Under the pieces are notes generated by a model. It was not told where the DNA came from, did not search any database, and worked only from the letters and a program-made list of their open reading frames with translations. Positions 1 through 64,000 of a stretch of 64,000 nt of DNA are shown here, piece by piece. How positions within the stretch are numbered: the stretch's first letter is position 1; each line of letters opens with the position of its first letter. The DNA is from an uncultured beta proteobacterium (lineage in GTDB: Bacteria > Pseudomonadota > Gammaproteobacteria > Burkholderiales > Casimicrobiaceae). The DNA is taken from contig CAVSDL010000008.1 of NCBI GenBank assembly GCA_963726775.1, positions 105,063 to 169,062 on the forward strand, in the 5' to 3' direction. The translations under genes were made by a program, and so were the position numbers.

Positions 1-475
1 CGCGGCCGTCGGCGGGCACCGGGAACAGTCGGTCGAAGGGGTTCGACGTGGTGAGCGTGAACAGGAGGAAGCCGAAGCTCACGAGGCCCATGACACCGAG
101 GACACGCGCCGCCATGTCGTCGGGCAGGTGCTTGCTCTTCAGCGCGACGGCCAGCGTCCAGATCGAGAGCATCAGCACCCACAGCATCATCGAGCCCTCG
201 TGCGACCCCCACGTGGCGGCGAACCGGTATTGGATCGGCAGCTGCGAATTCGAGTTGGTCGCCACGTTGAGCACCGAAAAGTCGCTCGTGATGAAGGAGT
301 ACGCGAGGCAGACCCATGCCGAAGCGGAGAATACGAACTGCGCCTTGGCGACCGGCCGCGCGAGCGCCATCCACACCGGTATCCCGCGCACCGCGCCGAT
401 AATCGGCAGCGTGCCCAGGACCGACGCCAGCAGCAGCGCCAGGATCAGGGCGAATTGACCAAGTTCAGGAATCAT
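1..475 (-). CDS. ccmF: Cytochrome c-type biogenesis protein CcmF (haem lyase subunit), N-terminal part; the gene runs off the left edge
   Basis: Hand translation from the ATG (complement of 473-475) gives MIPELGQFALILALLLASVLGTLPIIGAVRG...FAATWGSHEGSMMLWVLMLS, a CcmF-type polytopic N-terminus. It is open to position 1 and lies 14 nt downstream of ccmE in the canonical ccmABCDEF order. It is absent from the ORF track because it has no stop in the window. Confidence 0.85.
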   Translation of the reverse strand, partial: MIPELGQFALILALLLASVLGTLPIIGAVRGIPVWMALARPVAKAQFVFSASAWVCLAYSFITSDFSVLNVATNSNSQLPIQYRFAATWGSHEGSMMLWVLMLSIWTLAVALKSKHLPDDMAARVLGVMGLVSFGFLLFTLTTSNPFDRLFPVPADGR

Positions 476-489
476 CGGGGGCTCCCCGG

Positions 490-954
490 TTAGGGCTTGA
501 GCGTCTTGGCGGCCGCTTCTGCGGACGCCGCGCCACGGGCCTTGCTGACCGCATCGGCGGCTGCCGGCGGCATGTAGTTTTCGTCGTGCTTGGCCAGCAC
601 TTCGGTTGCGTGGAATACGCCGTCCGACTCGAGCTTGCCCTGCGCGACGACGCCCTTCCCCTCCTTGAACAGGTCGGGAAGGATCCCGGTATACACGACC
701 GGGACGGATTTCGCGGTGTCGGTGACCATGAAGCGCGAGGTGAGGCCGTCCTTTTCGCGGACCAGGCTCTTGTCTTCGACCAGACCGCCGATGCGGAACG
801 CCCGGCCCATCGGCACCTCGTTGGCGGCGATCTGCGTCGGCGTGAAGAAGAACACCAGGTTCGACTGGAACGCGTTCAGCACCAGCGCCGCGGCGACGCC
901 GAGAAGCGCGACGCCGCCGCCGATCCATGCGAAACGACGATGGCGGGCCTTCAT
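490..954 (-). CDS. ccmE: Cytochrome c-type biogenesis haem chaperone CcmE
   Basis: ORF 490..954 has an N-terminal membrane anchor ([19 protein letters not shown]). It also has the C-terminal haem-binding motif HDENYMPP typical of CcmE. Confidence 0.95.
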
Positions 955-1109
955 TGCGCCACCCCCTGCACCGGAATGTCGTCCGGACCGGATAGGCGCG
1001 CTTCCTCGAGCACCGCTCGGCGGCGCGAACGAACCGCCAGGACCTCGGCGACGATGACGAACGCCGTCACGCCGTACGAGCCCCAGACATAGAAGCCGTA
1101 ACCGCCCAT
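951..1109 (-). CDS. ccmD: Haem exporter small subunit CcmD
   Basis: A 52-aa ORF found by hand, below the track cut-off: [52 protein letters not shown]. It has one TM helix plus a basic tail. Its stop overlaps the ccmE ATG (ATGA), and it sits between ccmC and ccmE. Confidence 0.7.
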
Positions 1110-1160
1110 TGCAAAGAATTCAGCCACATTGCCCTCACGAAAAAATCAGCCACGATGCCC

Positions 1161-1904
1161 TCACGATGCCCTGACTTCGGCGAGCGCGGCGACCCACGCG
1201 GCGCCGCGCTCACGTTCGACCAGGATCGTTCGCGCCCGGGCCAGAGCGATGGCAATCGCGTAGAACCACGCGGCGAACGACAGGATCAGCATCCCGGAAA
1301 GCATGATGGCCGCCATTTTCGGCGCGGCGGTCAGGCTCACCGACGATCCCTGGTGGAGCGTGTTCCACCACTTGACGGAGTAATAGATGATCGGGACATT
1401 GATCGCGCCCGTGAGCGCCAGCACTGCGCACGCGCGGTCGGCACGGCGCGGGTCGTCGATCGCGTTGCGCAGTGCGATGATCCCGAGGTAGAGGAACAAG
1501 AGAATCAATTCCGAGGTCATGCGCGCATCCCACGCCCAGTACGTGCCCCACGTCGGGCGGCCCCATAGCGAGCCGGTCACGAGCGCGATGAACGTCATCA
1601 ACGCGCCGGTGGGCGCCAGCGCCTGCGCCATCATTGCCGAAAGCCGGGTGTTGAACCCGAGCGCCAGGGCGCTCCAGAACGCCATCACCAGGTAGAGGAA
1701 CATCGACATCCATGCCGCCGGCACATGGATGAAGATGATCCGGTAGGAGTCGCCCTGCTGGAAATCGGTCGGCGCGACGACGAGACCGATGTAGACGCCG
1801 ACCGCCGTCAGTACCGCTGCCGACCAGGCAAACCACGGAATCAATTTTCCGGCGACCGGGTAAAACGTCGCGGGGGACGCGTATTTGTACCAGTTGAAGG
1901 TCAT
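1161..1904 (-). CDS. ccmC: Haem exporter / haem-handling protein CcmC
   Basis: ORF 1161..1976 trimmed to the internal ATG at 1904 (MTFNWYKYASP...). It has the tryptophan-rich WGTYWAWDARMTSE motif and multiple TM helices. Confidence 0.93.
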   Translation of the reverse strand: MTFNWYKYASPATFYPVAGKLIPWFAWSAAVLTAVGVYIGLVVAPTDFQQGDSYRIIFIHVPAAWMSMFLYLVMAFWSALALGFNTRLSAMMAQALAPTGALMTFIALVTGSLWGRPTWGTYWAWDARMTSELILLFLYLGIIALRNAIDDPRRADRACAVLALTGAINVPIIYYSVKWWNTLHQGSSVSLTAAPKMAAIMLSGMLILSFAAWFYAIAIALARARTILVERERGAAWVAALAEVRAS

Positions 1905-1929
1905 CTTGGTGGTGTGAGCGCAGCGCGGG

Positions 1930-2643
1930 TCAGTCGAGTGCGATTCGGACGGCGGCCGCGGCGGCGAACGGCGCACCGACCACGGCGATGATTAACCCTG
2001 CGCCAAGCAGGGACAGATTGGCGGCGGCGCCGAGACCGGCCCGCATTGCGTCAACGGCCCCGGCGCCGAAGATCAGCACCGGAACATAAAGCGGCAGGAT
2101 CAGAAGCGCGAGAAGGCTGCCGCCCGCACGCAGGCCCAACGTGAGCGCGGCGCCGATCGCACCCAGCAGCGAAAGGATCGGCGTGCCGATCAGCAGCGCC
2201 GCGGTCAACACGGCAAGGGACTCACCGTCCATCGCATACTGGACGCCCAGCAGTGGCGCCAGAAGCGCCACCGGCAGACCCGTGGTCAGCCAGTGCGAGA
2301 GTATTTTACCAGAAACGAGCGCTCCCAGCGGATAAGGCGACAACGCGATCTGCTCGAGCGTGCCGTCGGCGTAATCGCCGGCGAAGAGCCGGGGCAGCGA
2401 TAGCAGCGACGCGAGGAGGGCCGCGACCCAAAGAACGCCGGGGCCCATGGTCGCGAGCAGCGTGCGCTCGGGAGTCGAGGCGAGGGGAAAGAGTGAAACC
2501 ACGATCACATAGAACAGGAGTTGCACGCCGAGTTCCGCGCGCGAGCGCAAGGCGATCCGGAGGTCGCGCGCCAGCGCCCAGCCGATGCCGGGCAGAATGG
2601 CGCCGGACGCAGCGGAGACGGGAGCGGCGTGGGTGGGCAACAT
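1930..2643 (-). CDS. ccmB: Haem exporter permease CcmB
   Basis: ORF 1930..2643 is a polytopic hydrophobic protein. It sits between the ABC ATPase ccmA (2-nt gap) and ccmC. Confidence 0.9.
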   Translation of the reverse strand: MLPTHAAPVSAASGAILPGIGWALARDLRIALRSRAELGVQLLFYVIVVSLFPLASTPERTLLATMGPGVLWVAALLASLLSLPRLFAGDYADGTLEQIALSPYPLGALVSGKILSHWLTTGLPVALLAPLLGVQYAMDGESLAVLTAALLIGTPILSLLGAIGAALTLGLRAGGSLLALLILPLYVPVLIFGAGAVDAMRAGLGAAANLSLLGAGLIIAVVGAPFAAAAAVRIALD

Positions 2644-2645
2644 GT

Positions 2646-3260
2646 TCAGGACAGCATGATCGACCGTACGCGCGCCGGCGGAAGCCCCAACGGAGCGTGG
2701 GTCGCGGCCACGGCGAGGCCCCCGCTCTCCAGGTGGGCGGCGACCATCTCGGCAAGCATCTCGGTGCCGGCCGCGTCCAGTGCTGTCACCGGCTCATCGA
2801 GGATCCACAGCGGGCGATTCAGGAGCGCCAGGCGCGCGAGGCCGATGCGTCGCCTCTGCCCCTGCGACAAGACGCGCGCGGGCAGCGTTCGTTTCGACGC
2901 CAGCGCGACCGTGTCGAGCGCGCCGAGGATCGCATTGCGCGAAACCGCTTCACCCGCGAGAGCAACCAGGGCGGCGAGATTTTCCTCCGCACTGAGTTCG
3001 TCCTTCAGCGCGGGCGCATGCCCCGCGAACGCGATGGACGCGCGCATCAAGGGGTCGAACGGCGCGACGGTTTCGCCGTTCCAGCGAACTTCGCCGGCTG
3101 CGGGCGCCGACAGGCCGGCCAGCATGCGCAACAAGGTTGTCTTGCCTGTACCGTTGGCACCCGTGACCACCAGCGCCTCGCCCGATCGCGCCTTGAATGA
3201 CAACCCTTCGAACAGGCGCGCGTGGCCGCGGCGCGCGGCGAGTTCGTGGGCTTCGAGCAT
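2646..3260 (-). CDS. ccmA: Haem exporter ATP-binding protein CcmA
   Basis: ORF 2646..3542 trimmed to the ATG at 3260 (MLEAHELAARRG...). Motifs: Walker A GANGTGKTTLL, ABC signature LSQGQRRR, Walker B LWILDEP. Confidence 0.9.
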   Translation of the reverse strand: MLEAHELAARRGHARLFEGLSFKARSGEALVVTGANGTGKTTLLRMLAGLSAPAAGEVRWNGETVAPFDPLMRASIAFAGHAPALKDELSAEENLAALVALAGEAVSRNAILGALDTVALASKRTLPARVLSQGQRRRIGLARLALLNRPLWILDEPVTALDAAGTEMLAEMVAAHLESGGLAVAATHAPLGLPPARVRSIMLS

Positions 3261-3351
3261 GGGCGGGCGCAGGGGTCCTGGTTGGGGTCGTTGCCGTGGG
3301 GGAGTCGAGCGCGCGGAGAACGACGGCGCGCCGATGCGAAGGGCGGCCACA

Positions 3352-3357
3352 ATTATA
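3352..3357 (-). promoter_or_regulatory. Candidate -10 box (perfect TATAAT on the minus strand) upstream of ccmA
   Basis: The complement of attata at 3352-3357 is TATAAT, 92 nt upstream of the ccmA ATG. A perfect hexamer is rare in this GC-rich context. No convincing -35 box was found. Confidence 0.25.
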
Positions 3358-3612
3358 GCGGACGCCCTCTGGCGTGCCCGTAGCCAGGCCCGATCCGACG
3401 GCACCGGCGCGACCGTTCGGGCGGCATCGGGAGTGCGATCCGCAGCGCGCGACCGGGCGGCGCTTGCGATCCAGCTCGCCAACTCGGACAAGCAGGCGCC
3501 GGCGTCGGCGATCGGCTTCCAGGATAGCTTTCCCGCCGGCATGATCCTTGTAGCGGGGGCTGCAGGACCCGCCCTGCGAACTCGGCCGGCCCATCGCTAT
3601 GCGCCGTACGTT

Positions 3613-5763
3613 TTACGGCGCTTTCACCGGCCCCGCGATGCCGAGCTGATCGACGAGGAACGTGTACACGTCGGCCTCCTTCTCGATCTCGCTGGACAAC
3701 GCCGTGCCGATTCCGTGCCCCGCTTCGGCGTCCGTACGCAGCAGGATCGGATAGCCTGATGCGCTGGCCGCCTGCAGGCGCGCCGCCATCTTGCGCGACT
3801 CGTACGGCGCGACGCGCCCGTCGTTGTCGCCCGCCGTGAGCAGCACCGCCGGGTATTTCACGCCGTCCTTGATGCGCAGCAGCGGCGAATAGTCGTACAG
3901 CGCCTTGAACTGGGCCGGGTCCTTCGTGCTGCCGAACTCCGTGACGTTGAACTCGCCGTTCGGCTGCGTTTCCCAGCGCAGCGTATCGTAGATGCCTACT
4001 TCGCTGACAACGGCGCGCATCGCCTCGGGGTGCTGCGTCAACGCGGCGCCCATCGTCAACCCGCCGTTGCTTCCGCCCATGATGGCGAGCCGCTCGGGAC
4101 TCGTGAATTTGCGTTCGACGAGCATTTGCAGGCAAGCAGCAAAGTCATCGAAGACGTTTTGCTTGCGCGTCAGCTTGCCGGCCTCGTGCCACGCCTCGCC
4201 GTATTCGCCGCCGCCCCGAATGCCGGCGAGAGCGAACACGCCGCCGTAGTCGAGCCAGAGCCGGTACAAGCGGTTGAAGTACGGGATCATGCTGATGCCA
4301 TAACCCCCGTAGGCGTAAAGGAGGGTCGGATGCGTGCCGTCCAGCTTGATGTTCTTCGCGTGCAGGATCATCACGGGAACGCGCGTTCCGTCCTTCGATA
4401 TTGCAAATCCGCGCTCGACCGCCGCGTCGTCCAGGTTGAACGGCGGCTTGCCGTTGAGCGCCGTCTCGGCGAGACGATTCGCGCGCGCGTCGTAGCGATA
4501 GCGAGTGGCCGGCGTGACGAAGCTCATCACGCGCACGAGGACATTGTCGCCGTCGAGGAGGGTGCCGACACTCGTGTCCGACAAGGGTTCGGCAGGCAGA
4601 ACACCGAGGGCCGCACCGCGCAGGTCGAACATCCTTACCTGCGACGGGCCGCCGTCGCGATACTGCACATACAGGCGAGATCGTGCGACCGTCACGCTAT
4701 CGGCGGACAGCGAGGACTCGGGCACGACGACGCGCGCGCGCTCGAGCCGCGCGTCGGCCAGCGGGATGGCGAGAATGCGTCCCAGTGGCGCGTCCTTGAC
4801 CGAGCGCGCATAGAGATTGCCGTCCTGTCCTATGCTCATCTGCTTGACGCCATCGGTGAAGTCGGCGACCCGTGTCCACGTCCCGCGTGACCGTTTGAGG
4901 TAATAGGCGATCTCGCCGCCGTCGCCGTTTCTCACTTGCGCCAGCACGTCGCGGCCATCCTTGCTTCCCGCCAATTCGATCTCCGCGATCCGCGGGAACT
5001 CGCGACCGATCACATACGCATCGGCCGCGACGGGCATGCCGAGCCGGTGGAACCACACCGTCTGATAGAAGTGGCGATCCGCCTCCGATTGCTCGTTGTC
5101 ACCCGGATACCGCGTGTAGTAGAAGCCCTTGCTGTCCGCCGCCCATTCGATGCTGCCGCCCGCCGTGGGGTACGTCACGCGCGGCACGATGTCGGGGAGG
5201 CGCTTGCCGGTCGCCACTTCGTAAACATAGGCCGTCCCGTCTTCGCTGCCGTCCTTCGACAGCGACAACGCAACGTATTTGCCGTCGTACGACGGCGAGT
5301 AGAAGTCGATCGTCGTCCGGCCACTGGGGTCGAGGACCGTGGGGTCGAGCACCACACGCTCCTTGTCTGCATCGAGCGAGGCCGGAATGACGACGAGCGC
5401 CGGCTGATTCTTCGGCGGCGCGACCTTCAGCGCGAACGCGACGCCGCCTCGATACTTGATGTCGTATCGGGAAACGGTCTTCGCGCCCAGGAGTTCTCCG
5501 ACGCGTCGCGCGATTTCCTTCCGCTGCGGACTGGCGTCCAGAAGCTTCCGCGTCAGCGCGTTTTCGTCGCGCACCCACGCCTTCACCACGGGCGACGCGT
5601 CGTCCTCCATCCACCGGTAGTCGTCGACGACCGTGACGCCGTGAAAGGTCTCGGCGACCGGGACCTTGGCCGCTGGCGGATAGGTCGGCATTCCGTCGGC
5701 GGCTGCCGCCGGACCCGCGAACGCGAGCGTGCCGAAAAAAGCGAAGCGTGCGAATGGTTGCAT
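3613..5763 (-). CDS. Secreted prolyl oligopeptidase (S9A family serine peptidase)
   Basis: ORF 3613..5853 trimmed to the ATG at 5763, which gives a signal peptide (MQPFARFAFFGTLAFAGPAAAADG). DDYRWMED lies near the N-terminus. The C-terminal hydrolase domain has the GGSNGG nucleophile elbow. Confidence 0.9.
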   Translation of the reverse strand: MQPFARFAFFGTLAFAGPAAAADGMPTYPPAAKVPVAETFHGVTVVDDYRWMEDDASPVVKAWVRDENALTRKLLDASPQRKEIARRVGELLGAKTVSRYDIKYRGGVAFALKVAPPKNQPALVVIPASLDADKERVVLDPTVLDPSGRTTIDFYSPSYDGKYVALSLSKDGSEDGTAYVYEVATGKRLPDIVPRVTYPTAGGSIEWAADSKGFYYTRYPGDNEQSEADRHFYQTVWFHRLGMPVAADAYVIGREFPRIAEIELAGSKDGRDVLAQVRNGDGGEIAYYLKRSRGTWTRVADFTDGVKQMSIGQDGNLYARSVKDAPLGRILAIPLADARLERARVVVPESSLSADSVTVARSRLYVQYRDGGPSQVRMFDLRGAALGVLPAEPLSDTSVGTLLDGDNVLVRVMSFVTPATRYRYDARANRLAETALNGKPPFNLDDAAVERGFAISKDGTRVPVMILHAKNIKLDGTHPTLLYAYGGYGISMIPYFNRLYRLWLDYGGVFALAGIRGGGEYGEAWHEAGKLTRKQNVFDDFAACLQMLVERKFTSPERLAIMGGSNGGLTMGAALTQHPEAMRAVVSEVGIYDTLRWETQPNGEFNVTEFGSTKDPAQFKALYDYSPLLRIKDGVKYPAVLLTAGDNDGRVAPYESRKMAARLQAASASGYPILLRTDAEAGHGIGTALSSEIEKEADVYTFLVDQLGIAGPVKAP

Positions 5764-5849
5764 GGATATCGCGTCCCCGAATTTGGAACGCGCAACGCTA
5801 CACGAAGCCCGGCGGCTTGAACAGCGGTCAAGCGCGCGCCGGCGCCGGG

Positions 5850-6641
5850 TCACCAGGAGTTTCGAAGTTCGCGGAGCTTCAGGAACACGGCGCGCGGGTC
5901 AGGCTTCTCGGGCAGATCGGGAAAAGCTTCGCGCAATTTCGCGATCACCGTGGGGCTTTCCAGGCGAAAGAACGTGTTGACCTGCATTTCGACTTCAAGC
6001 GTCGTGACAAAGGCGCTATCAGGGTCGTGATCCGTGAGCCTTTCGAGCATCTCCAGTGCGCTCTTGTTGTCGGGCTCGCGATTCAACGTGAAACGCAAGT
6101 TGTTTTCCATGTAATCGTGGCCCGGATAAATCAATGTCGAAGGGGGCAGCTTGGCGAGCTGCCCGGAAAAGGTCCTGTAGAGCTCGGCCGGATGGCCGCC
6201 GTTATGGCAATTCCCGGCGCCGGCGTTGAACAGCGTATCTCCGCACAAGAGTGCCGGCTGGTCGGTGTGCGACAGCAAGCACACGTGACTCATGGTGTGG
6301 CCTGGCGTGTCCAGCACTTCGAGCTCCACCGTCCTGCCCACTTTCACGACATCCCCCGCGCCCAAGCCCCGGGCCATATCGGGGATCTTGTCCCTGGCGT
6401 TCCTGTGCGCCAGGATCCTGGCTCCGGTTTTCCGGACCATGGGCTCGTTCCCGCCCGTATGGTCGCGGTGTTCGTGGGTGTTCAGGATCTGGGTGATATT
6501 CCAGCCCGCTTCCGTGGCGAACTTCAGGCATTTCTCGTGGTCGAGGGGATCGACTGCAAGGGCCTCGCCGGTTTCGTGGCAGGCGATGAGGTAGTTGAAA
6601 TTGCGGTAGGCGTTGGCAGTCCAAATCTGTTTGACGATCAT
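5850..6641 (-). CDS. gloB: Hydroxyacylglutathione hydrolase-like metallo-beta-lactamase fold protein
   Basis: ORF 5850..6674 trimmed to the ATG at 6641 (MIVKQIW...). It has the THEHRDHTGG (HxHxDH) and TPGHT metal-ligand motifs and a GloB-like C-terminal helical domain. Confidence 0.8.
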   Translation of the reverse strand: MIVKQIWTANAYRNFNYLIACHETGEALAVDPLDHEKCLKFATEAGWNITQILNTHEHRDHTGGNEPMVRKTGARILAHRNARDKIPDMARGLGAGDVVKVGRTVELEVLDTPGHTMSHVCLLSHTDQPALLCGDTLFNAGAGNCHNGGHPAELYRTFSGQLAKLPPSTLIYPGHDYMENNLRFTLNREPDNKSALEMLERLTDHDPDSAFVTTLEVEMQVNTFFRLESPTVIAKLREAFPDLPEKPDPRAVFLKLRELRNSW

Positions 6642-6753
6642 GGCATCATCCGGGGTCGGTCGGCCTTTGGGCAATGATAGCGCCGGAACAGGCCGCGCTG
6701 CGGAAACCCATCCTTCGGCGCCGGTGCATCATCCGGCGGCGCGCTCGCCCGCG

Positions 6754-7602
6754 CTATGTCGCGTCCTGCAGGCGCAACCTGCGGGCGGCGTCCTCGAAGC
6801 GTGCGTCGTCGATTTCCCGCATTACGCTATCGAGATCGACTTCCTTCTCGGCGCGCGCGAAGCGGCCGGTGAGCGGCGTGTCCGGCTGCAGAGCTCCGGC
6901 CTCGAACAGCGCCCAGATCTCCTGGCCGTAGTCGGTGGCCAGCAATTCGGGCGCGTAGCGGCCAAAGTAACCGCGCAGGTTGGCCACATCGCGCTCGAGG
7001 ATCTTCGGCGCGTGATTGTTGCCGGCCGCATCCACCGCCTGCGGCAGATCGATGATCACCGGGCCGTCGCTGCCGAGCAGGATGTTGTATTCGCTGAGGT
7101 CGCCATGCACGACGCCGGCGCACAGCGTCCGCACGACTTCGCGGATCAGGCACTGGTGATGCGTGCGCGCCATCTCCGGCGTGAACTCGAGATCGTTGAG
7201 GCGCGGGGCCGCCTCGCCGTGTTCATCGGTGACGAGCTCCATCAGCAGCACACCTTCGTGGAAGTTGTAGGGCTTCGGCACGCGCACGCCGGCCGCGGCC
7301 AGCCGGTATAGCGCATCGACTTCCGCGTTCTGCCACGCGTCTTCGGCAGCCTTGCGCCCGAAGCGGGTGCCTTTGGCCATCGCGCGAGCCTGACGCGTGT
7401 TCTTCGTCTTGCGGTTTTCGGTGTAGTCGACCGCCTGCCGAAAGCTGCGCTTGTCGGCTTCCTTGTAGACCTTGGCGCAGCGTGTCTCACCTCCGCATCG
7501 CACGACGAAGACCATCGCTTCCTTGCCGCTCATCAATTGCCGCACGACGCCGTCGATCAGGCCTTCCTCGAGCAAAGGCTGGAGTCTCTTGGGTATTTTC
7601 AT
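6754..7602 (-). CDS. RIO-type atypical serine protein kinase
   Basis: ORF 6754..7659 trimmed to the ATG at 7602 (MKIPKRLQPLLEEGL...). Motifs: SGKEAMVF nucleotide loop, CAKVYK lysine, VHGDLSEYNIL catalytic loop, IIDLPQAV metal loop. Confidence 0.75.
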   Translation of the reverse strand: MKIPKRLQPLLEEGLIDGVVRQLMSGKEAMVFVVRCGGETRCAKVYKEADKRSFRQAVDYTENRKTKNTRQARAMAKGTRFGRKAAEDAWQNAEVDALYRLAAAGVRVPKPYNFHEGVLLMELVTDEHGEAAPRLNDLEFTPEMARTHHQCLIREVVRTLCAGVVHGDLSEYNILLGSDGPVIIDLPQAVDAAGNNHAPKILERDVANLRGYFGRYAPELLATDYGQEIWALFEAGALQPDTPLTGRFARAEKEVDLDSVMREIDDARFEDAARRLRLQDAT

Positions 7603-8121
7603 GGAAGCGGTTCGGCGTCTATCGGGTGTGGCGATCGAGGTGTCCACCGACCGCTCCACAACAATCGTCCCTCGCGGGCAGTTCGGCGGATCGATCGCCG
7701 TCGGCAGCAGCCCGCCGACGGACCCGCCATCGGCGGCGCAGGGCGGCCCGACAATCGTGGGTCGGATCGCGAGGGTTTGTTTGCCGCGGCAATGCGCGGC
7801 GGCATCTGCAGAGGCGGGATGCCGAGCACCTCTTGCGAAAACCTGTCACGCCACGCGGCGCGACATCCATGCGCGCAGTGGAGCGTCCCTGCACGGTCTT
7901 CAGTGCTTATACACGATATCGCGGGGTCCGATGGGAACGACGTTGCCACAGGTCGAGTCGAATTCGCGGCCGGCATTCCGAAGCTGTCGACCGCAATGCC
8001 CTGAAGGGCAGCGCTTCGAAGCGGACAAGCCGATCCGATTCGCAATGACGTCAGCACGCTTCCGGACTTCTGCAATCAGGAGCTGTTCGACTCCCCTTCA
8101 ACATTCCTGGCGACCGCCACA

Positions 8122-8340
8122 TCAGGCTGAAGATCGAGGTCGCGATTCGTCCGCGCGGCCGGCGGGATTGTCGCGCTGGGCGAGGCGAGCGTGCACGGTG
8201 GGAATGTCGATGACGAAGGCGATGATCCGCCTCGCGCCCCCGCACTTCGGGCACAGGAGCGCGAACAACGCGCAAGTGCGGGCAAGCAGCATTGTCCAGG
8301 CATTGCGGAGCGCGCGGCGACGGCGCTGTCGGACTTTTTT
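8122..8340 (-). pseudogene. C-terminal remnant of an IS91/ISCR-family (HUH Y2) transposase
   Basis: The reverse frame reads ...ALRNAWTMLLARTCALFALLCPKCGGARRIIAFVIDIPTVHARLAQRDNPAGRA. This matches the conserved tail of IS91-family transposases (W..LL.R.F......CP.CGG...IIA.I.....). No catalytic part lies upstream, and GC drops abruptly near 8370. Confidence 0.45.
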
Positions 8341-8524
8341 ACACCCGCCTTGATCCGGCCCGAGGGAGGTCATCTAAGTATTTGTTTTGTAATGCTCTGC
8401 TTCGATGGGTCCGGAATTTGCGTGGGTTACTCACGATAAAGCAGGACCCCGGCTGCAGCGCGCATCGAGATGCTGCATCGAACCAGGATCATGTCTGGCC
8501 GCATCGGCTAGAGGACACCAAAAT

Positions 8525-9595
8525 ATGACCAGCAAACTTGCAACGCTTCTCGGAAGTCTGGGTCTGTTCGCGGCGATGTCGAACGCGGGCGCAGTGGTCA
8601 CGTTCACTCCGTTCGTGACCGCGTCCGATTTGAGCACTGCGCTTTCCAATACCTCTACGATCGGCTTTGCCTTTGCGGGCGACAAGTTCGTCGGCTCGGT
8701 CTATTTCGGTACGAACAATAATCAGCTTTACCAGACCAATCTGAACGGCGGCGGCGTTACCACCTTCGGCGCACCGATCGTCGGTGCTTCTGGCGAAATC
8801 TATGTTTCAAGTTCGCTGGGGCTTGGCGGATTTGGCTTGCGCGATGTTTTTGCTGGGCCGGAGGGGATAGGGACAGTGTACAAATTCAATAACAACGGCA
8901 GCGGTCAGGTCGCCTTCACGACCGGGCTGGTCGGTGGCGTGCGCAGCATCGCATTCGACCCCTATGGTCTCTACGGTAGCAACATGATCGTCGCAACCAA
9001 CGCCGGAAGGATCTACTCGGTCGACAGCGGAGGAACTGCCACGCTCCTCGCAATTACCGGCGAGGACACCGAGGGCCTGAGCTTTGCGCCGCAGGCTTTC
9101 GGCCCAGTCCCGGCTGGAACACTGGTCGTCGCATCAGAGGGAAGCGGCAGCCTTCGCGCCATTACTCCAGGCGGGACGATGTCTCTCATCACGACGATTG
9201 GTTCTGCTGAAATGGTGAGTTTTGTGCCGCTCAATCTGGGCATCAGTGGCAATCCGCTGGAGGGCTTCTACGCGGCCAACTATAGCCTGGACGTGATCAA
9301 AGCTCCGGCGAGCGACTTCCTCCCCTACGTCGGCGACATGATCGTTACCGGCGAGACCACCCATCAGGTATGGGACGTCAAGTGGAATGGCGCGAGCTTT
9401 GTTTCGACGCAAATCGCCACGTTTCCCAACCAGCCGGAAGATGGCATCTTCCTGACGGCGGCGATCCTGAATCCGGCATGCGAGCTGACCAACACATGTA
9501 CTGGCCGCGTCCCAGAGCCCGGTGAAATTCCGCTCATTGCCGCGGCGATGGGCGCACTGGCGTGGGCGCGTCGCCGCCGGCGCATTTCCGGATGA
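8525..9595 (+). CDS. Secreted repeat protein with C-terminal PEP-CTERM sorting signal
   Basis: ORF 8405..9595 trimmed to the ATG at 8525, which gives a signal peptide (MTSKLATLLGSLGLFAAMSNAGA). The C-terminus is VPEPGEIPLIAAAMGALAWARRRRR, that is PEP motif, TM helix and Arg cluster. GC is visibly lower than in the flanks. Confidence 0.75.
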   Translation: MTSKLATLLGSLGLFAAMSNAGAVVTFTPFVTASDLSTALSNTSTIGFAFAGDKFVGSVYFGTNNNQLYQTNLNGGGVTTFGAPIVGASGEIYVSSSLGLGGFGLRDVFAGPEGIGTVYKFNNNGSGQVAFTTGLVGGVRSIAFDPYGLYGSNMIVATNAGRIYSVDSGGTATLLAITGEDTEGLSFAPQAFGPVPAGTLVVASEGSGSLRAITPGGTMSLITTIGSAEMVSFVPLNLGISGNPLEGFYAANYSLDVIKAPASDFLPYVGDMIVTGETTHQVWDVKWNGASFVSTQIATFPNQPEDGIFLTAAILNPACELTNTCTGRVPEPGEIPLIAAAMGALAWARRRRRISG

Positions 9596-10308
9596 TCGGC
9601 TGCCGGGGCCCGGCTTAGTCGATCGGTCTCGGCTGCGCGGCGCCGTCGCGCACTCTTTTCGCACTCGAAGGTCGCGGCGACTCCCTGGTCGCCGCCGATG
9701 CATCTTGCCACCCGTGCATAGCGGCGCGCATGCGAGCGCTTGGCTACCAGGCGTTGCGCTGATCGAATGCGTAGGCGGGTGCGGACTGCGTCGGCAGGTG
9801 TTCTCCACTGCGAATGAGAGTTGCGGCGCCCCGTCACCGCGACACGCGACCGTACGCCTTTCGGCAGAGTAACTGACCGGAGCGGGTGAAGATCGCCGAT
9901 CGCCAACGACGCGAATCGACTCAAGGCCGGCGGTTGGCTCGGATCCGGTCCCGGGGCCGCAATCGCCTTGCGCATTCTGTCACGGACAGGATGCGCCGCG
10001 CGCTCGCTTGAAGCGAGCTGCAATTAGCTACGTCCGTCATTTCGAGCGCGTCAGCCCGTGCCGGATATCCATGCGCGCCCGCGAGATGCGCCGGCACGGC
10101 CTGGACTGTCATCCGGACCTCGTCTTGGCGTCCCCCACCGACTCGGGCGACGAATCTGCCGGCTCGCGCTGCACTGCGGTATCGCGATCTTCTTGATCTG
10201 CACCAAGGTCTGGCCTGCGCGCCGACCCAACAATGGATGCCTCGCGTCCGGGGTGCGAGCGGGCACGCCTGCCCGACCGTCGCGCCGGACGCCACTGGAG
10301 ACCTGCCT

Positions 10309-10866
10309 TTGCTGCAGATCATCATTCAGGGCCGAGGCGGCCAGGGCGCGCAGACCGCCGGCAACCTGCTGGCGACGGCGTTCTTCGCCGAGGGGCGCGC
10401 GGTGCAATCCTTCGCGAGCTACGGCGGCGCGCGGCGCGGCACGCCGGTAAGCTCCTTCATTCGCGTCGACGACCGACCGATCCGCGTGCGCTGCGACATC
10501 GAGCGGGCCGACGCGATTCTGTGTTTCGATGCGACGCTGCTCGAAAGCCGGTTGCTCGCCACGGCCCGCCCCGACACGCTGATCGTCGTCAGCTCGTCGA
10601 GGACGCCCGAGCAGTTCGCCGAGCAGCTGCCGGGTTACCGGGTGATCCCGGTCGACGGTATCTCGATTTCGCGCCGCCACGGTTTGGGACGGATCGTCAA
10701 TTCCGCATTGCTAGGCGCGTTCGCACGGGCGATCGGGGCGCCGAAACTGGAGGTGCTGACCCGCACGCTTATCGAGGAGGCGCCGAAACTGCACGACGAG
10801 AACATTGCGGCTTGCGAAGAGGGTTACCGTTGGGTCGAGGCCGAGCTGCAGAAGGTGGCGGCATGA
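10309..10866 (+). CDS. 2-oxoacid:acceptor oxidoreductase, gamma subunit
   Basis: ORF 10237..10866 with the start moved to TTG 10309, 8 nt after GGAG (10297-10300). This gives MLQIIIQGRGGQGAQTAGNLLA..., the canonical PorG/KorC N-terminus and a length of 185 aa. The maximal ORF starts at ATG 10237. Confidence 0.85.
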   Translation: MLQIIIQGRGGQGAQTAGNLLATAFFAEGRAVQSFASYGGARRGTPVSSFIRVDDRPIRVRCDIERADAILCFDATLLESRLLATARPDTLIVVSSSRTPEQFAEQLPGYRVIPVDGISISRRHGLGRIVNSALLGAFARAIGAPKLEVLTRTLIEEAPKLHDENIAACEEGYRWVEAELQKVAA

Positions 10867-12545
10867 ATGCGAAGGATGTGGTTCCGAGCATCTGGACCAC
10901 CGGCACTACCGAGGTCTTCAAGACCGGCACGTGGCGGGCCGCGTTGCCGCAGCACATCCATGCGCCGTCGCCGTGCCACGCTGCCTGTCCGGTGAACGGC
11001 GACATCGCCGAGTGGATCGGCCGTGCCCGCGCGCGTGACTTTCGCGGCGCGTGGGAAATTCTCACGCGCCACAACCCCTTTCCCGCGGTGGCCGGGCGCA
11101 TCTGCCATCACCCGTGCGAAGCGGCATGCAATCGCGCCGGTCTCGATGGGTCGCTCTCGATCTGCCGGCTCGAGCGCTATATCGGTGATCGGGCGCTCGC
11201 GGAAGGCTGGGCGTTTGCGCCGATCGAAGCGCCGCGCAAGGAGCGCATCGCGGTCGTGGGTGGCGGACCGTCGGGCCTCTCGGCAGCGTTTCACCTGCGA
11301 AGGCGCGGCTACGCGGTCACCTTGTTCGAATCCCGTCCGGAGCTCGGGGGACTGATGCGCTACGGCATTCCGTCGTATCGCCTCGCGCGATCCGTGCTCG
11401 ATGGCGAAATCGCGCGCATCGTGGCCCTCGGGATCGACGTACGCTGCGGTGAGTCGATGGAGACACCAGAAGACTTCGAGCGCCTGCGCAACGGGTTCGA
11501 CGCCGTATACCTCGCCATCGGGGCCCGGTGCCAGAAGCGCCTGCCCCGGCTCGATTACACGCGGCCCTGGGTGATGGACGGTGCCGACTACCTGGCGCGG
11601 GCGAACGCCGGTGCTCCGCCCGCGCTCGGCAAGCGCGTGGTCGTGATCGGCGGCGGAAGCGCCGCCCTCGATGCCGCGCGCAGCGCACGGCGCGCCGGGC
11701 ACGAGGTCACGATCCTTGCGCTCGAAAGCGTGTCGCAGATGCCGGCGCAGCCTGAGGAAATCGCCGAAGCGCTGGAGGAAGGAATTGCGCTGGTCGACGG
11801 CGCGATGCTGACCGAGGCCATCGACAGGGGCGGCGCGGGCCTCGAGCTCAAGTGCGTGCGCGTGCGGTTCGAGTCGGGTGCAGCGCGCGGGCAATTCACG
11901 GTGACCCCGGTCGCCGGCAGCGAATTCTCGCTCGAGGCGGATGCCGTCGTCCCGTCGATCGGGCAGGACCCCGACCTGGCGCCGCTCTCTTCCATGCTCG
12001 CAGCGGACGGTGCGCTGCTCGCCGCCGATCATCGTCAGGCGACGAGCCTCGAGCGCGTGTACGCCGGCGGCGATGTCGCGAGCATGGCGCGCTTCGTGAC
12101 CGAGGCGATCGGCATGGGCAAGCGCGCCGCGCGCGAGATCGACCGCGTGTTGCGCGACGGCGCGCAGGGTGCGGAACGCAGCCACGCCGATGCCGGCGCA
12201 GATTTCGCGGCCGAGCCCGTCGTCAAGCTCGCGGCGATCAACACGTTCTATTACGCCGGACAGGCGCGGACCGTGGAGCAACGGCTCCCCGCCGCGCAGC
12301 GCCTCGCAAGCGACTCCGAGGTTCAGCTCGGCTTCGAACTCGAGCAGGCGCTCGCCGAGACCGAGCGCTGTTTCTCCTGCGGAACCTGCATCCAGTGCGA
12401 CAACTGCGTTCACTACTGTCCCGATCTCGCGGTGAAACGCGAGGCCGATGGCTATGTGGTCCTGACCGACTACTGCAAGGGATGCGGCGTCTGTGTGGCG
12501 GAGTGCCCGACCGGTTCGATGAAGATGATCGAGGAAGCGCGATGA
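10863..12545 (+). CDS. GltD-like NAD(P)H/FAD oxidoreductase fused to a 2x[4Fe-4S] ferredoxin (delta-like) domain
   Basis: ATG 10863 overlaps the gamma-subunit stop (ATGA). There is an N-terminal Cys-rich region (CHAACPVNGDI, CHHPCEAACNR). Two dinucleotide folds follow (VVGGGPSGLSAA, VIGGGSAALDAA), as in the glutamate synthase small subunit. The C-terminus has CFSCGTCIQCDNCVHYCP and CKGCGVCVAECP. Confidence 0.85.
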   Translation: MNAKDVVPSIWTTGTTEVFKTGTWRAALPQHIHAPSPCHAACPVNGDIAEWIGRARARDFRGAWEILTRHNPFPAVAGRICHHPCEAACNRAGLDGSLSICRLERYIGDRALAEGWAFAPIEAPRKERIAVVGGGPSGLSAAFHLRRRGYAVTLFESRPELGGLMRYGIPSYRLARSVLDGEIARIVALGIDVRCGESMETPEDFERLRNGFDAVYLAIGARCQKRLPRLDYTRPWVMDGADYLARANAGAPPALGKRVVVIGGGSAALDAARSARRAGHEVTILALESVSQMPAQPEEIAEALEEGIALVDGAMLTEAIDRGGAGLELKCVRVRFESGAARGQFTVTPVAGSEFSLEADAVVPSIGQDPDLAPLSSMLAADGALLAADHRQATSLERVYAGGDVASMARFVTEAIGMGKRAAREIDRVLRDGAQGAERSHADAGADFAAEPVVKLAAINTFYYAGQARTVEQRLPAAQRLASDSEVQLGFELEQALAETERCFSCGTCIQCDNCVHYCPDLAVKREADGYVVLTDYCKGCGVCVAECPTGSMKMIEEAR

Positions 12546-12621
12546 GCGCTGCATGGTTGCCTCGAGGCGTGGGGGTCCACCCGTGAACGCGCGCGACGAT
12601 ACCGTTGCGCGGGAGCAGCCG

Positions 12622-13758
12622 ATGCTCCTGACCGGCAACCACGCGGTCGCCTGGGCGGCTCGCCTGGCGCGACCCAAGGTGGTCCCGGTCTATCCGATCA
12701 CGCCACAGACGCCGATTCTCGAGAAGATCACCGAATTCCAGGCCGACGGCGAGTTCGACGCCGAGGTCATCACGCCCGAGTCCGAGCACTCGGTGATGGC
12801 CGCCTGCATTCCGGCGTCGCTGGCGGGCGTTCGCGTGTTCACGGCGACGGCCTCGCAGGGCCTGCTGCTCATGCACGAACTGCTCCATTACGCGAGCGGC
12901 GCGCGGGCGCCGATCGTGATGGCCAACGTCAACCGGACGCTTGCCTCGCCGTGGGCGTTCTGGCCCGACCAGACCGACAGCCTCGCGCAGCGCGACACCG
13001 GCTGGATCCAGTACTACACGGAGAGCGCGCAGGAGTCGCTCGACACGGTGATCCAGGCGTTCAAGGTCGCCGAACGGGTGCTGCTGCCGGTGATGGTGAA
13101 CCACGATGCGTTCTACGTCTCGCACGCGCTCGAGCCGGTGTACGTGCCGGCGCAGGAGCTGGTCGATGCCTTCCTGCCGCCGTACGCGCCCGAGCATCGC
13201 CTCGACACCGCGAAGGTCGAGTCCTGGGGCAACGTGGTGACGCAGGACATGTTCTATCGCCACCGCCAGGCGCTCGGCGACGCGATGGGGGAGGCCCCAG
13301 TGGCCGCGCTCGACGCGGACCGCGAATGGGGTGAGCTCACCGGCCGCAGCTACGGGCTGGTCGAGCGCTACCGTTGCGAAGGCGCCCGCACCGTCATCGT
13401 GACGATGGGCAGCATGTGCGGCACCGCGCGCGATGCGGTCGATGCGATGCGCGATGCGGGCGTGGCGGTCGGCCTGCTGAAGGTGCGGCTGTTCCGGCCG
13501 CTTCCGGTGCAGGCGCTGCTCGCCGGCCTGGCCGGTGTACCCGAGGTGCTGGTGCTCGATCGCAACTATTCGCCCGGCCATGGCGGCGTGCTGCACCAGG
13601 AATTGCGCGCCGCGCTCTACGGCATGCCTGACGCGCCGCGGATTCACGGCTATCTCGCGGGCGTGGGCGGCGTCAACGTTTCACCGGAGAAGATCGCCGA
13701 GTTCGTCCGGATGGCGAGCGCGAGCGAAGCACAGCCGGATTCGGTCTGGGTGAGATGA
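12622..13758 (+). CDS. 2-oxoacid:acceptor oxidoreductase, alpha subunit
   Basis: ORF 12553..13758. The ATG at 12622 is preferred because GGGAG lies 6 nt upstream ([16 protein letters not shown]...). It has the YPITPQTP motif and PorA-like domain order. The start is uncertain (12553, 12584 or 12622). Confidence 0.88.
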
Positions 13759-14677
13759 ACGGCCCCGCACGCTGACATTCTCTGTTCAGGGCACGCGGCG
13801 TGTCCGGGCTGCGTGGATGCCCTGTCGGTGCGGCACGTTCTCGCCACGCTCGGACCGAAGACGATGGCCGTCGTTCCGCCCTCGTGCATGGCGGTCATCG
13901 CGGGTCCGCAACCGTACAGCGCGACTCAAGATTCCCGTCTACCAGCCGACGCTCGAAGCGAGCGCCGCCGCGGCAACGGGCCTTCGCCGCGCGCTCGACG
14001 CGCGGGGCGAGCACGACACGCAGGTGATCGTTCTCGCCGGCGACGGCGGCACCTATGACATCGGCTTTCAGTGCCTGTCGTCCGCGGCCGAGCGCAACGA
14101 GAACTTCATCTACTTCTGCCTCGACAACGAAGGCTACATGAACACCGGGGCGCAGAAATCTTCGTCGACGCCGCATCTGGCGAGCACCGGATCGACCCCC
14201 GCCGGCAAGACCTCGCGCAAGAAGAATCTCACCGAGATCATGGCGGCCCACGAGGTGCCCTACGCGGCTACCGCGAATGTCGGCTTCCTGCCCGACCTGA
14301 TCCGCAAGGTCGAGAAGGCCAGGACGATGCACGGCACGCGAATCATCACCCTGCTCATTCCCTGCCTCGATGGCTGGGGGCTGCCCGACGACGCGGGCCT
14401 GACGGCCGCGCGTTATGCGGTCGAGAGCGGCACGTTCCCGCTCTACGAAGTCGAGAACGGGCGCACCTACACGCTCAACTACACGTCGAAGATGCGCCCG
14501 GTAAGCGACTATCTGGCGCTGCAGCGCCGCTATCGGCATTTGAGCCCGGCCGACATCGAAACGCTGCAAGCCGAGGTCGACGACCGCTGGGCGAGACTGC
14601 TGCAGCGGGTCGAGGCTGGAAAGCCGGCACTCGGCGACATGAACACCGCGAGCAATTCCGGCGCATCGAGTTCGTAA
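13755..14677 (+). pseudogene. 2-oxoacid:acceptor oxidoreductase beta (TPP/FeS) subunit, interrupted by two +1 frameshifts
   Basis: ATG 13755 overlaps the alpha-subunit stop (ATGA) and reads MNGPA(R), then hits TGA at 13773. The next frame continues [52 protein letters not shown]. From about c13927 the third frame continues [18 protein letters not shown]...[15 protein letters not shown]...[10 protein letters not shown] to 14677. All pieces are PorB-like. Total length is 923 nt, which is 3n+2. Confidence 0.8.
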
Positions 14678-14721
14678 GCGTTGCCGTTGAGGGATCCGCC
14701 GTTAGCGCGGTGGACATCATT

Positions 14722-16161
14722 CTATTGCCGGACAATTTTGTGAACGCCCCCGGCGGATGTCAGTACGTAGATCTCGTTCCGCGAGTCAACGCCGAATGAC
14801 TGGATATTTCCGACGGGCGTGACGCCCCAGTCGATCCGCTCGATTGCGACCCCGCCCGCGACGAGAAAACTTCGCAGCCAGCCTTTGCAGAAGTCGGTGT
14901 AGAAGTAATGTCCGGCAATTTCCGGCAGCGCCGTACCGCGATAGACGTATCCGCCCGTGATGGAGCAACCGTCGCCGTGGTCGTACTCGATGAGCGGCAT
15001 CGTGATGCCCGCGGGATTGCACGAGGCACCCGACGGGTAACAAATCGTTCCTTCCCAGATATTCCACCCGTAGTCGAGACCGGCTGCGCTGGCAGCGACG
15101 ACGTCCACTTCCTCGCGGCTGCTCTGTCCGACATCCGCTATGTAGAGACTTCGTGTCGTTCCGTCGAACGAGAATCGCCATGGATTCCGGACGCCGAACG
15201 CCCAGATTTCGGGGTGCTTGCCCGGCTGACCGACGAACGGGTTGTCCGGGGGCACTTTGTAGGGAAGCGAACTTACGTCGAGGCGGAGTATCTTGCCCAG
15301 CAGCGTATCGAGGTTCTGTCCGCTTCCGAACGGATCGCCGCCGCCGCCGCCGTCGCCGGTCCCGAGGTAAAGCATGCCATCCGGGCCGAATTGCAGTTGA
15401 CCTCCGTTGTGATTGCCAAAAGTGCGATGGGCAATGGTGAGGACACGGACCGCCGTCGACTCGGAACCCAAGGGGGGCGGCACGCCGCTCACCGGCAACG
15501 TGAAGCGTTCGATGGCTAGGTCGCCACTGGAATCCGTGAAACAGACGAACACATTGCCGGTGCTGGCAAATTGCGGGTCGAACGCCAGCGACAACATGCC
15601 GCGCTCGCCGCCGTAGCTCACGCGTGCCGAAATGTCGAGCACCGGCGCCTGCGGTACCCCATTCGCCAGCTTCCGGATGCGTCCGGGCTGCTCGACGACA
15701 TAGATGTCCGTCCCTCCCGGCGGCGACGCGAGGAACGTAGGGGATACAAGCCCCGACGCCACCGCTTCGAATCGGAGCTTCAACGGCGGCGCGAGCGCAT
15801 AGGTCACGGTCACCATAGTGATGCTCGGTGGAGCCGGCACGTTGATCGCCGACGGGACGACGGTTGCCGTATACGTTGCCGTGCCGGCAACCACCGGGTC
15901 GGCGCGCACGATGAAGGTGCCAGGACCGGTAACGATCGCCTCGCCGGTGGCATTCAGATTGCCGACGGCCTTGCCGTTCGGATCCGTGATCGTGACCGCG
16001 GCATTCACCCCGGCGGGAAGTCCGGCAACGGCAACATCGATCCGATTCTGCGGCGCGGTGGCGCTGCCCGACCCGCCACCGCCGCCGCCGCAGCCGGCAA
16101 GCGTTAGGCCGATCATGATGATCGCGCAGGTTCGCAACCGGCAATGGGGCCGCACGCGCAT
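14722..16161 (-). CDS. PQQ-dependent sugar (glucose/sorbosone) dehydrogenase-like lipoprotein
   Basis: ORF 14722..16701 trimmed to the ATG at 16161 (MRVRPHCRLRTCAIIMIGLTLAGC, lipobox LAGC). An Ig-like N-domain is followed by a beta-propeller with FGNHNGGQLQFGPDGMLYLGTGDGG and FGVRNPWRFSFD motifs typical of soluble PQQ dehydrogenases. Confidence 0.85.
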   Translation of the reverse strand: MRVRPHCRLRTCAIIMIGLTLAGCGGGGGGSGSATAPQNRIDVAVAGLPAGVNAAVTITDPNGKAVGNLNATGEAIVTGPGTFIVRADPVVAGTATYTATVVPSAINVPAPPSITMVTVTYALAPPLKLRFEAVASGLVSPTFLASPPGGTDIYVVEQPGRIRKLANGVPQAPVLDISARVSYGGERGMLSLAFDPQFASTGNVFVCFTDSSGDLAIERFTLPVSGVPPPLGSESTAVRVLTIAHRTFGNHNGGQLQFGPDGMLYLGTGDGGGGGDPFGSGQNLDTLLGKILRLDVSSLPYKVPPDNPFVGQPGKHPEIWAFGVRNPWRFSFDGTTRSLYIADVGQSSREEVDVVAASAAGLDYGWNIWEGTICYPSGASCNPAGITMPLIEYDHGDGCSITGGYVYRGTALPEIAGHYFYTDFCKGWLRSFLVAGGVAIERIDWGVTPVGNIQSFGVDSRNEIYVLTSAGGVHKIVRQ

Positions 16162-16617
16162 TCCCGGCGCGCCCGACGCGAAGCTGCTGCGGGTGCGCAA
16201 CCTCAGCACGGTCCCCCACCCGTGCATTTCCGGTAACCCGCGACGCCTTCGATCACTCCGCCGCCCCGCGTATTGAAGAAGTAATCGAGTCCGATCCCGC
16301 TGCCACCCGGGCCGGCGAAGAAGCCGGCGAAATTGCCGGCGACGAGCGGACGGCAGCCGTTGCCGACACAGCCTGCCGTGGCGCCCGCACATCGTCGACG
16401 GGCGCAGCGCATGCGCCGGCCGCTGCACCCGACACGAAGGCCGCCAGCAGGAGCGCGGAAGCGGGGATGTGCGAGTGCAGGGGGCGGGACATGACCGGGC
16501 ACCGGAGGGCGACAGCCGATCATAGCAAGGGGGGTTCCGCGGGGGAAGGGGCGTCGCGAGCAGCGTTCGCCAACACGCGCGGGCCATTGCGAACCTGAGT
16601 GGCATTTTCGCAAACAG

Positions 16618-16770
16618 GATCGTCATTTTCGCGAATGCGGAGACCCAGCGACGCTCGACCCAAGACACAGGATGGCCGTTCCTCGAAACTTCGCCGCTCA
16701 CGCGGCTCGTTTTCCCGCCTGCGCGGGAACGACGATATCTCTGCAGCCGCTGTCGCCCGATTCAATTGAG
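16618..16770 (+). repeat. Intergenic palindromic repeat, family 1, copy A (REP/MITE-like)
   Basis: Aligns with 39112-39254 and 56721-56826. Shared blocks are gatcgtc-ttcgcgaa(t/c)gcgg, ttcccgc-gcgggaacgacga and cttctgc-gccg(c/t)tgtc. It carries the 35-nt block ctcgaaacttcgccgctcacgcggctcgtt, which is also present in copy B. Confidence 0.75.
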
Positions 16771-16873
16771 CATGGCAGGAATCGGGACGAAGCGATGCAT
16801 TGGCATGCTGGAGTCTGCGCTGCGCGCCGGCATCGGCCGCATTGTCACCGTGCTCACCGGCCCTGCATCGCGC

Positions 16874-16901
16874 TTGCAAATTGGCCGTCGGCGTTTACAC
16901 T
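16874..16901 (+). promoter_or_regulatory. Candidate sigma70-type promoter of the multihaem operon
   Basis: TTGCAA (16874-16879), then a 16-nt spacer, then TACACT (16896-16901), about 65 nt upstream of the proposed GTG at 16966. Each hexamer matches the consensus at only 4 of 6 positions. Confidence 0.2.
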
Positions 16902-16965
16902 CGACGCCTTGATCGCGAGGTGCGTGCGCGTGCGCGTGCAGGCGCTCATCGCCGGAGGGGGGCGC

Positions 16966-17799
16966 GTGCGGCACCAGTCGCTGCTGGCGTATGCGAAGTA
17001 CCGGTATCTGAAAGTCGCGGCGCTGGTCGTGGCCGCTACGATCGCCGCGTACGCGCTTCATCGCCCGCCGGGCGGCCGCTACGGCGGCACATGGCTCGGC
17101 TACACGCTGGGCACCGTCGGCATGCTCCTGATCATCGGGCTTGCCTGGTTTGGCGTCCGCAAGCGCCAGTACAGTTCGACCGCCGGGACGCTGCTCGGCT
17201 GGCTCTCCGCGCACGTGTATCTCGGCATCACGCTGCTCGTCATCGCCACGTTGCACGCCGCGTTCCAGGTCGGCTGGAACGTGCACACCCTTGCTTACGC
17301 GCTGATGGTTGCCGTGATCGCATCCGGCTTCTACGGTGTGTGGGCGTATCTCAAGCATCCGCGCGCAATCACCGACGCGCTCGGCGAAGATACGCAGGAG
17401 TCCCTGCTCCTGAAGATCGCCGACCTCGATCGGCAGATGCGCGCGCTGGCGCTGGCGCTTCCCGATGCCGTCAACCGGCTGGTGCTCGCGGCGGCGCAGG
17501 AGACGCGGATCGGCGGCAGCTGGCGCGAGCAGCTCGCCGGTCACGACGCACATTGTCCTACTACGGCTGCAGTGACGGGCCTGCAGGCTGTCGGCAAGAC
17601 GTTGCGCGGCGGCGAGGCGCAAGCGAGCCAGCAACTCTACGCGCTGATGGTGCGCAAGCAGGAACTTGTCGCGCGCGCGCGCCGCGCCGTCGCGCTGAAG
17701 GCGCGGCTCGACGCCTGGCTCTACATCCACGTGCCGCTGTCGATCGCGCTCGTCGCGGCGCTGGTCGCCCACGTGGTCAGTGTGTTCTTCTACTGGTAG
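16966..17799 (+). CDS. Five-TM membrane protein with two H-X13-H helices (putative dihaem cytochrome b-like redox subunit)
   Basis: ORF 16672..17799. Its 5-prime part is repeat copy A, so the start was moved to GTG 16966, 7 nt after GGAGG (16954-16958). TM3 is SAHVYLGITLLVIATLHAAF and TM5 is YIHVPLSIALVAALVAHVV. Each has two His residues separated by 13 residues. Confidence 0.6.
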   Translation: MRHQSLLAYAKYRYLKVAALVVAATIAAYALHRPPGGRYGGTWLGYTLGTVGMLLIIGLAWFGVRKRQYSSTAGTLLGWLSAHVYLGITLLVIATLHAAFQVGWNVHTLAYALMVAVIASGFYGVWAYLKHPRAITDALGEDTQESLLLKIADLDRQMRALALALPDAVNRLVLAAAQETRIGGSWREQLAGHDAHCPTTAAVTGLQAVGKTLRGGEAQASQQLYALMVRKQELVARARRAVALKARLDAWLYIHVPLSIALVAALVAHVVSVFFYW

Positions 17800-17814
17800 C
17801 GCGCCCGGGCCCCG

Positions 17815-19563
17815 ATGAAGCTCCTGCTCGTCACCGTCACGCGCAACCGCAAGGGCCAGGCGGTGCGCGCGGCGCGCACGCTCGACGGCGAGTCGTTCGC
17901 GGTGGGCCGCGGCACGCCGTGCCCCGTCCACTTGCCCGATCCGCGCGTGGCGCTCGAGCACGCCACCATCTTCGCTGCCGGTGGCGCGACCCGGCTCGCG
18001 GCCGTTGGGGCGGCGACGCTGCTGGTGGACGGGCGCCCCGACCCGGAAGCCACGCTTGCGCCGGGCTCGAAGGTCGAAGTCGGACCGTACGTCCTGACGG
18101 TCGAGGTCCCACCCGCGGGCACGGACCTGGCGATCGCGATCGAATTGCAGCGCTCGCTTCCCGACGATCTCGCCGAAATCAAGGCGCGGTCGAGAATGTC
18201 GCTCGCGGCGACCGGCCTCGCGAAACGCAAGCCGGCGTGGGTGCTGTTAGCGATCGTTCTGGTGCTGTTTCTCGCGGTGCCGGTCGTCAACGCGCTGTAT
18301 CCGCCGCTGCGTGCGCTGACGGCGCAATTGCCGTTGACACCGGATCAGTCGTGGACACCGGGGCCGCTGGCGGCGGGACACGATGCCTTCGGCCGCGAGT
18401 GCGGCAAGTGCCATGAGGTCCCGTTCGTCCGCGTGCGCGACCGCACGTGCCTCGGATGCCATCAGAAGACCCCGGGGCACGCACCGACCGCGCAGTTGCA
18501 GGCCGACCTCTTCGGCGACACGCGCTGCGCGAGCTGCCACGCCGACCACAAAGGCACCGACGGACTGGTGCGCGCGGACTCGGCGCTATGCGCGGAATGC
18601 CACCGAGCGCTGAAGCGGCGATTCGCGGACACGGATCTCGGCGACGCTGCCGATTTCACCAAGGAGCATCCTGAATTCAGGCTCACGCTCTGGAGGGGCC
18701 CCGGCAACGACGACGTCGTGCGCGTCGCGCAGTCGGACAAGGCAAACCTCGTCGAAAAATCGCGCCTCAAGTTTCCGCACGAAGATCATATGAAGCAGAG
18801 CATTCGGAGTGCCAAGGGGCGCGTCACGCTGGAATGCCGGAGTTGTCATATGCCCGATGCCAGCGGCCGCTCCTTCGAGCCGGTCAACATGAAGAGACAT
18901 TGCATCGAATGCCACACGCTGGAGTTCGAGCCCGCGGTAACGACGCGCCAGGTTCCACACGGATCGGTCGACGAAGTCATGTTGACCATGCAGGAGTTCT
19001 ATGCAAGCATCGCCTTGAACGACGTCGCGGTCGATACCGTCGATACCGGCGAGATCCGGCGGGGGATACCCAGGCCCGCCGGAGGCACGGTCACCGAGGA
19101 GCAGCGTCAACGCGCCTTGGCGTGGGCCCGCAGCAAGGCCGGCAAGGTCGCGCAGGATCTGTTCGAGGCGCGGGTCTGCATCGTCTGTCACGAGGTCGTC
19201 AGAATGACGGGACCGGGGGGAGGGCAGAGCGAGACGGCCTGGAATGTCGCGCCCGTCCACGTCGCGACGAGTTGGCTTCCCAAGGCGCGGTTCGATCACC
19301 TCAAACATCGCACCTACAAATGCGATGACTGCCACGACCGGGTCGCGAAGTCGAAGTCCAGCAGCGACGTCTCCATCCCCGGCATCGAGTCCTGCCGTGT
19401 CTGTCACGCGGGCAACGAATCCGCGGCGAACAAGGTGGTGTCGACGTGCGTCGCCTGCCACGCCTTCCACGTGCCCGGCCATGCCCCGATGGGCCGACGC
19501 GCCGGCGCGGCCCGCGGGCACGACCTTGCGCGCGCACCGGCGACCTTCGGGAGCGTGAAGTGA
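17815..19563 (+). CDS. FHA domain - TM anchor - decahaem c-type cytochrome
   Basis: ORF 17815..19563. The N-terminal ~100 aa are FHA-like (FAVGRGTPCPVHLPDPRVALEHATIF...LLVDGRP...GSKVEVGPYVLTVE). One TM helix follows (AWVLLAIVLVLFLAVPVV). Ten CXXCH motifs are present: CGKCH, CLGCH, CASCH, CAECH, CRSCH, CIECH, CIVCH, CDDCH, CRVCH, CVACH. Confidence 0.85.
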   Translation: MKLLLVTVTRNRKGQAVRAARTLDGESFAVGRGTPCPVHLPDPRVALEHATIFAAGGATRLAAVGAATLLVDGRPDPEATLAPGSKVEVGPYVLTVEVPPAGTDLAIAIELQRSLPDDLAEIKARSRMSLAATGLAKRKPAWVLLAIVLVLFLAVPVVNALYPPLRALTAQLPLTPDQSWTPGPLAAGHDAFGRECGKCHEVPFVRVRDRTCLGCHQKTPGHAPTAQLQADLFGDTRCASCHADHKGTDGLVRADSALCAECHRALKRRFADTDLGDAADFTKEHPEFRLTLWRGPGNDDVVRVAQSDKANLVEKSRLKFPHEDHMKQSIRSAKGRVTLECRSCHMPDASGRSFEPVNMKRHCIECHTLEFEPAVTTRQVPHGSVDEVMLTMQEFYASIALNDVAVDTVDTGEIRRGIPRPAGGTVTEEQRQRALAWARSKAGKVAQDLFEARVCIVCHEVVRMTGPGGGQSETAWNVAPVHVATSWLPKARFDHLKHRTYKCDDCHDRVAKSKSSSDVSIPGIESCRVCHAGNESAANKVVSTCVACHAFHVPGHAPMGRRAGAARGHDLARAPATFGSVK

Positions 19564-21428
19564 ACGGAGGAAGCCGCGTCTTGCTGGCGGCCATCGTTCT
19601 CGCGGCGCTCGTCGCAGGCTGCGGCGGCGGCGGTGGCAACGGCGGCAGCCAGGTTTCGACGCCGAATGCACTGACGATCGCCGACGTGCAGCAAGTGATC
19701 GCGCAGGCGGTCGCCGAGGCACAGGCGCGAAACGCGAAGGCAACGATTGCGGTCGTCGATCGCGTCGGCAACGTGCTCGCGGTTTTCAGGATGAACGGCG
19801 CGGCAGCGACGTTCACGATCTCATCGGGCAGCGGCGTGGCCGGAGGGCTCGAGGGCCTGAACATCCTGCCTTCCGAACTGGCCGCGATCTCGAAGGCGAT
19901 CACCGGTGCGTATCTTTCGTCGGAAGGCAACGCGTTCACGACGCGGACCGCGAGCCAGATCATCCAGCAGAACTTCAACCCGGGCGAGCAGAACCAGCCG
20001 TCCGGGCCGCTGTCCGGCGTGCAATTCAGTCAGCTTTCGTGCTCCGACCTGAACCAGCAGGAAACGGCGGGGACCGTCGGACCGAAGCGCGCGCCGCTCG
20101 GCCTTTCCGCGGATCCGGGTGGAATGCCGCTCTACAAGGGCAGCACGCTTGTCGGCGGCGTCGGCGTCATCGCCGATGCGACGTATTCGCTCGACGCCGA
20201 TATCCAGAACACCGACACCGCTCCGGACGAATTGATCGCCGTTGCCGGCGCGTCCGGTTTCACCGCGCCCGCCGACCAGCGCGCGAACCGGATTACCGTT
20301 GATGGCCGTTCACTGAGATATGTCGACAGTGAGACGCTTGCGAGCAATCCGGCGAACGCGCCTTCGTTCGCGGCGATCGACGGCATCGCGGGCGCGTTGG
20401 TCAACGTCGCGGGGTACGGTGGCGCCCCAACGCGTTCCGGCGTCGTATTCGGCACGCCGGCGTCCGGTTTTCGCGCCGACACGAGCGCCGCATTTGCGGG
20501 AACCGGCGCGTACACGCTGGTCGACGCGGCCAACGCGGTCCGTTATCCGCCGACGGCCGGAACCGACGGCTACCTTACGCAGGCCGAGGTGACGCAGATC
20601 CTGCGCAGCGCGCTCGACGTCGCCAATCGCGCTCGCGCGCAGATCCGCCGGCCGCTCGGTTCGGCGGCGCAGGTTTCGGTCGTGGTCGTCGACACGAACG
20701 GAGTCGTGCTGGGACTGGTGCGCACGCCGGACGCGCCGGTGTTCGGCACCGACGTCGCGGTGCAGAAGGCCAGAAGCGCGGCGTTCTTCTCGAGCGCCAA
20801 CGCGGCGGCGCTGCTGTCGTCGCTGCCGCCCGCGCAATATCCGACCACTCCGGCCACGACCTCGTCGATCGCGGCGTACGTGACGGCCACACGACTGTTC
20901 CTCAATGATCCGACGGCGCTCGCCAACGGCGTGGCCTACGCGGTACGCAGCGTGGGGAACCTCTCGCGCCCGTACTTTCCCGATGGCATCGCGGGGACTG
21001 CGAACGGGCCGTTTTCGAAGCCGATCGCGATGTGGAGCCCGTTCAATGACGGTCTCCAGCTCGACCTCGTCGCCAACAAGCTCGTCGCCTCGCTGGCGCT
21101 GGGCGACAACTCGACCGGCTGCACCGGACTTTCCCAGCTGCCGAACGGCATCCAGATATTCCCGGGCGGCGTTCCTGTCTTCCGCGGCGGTCAGCTTGCG
21201 GGTGCTGTCGGGGTGTCGGGTGACGGCATCGACCAGGACGACATGGTCGCGTTCCTCGGGCTCGCCAATGCGGGCAAGGCGCTCGGCACGGGTGTCGCCA
21301 ATGCGCCGGCGGCGATCCGCGCCGACAACCTCGTGCCGCAGGGCACGGGCACGCGGCTGCGCTATGTGAATTGTCCGCAGGCGCCGTTCAATGGCAGCAG
21401 CGAACAGAATGTCTGTGCCGGGCTCTGA
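19560..21428 (+). CDS. Lipoprotein with two GlcG/DUF336 (haem-binding/degrading-like) domains
   Basis: GTG 19560 overlaps the upstream stop (GTGA) and gives VNGGSRVLLAAIVLAALVAGC (lipobox). Domain 1 reads LTIADVQQVIAQAVAEAQARNAKATIAVVDRVGNVLAVFRMNGA...GGMPLYKGSTLVGGVGV. Domain 2 reads LTQAEVTQILRSAL...VSVVVVDTNGVVLGLVRT...GGVPVFRGGQLAGAVGVSGDGIDQDD. Confidence 0.7.
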   Translation: MNGGSRVLLAAIVLAALVAGCGGGGGNGGSQVSTPNALTIADVQQVIAQAVAEAQARNAKATIAVVDRVGNVLAVFRMNGAAATFTISSGSGVAGGLEGLNILPSELAAISKAITGAYLSSEGNAFTTRTASQIIQQNFNPGEQNQPSGPLSGVQFSQLSCSDLNQQETAGTVGPKRAPLGLSADPGGMPLYKGSTLVGGVGVIADATYSLDADIQNTDTAPDELIAVAGASGFTAPADQRANRITVDGRSLRYVDSETLASNPANAPSFAAIDGIAGALVNVAGYGGAPTRSGVVFGTPASGFRADTSAAFAGTGAYTLVDAANAVRYPPTAGTDGYLTQAEVTQILRSALDVANRARAQIRRPLGSAAQVSVVVVDTNGVVLGLVRTPDAPVFGTDVAVQKARSAAFFSSANAAALLSSLPPAQYPTTPATTSSIAAYVTATRLFLNDPTALANGVAYAVRSVGNLSRPYFPDGIAGTANGPFSKPIAMWSPFNDGLQLDLVANKLVASLALGDNSTGCTGLSQLPNGIQIFPGGVPVFRGGQLAGAVGVSGDGIDQDDMVAFLGLANAGKALGTGVANAPAAIRADNLVPQGTGTRLRYVNCPQAPFNGSSEQNVCAGL

Positions 21429-23547
21429 CTTGTTGCGCGCAGCGTGCGCTGCGCTCGCCGTGGCGGCGATGGCCGGCGCCGGCGTTACGCTGGCGCAGAC
21501 TCCCGCCGCGGCGGCCAGAGGCGCGGCGGGGGCTGCGGCAAAGCCGGTCGATGGCCGCTACGGTATGCAGGTCCTCGCCGAGATCGTCAGCGTCCATTCG
21601 GAGCCGAACCCCAGGTCGGCGGTACTTGCCGATCTGCAACAGGGCGCAAAGCTGGAGGCCGATCAGCGCCGCGGCACCTGGTATCGCATCCGGCTTGCGG
21701 ACGGTCGCATCGGATGGATCGGCTACGTCGTCGGCAAGACGAGCGCGAATTTTTCGGTGGACGCCACGCCGGGGCTGGCGCGTGGCGTGCCGAGCGGCGC
21801 CGGTCAGCAGCCGGGGACTGTGGCCGCCGAGCCCGTGGCGCCGCCGGTTGTTGCCGCCGAAGCGGTTCCCGACGATCGCATCGTCGTGCAGCGACCGATG
21901 GGCAGACCGATCGAGCCGCCGATTCCCGAGATCGATCCAGCACAGGTGCCGCCTCCGGAGCCGCTCCTGCCGCGCGAGTCGATCCCGGTGCCCGACCGCT
22001 GGCGACTCACCGATCAGCTCGGCCTCACCGACAATCGCTGGTACGACCCGTACAACCCGAACACGCTGAAGGGCGACCGACCGGTATTCGGCGGCGACTG
22101 GTTCTTCAGCCTGGGCATCGTGTCCGACACGCTCTTCGAAGCGCGCCAGATTCCGACGCCCATCGGCGCGCAGTCCACCGATCGCCCGCAGTCGAACGAC
22201 CAGTTCGGCCGCAACCGGCAGTCGCAGTTCAACGAGAACCTGATCGTCAGCCTGTCGCTGCTGAAGGGCGACACGACGTTCAAGCCGCCGGAAATCGAGC
22301 TGCGGTTCGTGCCGGTCATCAACTTCAACCGCACGGACGTCGGCGAAGTCCGCGTGCTGAAGATCGATCCGCGCCAGGGGACGACGCGCAACGACAGCCA
22401 GGTCGCGGTGCAGGAGCTGTTCGTCGACTACGAGTACCACATCGCCTCCGAGCATTACGACTTCGACAGCGTTCGCGTCGGCATTCAGCCTATCACCGCC
22501 GATTTCCGCGGCCTGCTGTTCCTCGACCAGCCGCTGGGCATCCGCCTGTTCGGCACCCGCGACAACAACCAGTGGCAGTACAACTTCGGGTGGTTCCGCC
22601 GCCTCGAGAAGGACACCAACAGCGGCTTGAACGACATTGGCAAGCCTCTGCGCAACGAGAACATCTTTCTCGCCAACGTGTACCGCCAGGACTTCTGGGT
22701 TCCGGGATTCACGCTGCAAGGCACGGTGATCTACGACGACAACCGCGAGAGCGCGGACGCCTACTACGACAAGAACGGGTTCCAGGTCCGGCCCGCCATC
22801 ATGGGCGACGCGCGGCCGCACACGTATCAGGTCACCTACGTCGGCCTCAATGGCGACGGTCACTTCGGCCGCTGGAACCTCACCGCGTCGCTGTACGGCG
22901 CATTCGGGACGGTCAGCCACGATTCCCTTGCGCAGCAGAAGGTCGACGTCGCCGCCGCCTACGCGGTCGCCGAAGTCTCGCGCGATTTCGACTGGATCCG
23001 CGTGCGCGGCACGGGTCTTCTCCAGAGCGGCGACAAGGATCCGTTCGACAACAAGGCGACCGGCTTCGACGCGATCTACGAAAATCCGCAGATCGCCGGC
23101 GCGGACACCAGTTATTGGATCCGGCAGTCGGTCCCGCTGATCGGCGGCGGAGGCATAGCGCTCTCCGGACGCAACGGCGTGCTCGCCGCGCTGCGCTCGT
23201 CGAAGGACGAGGGCCAGGCCAATTTCACCAACCCCGGGCTCGCGCTGATCGGCGTGGGTGCCGACGCCGATCTCACGCCGCGCTGGCGCGTCATCGGCAA
23301 CCTGAACCAGTTGTGGTTCGCCAATACGTCGTCGCTGTCCGTCCTGCGCAACCAGGGCACGATCAGCCGCACCGTGGGCACCGACGTGTCGATGGCGGTC
23401 CAGTACCGTCCGCTGTTCTCGCAGAACGTCGTCCTGAATGCATCCGCGGCGGCGCTGATTCCGGGGCAGGGGCTGAAGCAGCTGTACGCGTTCGACGGCG
23501 GCAAGACGCAGTACTCGATCCTCTTCAACCTGCTGCTGACCTATTGA
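21409..23547 (+). CDS. Outer-membrane beta-barrel protein with N-terminal bacterial SH3-like domain
   Basis: ORF 21391..23547. ATG 21409 gives the signal peptide MSVPGSDLLRAACAALAVAAMAGAGVTLAQ. An SH3b-like segment follows (SVHSEPNPRSAVLADLQQGAKLEADQRRGTWYRIRLADGRIGWIGYV), then a Pro-rich linker. The remaining ~480 aa have alternating amphipathic strands and end in the aromatic terminus LFNLLLTY. Confidence 0.65.
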   Translation: MSVPGSDLLRAACAALAVAAMAGAGVTLAQTPAAAARGAAGAAAKPVDGRYGMQVLAEIVSVHSEPNPRSAVLADLQQGAKLEADQRRGTWYRIRLADGRIGWIGYVVGKTSANFSVDATPGLARGVPSGAGQQPGTVAAEPVAPPVVAAEAVPDDRIVVQRPMGRPIEPPIPEIDPAQVPPPEPLLPRESIPVPDRWRLTDQLGLTDNRWYDPYNPNTLKGDRPVFGGDWFFSLGIVSDTLFEARQIPTPIGAQSTDRPQSNDQFGRNRQSQFNENLIVSLSLLKGDTTFKPPEIELRFVPVINFNRTDVGEVRVLKIDPRQGTTRNDSQVAVQELFVDYEYHIASEHYDFDSVRVGIQPITADFRGLLFLDQPLGIRLFGTRDNNQWQYNFGWFRRLEKDTNSGLNDIGKPLRNENIFLANVYRQDFWVPGFTLQGTVIYDDNRESADAYYDKNGFQVRPAIMGDARPHTYQVTYVGLNGDGHFGRWNLTASLYGAFGTVSHDSLAQQKVDVAAAYAVAEVSRDFDWIRVRGTGLLQSGDKDPFDNKATGFDAIYENPQIAGADTSYWIRQSVPLIGGGGIALSGRNGVLAALRSSKDEGQANFTNPGLALIGVGADADLTPRWRVIGNLNQLWFANTSSLSVLRNQGTISRTVGTDVSMAVQYRPLFSQNVVLNASAAALIPGQGLKQLYAFDGGKTQYSILFNLLLTY

Positions 23548-23549
23548 GA

Positions 23550-26500
23550 ATGCGCGCGATGGCACATGGCAATCGTCGGACCGGCGACCGTCGGCAAGGA
23601 CAGGCGCGCGCCGGTGCCGTCTGCGCGGCGTGGCTGCCTCTGGCGGCCGGCGCGGTTCTCGCCGTGCTCTCCGCGCTGGCCTACGGGACCGGCGGGGAGT
23701 CGCCGGTGGCGCGCAACTACCTGCCGCAGGCGCCGGCGCCGGAACGCCAGACGCTCGCCGTGGCACAGGTGAAGTCGCAAGGCTGCAAGAGCTGCCACAC
23801 GGCGAGCGACCACGAGACGATGCACGTCAACCCCGCGGTGATCCTGGGATGCGCGGACTGCCACGGCGGCGACCCGAAGGTCACGAGGCCGCAGGGTGCG
23901 GAGCCGAAGGACCCGGCCTACCGGAACGCCGTGGCGAGCGCGCACGTGCTGCCGCGCTATCCGGTGGCGTGGAAATATCCGTCGAGCGCCAATCCGCCCG
24001 ACAGCTACACGCTGCTCAACCGCGAGGCGCCCGAATACGTGCGCTTCGTCAATCCCGGGGATTACCGCGTGGCGCGGGAATCCTGCGGCGCCTGCCATCT
24101 GCGCATCATCCAGGCGACCGAGCGAAGCCTGATGTCCAGCAGCGCCATGCTGTGGGGCGGCGGGTCGTACAACAACGGCATCCTGCCCTTCAAGCGCTAC
24201 GTGCTGGGCGAAGCGTATACGGCGCAAAGCGAGGCGGCGACGATCGTCAATCCGATCCCGCCGACGCCGCTGATGACCGAGAAAGGCATCCTGCCGCGGC
24301 TCTACCCGTTGCCGGCCTGGGAAACCGTGCCGCCGGGCGACGTCTTTCGCGTTTTCGAGCGCGGCGGGCGCGTGATCTCGAGCCAGTTCCCGGAAATCGG
24401 ACTGCCGAACATTGCCGGCGCGCTGCAAAGGCTCGACGAGCCCGGTCGCCCCGACATCCGGCAGTCGAACCGCGGGCCGGGCACCGGGCTCCGCATTTCG
24501 GTGCCGGTGCTCAACATCACGAAGACGCGGTTGAACGATCCGCACATGTGGTTCCTCGGGACGAACGAGCAGCCGGGTGACTACCGGTCGTCGGGGTGCT
24601 CCGGCTGCCACGCCGTCTACGCGAACGACCGCGACCCGAAGCACAGCGGCCCTTACGCGGCGTTCGGTCACGAAGGGCAGTCGCAAACCGCCGATCCGAC
24701 GATCGCGCGGGGCGAGTCCGGCCACCCGCTGAAGCACGAGTTAACGCGGGCGATTCCCTCGTCGCAGTGCATGGTCTGCCACATGCACCAGCCGAACGTT
24801 TTCGTGAATTCGTATTTCGGATTCATCATGTGGGACTACGAATCCGACGCGCCTTTCATGTGGCCGGAGAAGCAGCGTTACCCGACCGGCGCCGAGACGC
24901 GCGCGATCCTCGACCGCAATCCCGAGGAGGCGGCGATCCGCGGCAAGTGGAGCGACCCCGAGTTCCTTAAGGACGTCAGCGCGCTCAACGCGCAGCTCAA
25001 GGATACGCAGTTCGCCGACTACCACGGCCACGGCTGGAACTTCCGCGCGGTGTTCAAGCGCGACCGCAAGGGAACGCTGCAGGACAAGGACGGCAAGCCG
25101 GTCTCCGACGACGACCCGGACAAGTTCAAGAAGGCGGTGCACCTGACGTCGATCCACATGGACCTCGGCATGCACTGCGTGGACTGCCACTTCGCGCAGG
25201 ACGCGCACGGCAACGGCCACATCTACGGCGAGGTGGCGGCGGCCATCGAGATCGACTGCGCCGACTGCCATGGTACGGCGACGAAGTATCCGACGCTCTT
25301 CACGTCCGGCCCGGCTTCGCAGCCCGGCGGCACCGACCTGTCGCTGCTGCGCACGCAGGACGGGCGCAAGCGCTTCGAGTGGCGCGACGGCAAGCTCTAC
25401 CAGCGCGCGGCGCTCGACCCCGACAAGGAATGGGAGATGTCGCTGGTCAAGGACACCGTCAATCCGCTGCATCCGAAGTACAACGTCAAGGCCGCCAGGG
25501 CGAAGCTCATGTCGACCGGCGACTCGATGCAGTGGGGGCCCGGCGTCGACCCGCAGAAATACGCGCACGGCGACGACAAGGTGACCTGCCAGACCTGCCA
25601 CCTGTCGTGGACCACCAGCTGCGCGGGCTGCCACCTGCCGATCCAGGCGAACGCGAAGACCGAGCGCCACCACTACGAGGGCGGCGAAACGCGCAACTTC
25701 GCGACGTACAACCCGCAGGTCGCGCGCGACGACATGTTCCAGCTCGGCCGCCACGGCGATGCGAAGAACTTCAGGATCGCGCCGGTGCGCTCCAGCTCGG
25801 CGCTGGTGCTGTCGTCGACCAACATCAACCGCGAGCGGATCTACATCCAGCAGCCACCCGTCGCGGCGTCGGGATTCAGCTCGCAGGCGTTTGCGCCGCA
25901 CTATCCGCATACCGAGCGCAAGACCGAGACCAAGACCTGCCCCGACTGCCATCTGTCGAAGAGCAACGACAACAACGCGATCATGGCGCAACTCCTCCTG
26001 CAGGGGACGAATTTCGTCAACTTCGTCGGCTACAACGCGTGGGTCGGCGAGGAGCGCCGCGTCACTGCCGTGCAGGTGACCGAGTGGGACGAGCCGCAGG
26101 CCGTGATCGGCAGCTACCTGCACCGCTACGCGTACCCCGACTGGTACGCCCAGCACCAGCAGCGCGACAAACGGCTGCCGACGATGTCGACGCACGACAC
26201 GAAGGGCGCCGCCCGCTGCCTGCAACTGCGCGGCGAATACCTCTACGTCGCCGAAGGCGCGGGAGGGATGCGCGTCTACGACGTCGCCAGCATCGCCAAC
26301 AAGGGAGTGTCGCAGAAGATCCTGAGCGCGCCGTTCGCGCCCTGGGGCCAGGACACGCACATCCGCTCGACGAACGCCACCTGCGTGGCGCTGCCGACCA
26401 ACCAGCCGATCGCCCCGCAGCGCAACGAGGGCGATCTGATGCGGGTGACGAATCAGGAGCAGCCGTTCCACCCGATGTACAACTACGCGGCGATCACCGA

Positions 26501-27398
26501 CGCGGTCGAGGGCCTGATCCTCACCAACGTCAACACGCTCGCCGACGGCGACCCGCAGAACAACTTCCTCGTGCGCGCGGTGACGTGGAACGAGAACGGC
26601 ATTCTCAACGGCGCGCGCCACATCACGCTGGGCGGGCGCTACGCCTATGTCGCCGCCGATGCCGGGCTCGTCGTCGTCGATCTCGACGATCCGCTCAAGC
26701 CGAAGCTGGTCGCGATCGTCGCCCTGAAGGGTGTGCGCGCCTCGGCGCTGCAGTTCCGCTACCTGTTCGTTGCCGACGACGCCGGATTGACGACCGTCGA
26801 CGTCACCGATCCGGCGCGGCCGCGGCACGTGGGCACCGCGCGCGTCCCGCTTGCCGACGCCAACCGCATCTACGTGGCACGCACCTACGCCTACGTCGCC
26901 GCCGGCAAGGAAGGGCTTGCGATCGTCGACGTCGAGCAGCCGGAGGCGCCGAAGCTGTACATGAAATTCACCGCCGAAGGCAGACTCGACGACGCGCGCG
27001 ACGTCGTCGTCGGCAGCACCAACGCGTCGCTGTTCGCCTATGTCGCCGACGGCGCGAACGGCCTCAAGGTGGTGCAGATGACCGCGCCGGACACGCAGCC
27101 GAAATTCTACGGATTCTCGCCGGATCCCAAGCCGCAGCTGATCGCGTGGCGCGGTACGGTGACGCCCGCGCTGGCGCTGTCGAAGGGACTCGACCGCGAC
27201 CGCGCGGTGGATGAGACCGGCGGCCAGATCGCGGTGTTCGGCCGGATCGGCTCGCGCCCGTTCACGTTGGAAGAGATGAAGAAGTTCTACCAGCGCCCCG
27301 ACGGCACGGTGTGGACCGTGACCGACGAGGTCCGGATGCAGGAGTTCGTGCCCGCGCGCGCGACGGCGGCTGACACCCGGCCGTTGCCGAGGCAGTGA
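23550..27398 (+). CDS. Large decahaem c-type cytochrome fused to a C-terminal LVIVD-repeat beta-propeller (1282 aa)
   Basis: This is the real gene within track ORF 21444..27398. ATG 23550 lies 2 nt after the OMP stop. There is an N-terminal hydrophobic anchor or signal (AVCAAWLPLAAGAVLAVLSALAYG). Ten CXXCH motifs are present: CKSCH, CADCH, CGACH, CSGCH, CMVCH, CVDCH, CADCH, CQTCH, CAGCH, CPDCH. At least five LVIVD-type repeats follow (YLYVAEGAGGMRVYDV, YAYVAADAGLVVVDLDDP, YLFVADDAGLTTVDVTDP, YAYVAAGKEGLAIVDVEQP, FAYVADGANGLKVVQM). Confidence 0.85.
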   Translation: MRAMAHGNRRTGDRRQGQARAGAVCAAWLPLAAGAVLAVLSALAYGTGGESPVARNYLPQAPAPERQTLAVAQVKSQGCKSCHTASDHETMHVNPAVILGCADCHGGDPKVTRPQGAEPKDPAYRNAVASAHVLPRYPVAWKYPSSANPPDSYTLLNREAPEYVRFVNPGDYRVARESCGACHLRIIQATERSLMSSSAMLWGGGSYNNGILPFKRYVLGEAYTAQSEAATIVNPIPPTPLMTEKGILPRLYPLPAWETVPPGDVFRVFERGGRVISSQFPEIGLPNIAGALQRLDEPGRPDIRQSNRGPGTGLRISVPVLNITKTRLNDPHMWFLGTNEQPGDYRSSGCSGCHAVYANDRDPKHSGPYAAFGHEGQSQTADPTIARGESGHPLKHELTRAIPSSQCMVCHMHQPNVFVNSYFGFIMWDYESDAPFMWPEKQRYPTGAETRAILDRNPEEAAIRGKWSDPEFLKDVSALNAQLKDTQFADYHGHGWNFRAVFKRDRKGTLQDKDGKPVSDDDPDKFKKAVHLTSIHMDLGMHCVDCHFAQDAHGNGHIYGEVAAAIEIDCADCHGTATKYPTLFTSGPASQPGGTDLSLLRTQDGRKRFEWRDGKLYQRAALDPDKEWEMSLVKDTVNPLHPKYNVKAARAKLMSTGDSMQWGPGVDPQKYAHGDDKVTCQTCHLSWTTSCAGCHLPIQANAKTERHHYEGGETRNFATYNPQVARDDMFQLGRHGDAKNFRIAPVRSSSALVLSSTNINRERIYIQQPPVAASGFSSQAFAPHYPHTERKTETKTCPDCHLSKSNDNNAIMAQLLLQGTNFVNFVGYNAWVGEERRVTAVQVTEWDEPQAVIGSYLHRYAYPDWYAQHQQRDKRLPTMSTHDTKGAARCLQLRGEYLYVAEGAGGMRVYDVASIANKGVSQKILSAPFAPWGQDTHIRSTNATCVALPTNQPIAPQRNEGDLMRVTNQEQPFHPMYNYAAITDAVEGLILTNVNTLADGDPQNNFLVRAVTWNENGILNGARHITLGGRYAYVAADAGLVVVDLDDPLKPKLVAIVALKGVRASALQFRYLFVADDAGLTTVDVTDPARPRHVGTARVPLADANRIYVARTYAYVAAGKEGLAIVDVEQPEAPKLYMKFTAEGRLDDARDVVVGSTNASLFAYVADGANGLKVVQMTAPDTQPKFYGFSPDPKPQLIAWRGTVTPALALSKGLDRDRAVDETGGQIAVFGRIGSRPFTLEEMKKFYQRPDGTVWTVTDEVRMQEFVPARATAADTRPLPRQ

Positions 27399-27406
27399 GG
27401 AACACC

Positions 27407-28768
27407 ATGAGACCAACGACCCTCCGTTCCGATCAACGTCGCGCGCGCCTCGCCGGCTCGCTCGTCGCGGTGGCCCTGGCGCTTTTCGCCGCGGCAGCCG
27501 TCGCGCAGACAGCGGCCCCGGTCCCGCTGCCCTATCACGCCGCCGACAAGAGCATGGGCGTGGTCAATTGCGCGAACAGCCTGTGCCATGGCTCGGTGCA
27601 GCCGATCAGGGATTCGAACGTGCTGCAGACCGAATATGTGACGTGGTCGCGGGTCGACAAGCACGCACGCGCTTACAAAGTGCTCTTCAACGACCAGTCG
27701 CAGCGCATCGCCCGCAACCTGGGTCTTGCCAAACCGCCGCACGAGGAAGCGGTATGCCTCAACTGCCATGCGCACAATGTCCCTGCGGCGCAGCGCGGCG
27801 AGCGCTTCAAGTTCGACGACGGCGTGTCCTGCGAGGCCTGCCACGGTCCGGCGGGCCGCTGGCTCGCGGGCCATGCGCAGGACGGCGCCACGCACGCGGA
27901 CAACCTTAAGGCCGGCCTCTATCCGACCGACGATACGGTGCACCGGGCACAGCTGTGCCTGTCATGCCACTTCGGCAATGCCGACCGCTTCGTCACCCAC
28001 CGGATCATGGGCGCGGGGCACCCGCGGATGAGCTTCGAGCTCGACACGTTCACGACCGTCGAGCCCGCGCACTTCAAGCCCGATTCCGATTGGGAGAAGC
28101 GTAAGCGGATGTGGGACGGCGTCAAGGTATGGGCGATCGGGCAGGCGCTCGTCGTCTCCGAGATGATGGACGTGCTGGCCGATCCTAAGCGCGGGCGCGA
28201 CGGGTTGTTCCCCGAACTCGTGCTGTTCGACTGCCACGCCTGCCATCACCCGATGAGCGACAGGCGCTGGGCGCCGCGCATCGCCGGCCTGGGACCCGGC
28301 ACGGTGCGGCTCAACGACTCGAGCATGCTCATGGTGAGGCAGATCGCGCGCGTCGTGGATCCCGCGCTCGGCGAGCGCATTGCCGCGACGATGACGAAGC
28401 TCCAGCAGACGGTGACCGGCGGCGGCGACGCGATCGGGCAGGCGAATGCATTGAAGGCCGACATGGCGACGCTGATCGCCGTTCTCGACAAACGCACGAT
28501 CGGCGAGGCCGACATGCGCGCGATCCTCGCCGGTCTCGTCAATGACGGGCTGGCTGGCCAGTACCGCGACTACGCCGGAGCCGAGCAGGCGACCATGGCG
28601 ATCGGCAGCGTCGCCAATTTCATGTTCCAGCGCGGCGTGCTCAAATCGGCGCGGGATGTCAACGGCGGACTCGCCGCGCTGCAGGCGGCCGTCGCCGATG
28701 ACGAGCGCTACAGCCCCGGACGGTTTCAGGCGGCGTTGAGGAATTTCCGCGGAACCGTGGGGCTGTAG
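27407..28768 (+). CDS. Periplasmic multihaem cytochrome, cytochrome c554-like family
   Basis: ORF 27395..28768. ATG 27407 gives the signal peptide MRPTTLRSDQRRARLAGSLVAVALALFAAAAVAQ. There are four CXXCH motifs (CLNCH, CEACH, CLSCH, CHACH) plus one CX4CH (CANSLCH). The C-terminal half is helical and haem-free. Confidence 0.75.
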   Translation: MRPTTLRSDQRRARLAGSLVAVALALFAAAAVAQTAAPVPLPYHAADKSMGVVNCANSLCHGSVQPIRDSNVLQTEYVTWSRVDKHARAYKVLFNDQSQRIARNLGLAKPPHEEAVCLNCHAHNVPAAQRGERFKFDDGVSCEACHGPAGRWLAGHAQDGATHADNLKAGLYPTDDTVHRAQLCLSCHFGNADRFVTHRIMGAGHPRMSFELDTFTTVEPAHFKPDSDWEKRKRMWDGVKVWAIGQALVVSEMMDVLADPKRGRDGLFPELVLFDCHACHHPMSDRRWAPRIAGLGPGTVRLNDSSMLMVRQIARVVDPALGERIAATMTKLQQTVTGGGDAIGQANALKADMATLIAVLDKRTIGEADMRAILAGLVNDGLAGQYRDYAGAEQATMAIGSVANFMFQRGVLKSARDVNGGLAALQAAVADDERYSPGRFQAALRNFRGTVGL

Positions 28769-28831
28769 GCGTCGCCGCTGTTCGGATCCGGACAACTCCT
28801 CGCCTCCGACTCGGGATGACACGTCCAGATC

Positions 28832-31246
28832 ATGCCTGAATCGTTCAAGATCGCCATCGTCGGTTCCGGTCCGTCCGGCCTCTCGGCCGCGGCGCACGCG
28901 GCCGAACTCGGCATCGCCCATGTGCTGCTGGAGTCGGAAAAGCAACCCGCCGACACGATCTACAAGTACCAGAAGGGCAAGTACGTGATGGCGGAGCCGT
29001 CGATCCTGCCGCTGCGCAGCCCGATGTCGTTCGCCGCCGGCACGCGCGAGAAGGTCCTTGGGGCATGGGACGCCGAACTGGCGAAGTACAAGGTAAACCT
29101 GCGGAAGGGCGCCGGGGTCACCGCCATTGCCGGGCAGAAGGGTGCCTTCGCCCTCACGCTCGCGGGGGGCGACACGGTTGCCGCCGAGCACGTGATCCTC
29201 GCGATCGGATTGCAGGGCAATCTGCGCAAGCTCGGTGCGCCGGGCGAAGACCTGCCCATCGTCCAGTACCAGCTCGACGACCCGAAGGAGTACGAGGACG
29301 AGACGATCATCGTCGTCGGCGCCGGCGACGCCGCGATCGAGAATGCGCTGGCGCTGGCGGAACAGAACCGCGTGATACTGATCAACCGCAACGAGGAATT
29401 CGCCCGCTGCAAGGAAGGCAACCTGAGCCTGGTCCTCGCGGCGATCAAGGATGGCAAGCTCGAATGCCGGTACCAGGCGTCGGCGGCGAACGTGGAGATG
29501 GTCACGACCGACGGCTGTCCCGCGCGATTCAATGCCAGGACGCCCGAGGGCGCCGAGACCATCGGCTGCCACCGCGTCATCGCGCGCCTGGGGGCGATCC
29601 CGCCACGCAAGCTGGTCGAGTCGTTCGGCGTCAAGTTCCCCAATGCGGACCCGGCGGCGGTGCCGCAGCTTTCCGATACCTACGAATCGAACGTGCCCGG
29701 CCTCTACATCATCGGCGCGTTGGGCGGCTATCCGCTGATCAAGCAGGCGATGAACCAGGGCTTTGAGGCCGTCGAATACATTCGTGGCAACCGCGTCGAG
29801 CCGGCGGACGAATCGCTGCTCAAGGCGAAGTTCGCGCATTACGTGCGGGCAAGGACGGTCGGCGAAGGGCTTTCGCTGCTGCAGAGGAATGTGCCGCTGC
29901 TGGCCGGCATCACAACGCTGCAGTTGCGCGAGTTCCTGATCGACAGCGACATTCGCACGCCGAAACCGGGCGAGATCGTCTTCAATCGCCTTGACTACAC
30001 GAACACATTCTACTCGATCGTCGAAGGCGAGGTCGGCGTCGAGCTCAACGGCGGAACGCCCGATGCGCGCTGGATCGTGCTCCGCTCCGGCGATTTCTTC
30101 GGTGAGCTATCGCTGATCTCCGGGCGCCGCCGCGCGGCGACGGTGAAGGCGGGACAGGACTGCGTGCTGGTCGAGACGCCGCGGCGCTCGATGCTGAAGC
30201 TGATCGCATCGGTCGACAGTGTGCGGCGCACGATCGACGCCACATTCCTGAAGCGAGCGATCCGCGCGTACCTGTCGCAGGAGTTGCCCGAGGCGGACCT
30301 CGATGCGCTTGCCGAAGGCGCGCAGATCAGGGCCGTCGCCGCCGGCGATACGCTGTTCGCCGAGGGTGCTGCAGCCGACGGACTCTATCTGATACGCCGT
30401 GGATCAGTGACGGTGTCGCGCCGGATCGGCGGCCGCGATGTCGTGCTGTCGTACGTCGCGGCCGGCAACTATGTCGGCGAGATGGCGCTCCTGTCCGACG
30501 CCCCGCGGATGGGAACCGTGAAGGCTGCGGTGGCGACCGAGGCGATCGTCCTCGACGGCGCGCGGTTCAAGGACGTCGTGGCGCGGCATCCGAAGCTGCG
30601 CGAGTCGATGGAGAGCCGTTTTCTCGACCGCATCCGCGCCAATGTGCAGATGGAATCGCAGGGCGAGTCGGGCAACGTCATCAGCTACCTGCTGCAGCAG
30701 GGCATCGGCGAGGCCACCGACGTCCTGCTGATCGACGAGAGCCTGTGCATACGCTGCGATAATTGCGAAAGGGCGTGCGCCGACACGCACGAAGGCACGT
30801 CGCGGCTCAATCGCGAGGCCGGCCCGACCTACGCGCAGCTCCACGTGCCGACGTCGTGCCGCCATTGCGAGCACCCCCACTGCATGAAGGACTGCCCGCC
30901 GGACGCGATCCACCGGGCGCCGAACGGCGAAGTGTTCATCATGGACACCTGCATCGGCTGCGGCAATTGCGAGCGCAATTGTCCCTATGGCGTCATCCAG
31001 ATGGCCCCGCTGGATCCGCGGCGCCGCGCGCCGAGCCTGTGGTCGTGGCTGCTATGGGGAACGGGCGCCGAGCCCGGCCGCGAGGAAAAGGTCTACGACA
31101 AGTCGATGGTCAAGAAGGCCGTCAAGTGCGACATGTGCAAGGGCCAGGCCGGCGGCGCCGCCTGCGTGCGCGCCTGTCCCACGGGAGCCGCGCTCCGCGT
31201 GTCGCCGGAGAAATTCCTCGATTACGCGAGCGGGGTCGAAGTCTGA
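28832..31246 (+). CDS. Fusion protein: FAD/NAD(P)-dependent pyridine nucleotide-disulfide oxidoreductase domain + two cyclic-nucleotide-binding domains + four-cluster [4Fe-4S] ferredoxin domain
   Basis: ORF 28832..31246. Dinucleotide folds: IAIVGSGPSGLSAA and IIVVGAGDAAIENA. cNMP signatures: FFGELSLISGRRRAATVKA and YVGEMALLSDAPRMGTVKA. Cys motifs: CIRCDNCERAC, CRHCEHPHCMKDCP, CIGCGNCERNCP, CDMCKGQAGGAACVRACP. There is no signal or Tat peptide. Confidence 0.85.
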   Translation: MPESFKIAIVGSGPSGLSAAAHAAELGIAHVLLESEKQPADTIYKYQKGKYVMAEPSILPLRSPMSFAAGTREKVLGAWDAELAKYKVNLRKGAGVTAIAGQKGAFALTLAGGDTVAAEHVILAIGLQGNLRKLGAPGEDLPIVQYQLDDPKEYEDETIIVVGAGDAAIENALALAEQNRVILINRNEEFARCKEGNLSLVLAAIKDGKLECRYQASAANVEMVTTDGCPARFNARTPEGAETIGCHRVIARLGAIPPRKLVESFGVKFPNADPAAVPQLSDTYESNVPGLYIIGALGGYPLIKQAMNQGFEAVEYIRGNRVEPADESLLKAKFAHYVRARTVGEGLSLLQRNVPLLAGITTLQLREFLIDSDIRTPKPGEIVFNRLDYTNTFYSIVEGEVGVELNGGTPDARWIVLRSGDFFGELSLISGRRRAATVKAGQDCVLVETPRRSMLKLIASVDSVRRTIDATFLKRAIRAYLSQELPEADLDALAEGAQIRAVAAGDTLFAEGAAADGLYLIRRGSVTVSRRIGGRDVVLSYVAAGNYVGEMALLSDAPRMGTVKAAVATEAIVLDGARFKDVVARHPKLRESMESRFLDRIRANVQMESQGESGNVISYLLQQGIGEATDVLLIDESLCIRCDNCERACADTHEGTSRLNREAGPTYAQLHVPTSCRHCEHPHCMKDCPPDAIHRAPNGEVFIMDTCIGCGNCERNCPYGVIQMAPLDPRRRAPSLWSWLLWGTGAEPGREEKVYDKSMVKKAVKCDMCKGQAGGAACVRACPTGAALRVSPEKFLDYASGVEV

Positions 31247-31311
31247 TCGCTGTCGGCGTGAACACGCGCTTGCTATGATGTCGACCCGCGTTCCCGTCTG
31301 AAGGCCCCCCG

Positions 31312-33604
31312 ATGCCCGACAAGGAAATTCGCGAAGCGTCGCTCGAATACCACCGGCAGTCTCCGCCGGGGAAGATCTCGGTCCAGCCGACGAAGCACCT
31401 CACCAACCAGCGCGACCTGGCGCTCGCCTATACGCCGGGGGTCGCCGCCGCGTGCGACGAGATCGTCCGCGACCCCGCCGAGGCGCGCAACCTCACGGCG
31501 CGCGGCAATCTGATCGGCGTCGTCACCAACGGCACGGCCGTGCTGGGTCTGGGCGCGATCGGGCCGCTCGCCGCAAAGCCGGTGATGGAAGGCAAGGCGG
31601 TGCTGTTCAAGAAATTCGCCGGCATCGACTGCTTCGACATCGAGATCAACGAGCGCGACCCGGACAAGCTGGTCGACATCATCGCATCGCTGGAGCCGAC
31701 CTTCGGCGGCATCAACCTCGAGGACATCAAGGCGCCGGAGTGTTTCTATGTCGAGCGAGCGCTGCGCGAGCGGCTGAAGATCCCGGTGTTCCACGACGAC
31801 CAGCACGGGACCGCGATCATCGTCGGCGCGGCGATCACCAACGGCTTGCGCGTCGTCGGCAAGGATCTCGCCAAGGTCAAGCTGGTCTGCTCCGGCGCAG
31901 GCGCCGCGGCGCTCGCCTGCCTCGACTTGCTCGTGGCGCTCGGCATCGCCCGGAGGAATATCTGGGTCGCCGACATCGCCGGCGTCGTCTATGCGGGCCG
32001 CAAGGAGGAGATGGACGACAACAAGGCGCGTTACGCCCAGAAGACCGATGCGCGCACGCTCGCCGACCTGCTGCCCGGCGCCGACATTTTTCTGGGGTTG
32101 TCCGCGGCGAAGGTGCTGAAGCCCGAATGGCTGCCGAAGATGGCCGCGAGGCCGCTGATCATGGCGCTCGCCAATCCCGAGCCCGAAATCATGCCGGATC
32201 TCGCGAAGGCGGCGCGTCCCGACGCGATTATCGCGACCGGGCGCTCGGACTACCCGAACCAGGTCAACAACGTGCTGTGTTTTCCGTTCATCTTCCGCGG
32301 CGCGCTTGATGTCGGGGCGACGACGGTCAACGAAGCGATGAAGCTCGCGTCGGTGCGCGCGCTGGCCGACCTCGCGATGGCCGAGCAATCCGATATCGTC
32401 GCCAACGCGTACGGCGAGCAGAACCTGCGCTTCGGCCCCGAGTACCTGATACCAAAGCCTTTCGACCCGCGCCTCATCGTGCAGATCGCGCCGGCGGTGG
32501 CGAAGGCGGCGATGGACTCGGGCGTGGCGACGCGACCGATCGCCGATTTCGCAGCGTATCGCGAAAGGCTCACGCAGTTCGTCTACCACTCCGGCCTGCT
32601 GATGAAGCCGATCTTCACGGCGGCAAAGAAGGATCCCAAACGGATCGTCTATGCCGAAGGCGAGGACGAACGCGTGTTGCGCGCGGCGCAGGTGGTGATC
32701 GATGAAGGCATCGCGCGTCCGATCCTCGTCGGTCGGCCGACGGTCATCGAGCGCGAGGTCGAAAAGCTCGGGCTGCGCATCCGGCCGGGCACGGATTTCG
32801 AACGTCATCAATCCCGAGCACGACCCGCGGTACCGTGCCTACTGGACCGAGTATTACGCGCTGACGGCGCGCAAGGGCGTGTCGCAGCAGTACGCGAAGA
32901 TCGAGATGCGCCGCCGGCTCACGCTGATCGGCGCGATGATGATCCACATGGGCGAGGCCGACGGCATGCTGTGCGGCACGTTCGGCACGCACGAACTGCA
33001 TCGAGGCTACGTCGATCAGGTGATCGGATTGCGCAAGGGCGCCCGGGTCTACGCGGCGATGAACGCGGTCATGCTCCCCGGCCGCACCGTGTTCATCGCC
33101 GACACCTACGTCAATGTCGATCCGACGGCCGAGCAGGTGGCCGAGATCGCGCTGCTCGCCGCCGAGGAGATCCGCCGCTTCGGCATCGCGCCGAAAGTCG
33201 CCCTCCTGTCGCACTCGAGTTTCGGCAGCAGCACGCATCCGCAGGCGAAGAAGATGCAGGCGGCGCTCGCGCTGCTCAACGCGATGGCCCCGGACCTCGA
33301 GGTCGAGGGCGAGATGCACGGCGACGCGGCGCTGGATGAGGAGGTGCGTATGCGCGCGTTCCCGAGTTCGCGGCTGAAAGGCGAAGCGAACCTGCTGATC
33401 ATGCCGACTGTCGATGCGGCGAACATCTCGTTCAACCTGCTCAAGGCCTCCTCCGGCGGCGGCGTGACGCTGGGGCCGATCCTTCTCGGCGTTGCCAAGC
33501 CGGTGCACATCCTGACGCCGTCGGCGACGGTGCGCCGGATCGTCAACATGACGGCATTGACGGTCGTCGATGCCAACATCCAGCGGACGGCGCCGGGAAA
33601 CTGA
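31312..33604 (+). pseudogene. maeB: NADP-dependent malic enzyme (malic enzyme + phosphotransacetylase-like domain), disrupted by a single-base frameshift
   Basis: ORF 31312..33339 is MaeB-like up to ...LRIRPGTDFE. The continuation VINPEHDPRYRAYWTEYYALTARKG...TVRRIVNMTALTVVDA lies in the next frame (ORF 32702..33604). The extra base is c32803 (gaa c gtc atc aat). Total length is 2293 nt, which is 3n+1. Confidence 0.88.
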
Positions 33605-33645
33605 GCGGCGCGATAGCGGGGTGGTCGCGTAGGGATTCGGAAGCT

Positions 33646-33663
33646 CGCCCACGCGCGTGGGCG
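33646..33663. terminator. GC-rich hairpin between convergent maeB and the SRPBCC gene (possible bidirectional terminator)
   Basis: cgcccac gcgc gtgggcg forms a 7-bp perfect stem with a 4-nt loop. No U-tract follows, so this is weak. Confidence 0.25.
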
Positions 33664-33754
33664 GCGCCGTGCATCTCACCTCGGCCGGATGAACGGCAAC
33701 GTCAGGCGCCCCACGGACGGCGCGCGAGATCTGTTCGTAGTGGAGAGGACCTCT

Positions 33755-34201
33755 TTACCCCGGAATCTCGGGTTCGACGAGGTTCGCAAGTTGTGCCAGC
33801 GATTCTTGCCAGCCCAGATAGCACATCTCGATCGGAATGACTTCAGGCAACCCTTCTTGCACGACATCCAAGGTCGTCCCGCACGACACTTGCTTCAGAT
33901 TCACAATCGTCTGCATTTCTCCGGGCAGGTTCGGATCGTCGAACTTGTCTGTATAACGAATTCTCTCGAATGGCACCAGTTCGCGATACTCGCCGCCAAA
34001 GGAATGACCGCGGCCTGTCGTGAAATTCGAGAACGACATTTTATAGGTTCCGCCGACTCTGGCGTCCATGTGGTGAACCCTGCAGGTGAAGCCGTAAGGC
34101 GGGAGCCACTTTGCCATTGCGTCAGCGTCCAAGAACGCTCGATAGACGCGTTCTGGATTCGCACGGAGCACGCGGTGAAGACGGATGGTGCCTGTGGGCA
34201 T
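33755..34201 (-). CDS. SRPBCC / Aha1-domain family protein
   Basis: ORF 33755..34201 (148 aa): RLHRVLRANPERVYRAFLDADAMAKWLPPYGF...VGGTYKMSF...GEYRELVPFERIRYT. This is typical of the activator-of-Hsp90-ATPase-like SRPBCC family. GC is lower than in the flanks. Confidence 0.75.
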   Translation of the reverse strand: MPTGTIRLHRVLRANPERVYRAFLDADAMAKWLPPYGFTCRVHHMDARVGGTYKMSFSNFTTGRGHSFGGEYRELVPFERIRYTDKFDDPNLPGEMQTIVNLKQVSCGTTLDVVQEGLPEVIPIEMCYLGWQESLAQLANLVEPEIPG

Positions 34202-34361
34202 GATTAGTTCGCCTTTCGATTGTCCGTTCGGTGGGCGTTCGGTTTGAGACCTACCACGGGAAATGATGATGGATGGAAAGTGACGCCTAACAAATCAAGT
34301 TAATCGGCGACCGATTTCGGACACGCAGTGCCACAGGCGAGGCGTCTGGTTGAACGACGGA

Positions 34362-34691
34362 TTAGGCGCTTGCGCCGTATTTCGGCGGGTACGCAAGAGC
34401 CATCCTGGCTACTTCGGCGACAGAATCCACGGCTATTCCACGCCTCTTGCAGTAGTTTGATTCCAACCAGTCGGCAAGGTCCTTTTGGCCTTTGCTTGCA
34501 TTGCACGCGATGCAACATCTAGCTATGTTTTCGCGGCTTACGATTCGTGCGTCGTTAACGATGTGCTCCCAAGATGGCTTGGACTTTCTTGTCTGATTCG
34601 TAGACACAAACTGGATGCCGCAATAAATGCAGTGCCGATCCCTCTCAATTACCTCTCGTTCCAGCCAACTCGGAATGTTCCATCTATTCAC
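34362..34691 (-). CDS. HNH endonuclease family protein
   Basis: ORF 34362..34691: CIYCG...PSWEHIVNDARI...CCIACNASKG, that is a zinc-knuckle Cys pair, catalytic His, and Asn. It lies in the low-GC islet. Confidence 0.7.
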   Translation of the reverse strand: MNRWNIPSWLEREVIERDRHCIYCGIQFVSTNQTRKSKPSWEHIVNDARIVSRENIARCCIACNASKGQKDLADWLESNYCKRRGIAVDSVAEVARMALAYPPKYGASA

Positions 34692-34866
34692 AACTGACGA
34701 TCTCGCTACTCTTGTCCCCAGCGCCTAAGGTGAGCGTCAAATCCGCGTTGCGCTGCTTCAACTCAGCCGCCGTCTGCGTCAGCATTTCCTTCTGTACCGC
34801 GCGCTCAATGAATTTCGATAGATCGCCTTTTTTCATGCCGTGCTCCCGAGGTACGCGTATGTCCAC
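34684..34866 (-). CDS. Small hypothetical ORF, possibly a ribbon-helix-helix antitoxin remnant
   Basis: The 60-aa ORF VDIRVPREHGMKKGDLSKFIERAVQKEMLTQ loosely resembles an RHH strand-helix pattern. It lies downstream of the BrnT-like fragment and overlaps the HNH gene start by 8 nt. Support is weak. Confidence 0.2.
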   Translation of the reverse strand: MDIRVPREHGMKKGDLSKFIERAVQKEMLTQTAAELKQRNADLTLTLGAGDKSSEIVSCE

Positions 34867-34997
34867 CGAATTCCGCCGGCATCACGAGTCCACCCAACAG
34901 AGAGCCATCCTCAAGTAATCGGCGGTCCGAATTTGCCGGAGCAGGTCAACGCGGCCACAAGCGCAAGATATTTCACCACCCGCCTCACACACAGAAA

Positions 34998-35072
34998 TCA
35001 GGACACTCCCCCAGGCCTGTTCGCATTTGCCACTGCCTTACGTTCGTCCCACTCGAAACGAAGCGTGCTCAT
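34998..35072 (-). pseudogene. Truncated BrnT-like toxin fragment
   Basis: MSTLRFEWDERKAVANANRPGGVS followed by a stop. It matches the conserved BrnT N-terminus (FEWDe.KA..N..KHGVSF) but ends after 24 codons. Confidence 0.4.
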
Positions 35073-35080
35073 ACCGAGAC

Positions 35081-35102
35081 TATAACTACATATATAGTTA
35101 TA
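35081..35102. promoter_or_regulatory. AT-rich perfect palindrome (operator-like) just upstream of the BrnT-like fragment
   Basis: tataacta catata tagttata has 8-bp perfect arms. It lies 9 nt upstream of the fragment ATG and is the most AT-rich spot in the window. Confidence 0.3.
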
Positions 35103-35127
35103 ACGCGATGAACTCCGTCGTTGGCGG

Positions 35128-36393
35128 CTATTGAAGCCCGTTTGTGCCCGACCGCATCTGCTGCAGATACCAGCGGATGAACGCGTCGACGTTGTACTCC
35201 TTGCGCTGCGACAGCGGTCCCGGCTCGTAGCCGATCGAATCGACACCCTTCTGCTGCCACTTGCAGATTTCCCAGTCCTGCTCGTTGGTGAGATGCCAGA
35301 ACGGCAGCAGGCGCTCGAGCTGGTAGTCCTGGCCTTCCCGCGCGTCCTGGTGCACCAGCCAGTAGCTGCGCATCCTTGTTGCGCGCAGTCCGGCCGGCAG
35401 CATGCGGGTGACGACCGCGTGGTCGCAGTTCGCGTGCAGCCAGAAATTCGGCAGGCTGCGCATCCGCAGAACGCCGACGTCGGCGTCGCGGTAATCGCCC
35501 ATCAGCGGGGCGACGCGCTGCCCGTCCATCGATTCGGTATCGAAGTCCTCGGCCAGCGCAGTGCGATTGGAGGTGTACCACTCGTCGCGATCGGGATCCG
35601 GAAATGTGTGGAGCCCGCCCTTCGGATGCGCGGCGGCGTCACCCGGTACCGCCCACTTCGATTGTACACGCGCCAGCGCGGCGGCGATCTTCGCGCGGGT
35701 TGCCTCGGAAGCGTGCTCCTCTTCATAGATGTCGAAGTTGGACTTCACGTACTGCGGATGGCGGGCCGCACAGTGATAACACTCGCGGTTGTTCTCCCAC
35801 ACGAGTTTCCAGTTGGCGTCGACATCGTAGTCGGCAACGTGCGCGATCCGCGCGCGGTCGAATCCCTGCGGCGCGCCCGCCATCGTGAAACGTTCGCGCA
35901 GGCCGTCGAACGCGGGCGGCGTCGCGGCCAGCGAGACGTAGATCAGGCCGGAACAGACTTCCGCGTGCAGCGGCCGCAGGCCCAGCTTCGACTTGTCGAC
36001 GCCGTCGTGCATGCCTTGGCAGGCGATGAGTTCGCCCTGCCGCGAGTAGGTCCAGCTGTGATACGGGCAGACGAGCGCGCGGACGTGACCGGACTCCGTG
36101 CGACAGAGCTGCGTGCCGCGGTGCCGGCACACGTTGTGGAACGCCCGCACGGCGCCGCCGTCGTCGCGTATAACGAGCACGGGCGTTGCATCGACATCGA
36201 AGGTCAGGAAATCGCCGGGATTCGGAATCTCGAACGCGAACCCGGCAAACAGCCATCCGCCCCGCCAGATCTGCGCAAGCTCGGCGGCATAGAGCGCATC
36301 GGTGACATAGAACGAGCGCGGCATGCCTTGGCCTTCGCGGCGCGTGTCGAGCAGGGCCGCGAGCTCCGGGTCAAGTGGATGCAAACTGGACAT
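35128..36393 (-). CDS. Rieske [2Fe-2S] non-haem-iron oxygenase alpha subunit, GbcA-like (quaternary amine demethylating monooxygenase candidate)
   Basis: ORF 35128..36894 trimmed to the ATG at 36393 (MSSLHPLDPELAALL...). It has the Rieske motif CRHRGTQLC...CPYHSWTY and a catalytic domain with NNRECYHC. Its neighbours are betaine-catabolic genes. Confidence 0.82.
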   Translation of the reverse strand: MSSLHPLDPELAALLDTRREGQGMPRSFYVTDALYAAELAQIWRGGWLFAGFAFEIPNPGDFLTFDVDATPVLVIRDDGGAVRAFHNVCRHRGTQLCRTESGHVRALVCPYHSWTYSRQGELIACQGMHDGVDKSKLGLRPLHAEVCSGLIYVSLAATPPAFDGLRERFTMAGAPQGFDRARIAHVADYDVDANWKLVWENNRECYHCAARHPQYVKSNFDIYEEEHASEATRAKIAAALARVQSKWAVPGDAAAHPKGGLHTFPDPDRDEWYTSNRTALAEDFDTESMDGQRVAPLMGDYRDADVGVLRMRSLPNFWLHANCDHAVVTRMLPAGLRATRMRSYWLVHQDAREGQDYQLERLLPFWHLTNEQDWEICKWQQKGVDSIGYEPGPLSQRKEYNVDAFIRWYLQQMRSGTNGLQ

Positions 36394-36422
36394 CGTCGGG
36401 TCCTGGAATCGTGCAGTGGCGA

Positions 36423-38837
36423 TTACGCCAGAATCGCCTTGCGCTCGGGATCGTAGAGCGGCCGCGCATGGCGGACCGCCGGATGGCGCTCGCCCATGAC
36501 TTCGACCGCACATTCGGTGGCAAGCGGTTCGCTGGCGCTGACATAGGCGCAGAGGATGTTGCGGCCAATCGTGTAGCCGTATCCGGCGCTCGTGACCCGG
36601 CCGAGCACGCGGTCGCCGGCGACCACGATTTCGCCGCCGTACAGATTGAGCTCCGGGGGCGCGGTGAACCACGCGAGCTTCTGTTTCGGTCCACGGGCCT
36701 TCACTTCTGCCAGCGCGGCGCGAGCAAGGAATTCCCCCTTGTCCGGCGCGACGCAGAAACCGAGACCGGCCTCGTACGGGTTGTAATCCGGCGTGATGTC
36801 GGAGCCCCAGACGAGGTAGTGCTTCTCGAGGCGCAGGCTGTTGATCGCGCGATAGCCAACGTTGGCGATGCCGTGACGCAGGCCGGCGGCCCACAGCCGC
36901 TCGTAGAGATGGAGCGCGTATTCGACCGGCACGTGCAACTCGTAGCCGAGCTCGCCCAGATACGTGACGCGTAGCGCCAGCACCGGCGCATAGCCGAGAT
37001 CGAGCTCGCGCGCCTGCATGTACGCGAAGCTCGCGTTATCGAGCGGCGCGTCGGTGAGTTCGGCGAGCACGTCGCGCGAACGCGGTCCGCAAATGTTCAG
37101 CACCGCCTTCGCCGACGTGTGCTCGATGATTTCGACGCCGCCGTCAGGGGGCAAATGTCGCTCGATCGTCGAGCGGTCGCGCACGCCGAGCGCGCTGCCG
37201 GTGACGAAATAGAAGCGATTCTCGGCGAGTCGGGTGATCGTCACGTCGGCCTCGATTCCGCCGCGTTCGTTGCACAGTTGCGTGTAGACAATGGTGCCGG
37301 CCGGCCGGTCGAGGTCGTTGACGGCGAGCTTCTGCAGCAGCGACAGTGCGCCGGGACCGCGAATTTCGTATTTCGAGAACGAACTCATGTCGATCAGCGC
37401 CACGCGTTCGCGTACGGCACGGTGCTCGGTGGCGATCGCGTCGAAGGCCGGACCGCGCTCGAAGGAGGGTGTCTCGACGGCTGGCGTCCCCGAGGGAGTG
37501 AACCAGTTCGGCCGTTCCCAGCCGAACTTGCTGCCGTAGACCGCGCCGGCGCGCGCCAGCGTCTCGTAGAGCGGACTGCGTCGCACGTGACGGCCGGCAT
37601 CGGCATCGTAATTCGGCCACGCGATGTGATAGTAGCGGGCGTAGCTTTCGACGGCGCGCTCGTACATGAAATCCTTGACCGAGTGCGTCGCGCCGAAGCG
37701 GCGCACGTCGAACGGCCACAGATCGAGTCCCGGGTCGCCGTCGACGATCCAGTTCGCCATCACCCATCCGGCGCCGCCCGACGCCGCGATCCCGGAAGTC
37801 AGACCGCAGCACAGATAGAAGTTGTCGAGTTCGGGCGAGAGACCGATGATCGGCTCGCCGTCGGCGGTGATCGGGATCGGGCCGTTGATCATCTGGCGGA
37901 TGCCGATTTCGTTGAGCACAGGCAGCCGCGCCGCGGCTGCCTCGGCAAGCGGCGCGAAGCGGTCGAAGTCCGGTTGCAGCAATTCCGGACCGAAGTCGCG
38001 CGCGATGCCCTGCGCGCCCCAGGGTCGCGTATTCGTCTCCCACCCTCCGACCGCCAGCGCCCCGGGTTCCGGCTTCACGTAAAAGTTGCCGTCGGGGTCG
38101 CGCAGCGTCGGCAGGCCGGCAGGGATTCGTGCGGTCTTTTCGGTGACGAAATATTGGTGCTCGACGGCGCACGCCGGGACGCGCGTTCCGGCCATCGCGG
38201 CGATTTCGCGCCCCCACATCCCGGTGGCATTGATCACGCACTCGGCATCGATGTCGCCAGCATCGGTGACGACCGTGGCGACACGGCGTCCGACGCGTTT
38301 CAGGCCCGTCACGCGCACGCCCTGCAGCAGCGTCGCGCCGCCGGCACGCGCGCCGGCAGCGTAGGCGTTGGTCAGGCTCGTCGGATCGACGTAGCCGTCA
38401 CCGGCAATCCACGCGGCGCCGACCACACCTTTCGCTTCGAGCAGCGGGAACAGGTCGCGGGCTTGTTGCGGCGATACGAGTTCGACCTGGAAGCCGAATC
38501 CCCTGGCCATGGTGGCCGAGCGCCTGAGTTCCTGCCAGCGCGCCGGGGATGACGCGAGGCGCAGGCTGCCGACGCCGTGCCACCCGGTCGCCTGGCCGGT
38601 TTCGGCTTCGAGCTTGCCGTACAGCTCGGCGCCGTAGCGCATGATGCGCGTCAGGTTGCTGCTGCTGCGCAGCTGGCCGACAAGCCCGGCGGCATGCCAG
38701 GTCGCGCCGTGCGTGAGCTGCAGTCGCTCCAGCAGCACCACATCGCGTTCGCCGCGCTTGGCCAGATGGTAGGCGATGCTGCACCCGACGGCGCCACCGC
38801 CGATAATGACGATGCGGCATTTCCTGGGCACACGCAT
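36423..38837 (-). CDS. FAD-dependent dimethylglycine/sarcosine dehydrogenase family protein with GcvT-like folate domain (paralogue 1)
   Basis: ORF 36423..38837. It has IVIIGGGAVGCSIAYHLA, the covalent-FAD motif HGATWHAAGL, and a C-terminal aminomethyltransferase-like domain (RLEKHYLVWGSDITPDYNPYEAGL). Confidence 0.85.
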   Translation of the reverse strand: MRVPRKCRIVIIGGGAVGCSIAYHLAKRGERDVVLLERLQLTHGATWHAAGLVGQLRSSSNLTRIMRYGAELYGKLEAETGQATGWHGVGSLRLASSPARWQELRRSATMARGFGFQVELVSPQQARDLFPLLEAKGVVGAAWIAGDGYVDPTSLTNAYAAGARAGGATLLQGVRVTGLKRVGRRVATVVTDAGDIDAECVINATGMWGREIAAMAGTRVPACAVEHQYFVTEKTARIPAGLPTLRDPDGNFYVKPEPGALAVGGWETNTRPWGAQGIARDFGPELLQPDFDRFAPLAEAAAARLPVLNEIGIRQMINGPIPITADGEPIIGLSPELDNFYLCCGLTSGIAASGGAGWVMANWIVDGDPGLDLWPFDVRRFGATHSVKDFMYERAVESYARYYHIAWPNYDADAGRHVRRSPLYETLARAGAVYGSKFGWERPNWFTPSGTPAVETPSFERGPAFDAIATEHRAVRERVALIDMSSFSKYEIRGPGALSLLQKLAVNDLDRPAGTIVYTQLCNERGGIEADVTITRLAENRFYFVTGSALGVRDRSTIERHLPPDGGVEIIEHTSAKAVLNICGPRSRDVLAELTDAPLDNASFAYMQARELDLGYAPVLALRVTYLGELGYELHVPVEYALHLYERLWAAGLRHGIANVGYRAINSLRLEKHYLVWGSDITPDYNPYEAGLGFCVAPDKGEFLARAALAEVKARGPKQKLAWFTAPPELNLYGGEIVVAGDRVLGRVTSAGYGYTIGRNILCAYVSASEPLATECAVEVMGERHPAVRHARPLYDPERKAILA

Positions 38838-39111
38838 TCGAAGGGCTCTCTTTGGAATAAGCTCAGACTCGACTTTTCAACGGCGCAAAGCGTTGGGCCG
38901 GCGCGCGATCGCAATAAGTCGAATCTGACCCTCGTTCCGCTCGTTCCGCGCAATCTCAATCTTGCCGCGCAGCGCCGCTGCTCGCGGATGGCGTCGAATC
39001 TAGCACACAACGCGAACGGATCCTCAACGACCTTCGTCCGCGCTCTCCACGCGGCCGCATCGAGGTCGCAAATTGATCGCTGCGGAATTGCGCGATACCT
39101 GTCGCATAACG

Positions 39112-39254
39112 TGATGGTCGTCCTCGCGAACGCGGGAACCCGGCGACGTTTGACGCAACACTCTGGAGGGCTGCTCCTCGAAACTTCGCCGCTCACGCGG
39201 CTCGTTTTCCCGCGCCCGCAGAACGACGACACTTCTGCGGCCGTTGTCACTCGA
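39112..39254 (+). repeat. Intergenic palindromic repeat, family 1, copy B
   Basis: tgatggtcgtcctcgcgaacgcgggaaccc ... ctcgaaacttcgccgctcacgcggctcgttttcccgcgcccgcagaacgacgacacttctgcggccgttgtcactcgat. It aligns with copies A and C in the same orientation. Confidence 0.75.
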
Positions 39255-39423
39255 TGCGGTAGCGCTCGGTAGGGGCATTTTTTTACCGGTCGCGACGTTG
39301 CTTCGGGAATGGCGTCGAAATACAAAGCGGCGTCGCATACGGACCAGCCGCAGCATCGTCCCCTCACCATACTTCCGGCGACGTCCGCGTTGTGATTCCG
39401 GATGTCCGAAAACAGGAGAGCCC

Positions 39424-40992
39424 ATGGACGAGCAGCCGGCAGTCTCGCCGCGCACCCACCGCGCCGGCGGCCGCGAAGCCAAGCGCGCCGCCCGATCGGC
39501 GCGCGCCGGACTGGCGATGCCCTACATCACGCGCAAGATCGGCTACTACGAGGTGCTCGACGAAGAAGGCCTCGCGCTAATCGAGCGCAACGCCGATACC
39601 ATCCTGGCCGAAATCGGCATCGATTTCCGCGGCGATGCGGAAGCGCTGGACATCTGGAAGGCCGCCGGGGCGGATGTGCAGGGCGAGCGCGTGCGCTTTC
39701 CGCCGGGCCTGTGCCGCAGCATCGTCAAGGCGACCACGCCGTGCGATTTCGTGCAGCACGCGCGCAATCCGGCGCGCAGCGTTCCCATCGGCGGCAAGCA
39801 CACCGTTTTCGCGCCGTCCTACGGCTCCCCGTTCGTGCGCAGCCTCGACGACGGCCGACGCTACGCAACGATCGAGGACTTCCGCAACTTCGTGAAGCTT
39901 GCCTACCTGGCGCCGTCGCTGCACCACTCGGGCGGCACGATCTGCGAGCCGGTCGACCTGCCCGTGAACAAGCGCCATCTCGACATGGTGTACAGCCACA
40001 TGAAGTACAGCGACAAGCCGTTCATGGGGTCGGTGACGCACCCCGAACGGGCGCAGGATTCGGTCGAGATGGCGCGGATCCTGTTCGGGGACGATTTCAT
40101 CGATCCCGCGACCGGCAAGCCGAAGACGGTGATCATCAACCTGATCAACGCGAACTCGCCGCTGACCTTTGATGCCACGATGCTCGGCGCCCTCAAGGTT
40201 TATGCGCGCGCCAACCAGGCGTGCATCGTCACGCCGTTCATCCTCGCCGGCGCGATGTCGCCGGTCACGGTGGCCGGCACGACGGCGCAGACGCTCGCCG
40301 AAGCGCTGGCCGGCATGGCGTTCATCCAGCTCGTCGCCCCCGGGGCGCCCGCGGTCCTCGGAAGCTTCGCCTCGTCGCTGTCGATGCAATCCGGCGCGCC
40401 GACGTTCGGCTCGCCCGAGCCGGCGCTGGTGCTCTACGCGATGGCCGCGCTCGCCCGGCGCCTGGGGGTGCCATTTCGGTCGGGCGGCGCGCTGTGCGGC
40501 TCGAAGATCTCCGACGCCCAGGCGGCCTACGAGTCCGCAAATACGCTCGTTCCGACGTGCCTTGCCGGCGTCAATTTCGTGCTGCACACCGCGGGCTGGC
40601 TCGAGGGCGGCCTCGCGATGGGGTACGAGAAGTTCGTCATGGATGTCGACCAGGCGGGAATGATGCACACGCTGCTCGCCGGTGTCGACTTGTCCGAGAA
40701 CGGGCAGGCGATGGGCGCGATCCGCGAAGTCGGCCCCGGCAAGCATTTTCTCGGCTGCGCGCACACGCAGGCCAATTTCGAGACGGCGTTCTACCGGTCG
40801 CCGATCGCCGACAACAACAGCTACGAGCAGTGGGAAGCCGAGGGCAGCCAGGACTTGACGCAGCGCGCCAATACGAGCTGGAAGAAGCAACTCGCAGCGT
40901 ACGAAGCCCCGCCGCTCGATCCCGCCGTCGACGAGGCGCTGCAGGACTACATGAATCGCCGCAAGGCATCGTTTCCGGACTCGAAGTTCTGA
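39424..40992 (+). CDS. MttB-superfamily methyltransferase without pyrrolysine (quaternary amine:corrinoid methyltransferase candidate, MtgB-like)
   Basis: ORF 39244..40992 trimmed to the ATG at 39424 (MDEQPAVSPR...). It is MttB-like over its full length (YEVLDEEGLALIERNADTILAEIGIDF...SPLTFDATMLGALKVYARANQACIVTPFILAGAMSPVT...). There is no in-frame TAG. Confidence 0.85.
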   Translation: MDEQPAVSPRTHRAGGREAKRAARSARAGLAMPYITRKIGYYEVLDEEGLALIERNADTILAEIGIDFRGDAEALDIWKAAGADVQGERVRFPPGLCRSIVKATTPCDFVQHARNPARSVPIGGKHTVFAPSYGSPFVRSLDDGRRYATIEDFRNFVKLAYLAPSLHHSGGTICEPVDLPVNKRHLDMVYSHMKYSDKPFMGSVTHPERAQDSVEMARILFGDDFIDPATGKPKTVIINLINANSPLTFDATMLGALKVYARANQACIVTPFILAGAMSPVTVAGTTAQTLAEALAGMAFIQLVAPGAPAVLGSFASSLSMQSGAPTFGSPEPALVLYAMAALARRLGVPFRSGGALCGSKISDAQAAYESANTLVPTCLAGVNFVLHTAGWLEGGLAMGYEKFVMDVDQAGMMHTLLAGVDLSENGQAMGAIREVGPGKHFLGCAHTQANFETAFYRSPIADNNSYEQWEAEGSQDLTQRANTSWKKQLAAYEAPPLDPAVDEALQDYMNRRKASFPDSKF

Positions 40993-41033
40993 GTTGCCGC
41001 CCGCGAAACGATGGGCGCCTCATTGCTCCGATA

Positions 41034-42758
41034 TCAGCGTCGACGCCACGCCTGGGTCGTGCGATCGAGCCGGCGCGTAAGCAGGACATGGGCGATCTTC
41101 ACGGCGGTCGAGGTCGCGACAATGGTCATCGCCATCGCGGCGGCGGCGGCGGTGAAGCCGGATTCGTCCATGTTGATGATCGTGACCGAGGCGAGCTTGG
41201 TGTCCGTCGAATAGAGAAAGATCACGGCTGATACGGTGGTCATCGCGTTGACGAACAGGTAGATGCTGATGTCGAGCACGGCCGGCATGCAGATCGGCGC
41301 CGTCACTCTCGCCATCGTGCGCAGCAGCGAAACTTTCAGCGACGCGGACACGGACTCGAATTCGGTGTCGAGCTGCTTCAGCGCCGTGGTGGCTGTAAGG
41401 TGGCTGACCGTGTAGAAATGCGTGATCGAGTTGACCACCAGGATGATCATCGTCGCGTAGATGAAGCCGAGTGGATTGCTCTTCGCGTTGAAGAAAAAGA
41501 TGTAGGCGAGGCCGAGCACCAGGCCGGGCACCGCCATCGGCAGCATGGCCATGAACTGGGCGACGCCGCGCCCCCACGCGAAGCCGCGCGTCTTTTCCAG
41601 CAGATAGGCGCCCAGGAAGACAACGACGGTGCCGATCACGGCCGTCCACGACGCGAGGATCACCGAGTTCCAGTACGCGGCCCAGCCGTTGGTGTCGAAG
41701 TCGCCGAACGCGTAGTTCTTGAGCGTGAGCGCGAGGTTGTACGGCCAGCGGGTGACGACGGACCCCCAGGCGGCCGTGGCCAGCAGGACGAAGATCAAGC
41801 CGCCGACGACGGCGCAGAACGCGAACAGCCCCCAGTCCCGCCGCGGCTCCGGCTTGGGTTCCAGCGGCACGGCGCGCGCCGTCAGCAGCGCCACTTGGCG
41901 CCGCTGGATGATGCGGTCGGCGGCGAAGGCGGCCACCGCCGGGATCAGCAGGACGAAGCCAACCACCGCGCCCATCTCGAAATTCTGCTGGCCGATCACC
42001 TGCTTGAAGATGTCGGTGGCGAGCACGTTGAACTTCCCGCCGATGACCTTCGCGATGCCGAAATCGGTGATGACGAGCGTAAAGATGACGAAGCCCGCGC
42101 TCATCACGCCGTACTTGGCTCCGGGCAGAGTGACCGTGAAAAACACGCGCGTCTTGGAGGCGCCCAGCGCGTCGGCGGCCTCGTAGAGACGCGCATCGGC
42201 CATCGACAGCGAAGCGACCAGGATCATCATCGCGTGCGGGAAGCAGTAGAAGACCTGCGAGATCACGATGCCGATGGGGCCGTAGATCGAGCCGCCGAAC
42301 ATCAGGTCCTTGAGAAAACCCTGGTTGCCGAAAAGATAGATGAGCGATATCGACGGCAGCAAGGAGGGCGCCAGGATGGGAATCAGCGCCAGGGCCTGGA
42401 ACAGACCCTTCCAGCGGATGCAACTGCGCTGCAGCGCATAGGCGTAGACGAAGGCGAGCGGCAGCACGATCGCGGTGGAGAGTACGGCAATGAACAGGCT
42501 GTTCCACACCGAAGCAAACAGCGCCGGCGTGGAAAAATAGTGGATGTAGTTCGCAAGTCCGATGAATTCGCCGTTCTGGTTCTGGAAGCTCTTGGACAGG
42601 AGCGACCACAACGGCAGCAGCAGCGTGACCAGCATCCACCCGATCAGCAGGCCGATGCCCAGCCGCATCAGCACGTCGTCGCGGTCGAGCCGCCGGCGGG
42701 TCGCCGGAAACGATGCAGCGGCATTTGCGGCTGCGGCGGGTGCGGCCGCGCTCGTCAC
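41034..42758 (-). CDS. ABC transporter permease, fused two-domain type (Fe3+/2-aminoethylphosphonate/polyamine-like family)
   Basis: ORF 41034..42758 (574 aa) has about 12 TM helices and two repeated permease halves. Its start overlaps the ATPase stop (ATGA). Confidence 0.85.
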   Translation of the reverse strand: MTSAAAPAAAANAAASFPATRRRLDRDDVLMRLGIGLLIGWMLVTLLLPLWSLLSKSFQNQNGEFIGLANYIHYFSTPALFASVWNSLFIAVLSTAIVLPLAFVYAYALQRSCIRWKGLFQALALIPILAPSLLPSISLIYLFGNQGFLKDLMFGGSIYGPIGIVISQVFYCFPHAMMILVASLSMADARLYEAADALGASKTRVFFTVTLPGAKYGVMSAGFVIFTLVITDFGIAKVIGGKFNVLATDIFKQVIGQQNFEMGAVVGFVLLIPAVAAFAADRIIQRRQVALLTARAVPLEPKPEPRRDWGLFAFCAVVGGLIFVLLATAAWGSVVTRWPYNLALTLKNYAFGDFDTNGWAAYWNSVILASWTAVIGTVVVFLGAYLLEKTRGFAWGRGVAQFMAMLPMAVPGLVLGLAYIFFFNAKSNPLGFIYATMIILVVNSITHFYTVSHLTATTALKQLDTEFESVSASLKVSLLRTMARVTAPICMPAVLDISIYLFVNAMTTVSAVIFLYSTDTKLASVTIINMDESGFTAAAAAMAMTIVATSTAVKIAHVLLTRRLDRTTQAWRRR

Positions 42759-43864
42759 GGTTCCTGCGGCGCGCGGGGAAACACCCGGAGCCGGTCCGGC
42801 GGCAGCGCGATCAGCATCTCCTTGCCTTCGACGATCGAGAGATCGCGCACGACGTTGATCGAGAAATCGGCCACCAGCGCGGGGTCCGTGCCGTCGATCG
42901 AGAGGCCCACGCGGCAGAACGATCCCAGGAACTCGATCTCGGCAACGCGCGCCGTGAACGTGTTGGGATGGGTGGGGACGACGTTACGCACCACCACGTC
43001 CTCGGGCCGGATCGCCAGCGTGACGTCGTGGCCGGCGCCCGGGCGAACGTCCAGTTCGCAGGCGAGATCGATCTTGCCGAAGCGCACCTGGCCGGGTCCG
43101 ATCACCACGGCCGGCAGGAAATTGGTGGTGCCGACGAAATCGGCGACAAACGCGCTGGCGGGCTTGCGGTACACCTCGGTCGGCGTGCCGATCTGCTCGA
43201 TCACGCCCTCGTTCATCACCACGATGCGATCGGCCATCGTGAGCGCCTCTTCCTGGTCGTGCGTCACCATGATCGTGGTGACGCCCAGGCGCTGGTGCAG
43301 GCGGCGGATCTCGATGCGCAGATAGGCGCGCACGCGCGCGTCCAGCGCACTCAACGGTTCGTCGAGGAGCAGCAGGCCGGGCGACAGCGCGAGGGCGCGG
43401 GCCACGGCCACACGCTGCTGCTGGCCACCGGAAAGCTGGGCCGGATACTTGCGTCCGGAATCGGGCAAGCCGACGAGCCGCAGCAGATCGACGACGCGCG
43501 TGGCGATCTCGACCCTGGGCAGCCCGTGACTGACGAGGCCATACCCCACATTGGCGGCCACCGTGAGGTTCGGGAACAACGCGTAGGACTGGAAGACGAT
43601 GCCGAAATCGCGGCGCGACGCGGGCAGGTCCGAGATTTCCTTGTCGGCCTGAAAGATACGGCCCGAGGTCTGGATGTCGAGTCCGGCGATCGCGCGCAGC
43701 AGCGTCGTCTTGCCGCAGCCGGACGGTCCGAGGAAACACACGAACTCCCCCGGAAAGATATCGAGGGAGATGTCCTTCAGCGCGAAAAACGAACCGAACC
43801 GCTTCGTCAGCCGCTCGATCCGCAGGTACGGGACGCCGTTCGCCTTGACGCTCTCTTCAGGCAT
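42755..43864 (-). CDS. ABC transporter ATP-binding protein (PotA/FbpC-like with C-terminal regulatory domain)
   Basis: Motifs: Walker [12 protein letters not shown], signature [14 protein letters not shown], Walker [13 protein letters not shown]. Confidence 0.9.
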
Positions 43865-43947
43865 GGCAACAAATGCGGCCCGCGCCCTTCGCCATTTGCG
43901 AAGGCGAGGGCCGCATCGTTTCTACGCGCAATGCTCGGTCGCGGGCC

Positions 43948-44985
43948 TTACTTCGGCGCGGACTTGGTGTCGTAGCGCTTGGTCCACTCGGCCAGAATCT
44001 TCGCGCGCTCCTGGCCCATAACGGCGAGATCGATCTTGACCATCGCCGCGTCGGCGGAGGGCGGATAGTTCGGCGGCGCGGGATTCAGGCCGGGATAGCC
44101 GACGATCGCGTAGTACTTGCCGTAGAGCTCGTAGGCACCCTTGGTGACCGCAAAATCCGCGAGCTTCTGCGCCGCCGCCAGGTTCTTGGTCCCTTTGAGT
44201 ATCGCCGTGGCTTCCATGTCCCACGGCGCGCCTTCCTTGGCCAGGATGATGTCGATCGGCGCGCCGCCGGTCTTCTCCTTGGCGCCGCGCATGTCGAAGC
44301 CGATGCCGATCACGCGCTCGCCCTTCGCGGCCTGCACGCACGGGGCCGAACCCGAATGCGTATACACCGCGATGTTCTGGTGCAGCTTGTCCATGAATTC
44401 CCAGGCCGCCTTTTCGCCCATGATCTGGATCCAGGCATAGACCGCCTGGTACCCCGTCCCCGACGAGGCCGGGTTGGGCATCACGATCGAATCCTTGTAG
44501 ACCGGGTTGGCGAGATCGGTCCACGACGCCGGCTTGGGCAGGTTCTTCTTGCCGCCTTCGACGGTGTTGTAGCACATGACCGCGAGCCACGCGTCCAGTC
44601 CGGTCCAGGTGACCGGGTTCTTGCTGCTGCGGAACGTCGGCTTCACCTGGTCCACGCCCTTCGGCGTGTAGCCTTCGAGCAGGCCCATCGAATCGAACAG
44701 CGCGATGCTGGACGCGCCCAGGCCCCAGATGACGTCGGCGCGCGGGTTGTCCTTCTCCGCCAGCACCCGTGCCGTGACCACGCCCGTCGAGTCGCGGACC
44801 CAGGCAATTTCCACGTCGGGATTCACGGCCTCGAAGGCCTGCTTGTAGGGCCCGAGTTGGTCCGGTTCGAGCGCGGTGTAGACCGTGATCTTGGTCTTTT
44901 GCGCGAAAGCCGGGCCGGCGATCAATGCCGCGATGGCGATGGCAGCCGCGCCGGCAATCAGGCTGCGTAGAGTGGATTTGAACAT
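43948..44985 (-). CDS. ABC transporter periplasmic substrate-binding protein (Fe3+/2-aminoethylphosphonate-type family)
   Basis: The signal peptide is MFKSTLRSLIAGAAAIAIAALIAGPAFAQ. The mature part begins KITVYTALEPDQLGPYKQAFEA..., typical of this SBP family. Confidence 0.85.
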   Translation of the reverse strand: MFKSTLRSLIAGAAAIAIAALIAGPAFAQKTKITVYTALEPDQLGPYKQAFEAVNPDVEIAWVRDSTGVVTARVLAEKDNPRADVIWGLGASSIALFDSMGLLEGYTPKGVDQVKPTFRSSKNPVTWTGLDAWLAVMCYNTVEGGKKNLPKPASWTDLANPVYKDSIVMPNPASSGTGYQAVYAWIQIMGEKAAWEFMDKLHQNIAVYTHSGSAPCVQAAKGERVIGIGFDMRGAKEKTGGAPIDIILAKEGAPWDMEATAILKGTKNLAAAQKLADFAVTKGAYELYGKYYAIVGYPGLNPAPPNYPPSADAAMVKIDLAVMGQERAKILAEWTKRYDTKSAPK

Positions 44986-45201
44986 TGCAAGGCCTCCTCA
45001 GTAGTGAACTCGACTGGCACCGAACTGATCGCACAAGCCGGCCCAGGTTTCCCCGTCCGCCATTCCACCCGAAACGGAGGGGACAGTAAAGCGAATTGAT
45101 AAGCAATCCACCCGTTTCTCGCGCTCCGGCAGGGGGCACCCACGGGGTGGGAAGGCGACCGAGAGCGATCCGGCCGCTGGGCATGGCATGCCAATCCGAC
45201 C

Positions 45202-46257
45202 TTATCGGCGATCCTGTGGCCGCTGGCCGCGCCGGCGCGCCGGGCCGGCGCCGGGGGCGGCACCCGCCTGGCGACCGAGATCGCCGCGCCATTGCGCGAG
45301 CGCGCCGCTGGAAACCTCGCCAAGCGTCGCCACGACCTTCTCGAGGTCGGGGCGCGGGCCTCGCACATGCGTCTCCAATGCATCGCGCATTGCGCGAATG
45401 TGTTCCGGGGTCGTGCCGCAGCAGCCGCCGATGATGCGCGCTCCGGCGTCCAGGGCGAGCCGCGCATAGTTCGACATCAGCTCCGGCGTGCCGTCGTAGC
45501 GGATGGCGCCGTCGACGTACTGCGGGATTCCACAGTTGGCTTTGGCGACCAGTATGGCGTCGGACCCGGCGGCGGTGGCGAGATTGAGGATGCACGCCAC
45601 GACCTCGGATGCGCCTACGCCGCAGTTGGCCCCGCAGGCCATCGGGCCCGGCGTGAAGGCGCGGACCAGCGCGGCAAGCTCGGCGGGCGCCATGCCCATC
45701 ATCGTCCGGCCGTTGGTGTCGAAGCTCATCGTGCAAATAACGGGCAGTCCCGTACTGGCGGCGCCCTCGATGGCCGCTTCCGCTTCATCGCGCGCCGACA
45801 TCGTCTCGATCCACAGGATATCCACGCCGCCTCGCGCGAGCGCAGCGGCCTGTGCGGCAAAGGCCTCCCGCGCGGCGTCGAAATCCAGCGTGCCGAGCGG
45901 TGCCATGATCTCACCGGTCGGCCCCATGCTCCCGGCGACCACGATGCTGCGCTCGCTCGCGTCGGCTGCCTCGCGCGCGATCCGCGCGGCGGCTTCGTTC
46001 AGTTCCGCGACGCGCATCTCCGCCTTGTGCAAGGTGAGCCGAAAGCGGTTGCCGCCAAAGCTGTTGGTCAGGATGATGTCGGCGCCCGCGGCGATGAAGC
46101 GGCGGTGCAGGTCGGCGATGCGATCCGGGTGGTCGCTGTTCCACCGCTCCGGCGCGTCGCCGGAGACGAGTCCCGCCGCGAAAAGATTGCTGCCGGTGGC
46201 GCCATCGGCGAGGAGCCACGGACGGGTCAGGAGCAGGGTGGTGAGACGGTCTGACAT
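45202..46257 (-). CDS. Stand-alone homocysteine S-methyltransferase domain protein (BHMT / MetH N-terminal domain-like)
   Basis: ORF 45202..46257 has LLADGATGSNLF and the zinc-ligand contexts ACGANCG and GGCCGTTPEHI, typical of the Hcy-binding (S-methyltransferase) domain. Confidence 0.8.
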   Translation of the reverse strand: MSDRLTTLLLTRPWLLADGATGSNLFAAGLVSGDAPERWNSDHPDRIADLHRRFIAAGADIILTNSFGGNRFRLTLHKAEMRVAELNEAAARIAREAADASERSIVVAGSMGPTGEIMAPLGTLDFDAAREAFAAQAAALARGGVDILWIETMSARDEAEAAIEGAASTGLPVICTMSFDTNGRTMMGMAPAELAALVRAFTPGPMACGANCGVGASEVVACILNLATAAGSDAILVAKANCGIPQYVDGAIRYDGTPELMSNYARLALDAGARIIGGCCGTTPEHIRAMRDALETHVRGPRPDLEKVVATLGEVSSGALAQWRGDLGRQAGAAPGAGPARRRGQRPQDRR

Positions 46258-46425
46258 CGTAGGGCGCAGGAAGCGCGCGGGTGTCGCGGTCGGGCCGCAC
46301 TCTGCGCCGCCGCCGGGTCGCGCAAACCCGAGTATGAGGCATCAAGCGCAAGCAGATGTGCAGCGTGTCGATGCCGCGGCGCTCCGTCGGCAACCGCGCT
46401 GACATGCATGGCTACCTCGTGGCCG

Positions 46426-47571
46426 CTAATACTTGAACTTGAGGTCCGTGCCGATCATGGTCAGTTCGACGAACCTGGAGCCGTTGTGATTCCTGGCCGA
46501 GAAATTCACGACGTAGCCGCCGGCATCGTAGCTCGACATGTTGTCGAGCGCTGTCATGAACGTCTCCCGAGTCAGGTTCGATCCGGCGCGCCGAATCGCC
46601 TCGACGACCACCTTGGCCGCGATGAACCCCTCGAGCGACGTAAACGAGTATTCCTGGGTACCGAGGAGCTTGTCGATTGCCGCCCGATACTCCGGCAGCA
46701 CGGGCACCGCGGTGAAGCTGGGTGAGGGCACGACCTGAGCGATGACGACACCGACACCATCCTTGCCGAGCTCCTTCGAGAGTGCCGTCGAGCCGGGGAA
46801 CGAATTGCTCACCATCTGCGCATTCGACCCCGCCTTGCGCGCCAATTTGATGAAATCGGAAGTCGCCTTGTAGAGGGTCGTGAGGATGATCACATCGGGG
46901 TCGCCCTTCAACACTTCCTTCACGCCCGCCTCGACGTCGGGCTTGGCGCGGTCCTTGAAGGCCGCTGCCGATACGGGGGAAAGTTTGCGCTCCTTCAGCG
47001 CGCGGTCCACCGCGGTATAGTTCTCCTTGCCGACGGCGTCATCGTAATGCACGATCGCGAACCGCTTGGTGCCGAAACGCGTGTAGTGGTCGACGATTTT
47101 TTCCAACTCGTCGGCGTAGCTCGCGCGCATGTTGTAAACGTACTTGTTGAAGGCGCGCATCGGGTCGGCGCCCGTGAACGGCGCAAGGAACGGCGCCTTG
47201 TGCTTCTCGACGAAGGGAAGCGCAGGTCGCGATAGCGTTGCGCTCGCATAACCAAACAGCGCCAGCACGCTATTTTCCTCGAGCAGTTTCCGGGTGTTCT
47301 CGCCGGAACGCTTGGTGTCGTTCGCGTCGTCGAGCGTGAGAAGTTCGATCCTGCGGCCGTTCACGCCGCCGGCTTCGTTGACTTTCTTGAAGTAGGCGAG
47401 CGCGCCGTTGCGGATGTCATCGCCCAGGCTTTTGTTGCTGCCTGAAAGCGGCGCCGATTGCCCCAGCAGGATGGTCGTGCTGGTGACGCCTTGCGGCTGC
47501 GCCGTACTTGCTGCAGCAAGCAGGATCAGCGCAAGGCTCAAATTGCATGCATTCACGGACGAGCGTGTCAT
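46426..47571 (-). CDS. Periplasmic substrate-binding protein, branched-chain amino acid (LivK)-type, orphan
   Basis: The signal peptide is MTRSSVNACNLSLALILLAAASTAQP. The fold is type I SBP (ILLGQSAPLSGSNKSLGDDIRNGALAYF). There are no adjacent permease or ATPase genes. Confidence 0.8.
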   Translation of the reverse strand: MTRSSVNACNLSLALILLAAASTAQPQGVTSTTILLGQSAPLSGSNKSLGDDIRNGALAYFKKVNEAGGVNGRRIELLTLDDANDTKRSGENTRKLLEENSVLALFGYASATLSRPALPFVEKHKAPFLAPFTGADPMRAFNKYVYNMRASYADELEKIVDHYTRFGTKRFAIVHYDDAVGKENYTAVDRALKERKLSPVSAAAFKDRAKPDVEAGVKEVLKGDPDVIILTTLYKATSDFIKLARKAGSNAQMVSNSFPGSTALSKELGKDGVGVVIAQVVPSPSFTAVPVLPEYRAAIDKLLGTQEYSFTSLEGFIAAKVVVEAIRRAGSNLTRETFMTALDNMSSYDAGGYVVNFSARNHNGSRFVELTMIGTDLKFKY

Positions 47572-47733
47572 CTATCCCCTGCCGCATCCAGATCATTGTT
47601 ACGGCATGCATTGTTTGTTGCGCCGCCAACGAATGTCAAGGCCGATTCGATTTGTCCGTCGGCAAGCCGCTGCCTGGTACGCGAGAAGGCACGGCGCAAC
47701 GAATCGACAAGACGTGGTGCGATGCCGCGCGCC

Positions 47734-49794
47734 CTACAGGCTGCGCACGGCGCCGCGTCTGCTGCGTCTGCCGGTGCTTTTCGCGGCGACCTGGGCGTTG
47801 GGCAGCGTCACCGCCGCGCGAAGCCGCGGAAATGGCGCGGTCAGGTGTGGAATCGCCATCGCGTCGACGAAGAATTCCTGGAACCGCGGCGCAACGGCGG
47901 TTTCGATTTTTTCGATCCGGCGCACCAGCTCTTCGATGGTGTTCCGGGCGCGCTGGTCGAGGAGCGCAATGCGGGCGCCGGTGCCCGCGGCGTTGCCGGC
48001 GGAGCTGACGCAATCCAGCGCGCAATCGGGGATCATGCCGAGCACCATCGCATACTTGACGTCGATGTGGCTGCCGAAGGCGCCGGCGAGGCGGATCCGG
48101 TCGACGCGATCGATCTGCAGGCATTCCATCAGCAGCCGCACGCCGGCGTAGAGCGCGGCCTTGGCGAGCTGGATGGCGCGCACGTCGTTCTGCGTGATGC
48201 GCAAGGGCGCGCGGCTGTCCGTGCCACGATGAAGCTCGTAGGAAAAGGTCCGACCGTCCGCGTGGATGCGCGGATTCTTCGCCATCAACTGGCCGTCGAT
48301 GACGCCGTCGTGGCGGATCACGCCGGCGAGATACAGCTCGGCGATGGCTTCGATGATGCCGGAGCCGCAGATGCCGGTCACGCCGCTCGCTGCGGTGGCC
48401 TCGGCGAATCCCGGCGCGTCGGACCACAGTTCGCAGCCGATCACCTTGACGCGCGGCTCCAGCGATTGCGGATCGATGCGCACGCGCTCGATCGCGCCCG
48501 GAGCCGCGCGCTGCCCGCAACCGATCTGCGCCCCTTCGAAGGCCGGTCCGGTGGGGCTGGAGCAGGCGAGCAGCCGCTTGCGGTTGCCGAGCACAATTTC
48601 CGCGTTGGTGCCGATGTCGACGAGCAGTGTCATGTCATCCGACAGATCGGGACGCTCGGCCAGCACGACACCGGCCGCGTCGGCGCCGACATGACCCGCG
48701 ATGCACGGCAGCACGTAGAGGCGCGCGTTGCGGTGAACCGCGAGATCGAGCTCCGTCGCCCACAACGTGAGCGCGGAATCGGTCGCCAGCGCGAACGGCG
48801 CGCCGCCGAGCTCGACCGGGCTGATCCCGAGCAGCAGGTGGTGCATGATCGGGTTGCCGACGAACGTTGCTTCGAGAATGTCCTCGCGCGCGATGCCCGC
48901 CTGGCGCGCCACGTCGGCGACGAGATCGTTGATCGCGGCGCGCACGATGTCGGTCAATTCCTTCTCCCCGCCGGGATTCATCATCACCCACGACACGCGG
49001 CTCATCAGGTCTTCGCCGAAGCGGATCTGCGGGTTCATCGCGCCGGCCGCCGCCACGACCTCGCCGCTCGAAAGGTCGCAGAGATGGGCGGCGACGGTCG
49101 TCGAGCCGACGTCGACAGCAATGCCATAGACGCGCTCGCGAAAGCCCGGCCAGACGGCGATGATCTGGCTACCGCCATGCACGGCCACCGTCACTTTCCA
49201 GCCGCCGCGGCGGAGCGCCGGTTGCAGTTGCTGGAGGACGCGCACGTCGCAGGCGAGTCCGGTCAGCCGCCATTCGAAATCGAGCGCGTCTTCCAGTCGG
49301 CGCAGGTCGCCGGAGGGGTCATGCATGTCCGGCGGCTGCACCTCGACGTAATGCAGGCGCACGACAGGATCGAGCTCGATGTCGTGTGCTTCGGCCGCCT
49401 TGCGCACGACCTGGCGGTGAACCTGGCTGTCGGGCGGCACGTCGATCACGACGTCGCCCAGCACCTGTGTCGAGCACGAGAGCCTGCGCCCGGGCGCCAT
49501 CGACTGCGTGCGGCAATATTCCTGTTCGACCGGCCCGAACGGTGACAGATTTTCGGCGCGCGACGTCACTCCATGCTTCGCGAAATGGCCTTCCGCAAGG
49601 AGAATCTGGCAGCGGCCGCACAGTCCGCGCCCGCCGCACACGGAATCGATGTCGACGCCCAGCGAACGCGCCGCCTGCAGCAGCGGCGTGCCGAGCGGAA
49701 CGCGCGCGCGGCGGCCTGAGGGCGTGAACACGACCAGCGCGTCCCGGTCGCCGGCCGGCAACTCCTGCGCCGCGCGTTTGACAGGCGCGGACAT
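47734..49794 (-). CDS. Corrinoid reductive activase (RACE-type: [2Fe-2S] ferredoxin domain + ASKHA ATPase domain)
   Basis: ORF 47734..49935 trimmed to the ATG at 49794 (MSAPVKRAAQ...), which overlaps the upstream stop. It has the plant-type ferredoxin Cys pattern CGGRGLCGRC...C. The ASKHA motifs are GIAVDVGSTTV and LLVDIGTNAEIV. Confidence 0.8.
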   Translation of the reverse strand: MSAPVKRAAQELPAGDRDALVVFTPSGRRARVPLGTPLLQAARSLGVDIDSVCGGRGLCGRCQILLAEGHFAKHGVTSRAENLSPFGPVEQEYCRTQSMAPGRRLSCSTQVLGDVVIDVPPDSQVHRQVVRKAAEAHDIELDPVVRLHYVEVQPPDMHDPSGDLRRLEDALDFEWRLTGLACDVRVLQQLQPALRRGGWKVTVAVHGGSQIIAVWPGFRERVYGIAVDVGSTTVAAHLCDLSSGEVVAAAGAMNPQIRFGEDLMSRVSWVMMNPGGEKELTDIVRAAINDLVADVARQAGIAREDILEATFVGNPIMHHLLLGISPVELGGAPFALATDSALTLWATELDLAVHRNARLYVLPCIAGHVGADAAGVVLAERPDLSDDMTLLVDIGTNAEIVLGNRKRLLACSSPTGPAFEGAQIGCGQRAAPGAIERVRIDPQSLEPRVKVIGCELWSDAPGFAEATAASGVTGICGSGIIEAIAELYLAGVIRHDGVIDGQLMAKNPRIHADGRTFSYELHRGTDSRAPLRITQNDVRAIQLAKAALYAGVRLLMECLQIDRVDRIRLAGAFGSHIDVKYAMVLGMIPDCALDCVSSAGNAAGTGARIALLDQRARNTIEELVRRIEKIETAVAPRFQEFFVDAMAIPHLTAPFPRLRAAVTLPNAQVAAKSTGRRSRRGAVRSL

Positions 49795-50705
49795 CAGGCG
49801 CGCCGCCGCCGTCCGACCTCGCGCCGCCCGCGCGCGGCTTCGCCGTCGGCGCCGGCGACGGGCGTCTCGCGGAACTTGCGTATCCACTGCGTGCAGTCCG
49901 GATCGTGCCCCATCATCACGTCGGCGGCCAGGCACGCCTTGACGATCTCAGGGTGCAGCGGATTGGTGATCGCCGAGGTCATCCCCGAGGCGATGGCCAT
50001 CGTGAGGAACGCGGTATTGATGCCTTCGCGCTGCGGCAGGCCGAAGCTGATGTTGGACGCGCCGCAGGTCGTATTGACCTTGAGCTCGTTGCGCAGGCGG
50101 TGCACCAGTTGCATCACCTGCACGCCTGCCAATCGCACCGCGCCGATCGGCATCACCAGCGGATCGATGACGATGTCGCATGCGGGGATACCGTGATCGG
50201 CGGCGCGCTCTACGATCTTCTTCGCCACCACAAAGCGGACATCCGGATCCTGCGAGATGCCGGTCTCGTCGTTGGATATGGCGACGACCGCGGCGCCGTA
50301 TCTCCGGACCAGTGGCAGCACGCTCTCCATTCGTTCTTCTTCGCCGGTCACCGAGTTGACCAGCGCCTTGCCGCGATACGCCGCAAGCCCCGCTTCGAGC
50401 GCGGCGACGATCGAGGAATCGATGGAGAGCGGCACATCGGTCACCGACTGCACCAGCCGGATGGCCTGAGCGAGGATCGCGGGCTCGTCGGCCAGCGGAA
50501 TGCCGGCGTTGACGTCGAGCATGTGCGCGCCGGCCTCCACCTGCGCGAGGGCATCCGCCGTCACGCGGCTGAAGTCGCCAGCGGCCATCTCCGCAGCGAG
50601 GATCTTGCGCCCGGTCGGATTGATGCGTTCACCGATGATCACGAACGGCCGCTCGAAGCCGATGACGGCCTCGCGGGTGGCGGAACTGACGACGGTATCG
50701 GTCAC
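49794..50705 (-). CDS. Methyltetrahydrofolate:corrinoid methyltransferase (pterin-binding domain protein, MetH/AcsE/MtgA-like)
   Basis: ORF 49794..50705 has IIGERINPTGRK, MLDVNAG, LSIDSS and ALVNSV, typical of the pterin-binding TIM barrel. Confidence 0.8.
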   Translation of the reverse strand: MTDTVVSSATREAVIGFERPFVIIGERINPTGRKILAAEMAAGDFSRVTADALAQVEAGAHMLDVNAGIPLADEPAILAQAIRLVQSVTDVPLSIDSSIVAALEAGLAAYRGKALVNSVTGEEERMESVLPLVRRYGAAVVAISNDETGISQDPDVRFVVAKKIVERAADHGIPACDIVIDPLVMPIGAVRLAGVQVMQLVHRLRNELKVNTTCGASNISFGLPQREGINTAFLTMAIASGMTSAITNPLHPEIVKACLAADVMMGHDPDCTQWIRKFRETPVAGADGEAARGRREVGRRRRA

Positions 50706-51721
50706 GAAGCTTCCTTTTCGGGTTGCAGTTCGCGGTCGCGACCGGGGTACCAGGGCACGCGGCCGCCCAGCACGCCGGACTTCGCGATCACTTCAGCCAC
50801 GGCTTCTTCCTGCCGGTAGGCCATCACGTGAACGCCGCGCACGCCCTTGATATCGCGGATCTGCTGGACGAGTTCCACGCAGAGATTGCGGCCTTCCAGG
50901 GCCTGATTATCGGCGCCGGCGATGCGTTTGACGATTTCGTCCGGGATATGGACACCGGGTACATGGGTGCGCATCCACAAGGCGGCCTTTGCCGAGCGCA
51001 GCGGTCCCACGCCGACGAGGATGAACACCTTGTCGAGGAGGCCCAGATCGTCGACCTTCTGCATGAATGACTTGAGAAGCGGCAGGTCGTAGCAGTACTG
51101 CGTCTGGATGAACTGCGCGCCCGCGGCCACTTTTTTCGCGAGCCGGTGGGGACGCCACTCTGACGGCAACGCGAACGGATTCTCCGCCGCGCCGAAGAAG
51201 ACGCGTGGCGCATGGGTAAGCGGACGTCCGCTCTGGAACCGGCGGGCGTCGCGCAGCGTCACGCCGATGTCGAGCAGCGTCATGCAATCGAGGTCGAACA
51301 CCGGTTTCGCCTGCGGATGGTCGCCTGCCTGCACGCCGTCCCCGGTCAGGCATAGCATGTTGCACACACCCATCGCCGCGCCGCCCAGAATGTCGCCCTG
51401 GATCGCGATCCGGTTCCGGTCGCGGCACGAGATCTGCATCACCGGGGCGTATCCGATGCGCGTCAACAGCGCGCAGACGGCGAGGCTCGACATGTGGCAG
51501 TTGGCGCCGCTGCCGTCGGTCGCGTTGATCGCGTCGACATAGCCGTCGAAAACGCGCGCGCGCCGGTACACGTCGTCGGGATCGGCGGAGTCCGGGGGAT
51601 CGAGTTCGGTCGTGACCGCGAACGCACCGGCGCGCAGCACGCGCTCGAGGCGCCCCGGCGAGGTATGACCCGGCAGGATCGGCAACGGGTAGCCCGGCAC
51701 CGGCTCATCTTCGAATCTCAT
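50702..51721 (-). CDS. metF: Methylenetetrahydrofolate reductase (MetF-like)
   Basis: ORF 50702..52378 trimmed to the ATG at 51721 (MRFEDEPVPG...), which overlaps the upstream stop (ATGA). It is MTHFR-like: FAVTTELDPPD, VDAINATDG, ISCRDRN, AGAQFIQTQYCYD. Confidence 0.78.
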   Translation of the reverse strand: MRFEDEPVPGYPLPILPGHTSPGRLERVLRAGAFAVTTELDPPDSADPDDVYRRARVFDGYVDAINATDGSGANCHMSSLAVCALLTRIGYAPVMQISCRDRNRIAIQGDILGGAAMGVCNMLCLTGDGVQAGDHPQAKPVFDLDCMTLLDIGVTLRDARRFQSGRPLTHAPRVFFGAAENPFALPSEWRPHRLAKKVAAGAQFIQTQYCYDLPLLKSFMQKVDDLGLLDKVFILVGVGPLRSAKAALWMRTHVPGVHIPDEIVKRIAGADNQALEGRNLCVELVQQIRDIKGVRGVHVMAYRQEEAVAEVIAKSGVLGGRVPWYPGRDRELQPEKEAS

Positions 51722-52191
51722 GGCTGCCCCGCGGCGCGTTTCGCGGCAATCGCGCGCGCCGCCTGCAACCACGACGAGCGTCCTTCGAGCCTGCGGTCCA
51801 CCGCGAACTGCACGATGTGGACCGCGGCGCTTCCTTCGCGCATCCGCGTGCTGCCGGCGATCGCCTCGACCCAGACGCATTGCATCTGCGGATCGACTTC
51901 GCATCGGCCATCGGCGCGCACGCCGCCGCAAGGCCCGTTGCGCAGCTGCTTGGGGCAGTTCATCGGGCAGGACATGCCGGTCGCGCCCAGCACGCACTGG
52001 CCGCACATCCGGCAGTCGAAAAGCAGGCCCTTGACCACGCGCTCGAGGGCGGCGACGGGCCGCTCGAGCCGCGCGTAGCCGAGCCACGTCCAAACCGGAC
52101 CCAGGGCGACGAGCACCATTTCGAACAGGCGATAGCAGGTCTCCAGTCCACGGGCGTGGCGCACCGACCAGTGGCGCACGGCGAGCGTCAT
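51718..52191 (-). CDS. Methylenetetrahydrofolate reductase C-terminal-like zinc-ribbon protein (MetV-like)
   Basis: ORF 51718..52707 trimmed to the ATG at 52191 (MTLAVRHW...). It has a Cys-rich core CRMCGQCVLGATGMSCPMNCPKQLRNGPCGG and sits directly upstream of the metF-like gene. Confidence 0.65.
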   Translation of the reverse strand: MTLAVRHWSVRHARGLETCYRLFEMVLVALGPVWTWLGYARLERPVAALERVVKGLLFDCRMCGQCVLGATGMSCPMNCPKQLRNGPCGGVRADGRCEVDPQMQCVWVEAIAGSTRMREGSAAVHIVQFAVDRRLEGRSSWLQAARAIAAKRAAGQP

Positions 52192-52526
52192 TGCCCATCC
52201 TGTAATCCGGGAGCTGCCGGCGCGGCACTTTCTTCGATGCCGTGGGCGCGAATGAGCCGCTCGAGGTCGGCGTCGCTGTAGAGCGCCTCGAGTCGCGCGA
52301 CTTCGGTGCGGGCTTCGGCGTCGAGGTCTTCGCCGCAGGGGCGCGGCGTACTGCGCTTCCAGTCGGCGATGTAGGCATCCGAGCTGCCCTTGCCGGCGCG
52401 CATGGCGGCGCGATCGACGGCTTCCTGAAAGCGTGGCGACAGCTGCACGCGGGTCGTTTCGCGGCCCCGTTGTACGACGACCTGGGAGGGAACGTCGCGC
52501 CAGGAGATGACGATCAGCTTGGCCAT
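52188..52526 (-). CDS. Small conserved protein of the so-called virulence factor family that accompanies corrinoid methyltransferase operons
   Basis: ORF 52188..52658 trimmed to the ATG at 52526 (MAKLIVISWRDVPSQVVVQRGRETTRVQLSPRFQEAVDRAAMRAG...). The call rests on position and my recollection of this family, so confidence is moderate. Confidence 0.5.
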   Translation of the reverse strand: MAKLIVISWRDVPSQVVVQRGRETTRVQLSPRFQEAVDRAAMRAGKGSSDAYIADWKRSTPRPCGEDLDAEARTEVARLEALYSDADLERLIRAHGIEESAAPAAPGLQDGQ

Positions 52527-53131
52527 GGGCGCACGGCGCCAATTGTGGCGCGAAGGCTCCGTTCGAGCCCGCCGTAACCCGTGCGGCGGGATTCGAAGGC
52601 AAGCCCCAGGCGGCCAGCGGCGGCGCGCGCCGCGTCGATCCGCTCCGGCGTCTCGCATTGAGCCAGGTAGACGAGCCGCCGGTAGTTGCCAAAATACTGC
52701 TCGGCAAGCTCGGGATGGCGGTCGAGGCCGAGGCCGCGAATCACCAGCCGATCGAAGTGACGCAGCAGAAAATCGGTGACGTAAAAGGTGCCCGGCTCGT
52801 CCTCGGCCAGCGCCGCGAACTCAGCGGAGCCGGCAAAGAATTCATAGCAATGGGCGCCGGGGATCCGTTCCACGCCTTCCTGTGCCAGCACCGCGTCGAG
52901 CAGGCCGCCGGTGCCGCAGTCGCCATACGCGACAAATATCGAAGCGTAGCGACCGCGGTTGGCGCGTATCTTGTCGCGCACGGCGCTGGGGATGCGCTGC
53001 GGATGGTTGTGCAATTCCGCGGGCAGGCACTGCACGTCGAGATGCCGCCAGTCATTGGCCGCACGCAAGGCGGCGATCTCCCGGGCCAGCGCGCCGCAGG
53101 CGATCACGAGCACGGCAGGTGGGTAGCCCAT
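52514..53131 (-). CDS. DUF1638 domain protein (corrinoid-system accessory)
   Basis: ORF 52514..53131: LVIACGALAREI...LPAELHNHPQRIP...VAYGDCGTGGLLD...YVTDFLLRHFD. It lies immediately downstream of the corrinoid protein, as is usual for this family. Confidence 0.7.
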   Translation of the reverse strand: MGYPPAVLVIACGALAREIAALRAANDWRHLDVQCLPAELHNHPQRIPSAVRDKIRANRGRYASIFVAYGDCGTGGLLDAVLAQEGVERIPGAHCYEFFAGSAEFAALAEDEPGTFYVTDFLLRHFDRLVIRGLGLDRHPELAEQYFGNYRRLVYLAQCETPERIDAARAAAGRLGLAFESRRTGYGGLERSLRATIGAVRPWPS

Positions 53132-53146
53132 GGGCGGAGCGGCCGG

Positions 53147-53881
53147 TCAAGCCGCAGCGCGGGCCGCGCGGCGCGCGGCGATAAGCGACTTGGCGGTTTC
53201 CACCGCGATGGCGGCGTCGCGGCAGTAGGCATCGGCGCCGACCGCCTTGCCGAACGCCTCGTTCAGCGGAGCTCCGCCGACCAGCACGATGTAGTCTTCG
53301 CGGATCCCCTGGTCCTTGAGCGTGTCGATCACCACTTTCATGTACGGCATCGTCGTGGTGAGAAGCGCCGACAGGCCGAGGATGTCGGGCTTGTGCTTTT
53401 CCAGCGCTTCGAGGTACTTCTCGACCGGATTGTTGATGCCGAGGTCGATCACCTCGAATCCGGCGCCTTCCATCATCATCGAGACCAGGTTCTTGCCGAT
53501 GTCGTGGATGTCGCCTTTGACCGTGCCGATCACCATCTTGCCGATCGGCTCGACGCCGGTTTCGGCGAGCAGCGGCCGCAGGATCTCCATGCCGCCCTTC
53601 ATCGAATTGGCGGCCAGCAGCACCTCGGGCACGAACAGGATGCCGTCCCGGAAATCGATGCCGACGATGCGCATGCCCTCGACGAGCGCGTCGTTCAGGA
53701 CGCGATCCGCGGACCAGCCCCGCGCCAGCAGGATATTCGTCGCCTCGCAGACCTCGGCGCGGAGGCCGTTGTAGAGATCGTCGTGGACCTGCAGAACGAG
53801 TTCCTCGTCGTTGAGGCTGTTGAGGTCCAGATCGTCTTCAAGGTTGTCGGGCACTCGGTTCTCCGTTCGCTCGTCCACCAC
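53147..53881 (-). CDS. Cobalamin-binding corrinoid protein (MtgC/MtbC-like)
   Basis: ORF 53147..53980. It has the B12-binding cap helix domain and a Rossmann domain with the DxHxxG motif (GDIHDIGKN), plus SALLTTTM. The start is probably GTG 53881 (GGAG upstream); the alternative is ATG 53980. Confidence 0.85.
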   Translation of the reverse strand: MVDERTENRVPDNLEDDLDLNSLNDEELVLQVHDDLYNGLRAEVCEATNILLARGWSADRVLNDALVEGMRIVGIDFRDGILFVPEVLLAANSMKGGMEILRPLLAETGVEPIGKMVIGTVKGDIHDIGKNLVSMMMEGAGFEVIDLGINNPVEKYLEALEKHKPDILGLSALLTTTMPYMKVVIDTLKDQGIREDYIVLVGGAPLNEAFGKAVGADAYCRDAAIAVETAKSLIAARRAARAAA

Positions 53882-54212
53882 CCGCCCACGCTCCGTCCCC
53901 GGGGGGCACCGGTATGGAGGCCATGGTAGAGGGCTCCGCGCCGGGACGCTGACGACGTAGCGACCAAAGCATGCCGACATGCGACACCCGGGTCGCGGGC
54001 TGGCATCCTATCCCGGTCTCGCCCGCCGCGCTGCGTGGCGCATTCGCGCAATCCCGAGTCGCAATTCGCGTTACCCTCGCGCGGGGTCTGGCTACACTTG
54101 CCGCGCCAGCGCGCTATCGTGGCGGGGGGAAGGCAACGGTCGGCCGGGCCGACCGGCGCAGGGTGCCCGAAAACGGCGGGCCGCCCGGCCCGAAAAACAA
54201 GGGGTCGAAGCC

Positions 54213-56669
54213 ATGAAGTCGCATGCACGGGTCGTGGTGATCGGTGGCGGGGTGGTCGGCGTCAGCACGCTGTATCACCTGGCCAGGAAAGGCTGGTCCG
54301 ACGCGACATTGCTGGAACGAACCGAACTGACGGCGGGCTCGACCTGGCACGCGGCAGGGCTCCTGCCGCTGTTCAACATGAACTACACGGTCGGCCAGTT
54401 GCACAAGTACTCGGTGGACCTCTACAAGCGTCTGCCGGAGGAGACCGGCCAGGAGGTCGGGTTTCATGTCACCGGGAACCTGCGGCTCGCGACCTGCCGC
54501 GACCGTATGGATGAATACCTGAAATACTGCGGCACGGCCAACACGATCGGCGTGCCGTTCCAGGTGATCGGCCCCGCCGAAGTGAAAGCCTTGTGGCCGT
54601 TGGTCAACCTCGGCAATGGCGTCGACACGCCGAAAATCATCGGCGCCCTCTATCACCCGCACGATGGGCATATCGCGCCGGTCGACCTGACGATGGCGCT
54701 GCGCAAGGGCGCGCGCGCGGCCGGAGCCGAGGTGTGCGAGCAGACCGAGGTGCAGGGCGTCGAACGGACACCCGCGGGGGAGTGGAAGGTAAGAACGAGC
54801 AAGGGCGACATCGTCTGCGAGCACGTCGTGTGCGCCAGCGGAAACTACGCGCGCGAGACCGGCAGGATGTTCGGCCTCAACGTGCCTGCGATCCCGGTGG
54901 AGCACCAATACATCGTCTACGACGAATCCGCCGAGTTGAAGGCGTATCGCCAGGCGGGCGGCCACGAACTGGCGGTGCTGCGCGAATCGGACGCCTCGTA
55001 CTATCTACGCGAGGAGCGCATGGGCTGGATTCTGGGGCCCTACGAAAGGGGTGCCCCGGCGCGCTTCGCGGACGGTGTCCCCGCCTGGTTCGGCAAGGAG
55101 TTGTTCGAAGCGGACCTCGATCGCCTGCTGCCGCACGTCGAGGCCGCGATGAAGCGCGTGCCGTGCCTCGAGCACTGCGGCATCAAGACAATCGTCAACG
55201 GACCCATTTCCTATACGCCCGACGGCAGCCCGCTCGTCGGCCCGGCGTGGGGACTGCACAACGTCTGGCTGAACGAAGGCCACAGCTTCGGCGTCACCGC
55301 GGCGGGCGGGGCTGGCTGGCAGCTCGCGGAGTGGATTGTCGAGGGCGAGCCGGGCATCGACATGCTGGCCGTCGATCCGCGTCGTTACGGGCCCTACACC
55401 GGCAAGCGCTATACGGTCGGCAAGAACGAGGAGACCTATCGCGAAGTATTCACGATCCATTATCCGGACGAGGAACGCGCCGGTGCCCGTCCGGCCAAGA
55501 CCAGCCCGGTCTACGAAAAGCTCGACCGGATGGGCGCCGTGTGGGGACAACGCTACGGCTGGGAGCGTGCCAACTGGTTCGCCCCCGCCGGCGTGGAAAG
55601 GCGCGACGTGTGGAGTTTCCGGCGTTCCAACTATTTCGACCACGTCGGCAACGAGTGCCGCCTGATGCGCGGCAAGGTCGGGGTGATCGACCTCACGCCC
55701 TTCACCAAACACGAGGTGACCGGTACCGGCGCCGAGTCCTGGCTCGATTCGCTGGTGGCGAACAAAGTGCCTACGAAGCCGGGCCGCATCGCCCTTTCGC
55801 ACGCACTTACGAAGAACGGCGGCATTCGCTCCGAATTCACGATCACGAAGCTTGCGGAAGACCGCTACTACCTCGTCAGCGCCGGCGCCGGGGAACGCCA
55901 CGACAGCGACTACCTGCACAAGATGCTGCCGCCGGACGGGACCGTCGAACTCTCCAACATCACGACGCGCCGCGCGACGTTCGTCGTGGCCGGACCGAAG
56001 GCCCGCGACGTGCTGGCCCGGTTGACCGACGTCCCGCTCGACAACCAGAGTTTTCCATGGCTCACCGGGCAGGTGACCGAAGTCGGGCTCGCGGTCGATG
56101 TCTATGCGCTGCGCGTCAATTTCATCGGGGAACTGGGCTGGGAGCTGCATTTGCCGATCGAATACGCCACCGGTCTTTTCGAGGCGCTGTTCGCCGCCGG
56201 CAAGGAATTCGGCATCGGCATGGTCGGTATGCGCGCAATGGAATCGCTGCGGATCGAGAAGTCCTATCGGATGTGGGGCTCCGACCTCACCCGCGAGTAC
56301 ACCCCGTTCGAGGCGGGACTCGACCGCTTCGTGCGCATGACCAAGGGGGATTTCATCGGCAAGGCGGCGCTGGCGCGGCAGCTGGCCGACGGCGTGCCGC
56401 ACCGCTTTGCCACCCTCGAAGTCCACGGCGTTGTCGATGCGGATCCGCTGGGCAACGAGCCACTCTTCGCCGGTGGAACCCTGGTCGGGCGCGCCACCGC
56501 CGGATGCTACGGTCACGTGCTGGGCAAGAGTCTCGCTCTCGCCTATGTCAAGCCGCAGTTCGCCGCACTTGGCTCCGAAATGGAGATCGAAATCCTGGGC
56601 AAACGTCACCAGGCCACGGTGCTCGGCGAGTCGCCGTTCGATCCCGAGAATCTGCGGCTGCGCGCCTGA
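54213..56669 (+). CDS. Dimethylglycine dehydrogenase family FAD enzyme with GcvT-like folate domain (paralogue 2)
   Basis: ORF 53979..56669 trimmed to the ATG at 54213 (MKSHARVVVIGGGVVGVSTLYHLA). It has AGSTWHAAGL and the C-terminal RIEKSYRMWGSDLTREYTPFEAGL. Confidence 0.88.
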   Translation: MKSHARVVVIGGGVVGVSTLYHLARKGWSDATLLERTELTAGSTWHAAGLLPLFNMNYTVGQLHKYSVDLYKRLPEETGQEVGFHVTGNLRLATCRDRMDEYLKYCGTANTIGVPFQVIGPAEVKALWPLVNLGNGVDTPKIIGALYHPHDGHIAPVDLTMALRKGARAAGAEVCEQTEVQGVERTPAGEWKVRTSKGDIVCEHVVCASGNYARETGRMFGLNVPAIPVEHQYIVYDESAELKAYRQAGGHELAVLRESDASYYLREERMGWILGPYERGAPARFADGVPAWFGKELFEADLDRLLPHVEAAMKRVPCLEHCGIKTIVNGPISYTPDGSPLVGPAWGLHNVWLNEGHSFGVTAAGGAGWQLAEWIVEGEPGIDMLAVDPRRYGPYTGKRYTVGKNEETYREVFTIHYPDEERAGARPAKTSPVYEKLDRMGAVWGQRYGWERANWFAPAGVERRDVWSFRRSNYFDHVGNECRLMRGKVGVIDLTPFTKHEVTGTGAESWLDSLVANKVPTKPGRIALSHALTKNGGIRSEFTITKLAEDRYYLVSAGAGERHDSDYLHKMLPPDGTVELSNITTRRATFVVAGPKARDVLARLTDVPLDNQSFPWLTGQVTEVGLAVDVYALRVNFIGELGWELHLPIEYATGLFEALFAAGKEFGIGMVGMRAMESLRIEKSYRMWGSDLTREYTPFEAGLDRFVRMTKGDFIGKAALARQLADGVPHRFATLEVHGVVDADPLGNEPLFAGGTLVGRATAGCYGHVLGKSLALAYVKPQFAALGSEMEIEILGKRHQATVLGESPFDPENLRLRA

Positions 56670-56720
56670 CGCTGCGCATGCCATTGATCATTGCCTGACT
56701 GGGTGACGCTTCCGCAAGTA

Positions 56721-56826
56721 TGATCGTCGTTCCCGCGAACGCGGGGACCCAGAGACGTGATGCAAGCCACTGGATTCCCGCGTTCGCGGGAACGACGATA
56801 CTTCTGCGACCGTTGTCACTCAATTC
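56721..56826 (+). repeat. Intergenic palindromic repeat, family 1, copy C (short form)
   Basis: tgatcgtcgttcccgcgaacgcggggaccc...attcccgcgttcgcgggaacgacgatacttctgcgaccgttgtcactcaat. It contains the inverted pair cgtcgttcccgcgaacgcgg / ccgcgttcgcgggaacgacg and lacks the 35-nt block of copies A and B. Confidence 0.75.
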
Positions 56827-56835
56827 GGTAATCGA

Positions 56836-58113
56836 TTGTCAGATCGAAAAGACATTGGCGAATTCGGCAAGGGCATCGAAACCCGCTATGCGTGGACGCG
56901 ACTCCTCGTATCGCTGCTGCTGATGACCATTGGCGGCTCGGGCATGTACTCGGTCGCCGTGGTGCTGCCGCGCATCCAGGCCGAGTTCGGCGTGGCGCGC
57001 GCGGACGCGTCGCTGCCCTACACGCTGACCATGATCGGCTTCGGTTTCGGCGGCATTCTCTTCGGTCGCCTGTCCGATCGCTACGGCGTGATGGCGGCCG
57101 TGCTCGCAGGGACCGTGGGACTGGCGGCGGGCTTCGTCGCCGCGGGCGCTTCGGGCAGCCTGTGGCAGTTTGCGCTGGCGCAGGGCGTGCTGATCGGATT
57201 GCTCGGCACGGCGGCCACGTTTGCGCCGCTGGTCGCCGACACGTCGCAGTGGTTCACGCGGCGGCGCGGCATCGCCGTGGCGATCTGCATGAGCGGCAAC
57301 TATCTCGCGGGCGCCGTATGGCCGCCGGTCATGCAGCACTTCATCGACACCGCAGGCTGGCGGCAGACCTATGTCGGCGTCGGCGTGTTCTGCTTCCTCG
57401 CGATGGTCCCGCTCGCGCTGGTGTTGCGCCGACGTCCGCCGGCGCACTCGCCGCTTGCGGTCGACCCCCGGCCGGCGCCTTTGCATCCCGGCGCGGGATC
57501 GGTGTCGACCCATCCCCTGGGATTCTCGCCCGCCGCGCTGCAGGGGCTGCTCTGTGTCGCCGGCGTGGCCTGTTGCGTCGCCATGTCGATGCCGCAGGTG
57601 CATATCGTCGCCTACTGCGGCGATCTCGGCTTCGGGGCGGCGCGCGGCGCGGAGATGCTCTCGCTGATGCTCGGCTTCGGCATCGTGAGCCGGCTCGTCT
57701 CGGGCTGGATAGCGGACCATATCGGCGGCCTCTCCACGCTGCTGCTCGGTTCGCTGCTGCAAGGCATCGCGCTGCTGATGTTTCTGCCCTTCGACGGTCT
57801 TGCCTCGCTCTACGTGGTGTCCGCGCTGTTCGGACTTTTCCAGGGCGGCATCGTGCCCGCCTACGCGCTGATCGTTCGCGAGTACTTCACTCCGAAGGAA
57901 GCCGGCGCGCGCGTCGGCACGGTGCTGATGGCGACCCTGTTCGGCATGGCGCTGGGTGGCTGGATGTCCGGGGCGATCTTCGACCTCACCGGGTCGTACC
58001 GCGCCGCGTTTCTGAATGGCATTGCGTGGAATCTGCTCAATGTGAGCGTGGTCGCGTTTCTCCTGTATCGGGCGAGGCGCGGGAGCAGGGCGCTGGCGGA
58101 CCCCGCCCGCTGA
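56836..58113 (+). CDS. MFS transporter (12-TM, oxalate/formate antiporter-like subfamily)
   Basis: ORF 56836..58113 begins with TTG. It has about 12 TM helices and the GRLSDRYG loop motif. The start codon is uncertain. Confidence 0.78.
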   Translation: MSDRKDIGEFGKGIETRYAWTRLLVSLLLMTIGGSGMYSVAVVLPRIQAEFGVARADASLPYTLTMIGFGFGGILFGRLSDRYGVMAAVLAGTVGLAAGFVAAGASGSLWQFALAQGVLIGLLGTAATFAPLVADTSQWFTRRRGIAVAICMSGNYLAGAVWPPVMQHFIDTAGWRQTYVGVGVFCFLAMVPLALVLRRRPPAHSPLAVDPRPAPLHPGAGSVSTHPLGFSPAALQGLLCVAGVACCVAMSMPQVHIVAYCGDLGFGAARGAEMLSLMLGFGIVSRLVSGWIADHIGGLSTLLLGSLLQGIALLMFLPFDGLASLYVVSALFGLFQGGIVPAYALIVREYFTPKEAGARVGTVLMATLFGMALGGWMSGAIFDLTGSYRAAFLNGIAWNLLNVSVVAFLLYRARRGSRALADPAR

Positions 58114-58209
58114 CCGCTCCCGGTCATTTGTCGGCCGGCGGCGACCGTTCGGTCGCCTGCGGGGCCGATCCGCCGACGCGCCGGGGGCCGGGATTGGTAC
58201 ACTTGGCAT

Positions 58210-58719
58210 ATGAAGGCGATCCTTCTCCTGTTGCTGGGGTTTCCGGTGTTTTCCGGAGCCGCGCTCGCGATCACGCCCGGCGAGGTCGCCGTCGGCAGCG
58301 TGCTGCGCGACGCGCCTCTCTACGGCCTGTTTCATGACTTCCGGATGCTTTCCGATTTCCGCGGCAAACCCCTGGTCATCAACGTCTGGGCCAGCTGGTG
58401 CGGTCCCTGCCGGCTGGAAATGGGGTCGCTCCAGCGCCTCGCCAAGCGCGTCGAGGGGAAGCAGTTCAACGTCATCGGCGTCTCGACCGACGACAATTCC
58501 GACGCGGCCGCGGCGTTCCTGCGCCGGTCGGGAATCACTTTCGACAACTACGTCGATCGGAAGCTGGTGCTCGAGAACATGCTGGGCGCGAACACGATTC
58601 CGCTGACCGTGCTGATCGATGCCGACGGACGCGTGGTCAGGAAGATCTACGGGGCCCACGAATGGGACAGCCCGGAATTTCTCGACCTGATCGGAAAGAC
58701 GCTCGGCGTAAAGTTGTAG
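58210..58719 (+). CDS. TlpA-family periplasmic thiol:disulfide oxidoreductase
   Basis: The signal peptide is MKAILLLLLGFPVFSGAALA. It has a thioredoxin fold with the WASWCGPCRLE active site. Confidence 0.82.
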   Translation: MKAILLLLLGFPVFSGAALAITPGEVAVGSVLRDAPLYGLFHDFRMLSDFRGKPLVINVWASWCGPCRLEMGSLQRLAKRVEGKQFNVIGVSTDDNSDAAAAFLRRSGITFDNYVDRKLVLENMLGANTIPLTVLIDADGRVVRKIYGAHEWDSPEFLDLIGKTLGVKL

Positions 58720-58864
58720 CCGCGCGCGGCGCGCACCGCGGTGCGACGCCATCCCGACCTGGTCGGCGTGCTGTTTCTCGCCATCCGGATCGCGCGGCTC
58801 GCCGGTGCCCATCCACCGGTGCAACGCGAGCGGCGCTGAGGCCGCGTCCGGAGCGTGCGAGCCG

Positions 58865-60532
58865 TCAGCGCTGCTTCGTTTGCCACTCCGGGTGGATGTA
58901 GACGGGCACCGTGATTGGCGGCAGCGGTTGCTTTTCGAGAATGATGTCGGCCGCCATTTCGCCGATCATGATGGTGGGCGCGTTGAGGTTGCCGCTCACC
59001 ACGGATGGCATGATCGACGCGTCCACGACGCGCAGGCCCTCGGTGCCGCGCACGCGCAGGTTGCCGTCGACGACGGCCAGCGGATCATCGTCGGCGCCCA
59101 TCTTGCAGGTGCACGACGGATGGAAGGCGCTCTCCGCCTTGCGCCGGAGGTGCGCGTCGAGCGCGGTGTCGTCCGTGACCTCCGGTCCCGGCGCCAGCTC
59201 GTCGCCGCGGAAGGGATCGAACGCCTTCTGCGCGAAGATCTCGCGGGTGAGCCGGATGCCGTCGCGAAATTCGCGGCGGTCGCCTTCGGTCGCCATGTAG
59301 TTGAACTGGATGTGCGGCGGCTTGCGCGGGTCCGCGGATGCCAGCCGGACCCAGCCCTTCGAGGTCGGGCGCATCGGGCCCACGTGCGCCTGGAAACCGT
59401 GCCGGTCGACCTTGCCCTTGCCGTCGTAGCTGATGGCGATCGGCAGGAAGTGGTACTGCAGGTCGGGGTGCCTGACGCCGGCGCGGCTGCGGATGAAGCC
59501 GCCGGACTCGAAATGGTTGGTCGCGCCGAGGCCGGTCCGGAACAGCAGCCACTCGGCGCCGATGCGGCCCATGGCGAAGAGGTTCTGGGTCGAATAGAGC
59601 GTGATCGGTTGCGTGCAGGCGTACTGCACGTAGGTTTCGATGTGATCCTGCAGATTTTCGCCGACGCCGGGAACGTGCGCGACCGGCGCGATGCCGAATG
59701 CCTGCAGCGCGTCGGCATTGCCGATTCCGGACAGCATCAGCACCTGCGGCGAGTTGATGGCGCCGCCGCAAACGATGACCTCGCGGCGGGCGCGAACTCG
59801 CGCCACACGGTTCCTTTGTGAATACTCGACGCCGATCGCGCGCGTTCGTTCGAACAGGACGCGGGTCACGAGGCAACGCGACTCGACCGTCAGATTCGGA
59901 CGCGCGCGCGCCGGCCGCAGGTAGGCCATCGCGGCGCTCCAGCGGCGGCCCCGGTAGATCGTCATGTCCATCGGCCCGACGCCCTCCTGGCGGTACCCGT
60001 TCATGTCCTCGGTGATCGCGTACCCGGCTTGCCTGCCGGCGTCGACAAATGCCCGGTAGAGCGGGTTCTTCATCGCTCCCGTGGTGACATACAGCGGACC
60101 GTCGCCGCCGCGGTAGTCGTCGGCCCCCTTGATCCGTGTTTCGGCGCGTTTGAAGTAGGGGAGGCAATGCGCGTAGGACCAGTGCTCGAGACCCCGGACG
60201 CCGGCCCAGCCGTCGTAATCCAGCGCGTGGCCGCGGATGTAGACCATGCCGTTGATCGACGACGAGCCGCCGAGCACGCGGCCGCGCGGACAGGACATGC
60301 GCCGTCCGTCCATGTGCGGCTCGGGCTCGGTCACGTACGCCCAGTTGTAGGTGTCGTCGGCGAGCGGATAGGCGAACGCGGAAGGCATGTGGATGAAAAG
60401 GCTGCAATCCGGCGGCCCGGCCTCGATCAGCAGCACGGTGATCTCCGGCTGCTCGGTAAGGCGTCGGGCAAGCACGCACCCGGCCGAACCGGCGCCGACG
60501 ATGATGTAGTCGAATTCCGTCTGGCGTGGCAT
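58865..60532 (-). CDS. betA: Choline dehydrogenase (GMC oxidoreductase)
   Basis: ORF 58865..60532 has FDYIIVGAGSAGCVLARRL and GGSSSINGMVYIRG. The C-terminal GMC signature contains HPSCTCKMG. The gene sits downstream of betB. Confidence 0.9.
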   Translation of the reverse strand: MPRQTEFDYIIVGAGSAGCVLARRLTEQPEITVLLIEAGPPDCSLFIHMPSAFAYPLADDTYNWAYVTEPEPHMDGRRMSCPRGRVLGGSSSINGMVYIRGHALDYDGWAGVRGLEHWSYAHCLPYFKRAETRIKGADDYRGGDGPLYVTTGAMKNPLYRAFVDAGRQAGYAITEDMNGYRQEGVGPMDMTIYRGRRWSAAMAYLRPARARPNLTVESRCLVTRVLFERTRAIGVEYSQRNRVARVRARREVIVCGGAINSPQVLMLSGIGNADALQAFGIAPVAHVPGVGENLQDHIETYVQYACTQPITLYSTQNLFAMGRIGAEWLLFRTGLGATNHFESGGFIRSRAGVRHPDLQYHFLPIAISYDGKGKVDRHGFQAHVGPMRPTSKGWVRLASADPRKPPHIQFNYMATEGDRREFRDGIRLTREIFAQKAFDPFRGDELAPGPEVTDDTALDAHLRRKAESAFHPSCTCKMGADDDPLAVVDGNLRVRGTEGLRVVDASIMPSVVSGNLNAPTIMIGEMAADIILEKQPLPPITVPVYIHPEWQTKQR

Positions 60533-60572
60533 GGCGAAATCCGTTCTAGCAGGTCATTGAGAAAAACACGAT

Positions 60573-60661
60573 GTCATTCCGAGGAGCGAAGGTGACGAGG
60601 AATCTGCTGTTGAGTCGCATCGAGATCAAGAGCAGATCTCTCGTGGTGCTCGGGATGACAC
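60573..60661. repeat. Intergenic imperfect palindromic repeat, family 2, between betB and betA
   Basis: The left arm is gtcattccgaggagcgaaggtgacgaggaatctgc and the right arm is gcagatctctcgtggtgctcgggatgac. The right-arm 14-mer ctcgggatgacacg recurs at 28809-28822. Confidence 0.6.
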
Positions 60662-60671
60662 GATCGTGCTT

Positions 60672-62132
60672 TCAGTACGGACAGGCGACGTCGCCCATCT
60701 CGACGTAGACGCTCTTCAACTGCGTGTAGTGCTCGATCGTGACGAGCCCGTTCTCGCGGCCGATCCCCGATTGCTTGGTGCCGCCGAAGGGAATCTCGAC
60801 CGGCGTGACGTTGTAGTTGTTGATCCAGCAGACGCCCGCCTGCAGCTTCGCGACGACCCGGTGCGCGCGAGCGAGGTCGCGCGTGAACACGCCGGCGGCC
60901 AGGCCGAAGGCCGTGTCGTTGGCGCGGCGCACGACGTCGTCCTCGTCGGAGAATTTCAGAACCGACATGACGGGCCCGAAAATCTCCTCGCGCACGATCG
61001 CGATGTCGTCGGTGCAGTCGGCGAAGATCGTGGGCTCGACGAAATACCCGCGGCCGAGACTGCCCGTGGTGACGCGATGGCCGCCGCAGACGAAGCGTGC
61101 GCTGCGCCGGCCGTCACGAATCGCGGCCAGGACACGGTTCATGTGTTCCTCGGAGATGAGCGCGCCGACCTGCGTGGTCGGATCGAGCGGATCGCCGATC
61201 TTCATCCGGCGCGTGCGCGCCGCGAGCTGGTCGAGGAATGCGTCGTGGACGCCTTCGTGCACGAAGACGCGCGTGCCGTTGGTGCACACTTCGCCCTGCG
61301 TGTAGAAGTTGCCCATCATCGCCGCGGCGACGGCGTTGCCGAGGTCGGCATCGTCGAAGATGATCAGCGGCGACTTGCCGCCGAGCTCCATCGTCACGCG
61401 CTTCAGCGTGCCCGCGGCGTCGGCCATGACGCGCTTCCCGGTGCCGACCTCGCCCGTCAGCGAGACCTTGGCCACCGCCGGATGGCGCACCAGCAGTTCG
61501 CCGGCGCGCGCGTCGCCCTGGACCACGTTGAAGACGCCGTCGGGGACGCCGGCTTCGGTGTACGCCTCGGCGAGCAGCGCGGCGGTGAGCGGCGTCAGCT
61601 CGGCGGGCTTGAAGATCATCGCGTTGCCGCAGGCGAGCGCCGGCGCCGATTTCCAGCACGCGATCTGTATCGGGTAGTTCCACGCGCCGATGCCGACACA
61701 GATGCCCAGGGGTTCGCGGCGCGTGTAGGCGAACGCGCCCTTGAGCTGGTAGTGCTCGCCGTGGAGCGACGCCGCGAGGCCGCCGTAATACTCGATGCAG
61801 TCCGCGCCGGACAGGACGTCGACGGCCTCCGCTTCCTGGATCGGCTTTCCCGTGTCGCGCACTTCGATCTCGGCGATTTCGCGGTTGCGCTTGCGCAGAA
61901 TCCGGGAAGCGCGGTTGAGGATGCGTCCGCGCTCCGCGCCGGTCATCGCCGACCAGACTTTGAATCCGGCTTCGGCTGCGGTGACGGCCTGCTCGATCTC
62001 GGCCACTCCCGCCTGCTCGACGCGGCAGAGGATTTCCCCGGTCGCCGGATTGATGTCGGCGAACGTCTCGCCGGAGGCGCTGCGCACGTATCGGCCGCCG
62101 ATGTAGCTTTGCTGCAGGGTCGAGATCTTCAT
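60672..62132 (-). CDS. betB: Betaine aldehyde dehydrogenase
   Basis: ORF 60672..62132 is an aldehyde dehydrogenase with ELGGKSP and a catalytic Cys context ([16 protein letters not shown]). It is adjacent to betA. Confidence 0.9.
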
Positions 62133-62508
62133 GAGGGTATTGTTTCGGGAGCGGCACGATGGGCGCGCAGGGCGCGTCCAAGGCGGGTTGCGGGCGCCGA
62201 CCCGTTGTCGCGTTCGGTGCGCTAATTTACGACAACTGCGATCGGAGGGCTCGAACTATTGTCCGCGATATTCCGGCGCATGCGGCGGTTGGCCCAAGTG
62301 GCTCCGTGGCGATGCGTCCATGTCTGGCTTCGGGCAGAGCCGACGCCTGGAGGCATCGCGCAACCGGCGCGTCGTACTGGACAGTGACGTCGCAATTTGA
62401 CAAACTTGTGTCGTCGATGCGTACGATTGTCGAATGCCGGTTTCCCATGATGATTGCGACAGCCGTCCGCAGCCGCGGCGCGCGTTCCAGCGACCGGGGT
62501 GGGTCCTG

Positions 62509-63537
62509 ATGCGCCGGAATGTCGTCACCGGTGGCGCCGCCGGCCGCGATTCGGATCTCAAGCAATCCGCGCGACTGTCCTCCAGGTACCGGTTCGGCTT
62601 CCTGACGTTGCCCTCCTATTCGATGATTGCGCTGACGAGCGCCGTCGAGCCGCTGCGCATGGCCAACCGGCTGTGCCGGCACGAAGTCTACGAGTGGTCG
62701 ATTGCGAGCCTCGACGGGGCACCGGTGGCCGCGAGCAACGGCCTGTCGCTGTCGCCGACGGTGGCGCTCGACCACCTGGGGCCCGTCAACGTCGTTTTCG
62801 TTTGCGGAGGCGTGAACGTGCAGCAGGCGGTCACGCCGGAGCTCTTGCGGACGCTGCGCCGGCTGGCGCAGCGGCGCGTCCCGCTCGGCTCGCTCTGCAC
62901 CGGCGGCTACGCGCTCGCCAAGGCGGGCCTGCTCGACAAGTATCGCGCCGCGATCCACTGGGAGAACATGTCCGCATTGCGCGAGGAATTCCCGAGGATC
63001 AATTTCACCGAGCAGCTCTTCGCGATCGACCGCGACCGCTACACGTGCTCGGGCGGCATCGCGCCGCTCGACCTCATGCTCAACATGATCAAGGACGACC
63101 TCGGCCGGGACATCGCGCCATTGATCTCGGAGCAGTTCATCCTCGACCGGATCCGCAGCGACCAGGACCGCCAGCACATTCCGCTGCAGGCGCAGGTCGG
63201 CGTGTTCCACGAGAGGCTCCTCAAGGCGGCATCCCTGATGGAGGCGAACATCGAGGAGCCGATGTCGCTCGACGATCTGGCAACGGCCATCGGCGTCTCG
63301 CGTCGCCAGATCGAAAGGCTGTTCAAGCAGCACCTGGATCGAGCGCCGACCCGGTACTACCTCGAACTCCGCCTGCGCCGGGCGCGCGAGTTGCTGCTGC
63401 AGACGTCGATGTCGATCATGGATATCACCACGGCCTGCGGCTTCCAGTCGCCGCCACATTTTTCCAAGTGCTACCGCAACGTTTTCGGCCATCCGCCTAG
63501 CGCCGAACGGCAGATGAACCGCGTGGCGCAGCATTGA
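62509..63537 (+). CDS. GlxA/GbdR-like transcriptional regulator (DJ-1/PfpI-like domain + AraC HTH)
   Basis: ORF 62434..63537 trimmed to the ATG at 62509. It has [27 protein letters not shown] and the C-terminal AraC HTH ([16 protein letters not shown]...[18 protein letters not shown]). It is divergent from betB. Confidence 0.78.
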
Positions 63538-63592
63538 ACGCGCCGTCGATGTCGTGCCGTCGAATGCGGGCGCGGGCCGCGGTTACCGGGCC

Positions 63593-64000
63593 ATGAACCG
63601 CTATTCGATCTTCAGTCTCGTGCGCAACGCGTTCAGCCATCACGAGCGCTGGCAGGCCGCGTGGCGCAGCCCCGAGCCGAAGCGCGAATACGACGTCGTG
63701 ATCGTAGGCGGCGGCGGGCATGGGCTCGCGACGGCCTATTACCTCGCCAAGGAGCACGGCATCACCGATGTCGCCGTGCTGGAAAAGGGCTGGATCGGCG
63801 GCGGCAATACCGGGCGCAACACCACCATCGTGCGTTCCAACTACCTGTGGGACGAAGCGACGCATCTCTACGAAAAGTCGATGAAGCTGTGGGAGGGTCT
63901 CTCGCAGGACCTCAATTTCAACGTGATGTTCAGCCAGCGCGGCGTGCTCAATCTCGGCCATTCGCTGCAGGACATGCGCGATATCGCGCGTCGCGTCAAT
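63593..64000 (+). CDS. soxB: Sarcosine oxidase beta subunit, N-terminal part; the gene runs off the right edge
   Basis: Hand translation from ATG 63593 gives [84 protein letters not shown]..., the characteristic SoxB N-terminus. It is open to position 64000 and absent from the ORF track. Confidence 0.85.

Follow-up and report, generated by a model that had tools for sequence, protein, structure and literature searches.

How might electrons enter or leave an extracytoplasmic cytochrome chain through a single cytoplasmic polypeptide, and could a second messenger control their passage? The question is posed by a gene that starts with ATG and occupies positions 28832–31246 on the forward strand of the window (the whole stretch of DNA that we analyzed, 64 kb in length). 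Its 804-aa product, identical to protein P0001 in public data, joins a flavoprotein domain, two cyclic-nucleotide-binding (CNB) domains, and a four-cluster ferredoxin domain, and it lies directly downstream of a run of cytochrome genes on the same strand. From its domains, neighbors, and relatives, we consider it probable that this protein is the cytoplasmic subunit through which electrons enter a conserved electron-transfer complex that spans the envelope, a complex in which the CNB pair would serve as regulator.

Results

Domain architecture of the 804-aa protein

Pfam and motif searches bore out the four-part fusion proposed in the initial annotation. In order along the chain we found a flavodomain with a TrxR/YpdA-like two-dinucleotide fold (aa ~5–320, positions 28844–29791), CNB-A (aa ~375–480, 29954–30271), CNB-B (aa ~487–612, 30290–30667), and a ferredoxin domain of the DmsB/NrfC/HycB type (aa ~632–790, 30725–31201). 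The absence of an export signal, also part of that annotation, held as well: because the N terminus leads directly into the FAD-binding GxGxxG motif at residues 11–16, and because a search for hydrophobic segments found none (no signal peptide and no TM helix), we regard the protein as having no such signal. A single-sequence AlphaFold model of the 804-aa protein was unusable (pLDDT 33); an alignment-based model (mean pLDDT 71) predicted the flavodomain and both CNB domains well and the FeS domain poorly (pLDDT 35–55). A second 804-aa ORF, on the reverse strand of the window (36423–38837), was considered as a paralogue and rejected when it proved to be a DAO-GcvT dehydrogenase.

Judged by its Pfam matches, the flavodomain is a member of the TrxR-like two-dinucleotide-fold flavoproteins (Pyr_redox_3 at aa 9–295, E=2e-27, 96.7 bits against a cut-off of 30; Pyr_redox_2 at aa 5–310, 75.5 bits against 26.1). 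It contains the FAD motif GSGPSG (aa 11–16) and the NAD(P)H motif GAGDAA (aa 163–168), the latter followed by NRNEEFARCK, and G11/G13/G16 and G163/G165/D166 were invariant in 25 diverse homologues. No CxxC occurs within aa 1–330 of the window protein, and across the family the motif is confined to 3 of 163 members. The best Foldseek matches of the modeled flavodomain were YpdA/Bdr proteins (TM-score of 0.77 when normalised to the target), with further matches to TrxR-type ferredoxin-NADP reductases (TrxR-type FNRs; 2zbw, 3ab1, 3lzw, and 5ygq).

Two enzymatic identities were rejected for this domain. Thioredoxin reductase proper (TIGR01292) scored 53 bits against an NCBIfam cut-off of 343 and is further opposed by the missing redox CxxC. 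The YpdA/Bdr bacillithiol-disulfide reductase (TIGR04018) scored 105 bits against 340, and the catalytic Cys that defines it within an N-terminal G-G-G-P-C-G loop has no counterpart in GSGPSG. The YpdA/Bdr fold is still the closest to the flavodomain, though that Cys is absent. Taken together, sequence and model suggest that the flavodomain belongs to the YpdA/TrxR-type FNR group and has a TrxR fold without a redox disulfide, which is consistent with an electron module linking NAD(P)H and FeS. Fusion to an FeS domain in cis likewise suggests a redox partner of the kind used by TrxR-type ferredoxin-NADP+ reductases. The interpretation offered in the initial annotation, an NAD(P)H-linked electron input or output gated by cAMP or cGMP, is partly supported by these and the comparative results below.

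Fer4 families covered aa ~632–790, among them Fer4_7 and Fer4_11 (PF13247, the DmsB type, at 32.1 bits against a cut-off of 26.2). The 16 cysteines of the region fall into four groups, C639/642/645/649, C676/679/684/688, C707/710/713/717, and C766/769/778/782, which read as CxxCxxCxxxC, CxxCx4CxxxCP, CxxCxxCxxxCP, and CxxCxnCxxxCP, respectively, with an insert of ~48 aa separating the third from the fourth. All 16 were invariant in the 25 diverse homologues and present in 159 of the 163 family members. NCBIfam and PDB searches matched the domain to HycB3, HycB, ArrB, and NrfC (the PDB matches including HycB3 7qv7 and HycB 7z0s). By cysteine pattern and profile matches, then, it is a DmsB/NrfC/HycB-type four-cluster ferredoxin, and it would hold four [4Fe-4S] clusters. 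All NCBIfam equivalog scores of the 804-aa protein fell far under their cut-offs. A periplasm-facing NrfC/DmsB subunit was rejected on these low scores, on the lack of a signal peptide, and on the FAD fold at the N terminus, and a search of the window's gene cluster for an NrfD-like gene found none.

Tandem CNB domains and the case for cyclic-nucleotide control

Matches to cNMP_binding (PF00027; two stretches, E=1.7e-33, 114.8 bits against a cut-off of 27.5, the best stretch being aa 500–586 in CNB-B) identify both central domains as members of the cyclic nucleotide-binding domain family, and the tandem aligned to the regulatory subunits of PKA and PKG with E values of 1e-13 to 1e-17. The phosphate-binding cassettes of the window protein, FGELSLISGRRRAATV in CNB-A and GEMALLSDAPRMGTV in CNB-B, both fit GE.{8,10}R..[ST]; the CNB-A cassette has RAAT in the window protein and RTAT in many orthologues. 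Among 121 close homologues, the cassette was canonical in 120 for CNB-A, in 115 for CNB-B, and in 114 for both at once, and both were canonical in 16 of 18 cluster-linked genomic orthologues, across phyla. The Arg/Glu signature was lost in both domains in 9 of 25 members at 40–50% identity and in 8 of 14 below 40%, so cyclic-nucleotide (cNMP) control is not general to the family. Bacterial fusions of CNB domains to enzymes are known, such as the mycobacterial acetyltransferase Pat, which appeared among the NCBIfam matches of the 804-aa protein; we know of no characterised CNB fusion to an electron-transfer protein.

A candidate source of the nucleotide is encoded near some members of the family. 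In L001–L003 (Casimicrobiaceae), a gene for a class III cyclase with a CHASE2 domain (CHASE2-Guanylate_cyc) lies directly upstream, and in L008 (a Chromatiales MAG) a CHASE2-cyclase gene shares the strand of the flavoprotein gene and lies ~4 kb upstream of it, separated by two genes, TPR and FecR. Most loci have no adjacent cyclase, and a tblastn search with the L001 CHASE2-cyclase found no homologue in the 64-kb window.

These observations bear on the possibility that the complex is as we propose but is constitutive, its CNB domains serving as structural spacers or as sites for other ligands, as in some members of the CRP/FNR family. The many distant members with degenerate cassettes that keep the 16 Cys and the flavodomain fit that possibility, as do the lack of a cyclase in the window and a variant in Kofleriaceae, described below, whose flavodomain is attached without CNB domains. 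However, the Gly-Glu...Arg-x-x-Thr/Ser signature is kept in both domains of the orthologues and close homologues counted above, and without ligand binding its retention across phyla would be difficult to account for. In two separate lineages, moreover, CHASE2-cyclase genes have been recruited beside the gene. We therefore think constitutive operation unlikely, and on the strength of the cassettes and the nearby cyclase genes we regard cNMP gating of the flavoprotein as plausible.

A set of membrane and cytochrome genes upstream

Six genes on the same strand precede the flavoprotein gene. The first (16966–17799) starts at a GTG with a GGAGG-like site upstream and encodes a 5-TM, dihaem-b-like membrane protein, in which H82/H96 and H254/H268 were invariant in 15 of 15 homologues; the pairs sit in two TM helices, with the residues of each pair 13 residues apart. 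Its HMM matches were all sub-threshold, no family reaching the Pfam gathering threshold: Ni_hydr_CYTB matched 13 of the 15 (best E=8.5e-5), DUF4405 matched 6, and the match to Ferric_reduct was negligible (1 of 15, E=0.07). Similarity to the cytochrome b561 family was weak but recurrent, and a profile search against PDB sequences returned noise only. The four invariant His suggest themselves as candidate ligands of two b haems.

The second gene (17815–19563) encodes a cytoplasmic FHA domain (Yop-YscD_cpl/FHA-like in Pfam), one TM helix (aa 143–161), and a periplasmic decahaem cytochrome c (Cytochrome_C7 and c3 matches; 10 CXXCH motifs). It is followed by a gene for a putative lipoprotein (19560–21428) with a lipobox LVAGC and Pfam HbpS-like matches in three stretches, and then by one (21391–23547) for a protein with a signal peptide, SH3 matches (SH3_3 and SH3_4), and a large C-terminal domain ending in ...LLLTY, which may be an outer-membrane barrel; both genes are conserved in the loci. 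The fifth gene (23550–27398), whose limits we set by comparison with L004 and by GC3 analysis, encodes a secreted decahaem protein of ~1280 aa with LVIVD beta-propeller repeats (E=4.8e-23; 10 CXXCH). The same two lines of evidence split a neighboring 1984-aa ORF of the initial annotation into two genes. The sixth gene (27395–28768) encodes a c554-like secreted cytochrome (Cytochrome_C554) with a signal peptide, four CXXCH motifs, and one CX3CH motif.

Only 63 nt (28769–28831) separate the c554-like gene from the flavoprotein gene. A scan limited to sigma-70-type sites found no promoter-like site for the flavoprotein gene in this spacer and no terminator was seen, the result being no richer than that for shuffled sequence. 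A partial family-2 repeat had been reported in the gap, which we could not reproduce: no repeat family covers it, and its first 30 nt are single copy within the 64-kb window. In relatives, the two genes are 8 nt apart in L004, overlap in L069, and are 108 nt apart in L070. We counted the short or overlapping junctions in relatives, along with the absence of a visible promoter or terminator, towards co-transcription with the c554-like gene.

Gene linkage and natural fusions across phyla

More than 120 full-length homologues had 67–93% identity to the window protein, and the same architecture persisted down to ~31% identity. The initial annotation had called direct second-messenger control of such a chain unusual, a description that must be tempered: the fusion forms a large family that is widespread in several phyla, and related modules had already appeared in two preprints. 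The same six partner genes were linked to the gene in every full-length locus with enough flanking sequence (the window, L001–L018, L022, L069, and L070), and a survey of these loci thus found the same partners in several phyla, spanning Beta-, Gamma-, and Alphaproteobacteria, Acidobacteriota, and Chloroflexota. The linked loci have three gene orders, the linkage having been kept through rearrangement. In the window the gene is the last of the conserved set, as had been proposed, but in most other lineages it comes first. Hosts include Lysobacter, Steroidobacteraceae, Stellaceae, and Thermoanaerobaculia, and the family occurs in common lineages of soil, sediment, and water that are not regarded as metal respirers.

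Several members are fused to the products of partner genes. In the Kofleriaceae locus L019, a single ORF contains two CNB domains, Fer4, and the TM-b protein, and the next ORF contains four FHA domains, a TM segment, multihaem c, another TM segment, Fer4, and the flavodomain; the flavodomain of this variant is joined to a separate ferredoxin, one with two clusters, and has no CNB domains in its chain. In the protein P0123 the entire 804-aa architecture is fused to the TM-b protein, and P0136 joins two FHA domains to it. Linkage in every flanked locus, together with these natural fusions, supports the view, drawn from gene content and order, that the 804-aa protein is functionally part of the cytochrome gene set. 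Other neighbors include a DUF4388-FHA gene in L017 and nearby CHAT, TPR, FecR, and CHASE2 genes.

The fusions and linkage also weigh on whether the protein might instead be an independent cytoplasmic enzyme, either a disulfide reductase of the YpdA/TrxR kind or a soluble ferredoxin-NADP reductase. Such an enzyme would account for the finding that the flavodomain matches YpdA/Bdr and TrxR proteins best, in NCBIfam as well as in structure, and for the NADP-malic enzyme gene that follows the flavoprotein gene in its closest relatives. The NCBIfam scores are far under the equivalog cut-offs, however, and the flavodomain has neither a CxxC nor a Bdr-type Cys in its GxGxxG loop, and we rejected a disulfide reductase on the absence of these catalytic residues. 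Moreover, the cytochrome linkage survives rearrangement and the malic enzyme neighbor does not, and nature has fused the protein to membrane partners. We give an independent enzyme almost no credence. Malic enzyme as a conserved NADPH-supplying partner was likewise rejected, its gene being confined to close relatives.

A second alternative accepts membership in the gene set but makes the set mainly a signaling device, in which the cytochromes would report external redox conditions through the b haems and FeS clusters to the flavoprotein, for relay by the CNB and FHA domains. Regulatory domains are indeed dense here, with FHA on the cytochrome, up to four FHA domains in L019, and two in P0136, and the DUF4388-FHA, CHAT, TPR, FecR, and CHASE2 genes can be read in the same way. 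HbpS-like proteins are redox or haem sensor partners in Streptomyces, and the HbpS-like partner recalls this HbpS-SenS system. Yet ~25 c haems, two b haems, four FeS clusters, an FAD, and a dinucleotide site would be a very large load for a sensor, and none of the variants that we found has an output domain (kinase, DNA-binding, or GGDEF) fused to it. A mainly signaling role therefore seems to us highly improbable.

Discussion

A proposed path for electrons

For a redox-entry subunit, the components suggest the following route. NAD(P)H, and preferentially NADPH, would reduce the FAD of the flavodomain, which would act like a TrxR-type ferredoxin-NADP reductase and pass electrons to the DmsB/HycB-like domain at the C terminus, along its four [4Fe-4S] clusters. 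Two b-type haems in the 5-TM partner would then carry the electrons over the inner membrane to the periplasmic decahaem domain of the FHA-anchored cytochrome, from which they would continue to the c554-like and LVIVD multihaem proteins (the latter probably at the cell surface) and presumably to a final acceptor. The whole would form a NOX-like conduit across the envelope, possibly one that works independently of quinone. The tandem PKA-R-like CNB domains, placed between flavin module and FeS wire, would bind cAMP or cGMP and so turn the flow of electrons, or the assembly of the complex, on or off.

The outward direction is one that we infer on purely thermodynamic reasoning, and the same parts could conceivably run inward, with a donor in the periplasm or outside the cell (Fe(II), a cathode, or reduced humics) supplying electrons through cytochromes, b haems, FeS clusters, and FAD to NAD(P)+. 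Both TrxR-type FNRs and FeS wires can, in principle, work in either direction. The Fe(II) oxidiser Ferrigenium straubiae expresses a related module of three genes, for which the authors propose inward flow from outer-membrane oxidases (10.64898/2026.01.22.701106). But reduction of NAD(P)+ by c-type haems is strongly uphill, and the electrons would also have to move against the membrane potential; the cluster, moreover, has no energy-coupling subunit (we found no proton pump, quinone site, or bifurcating second flavin). Most hosts are also not known lithotrophs, examples being the four taxa named above. We accordingly judge inward flow to be quite improbable.

A more ambitious version of the outward reading is a tentative one, and we hold it to be possible but rather doubtful as a whole. 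In it, a NOX-like conduit that needs no quinone would take electrons from cytoplasmic NAD(P)H by way of FAD, the four FeS clusters, the two b haems, and ~25 c haems as far as the cell surface, and cAMP or cGMP produced by an envelope-sensing CHASE2 cyclase would act as its switch. Soil and aquatic bacteria of several phyla would then possess second-messenger-gated extracellular electron transfer (EET). To our knowledge, the well-studied EET routes (Mtr, Pcc, and Omc) all take their electrons from the quinol pool, and their regulation is mainly transcriptional. If the reading proposed for the family is true, electrons from NAD(P)H would have a direct way across the entire envelope, with a second-messenger switch built into it.

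Comparison with known systems

Each part of the protein has familiar relatives. The flavodomain shares its fold with the TrxR-type FNRs (Bacillus subtilis YumC 3lzw, Chlorobaculum 3ab1, and R. palustris 5ygq) and with YpdA/Bdr (7a7b), and like them has two dinucleotide motifs and no redox-active CxxC; it differs in an identity of only ~20%, in lacking the Bdr active-site Cys, and in belonging to a chain with an FeS acceptor in cis and inserted regulatory domains. The CNB-A/CNB-B tandem can be aligned with that of the PKA and PKG regulatory subunits over ~200 residues, with its cassettes intact, but its output is a redox module instead of a kinase. The FeS domain has the 16-Cys pattern of the DmsB/NrfC/HycB/HydN ferredoxin subunits; it differs in being cytoplasmic, in not being exported by Tat, and in lacking a partner of the molybdopterin or hydrogenase type. 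The Hmc and Tmc complexes of sulfate reducers embody the same idea (cytoplasmic FeS to membrane cytochrome b to periplasmic multihaem cytochromes), whereas the window's system has no NrfD-type or HdrD-type subunit and would take its input from a fused NAD(P)H flavoprotein.

The logic of NOX, FRE, and STEAP proteins, and of MsrQ with Fre, is also the same, in that NAD(P)H reduces a flavin and electrons pass through two bis-His b haems to an external acceptor; the His pairs of the window's 5-TM protein, in two TM helices and ~13 residues apart, are alike. In contrast to these systems, the flavodomain has the TrxR-type and not the FNR-type fold, a four-cluster FeS domain and two CNB domains are interposed, the acceptor would be a multihaem c chain and not O2, Fe(III), or MsrP, and the TM protein falls under the family threshold.

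Two related modules are described in preprints. The ptd gene cluster (PtdC/PtdE/PtdF/PtdG) of Alphaproteobacteria from marine oxygen-deficient zones, its function 'completely unknown', has a core (PtdE-PtdF-PtdG) of three parts: a protein with CNB and 4Fe-4S domains, a ferric-reductase-like TM protein, and a decahaem cytochrome (10.1101/2023.11.21.568154). All three core parts are present in the window's cluster and are adjacent in most loci. Going by the published descriptions, flavoprotein and CNB-FeS protein form one 804-aa chain in the window, with four clusters versus two, and its flavodomain, of the TrxR/YpdA kind, contrasts with PtdC, which the preprint calls flavohaemoprotein-like (10.1101/2023.11.21.568154). 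The accessory genes differ too, those of the window encoding HbpS-like, SH3, and LVIVD multihaem proteins and those of ptd a pentahaem PtdA and a porin PtdB, to which the c554-like protein (four or five haems) and the SH3/beta-barrel-like protein, respectively, possibly correspond.

The NHC module of Ferrigenium straubiae comprises an FHA-nonahaem cytochrome, a 5-TM protein, and a cytosolic [4Fe-4S] protein, was expressed under all conditions tested, and was called a module of unknown function (10.64898/2026.01.22.701106). It shares with the window both the three-gene core and the predicted topology (cytosolic FHA, a single TM helix, and periplasmic haems, with the 5-TM protein as partner and the FeS protein in the cytosol). 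Its authors saw no redox motif in the 5-TM protein, mentioned neither CNB nor flavin, and proposed a link to quinone (10.64898/2026.01.22.701106), whereas in the window the four invariant His of the 5-TM protein suggest two b haems and the FeS protein carries the FAD and CNB domains. Our reading would thus propose a role for both of these modules, with the four invariant His as the candidate transmembrane step.

A cytoplasmic fusion of a flavodomain, two CNB domains and a four-cluster ferredoxin domain

We confirmed the ORF at 28832–31246 (plus strand), which begins with ATG, encodes an 804-amino-acid flavoprotein and has a third-position GC of 0.87, as is typical for genuine genes of this 66% GC window. 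Using Pfam, we recovered in this product all four parts that the initial annotation had assigned to it: a flavodomain (Pyr_redox_3, E=2e-27, and Pyr_redox_2, E=6.5e-21, over residues 5–310), two cyclic nucleotide-binding (CNB) domains (cNMP_binding, E=1.7e-33), and 4Fe-4S families at residues ~632–790, where the DmsB-type Fer4_11 exceeded its cut-off. None of the NCBIfam equivalog models came near its cut-off, the top one being YpdA at 105 bits versus 340. Because the protein contains no hydrophobic segment and its N terminus leads straight into the FAD GxGxxG loop, we predict that it is cytoplasmic, in agreement with the earlier claim that it carries no export signal.

The ferredoxin domain contains 16 Cys in four classical groups (C639/642/645/649, C676/679/684/688, C707/710/713/717 and C766/769/778/782), all of which were invariant among 25 homologues reaching down to 31% identity and were kept in 159 of 163 family members. 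Between the third and fourth groups lies an insert of ~48 amino acids (residues ~718–765; window 30983–31126, plus strand) with a conserved Trp-rich stretch, SLWSWLLWG, in which W739, L740, G745, P748 and G749 are invariant within the close clade; this insert could be an amphipathic element that docks to the membrane or to a partner.

An alignment-based AlphaFold model of the flavoprotein had a mean pLDDT of 71, with values of 75–95 for the flavodomain and CNB domains and 35–55 for the FeS domain. Its best match among PDB structures was YpdA/Bdr (TM-score 0.77, normalised to the target), followed by TrxR-type ferredoxin-NADP reductases and thioredoxin reductases. Both the CxxC of TrxR and the loop Cys of Bdr are missing from the flavodomain, making disulfide chemistry unlikely, and its predicted function is most naturally read as FNR-like, between NAD(P)H and FeS. 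Behind the second dinucleotide motif, the segment NRNEEFARCK is similar to the HRRxxxR motif of TrxR that contacts the NADPH phosphate, a likeness that tentatively points to NADPH.

The initial annotation had proposed surveying how widely the fusion is distributed, and our survey revealed a large family rather than a singular protein. A word-indexed search gave 6135 matches with E≤1e-10, and among them more than 120 proteins were full-length (~800 amino acids, 67–93% identity, same Pfam set); those with a name, all from Betaproteobacteria or Casimicrobiaceae MAGs, were called 'cyclic nucleotide-binding domain-containing protein'. When 50%-identity representatives were searched exhaustively, 957 clusters reached E≤1e-30, and among the matches listed were ~50 full-length representatives with identity down to 31–35%, a short form of ~450 amino acids comprising only the two CNB domains and the four-cluster domain (for example, the homologue P0260), and extended forms. 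With one genome per species, the full-length copies among the matches listed, all from MAGs, came from Lysobacter, Steroidobacteraceae, Chromatiales, Wenzhouxiangella, Stellaceae, Rhizomicrobium, Rubrimonas and other Alpha- and Gammaproteobacteria, and from Sulfotelmatobacter, Thermoanaerobaculia and Thermoflexus.

Linkage of the flavoprotein to a multihaem cytochrome set

In the window, the flavoprotein gene closes a cluster that starts with genes for a five-transmembrane-helix (5-TM) protein (16966–17799) and for a cytochrome in which an FHA domain and one TM helix are combined with ten CXXCH motifs (17815–19563). These are followed by a lipoprotein gene (19560–21428, plus strand) with a lipobox and three HbpS/GlcG-like repeats, which is kept in the cluster across phyla and for which haem or iron handling and redox sensing are candidate roles. 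Next come genes for a protein that has a signal peptide as well as an SH3 domain and a large domain with LLLTY at its end (21391–23547), a decahaem protein with LVIVD propeller repeats (23550–27398), and a c554-like cytochrome with 4–5 haems (27395–28768). A 1984-amino-acid ORF proposed earlier (21444–27398, plus strand) was rejected as a long open frame in GC-rich DNA that spans both the SH3 gene, which lies in a different frame, and the LVIVD gene.

Within the 63-nucleotide gap that precedes the flavoprotein gene, we found no promoter-like or terminator-like site, and a search for the repeat reported there in the initial annotation did not find it. In relatives the c554-like and flavoprotein genes are 8 nucleotides apart (locus L004), overlapping (L069) or 108 nucleotides apart (L070). 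Given these junctions and the lack of such sites in the gap, expression of the flavoprotein independently of the cytochrome genes seems unlikely.

We then used the window cluster proteins in tblastn searches against every full-length locus and found that, wherever enough flank was available, the flavoprotein gene adjoins the same partner set, in one of three orders. It comes first, directly followed by the 5-TM and FHA-cytochrome genes, in L006–L009, L011, L012, L014–L018 and L022; it comes last, behind the c554-like gene, in the window, L001, L004, L005, L010, L069 and L070; and it lies between the LVIVD and c554-like genes in L013. Linkage kept through rearrangement in several phyla argues strongly for a functional unit, which we predict the flavoprotein and the cytochrome set to form.

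Downstream of the flavoprotein is a gene for an NADP-malic enzyme (MaeB type, with a PTA domain; 31312–33604, plus strand) that is retained in close relatives only. In the window it is split by a +1 frameshift at ~32803 (residues 1–497 from 31312–32802, residues 498–760 from 32804–33592), whereas in L001 and L004 it is a single 763-amino-acid gene; the split reflects either pseudogenisation or a fault in the assembly. Near the cytochrome cluster, a second NAD(P)H/ferredoxin redox module is encoded upstream at 10233–14677 (plus strand): a gene for a 770-amino-acid GltD-like flavoprotein, which carries Fer4_20 and, C-terminally, a ferredoxin domain, precedes those for both subunits (alpha and beta) of a 2-oxoacid:ferredoxin oxidoreductase. 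A similar GltD-like gene occurs near the cluster in L069. The window also holds a methylamine/betaine-type catabolic set (35128–40992), comprising the alpha subunit of a Rieske ring-hydroxylating oxygenase (35128–36894, minus strand), an 804-amino-acid DAO-GcvT dehydrogenase (36423–38837, minus strand) and an MttB-family methyltransferase (39244–40992, plus strand). As listed, the first two ORFs overlap, and one or both of their starts must therefore be placed too far upstream.

Natural fusions among the components

Several relatives carry these modules on single polypeptides. L019, from a Kofleriaceae MAG, has two giant fusion ORFs (9875–15915) that represent a compact two-gene version of the core. 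The first joins two CNB domains, the four-cluster ferredoxin and the 5-TM dihaem-b-like protein, and the second joins four FHA domains, a TM helix, a multihaem c region, a second TM helix, a two-cluster ferredoxin and a YpdA-like flavodomain bearing KGKxVMAEP, the signature of the flavoprotein family. The homologue P0123 (1110 amino acids, 55% identity to the window flavoprotein) has the whole architecture joined to the 5-TM protein; it rests on one metagenomic gene call and may be artefactual, and the fusions in L019 and P0136 are independent of it. P0136 has two FHA domains added N-terminally, and P0174 an extra ferredoxin inserted behind the flavodomain.

The fusion topology is consistent, placing FHA, FeS and flavin all on the cytoplasmic side. 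Taken together, these fusions lead us to predict that the flavin module, the CNB–FeS module, the membrane protein and the FHA-cytochrome form one physical assembly. That the flavoprotein is instead an unrelated soluble enzyme is contradicted by both the synteny and the natural fusions, and we consider it extremely improbable.

A candidate dihaem membrane step

When 15 homologues of the 5-TM protein were aligned, four His proved invariant, two in TM3 and two in TM5, with the members of each pair 13 residues apart; an R-K after TM2 is likewise invariant, and a ~130-amino-acid cytoplasmic loop precedes TM5. Two bis-His b haems stacked across the membrane are the geometry of cytochrome b, NOX and MsrQ, and the likeness of the His arrangement to this geometry supports the label 'dihaem-b-like' that the protein had initially been given. 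No PDB sequence match was found, and matches of the homologues to the prokaryotic cytochrome b561 family (13 of 15) and DUF4405 (6 of 15) were weak and all sub-threshold. The authors who described the Ferrigenium homologue did not find a redox motif in it (bioRxiv 10.64898/2026.01.22.701106); the four-His pattern would thus go beyond that preprint.

Conservation of the CNB pair and its cyclase neighbours

Residues ~379–584 of the flavoprotein align with the tandem CNB-A/B of PKA and PKG regulatory subunits. We scored the phosphate-binding cassettes for the signature Gly-Glu, then Arg, then Thr/Ser, and found both canonical in 114 of 121 close homologues and in 16 of 18 cluster-linked genomic orthologues, Acidobacteriota and Chloroflexota included, compared with 6 of 25 representatives at 40–50% identity and 2 of 14 below 40%. 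These counts make ligand binding likely for the CNB pair of the flavoprotein and its orthologues, not for that of the whole superfamily, and the alternative that the CNB domains are not cNMP sensors strikes us as unlikely. The CNB-A cassette reads RAAT in the window flavoprotein (PKA-like) and RTAT in many orthologues (PKG-like), a mix that leaves cAMP and cGMP both as candidate nucleotides.

In L001–L003 (Casimicrobiaceae), the gene immediately upstream of that for the flavoprotein is a CHASE2-Guanylate_cyc gene, which comes after CHAT/TPR and 222-amino-acid genes. L008 (a Chromatiales MAG) also has a CHASE2-Guanylate_cyc gene upstream on the same strand, where TPR and FecR genes intervene, and in L022 a CHAT gene precedes the flavoprotein. 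No such cyclase occurs in the 64-kb window. A signalling set comprising a CHAT/TPR protein, a small protein, a CHASE2-class III cyclase and a FecR-domain protein recurs beside the flavoprotein (L001, 4753–9921; L008, 3734–9989; L022, 386–4348), which hints that the cNMP signal may receive input from envelope sensing.

In L017 (a Thermoanaerobaculia MAG), the gene that immediately precedes the flavoprotein (8511–9458) encodes a protein with DUF4388 (PATAN-like) and FHA domains. FHA domains recur throughout the cytochrome–flavoprotein system, and no Ser/Thr kinase partner was identified; the sole kinase-like gene among the window ORFs scanned encodes a RIO-type protein kinase (6754–7659, minus strand), ~9 kb from the cluster.

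A proposed gated outward electron path and its relation to known systems

The best-supported model, in which we place moderate confidence, is an NAD(P)H-fed, outward trans-envelope electron path with a CNB gate. NAD(P)H would reduce the FAD, the four [4Fe-4S] clusters would relay the electrons, and two b haems would carry them over the membrane to the FHA-anchored decahaem cytochrome, from which they would reach the c554-like and LVIVD cytochromes and possibly, via the SH3/barrel protein, the cell surface. Placed between the flavin and the FeS wire, the CNB pair would gate the flow allosterically. Outward flow is favoured because it would run downhill with help from the membrane potential, whereas electrons moving inward to NAD(P)+ would have to be driven by an energy input, and we saw no subunit in the cluster that could supply it; we regard inward flow as distinctly unlikely. 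That the assembly is mainly a sensor, rather than the outward path, seems to us very improbable.

Two related modules have been described. The ptd operon encodes an FAD oxidoreductase (PtdC), a protein combining CNB and 4Fe-4S (PtdE), a TM protein resembling ferric reductases (PtdF) and a decahaem protein (PtdG) (bioRxiv 10.1101/2023.11.21.568154), and the Ferrigenium cluster combines an FHA-nonahaem cytochrome with a 5-TM protein and an FeS protein (bioRxiv 10.64898/2026.01.22.701106); the authors of both studies left function open. No characterisation of the fused 804-amino-acid protein turned up in our literature searches, and the combination of a TrxR-type flavin input with tandem CNB domains and a four-cluster wire leading to a dihaem b protein and a multihaem chain is without characterised precedent. 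Its parts are all of known kinds, and the logic of the system resembles that of NOX, the MsrQ-Fre systems and the Hmc/Tmc complexes.

Follow-up and report, generated by a model that had tools for sequence, protein, structure and literature searches.

Do the corrinoid-dependent methyltransferase genes in this DNA form a working demethylation system in a betaproteobacterium and, if so, for which quaternary amine? In the window, by which we mean the whole stretch of 64,000 nucleotides analysed, genes were verified by GC3-guided ORF calling plus Pfam and NCBIfam scans, and 13 genes were found in the region at 39424-53881. The original prediction had counted nine relevant genes there. Every gene type it named was verified in place, although it named eight types rather than nine, and its list missed a PF02574 homocysteine S-methyltransferase (45202-46257), an orphan Peripla_BP_6 protein (46426-47571) and a three-gene PhnS2T2U2-type ABC transporter (41034-44985). 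Its central claim, a complete system for methyl transfer from a quaternary amine to tetrahydrofolate (THF) via a corrinoid protein with its own reductive activase, was borne out by domain matches for all parts. As the homocysteine S-methyltransferase (MtgE) is present in the region, we read the locus as a betaine demethylase that doubles as a split methionine synthase, i.e., an MtgBCDE-type cobalamin-dependent methyltransferase system in a betaproteobacterial host, with a probability of about 80%. Every component had above-cut-off family matches and domain identities in Pfam and NCBIfam, and the catalytic signatures were intact (DxHxxG in MtgC, the CX5CX2C...C ferredoxin motif of the activase, and the Zn-binding Cys triad of MtgE).

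The core of the locus consists of seven minus-strand genes with spacings of -13 to +15 nt, and this overlapping or abutting arrangement implies co-translation. The first, mtgC (53147..53854; PF02607 and PF02310), encodes the corrinoid (cobalamin-binding) protein that serves as the shared methyl carrier, with a DIHDIG motif at residue 115 and 74% and 86% identity to its S. meliloti and Azoarcus counterparts, respectively. Alternative in-frame starts are located at 53881 (GTG, the start chosen originally) and 53980; the 235-aa form matches the Azoarcus orthologue. The DUF1638 protein (52514..53131; PF07796, 104 bits) has four cysteines and two histidines (C12, C35, C72, C95, H41 and H94) shared by 95% or more of 37 orthologues, and is probably a metal-binding accessory to corrinoid function. 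It is followed by a small PF13769 (‘Virulence_fact’) protein (52188..52526; 89 bits), a conserved member that keeps its operon position in beta- and alphaproteobacterial loci.

The next two genes encode a reductase pair. The Cys-rich MetV-like partner (51718..52191; PF12225, 90 bits) has eight invariant cysteines among 24 orthologues (60, 63, 66, 75, 79, 88, 97 and 105), and its gene has ATGA overlaps on each side. MetF2 (50702..51721; PF02219, 105 bits) is a methylene-THF reductase of the acetogen/Firmicute type, its top NCBIfam match being the MTHFR half of NF006396, with 66% identity to the S. meliloti and 81% to the Azoarcus gene product; we propose that it works in the direction of methyl-THF oxidation. 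The pterin-binding, bidirectional methyl-THF:corrinoid methyltransferase MtgD (49794..50705; PF00809) scored 363 bits against NF005719 (cut-off 259). Its stop codon is joined by a TGATG overlap to the start of the gene for a RACo/RamA-like ATP-dependent reductive activase of corrinoid proteins (47734..49794; PF00111, PF17650, PF17651 and PF14574). The activase is made up of a [2Fe-2S] ferredoxin (Fer2) domain with the motif C54-x5-C60-x2-C63...C95, a linker, a middle domain and an ASKHA ATPase, and it matches C. hydrogenoformans RACo (3ZYY) over its full length (334 bits).

This gene set had been equated with the parts list of the MtgB/MtgC/MtgA system, known from anaerobic Firmicutes. The likeness holds for the way the systems work but not for orthology. 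MtgD resembles MeTr and MetH folate domains (2YCI, 152 bits; TmMetH folate domain, 145; D. hafniense MT2DH, 143), unlike the Firmicute counterpart MtgA, and DhMtgA was not retrieved among its PDB matches. Likewise, the corrinoid protein, unlike Firmicute MtgC, scored too low for either of the anaerobe MtgC models (NF047996, 205 bits, cut-off 370; NF047995, 164 bits, cut-off 310). Nor is such a system confined to anaerobic Firmicutes. MtgBCDE has been shown genetically in the aerobic Ruegeria pomeroyi, and the S. meliloti cluster was explicitly called MtgBCDE in the same study (Mausz et al., PNAS 2025; PMC12478193). In Phaeobacter, where the methionine-synthase side was shown and the MtgBCDE system foreshadowed, the RamA-like and DUF1638 genes are required for methionine synthesis (Price et al., 2018; PMC5764234). 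The window proteins are 54–74% identical to those of the S. meliloti cluster, with syntenic gene order, and their likeness to the R. pomeroyi proteins runs via that cluster.

The methyltransferase that would feed this operon is encoded on the plus strand by mtgB (39424..40992; PF06253, 769 bits), the only PF06253 gene found in the window. Its ORF has no internal stop, and an identical 522-aa product is present in the protein database. This non-pyrrolysine, MttB-superfamily quaternary amine:corrinoid protein Co-methyltransferase matched S. meliloti 4YYC with 791 bits and D. hafniense MtgB (2QNE/9YCE) with 420 bits. The original prediction held that its substrate could not be deduced, which now appears too pessimistic: genomic context, orthology and three of the four glycine-betaine-binding residues defined experimentally in D. 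hafniense MtgB (PMC13080624) point to glycine betaine as the likeliest substrate. The residues kept are Y133, R352 and H389, corresponding to DhMtgB Y97, R312 and H348. The fourth, F356, is Gly across the whole proteobacterial MtgB clade, and the pocket thus differs from that of D. hafniense MtgB, the only structurally defined MtgB, in which an F356L change raised the Km about 800-fold (PMC13080624).

It is therefore conceivable, though in our view rather unlikely, that the same architecture acts on a different quaternary amine, such as proline betaine, carnitine or gamma-butyrobetaine, and that betaine is left to another enzyme. The altered tetrad, set in a motif reading HxAGWLEGGL rather than HTAGILQYFM, is consistent with this possibility. 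In addition, R312 and, less strictly, H348 are common to MtcB, MtpB, MthB and MtyB and are not specific to betaine enzymes; however, non-betaine enzymes do not keep the aromatic pair (PMC13080624), and here the Y97 equivalent is invariant, as is a Trp at the I352 position, four residues (one helical turn) before the F356 site. Genomes may carry up to seven PF06253 paralogues with presumably different substrates (Mausz et al., PMC12478193), but the single one found in this window belongs to an island that also contains BetAB, a GbdR-like regulator, DMGDH-like genes and Sox. The R. pomeroyi MtgB was itself assigned from its induction in proteomes rather than from mutants or enzyme assays (PMC12478193).

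A further candidate for such another substrate is an N-methylated aminoethylphosphonate, imported by the adjacent transporter. This minus-strand transporter is of the aminoethylphosphonate (AEP) type, not a known betaine importer, and consists of a fused double-domain PhnU2-type permease (41034..42758; PF00528; TIGR03262, 782 bits, cut-off 593), an ATPase with a TOBE domain (42755..43864; PF00005 and PF08402) whose gene overlaps that of the permease by 4 nt, and a PhnS2-type periplasmic binding protein (43948..44985; PF13343; TIGR03261, 445 bits, cut-off 393). The binding protein is 52% identical to homologues adjoining phnW/phnA/phnY in Aminobacter and Roseateles plasmids. The permease is conserved at the same position in genus-level relatives, and in this lineage the transporter is kept between the operon and mtgB. 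However, no phosphonate-catabolic genes (phnW, phnA, phnX or phnY) were found among the window ORFs scanned, and in genomes of S. meliloti, Inquilinaceae and SUP05 without the PhnS2 transporter, the gene physically joined to mtgC belongs to this same MtgB orthologue group (62–74% identity).

The surroundings are those of a choline/betaine catabolic island in a high-GC Gram-negative genome, as had been predicted. Two DMGDH/sarcosine-dehydrogenase-like FAD and folate-binding enzymes (both PF01266, PF16350, PF01571 and PF08669) flank the system, one divergent from mtgB (36423..38837, minus strand) and one divergent from mtgC (54213..56669, plus strand; ATG start at 54213 read from the sequence), the latter 81% identical to the DMGDH-like gene of Azoarcus pAZKH. 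Domain matches identified betA (GMC oxidoreductase; 58865-60553) and betB (Aldedh; 60672-62255), both on the minus strand, for the choline to betaine route. On the plus strand these are followed by a GbdR-like AraC/DJ-1 regulator (62401..63537; PF12833 and PF01965; NF052371, 431 bits, slightly under the cut-off of 480) and soxB, the sarcosine oxidase beta subunit, truncated by the window end (63518..64000; TIGR01373, 248 bits over the first 133 model positions). This context fits the MtgBCDE reading. The accompanying claim of an O2-dependent route alongside was overstated: its genes are present, but DMGDH and BetA act as dehydrogenases rather than oxygenases, and the Rieske non-haem-iron N-demethylase-type oxygenase of the GbcA/Stc2 family (35128..36420, minus strand; PF00355 and PF00848) scored 366 bits against NF058607 (cut-off 670) and so is not a GbcA equivalog. 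It matched Stc2 (3VCA) with 257 bits and had no reductase partner among the ORFs examined. Lying next to the locus, this demethylase of uncertain substrate lends some weight to an MtgB substrate other than betaine.

The mtgE gene (45202..46257, minus strand; PF02574, 232 bits), whose homologues are annotated elsewhere as ‘Bmt/BHMT’, bears on a second, improbable explanation, in which its product is a stand-alone betaine-homocysteine S-methyltransferase and the first demethylation of betaine is direct and corrinoid-independent. Such a role would agree with its match to NF005718 (‘betaine--homocysteine S-methyltransferase’, 481 bits, cut-off 338), its 55% identity to S. meliloti Bmt and its intact Zn site, in which C212, C279 and C280 align with TmMetH C207, C272 and C273. 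However, MtgE is closer to the homocysteine domain of T. maritima MetH (1Q7M, 145 bits) than to human BHMT (81 bits), homologues of the S. meliloti type are reported to be without the residues with which human BHMT binds betaine, and an S. meliloti bmt mutant grows on betaine when methionine is supplied (Mausz et al., PMC12478193). The Phaeobacter orthologue is a methionine-synthase module requiring a B12 protein (PMC5764234). We thus favour MtgE as the homocysteine-methylating module of the MtgBCDE system. The gene is split from the core operon by gaps of 160–220 nt and the unrelated gene for the orphan Leu/Ile/Val-type binding protein (46426..47571, minus strand; PF13458, 173 bits), and it was not found at the matching position in the loci of the closest relatives; for both reasons we only infer that it is coupled to the core operon here. 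The orphan binding protein, whose gene has its own promoter-like site (47639-47610, 10/12 matches), was likewise not found at that position in the closest relatives, and its membership of the methyltransferase system is uncertain.

Could the core operon encode no more than a split, B12-dependent methionine synthase plus activase of the Phaeobacter type, unconnected to MtgB and the betaine genes? In the account of Price et al. (PMC5764234), the genes for the homocysteine methyltransferase, pterin, B12, RamA-like and DUF1638 proteins are treated as methionine-synthesis genes and nothing more, and mtgB lies 12 kb away from mtgC on the other strand. We nevertheless regard a solely biosynthetic role as very improbable. 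A biosynthetic MetH would not require a second, dedicated MetF/MetV pair in the operon, and mtgE, the sole part specific to methionine synthesis, has the loosest linkage. The order mtgC-DUF1638-PF13769-metV-metF2-mtgD-RACo was found in dozens of 48 related loci from beta-, alpha- and gammaproteobacteria, including SUP05/Thioglobus, which exceeds chance by far. An orthologous mtgB (62–89% identity) usually adjoins the operon in these loci, in many lineages directly at mtgC, and in Azoarcus and Comamonadaceae the operon is located amid genes for betaine transport, BetAB, DMGDH and GbdR-type regulators. Moreover, knocking out mtgC or mtgD makes R. pomeroyi a methionine auxotroph, and the mutants fail to use glycine betaine even with methionine supplied (PMC12478193).

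Finally, that MtgB is a trimethylamine methyltransferase, as nearly all close homologues are labelled (‘trimethylamine--corrinoid protein Co-methyltransferase’), is hardly credible given the absence of an in-frame UAG, the Leu357 aligned with the pyrrolysine of M. barkeri MttB (confirming the predicted non-Pyl type), scores of 260 bits against TIGR02369 (cut-off 525) and 121 bits against Pyl-MttB (7XCL) compared with 420 against MtgB, and the presence of the betaine enzyme’s Arg/His carboxylate-binding pair.

Drawing the chemistry of every step from characterised homologues, we propose that a carboxylated quaternary amine, most likely glycine betaine, is bound by MtgB, which would transfer one N-methyl group to Co(I) of MtgC, yielding dimethylglycine and CH3-Co(III)-MtgC. 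MtgD would pass the methyl group to THF, and MetF2 with its MetV-like partner would oxidise the resulting methyl-THF, giving methylene-THF for either oxidation or assimilation of the C1 unit, while the two DMGDH-like enzymes and SoxB may take off the remaining methyl groups. In the anabolic direction, MtgD would move the methyl group of methyl-THF to MtgC, from which MtgE would methylate homocysteine to methionine. Should the cofactor become oxidised to Co(II), the activase would re-reduce it using ATP and an electron delivered via its [2Fe-2S] domain, possibly assisted by the DUF1638 protein with its four invariant cysteines.

The genetics of R. pomeroyi and P. inhibens suggest that the locus would thus serve both betaine demethylation and methionine synthesis. 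With the MtgBCDE machine already known from marine bacteria since its description in 2025, the locus adds a further member to a known kind of system; what is new here is the betaproteobacterial host, the full co-location of the parts and the AEP-type ABC transporter embedded among them.

Genes in the window (64 kb, ~66% GC) were called by third-position GC and by Pfam and NCBIfam scans, and 13 genes were identified within positions 39424-53881. The MttB-superfamily gene mtgB lies on the forward strand (39424-40992; 522 aa, PF06253 at 769 bits). On the reverse strand are genes for a corrinoid protein (mtgC, 53854-53147; PF02607 and PF02310), a DUF1638 protein (53131-52514, by Pfam), a PF13769 "Virulence_fact" protein (52526-52188, also by Pfam), a MetV-like protein (52191-51718; PF12225), a MetF-like reductase (metF2, 51721-50702), a pterin-binding methyltransferase (mtgD, 50705-49794; PF00809) and a RACo-type activase (49794-47734). 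These seven genes abut or overlap, with spacings of -13 to +15 nt, and metF2 directly precedes mtgD in this operon, with a 4-nt overlap between the two. On the same strand, an orphan Peripla_BP_6 binding protein is encoded between RACo and mtgE, the gene for a homocysteine S-methyltransferase (46257-45202; PF02574, 232 bits), and a PhnS2T2U2-type ABC transporter is encoded at 44985-41034. ORF calling and the Pfam and NCBIfam scans confirmed every gene type named in the original prediction, each at its predicted place. The observation therefore stands, and the interpretation placed on it is partly supported. The genes that had been listed are real, and the homocysteine methyltransferase, the binding protein and the transporter had been left unmentioned. 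The omission of the PF02574 gene is of consequence because its presence changes what the locus is.

By protein family, sequence identity and gene order, the locus belongs to the published MtgBCDE system, of which it is a new betaproteobacterial example with an unusually compact layout. In the aerobe Ruegeria pomeroyi DSS-3, the cobalamin-binding MtgC and the pterin-binding MtgD are each required for both methionine synthesis and growth on glycine betaine, and betaine induces MtgB1 and MtgB2 (both PF06253) as well as MetF2, a RamA-like protein and DUF1638 (PMC12478193). The homocysteine module of the system is the PF02574 protein MtgE (Mausz et al., PNAS 2025, PMC12478193). In Sinorhizobium meliloti the MtgBCDE and reactivation genes are co-located, and the protein named "Bmt" has been reinterpreted as MtgE (PMC12478193). 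In Phaeobacter, the homologous proteins together make up a methionine synthase of three parts, for which a RamA-like protein and DUF1638 are also required (Price et al. 2018, PMC5764234). Based on these two reports, the premise of the original prediction, which ties such a parts list to anaerobic Firmicutes, is out of date. The paper by Mausz et al. covers Alpha-, Gamma- and Deltaproteobacteria; Betaproteobacteria are absent from it and from its supplements (PMC12478193).

As judged from the predicted proteins, the window contains MtgB, MtgC, MtgD, MtgE, a RamA-like activase and DUF1638, and these, together with MetF2, belong to the same families as their R. pomeroyi and S. meliloti counterparts (PF06253 for MtgB, PF00809 for MtgD and PF02574 for MtgE). 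Genes for dimethylglycine and sarcosine demethylation are nearby, as in the published system. The likeness to the S. meliloti cluster is particularly close: its gene families and their neighbourhood are the same, gene order is shared, and amino-acid identities are 54-74% (MtgB 70%, MtgC 74%, MtgD 64%, MetF2 66%, RACo 59%, DUF1638 54% and Bmt/MtgE 55%). The window differs from R. pomeroyi, where the parts are scattered, in having all of them, including mtgE and the activase, within 14.5 kb. It further differs from the published systems in its betaproteobacterial host, in an embedded 2-aminoethylphosphonate (AEP)-type ABC transporter and an adjacent Rieske oxygenase of the GbcA/Stc2 family, and in that the MetV-like and PF13769 genes, which are not discussed in that paper (PMC12478193), are constant members of the operon.

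The three separate modules of methyl transfer support this assignment. MtgC has the DxHxxG motif, as DIHDIG at residue 115, and scored below the cut-offs of both models for the MtgC of anaerobes (164 bits against 310 for NF047995 and 205 against 370 for NF047996). It matched MetH domains at only ~98 bits and is 74% identical to S. meliloti MtgC. By sequence it is a stand-alone protein of a B12-cap and a B12-binding domain, which appears to belong to a proteobacterial clade distinct from both MetH and the MtgC of anaerobes. MtgD was above the cut-off of NF005719 (363 bits against 259), and a PDB sequence search identified MeTr (2YCI, the best match), the MetH folate domain and Desulfitobacterium hafniense MT2DH as its solved relatives. 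The same search did not retrieve D. hafniense MtgA (6SJ8/6SK4), which is itself only 13% identical to MT2DH. In MtgE, Cys212, Cys279 and Cys280 align with the zinc ligands of the homocysteine domain of T. maritima MetH, a domain that it matched at 145 bits versus 81 bits for human BHMT. MtgE also scored above the cut-off of NF005718, a model for betaine-homocysteine S-methyltransferase whose type member, from S. meliloti, is the one reinterpreted by Mausz et al. (PMC12478193).

A published arrangement close to these modules is the split methionine synthase of P. inhibens, which likewise comprises a homocysteine methyltransferase, pterin-binding and B12-binding proteins, an activase with ferredoxin and DUF4445 domains, and DUF1638, and which, like the window's genes, has no MetH reactivation domain (PF02965 was found in none of the window ORFs scanned). 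The two were likened by protein families. In the window, unlike in P. inhibens, their neighbours include an MttB homologue, a MetF/MetV pair and genes of betaine catabolism, and this clustering suggests a catabolic function in addition to the biosynthetic one.

A further comparison is with the glycine betaine system of D. hafniense (MtgB/MtgC/MtgA, with the MtgB of Methanolobus vulcani), on which the original prediction had modelled the locus. The reaction logic is common to both, with methyl groups passing from a quaternary amine to a Co(I) corrinoid protein and then to THF, and an ATP-dependent activase is needed in both. The window's MtgB is a true homologue of the D. hafniense enzyme (420 bits) and keeps the equivalents of its Y97, R312 and H348. 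It differs in having Gly in place of F356. The corrinoid protein is below the NCBIfam MtgC cut-offs, and the THF methyltransferase is of the MeTr/MetH-folate family, with MtgA not retrieved. The window has an additional homocysteine branch, and its host is no strict anaerobe like the Firmicutes and methanogens. Of the three proteins, two are not orthologous to their counterparts in the Firmicute system.

The methyl branch of the Wood-Ljungdahl pathway shares with the locus a full-length RACo match (3ZYY), MeTr (2YCI) as the best solved relative of MtgD, and an acetogen-type MetF2/MetV. However, the methyl carrier in the window is a small Rossmann-type B12 protein with His-on DxHxxG ligation and not a CoFeSP heterodimer, there is no CODH/ACS, and the flux proposed here would run from methyl-THF towards oxidation. 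A classical MetH is at odds with the distribution of the domains over three separate genes, each piece of which scored 144-160 bits against the TIGR02082 cut-off of 1011. A pyrrolysine-type trimethylamine methyltransferase is rejected, as mtgB has no in-frame UAG and its product scored 260 bits against the TIGR02369 cut-off of 525.

The window's MtgB nevertheless shares the PF06253 superfamily and TIM-barrel fold with the pyrrolysine MttB of Methanosarcina and, like it, would methylate a cognate corrinoid protein. The mtgB frame of 522 aa is open with no internal stop, and the pyrrolysine of M. barkeri MttB (X334 in 7XCL) corresponds to Leu357 in the alignment. Unlike that enzyme, the window's protein has no UAG/pyrrolysine codon and possesses a carboxylate-binding Arg/His pair. 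Its scores were 791 bits to the S. meliloti structure 4YYC, 420 bits to D. hafniense MtgB and only 121 bits to pyrrolysine MttB. A search for homologues of MtgB returned at least 8000 scored proteins, of which the best 120 were listed, all at least 81% identical. These were near-identical environmental proteins, and almost all of those with names were called "trimethylamine--corrinoid protein Co-methyltransferase" or "trimethylamine methyltransferase (family protein)". The use of these labels for MtgB homologues without pyrrolysine looks like a systematic mis-annotation.

The glycine betaine site of D. hafniense MtgB has been established by mutagenesis and a ligand-bound structure (Picking et al. 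2026, PMC13080624). In this site, cation-pi contacts come from Y97 and F356, whereas the carboxylate is bound by R312 and H348 (PMC13080624). R312, and in part H348, are common to enzymes for carnitine, proline betaine, butyrobetaine and phosphocholine, whereas the aromatic pair is not (PMC13080624). The 2QNE sequence served as the reference for an alignment of the window's MtgB with 21 proteobacterial orthologues, and the residue numbering was validated in that the four reference positions landed on Y, R, H and F. The equivalents of Y97, R312 and H348 were invariant, and the F356 position was Gly in the window's protein and in all 21 orthologues, such that the full D. hafniense tetrad is absent and three of the four glycine betaine determinants hold. 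An invariant Trp occupies the position of I352, four residues before that of F356, in the motif H-x-A-G-W-L-E-G-G-L, and we infer that it may supply the second aromatic face. The surrounding island encodes BetA and BetB (58865-62255), a GbdR-like regulator (431 bits), two DMGDH-like proteins (36423-38837 and 54213-56669) and SoxB. Based on the three retained determinants and this context, we favor glycine betaine as the most likely substrate of MtgB, with somewhat better than even confidence.

All four domains of RACo ([2Fe-2S] ferredoxin, linker, middle and ASKHA ATPase) were identified by Pfam, its residues 22-653 align end to end with 6-623 of the Carboxydothermus hydrogenoformans RACo 3ZYY (334 bits), and its ferredoxin motif is C54-x5-C60-x2-C63...C95. 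Its score of 402 bits against the AcsV model, which has a cut-off of 800, indicated a family member and not an AcsV equivalog. Of 37 DUF1638 orthologues from beta-, alpha- and gammaproteobacteria, at least 95% retain C12, C35, C72, C95, H41 and H94, and the MetV-like protein has eight Cys that are invariant among orthologues. Neither PMC12478193 nor PMC5764234 discusses these residues; both proteins probably bind a metal or an Fe-S cluster. An AlphaFold model of DUF1638 (pLDDT 75, from a shallow alignment) gave no Foldseek match in the PDB at E<1e-3, with TM-scores of at most ~0.4, so the predicted structure suggests nothing on function beyond a generic alpha/beta fold. PDB sequence searches with DUF1638 and the PF13769 protein were empty or insignificant.

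To place the locus among its relatives, RACo was used in a scan of 185,579 species-representative genomes, from which 48 loci were obtained. The nearest are in uncultured betaproteobacterial MAGs of soil and freshwater type (85-91% RACo identity, 81-87% nucleotide identity), followed by Comamonadaceae at ~80%. The placement of the host among the Betaproteobacteria is based on these nearest loci, with RACo identity of ~90%. The order mtgC-DUF1638-PF13769-metV-metF2-mtgD-RACo recurs across beta-, alpha- and gammaproteobacteria, including SUP05/Thioglobus, and an mtgB orthologue (62-89% identity) usually adjoins this core operon. The cultured Azoarcus sp. KH32C has the same seven-gene operon on a megaplasmid (69-86% identity), with genes for ProV-type betaine transport, PurU, a GlxA/GbdR-type regulator, a DMGDH with ETF, and BetB as neighbours. 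A megablast search of plasmids gave only partial matches, the best being Azoarcus pAZKH (77% over 6 kb), and the window is thus not a known plasmid segment. The segment from RACo to the ABC transporter (45202-47571) is a variable spot, which here holds the orphan binding-protein gene and mtgE. In the loci compared (L001, L017, L027 and L043 of the RACo scan), the closest relatives have 0.3-7 kb at this spot and neither gene was detected there; in L043, mtgE is instead located after the ABC permease.

The transporter (41034-44985), which sits between mtgE and mtgB, scored above the cut-offs of TIGR03261 and TIGR03262, models for a "putative 2-aminoethylphosphonate" ABC transporter. Homologues that are 52-61% identical adjoin phnW, phnA and phnY on Aminobacter and Roseateles plasmids, and none of these three genes was found beside the transporter in the window. 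Its retention next to the mtg operon in genus-level relatives suggests that it was recruited for a different, possibly quaternary-amine, substrate.

The original prediction also held that an O2-dependent route runs alongside the corrinoid system. The genes named for it are present; their reading as such a route is weakened in several respects. The Rieske protein (35128-36420, reverse strand) belongs to the GbcA/Stc2 N-demethylase family, and its assignment as a bona fide GbcA is rejected on its score of 366 bits, well under the cut-off of 670. Stachydrine demethylase was among its closest solved relatives, and no reductase partner was seen nearby. DMGDH and BetA are dehydrogenases, such that a direct need for O2 is confined to SoxB and the Rieske enzyme.

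Searches for regulatory elements were largely negative. Rfam gave no matches for the whole window at gathering thresholds, nor for a low-GC spacer at E<=0.1, and in the absence of a riboswitch for cobalamin or SAM, RNA elements lend no support to control by B12 or methionine. No tRNA was found in the window. Scans for promoters and terminators across 38.5-54.5 kb gave little more than background, with the exception of one good -35/-10 match 5' of the gene for the orphan binding protein. In the intergenic regions of the island, a search for shared regulator sites revealed no operator and instead a REP/MITE-like palindromic element in two direct copies of ~110-150 bp each (39100-39265 and 56700-56830). 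The copies are 78% identical apart from a 39-bp indel, and their core, TCCCGCGAACGCGGGA, had 5 hits versus 0.49 expected by chance. One precedes mtgB and the other follows the second DMGDH gene, so that the pair brackets a 17.6-kb mtg segment.

The low-GC spacer (33680-35100; GC ~0.5-0.6 versus 0.66 for the window), between the malic-enzyme and Rieske oxygenase genes, has no strong coding signal. Small reverse-strand ORFs were noted in it by eye from translations, namely an SRPBCC/AHSA1-like ORF (33755-34201), one resembling an HNH-type nuclease (34362-34691) and toxin-antitoxin-like fragments, and it is probably a remnant of foreign DNA. Positions 1-33604 are unrelated to betaine and contain ccm cytochrome-c maturation genes, a prolyl oligopeptidase, a RIO kinase, the malic enzyme, a 2-oxoacid:ferredoxin oxidoreductase cluster (10012-14677), multihaem cytochromes (17815-19563 and 27395-28768), a 1984-aa ORF with LVIVD repeats (21444-27398) and a cNMP-binding/Fer4 flavoprotein (28832-31246). 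The genes of this left half hint at a facultatively anaerobic lifestyle and a possible low-potential electron source.

By analogy with the characterized systems, we infer a mechanism of six steps. MtgB would methylate Co(I)-MtgC with a methyl group of betaine, MtgD would pass the methyl from MtgC to THF, and MetF2/MetV would oxidize the resulting methyl-THF, with the DMGDH paralogues and Sox completing the demethylation. In the reverse direction, methyl-THF could load MtgC via MtgD for the methylation of homocysteine by MtgE. RACo would re-reduce Co(II) in an ATP-driven reaction. A bolder, joint reading is that MtgBCD and MetF2/MetV, followed by the two dehydrogenase-type DMGDH paralogues, form a self-contained O2-independent route from betaine to glycine, which is served by a recruited PhnS2T2U2 importer and a DUF1638 redox partner. 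We consider this combination, taken as a whole, to be unlikely. Two of its elements would be new: an importer for a quaternary amine, or for a methylated aminophosphonate accepted by the altered MtgB pocket with its Gly at F356 and Trp at I352, and DUF1638 as a four-Cys metal or Fe-S redox partner feeding the RACo activase. If this reading is correct, a facultative anaerobe or denitrifier could grow on betaine without O2.

The locus opens no new category of system. Its novelty resides in the class of the host, the altered MtgB pocket, the accessory genes that are conserved yet unstudied, and the AEP-type transporter, which in this lineage is conserved between the operon and mtgB. The presence of all parts within 14.5 kb would make it a convenient cassette for reconstitution, and genetic tests could be made in strains in culture that have the core operon, for example Azoarcus sp. 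KH32C. DUF1638, the PF13769 protein and the MetV-like partner are unstudied conserved targets for understanding how an aerobe keeps a Co(I) enzyme active. If the assignment to the MtgBCDE system is correct, the B12-dependent link between betaine catabolism and methionine would extend beyond marine Alpha-, Gamma- and Deltaproteobacteria and would be common also in soil and freshwater Betaproteobacteria.
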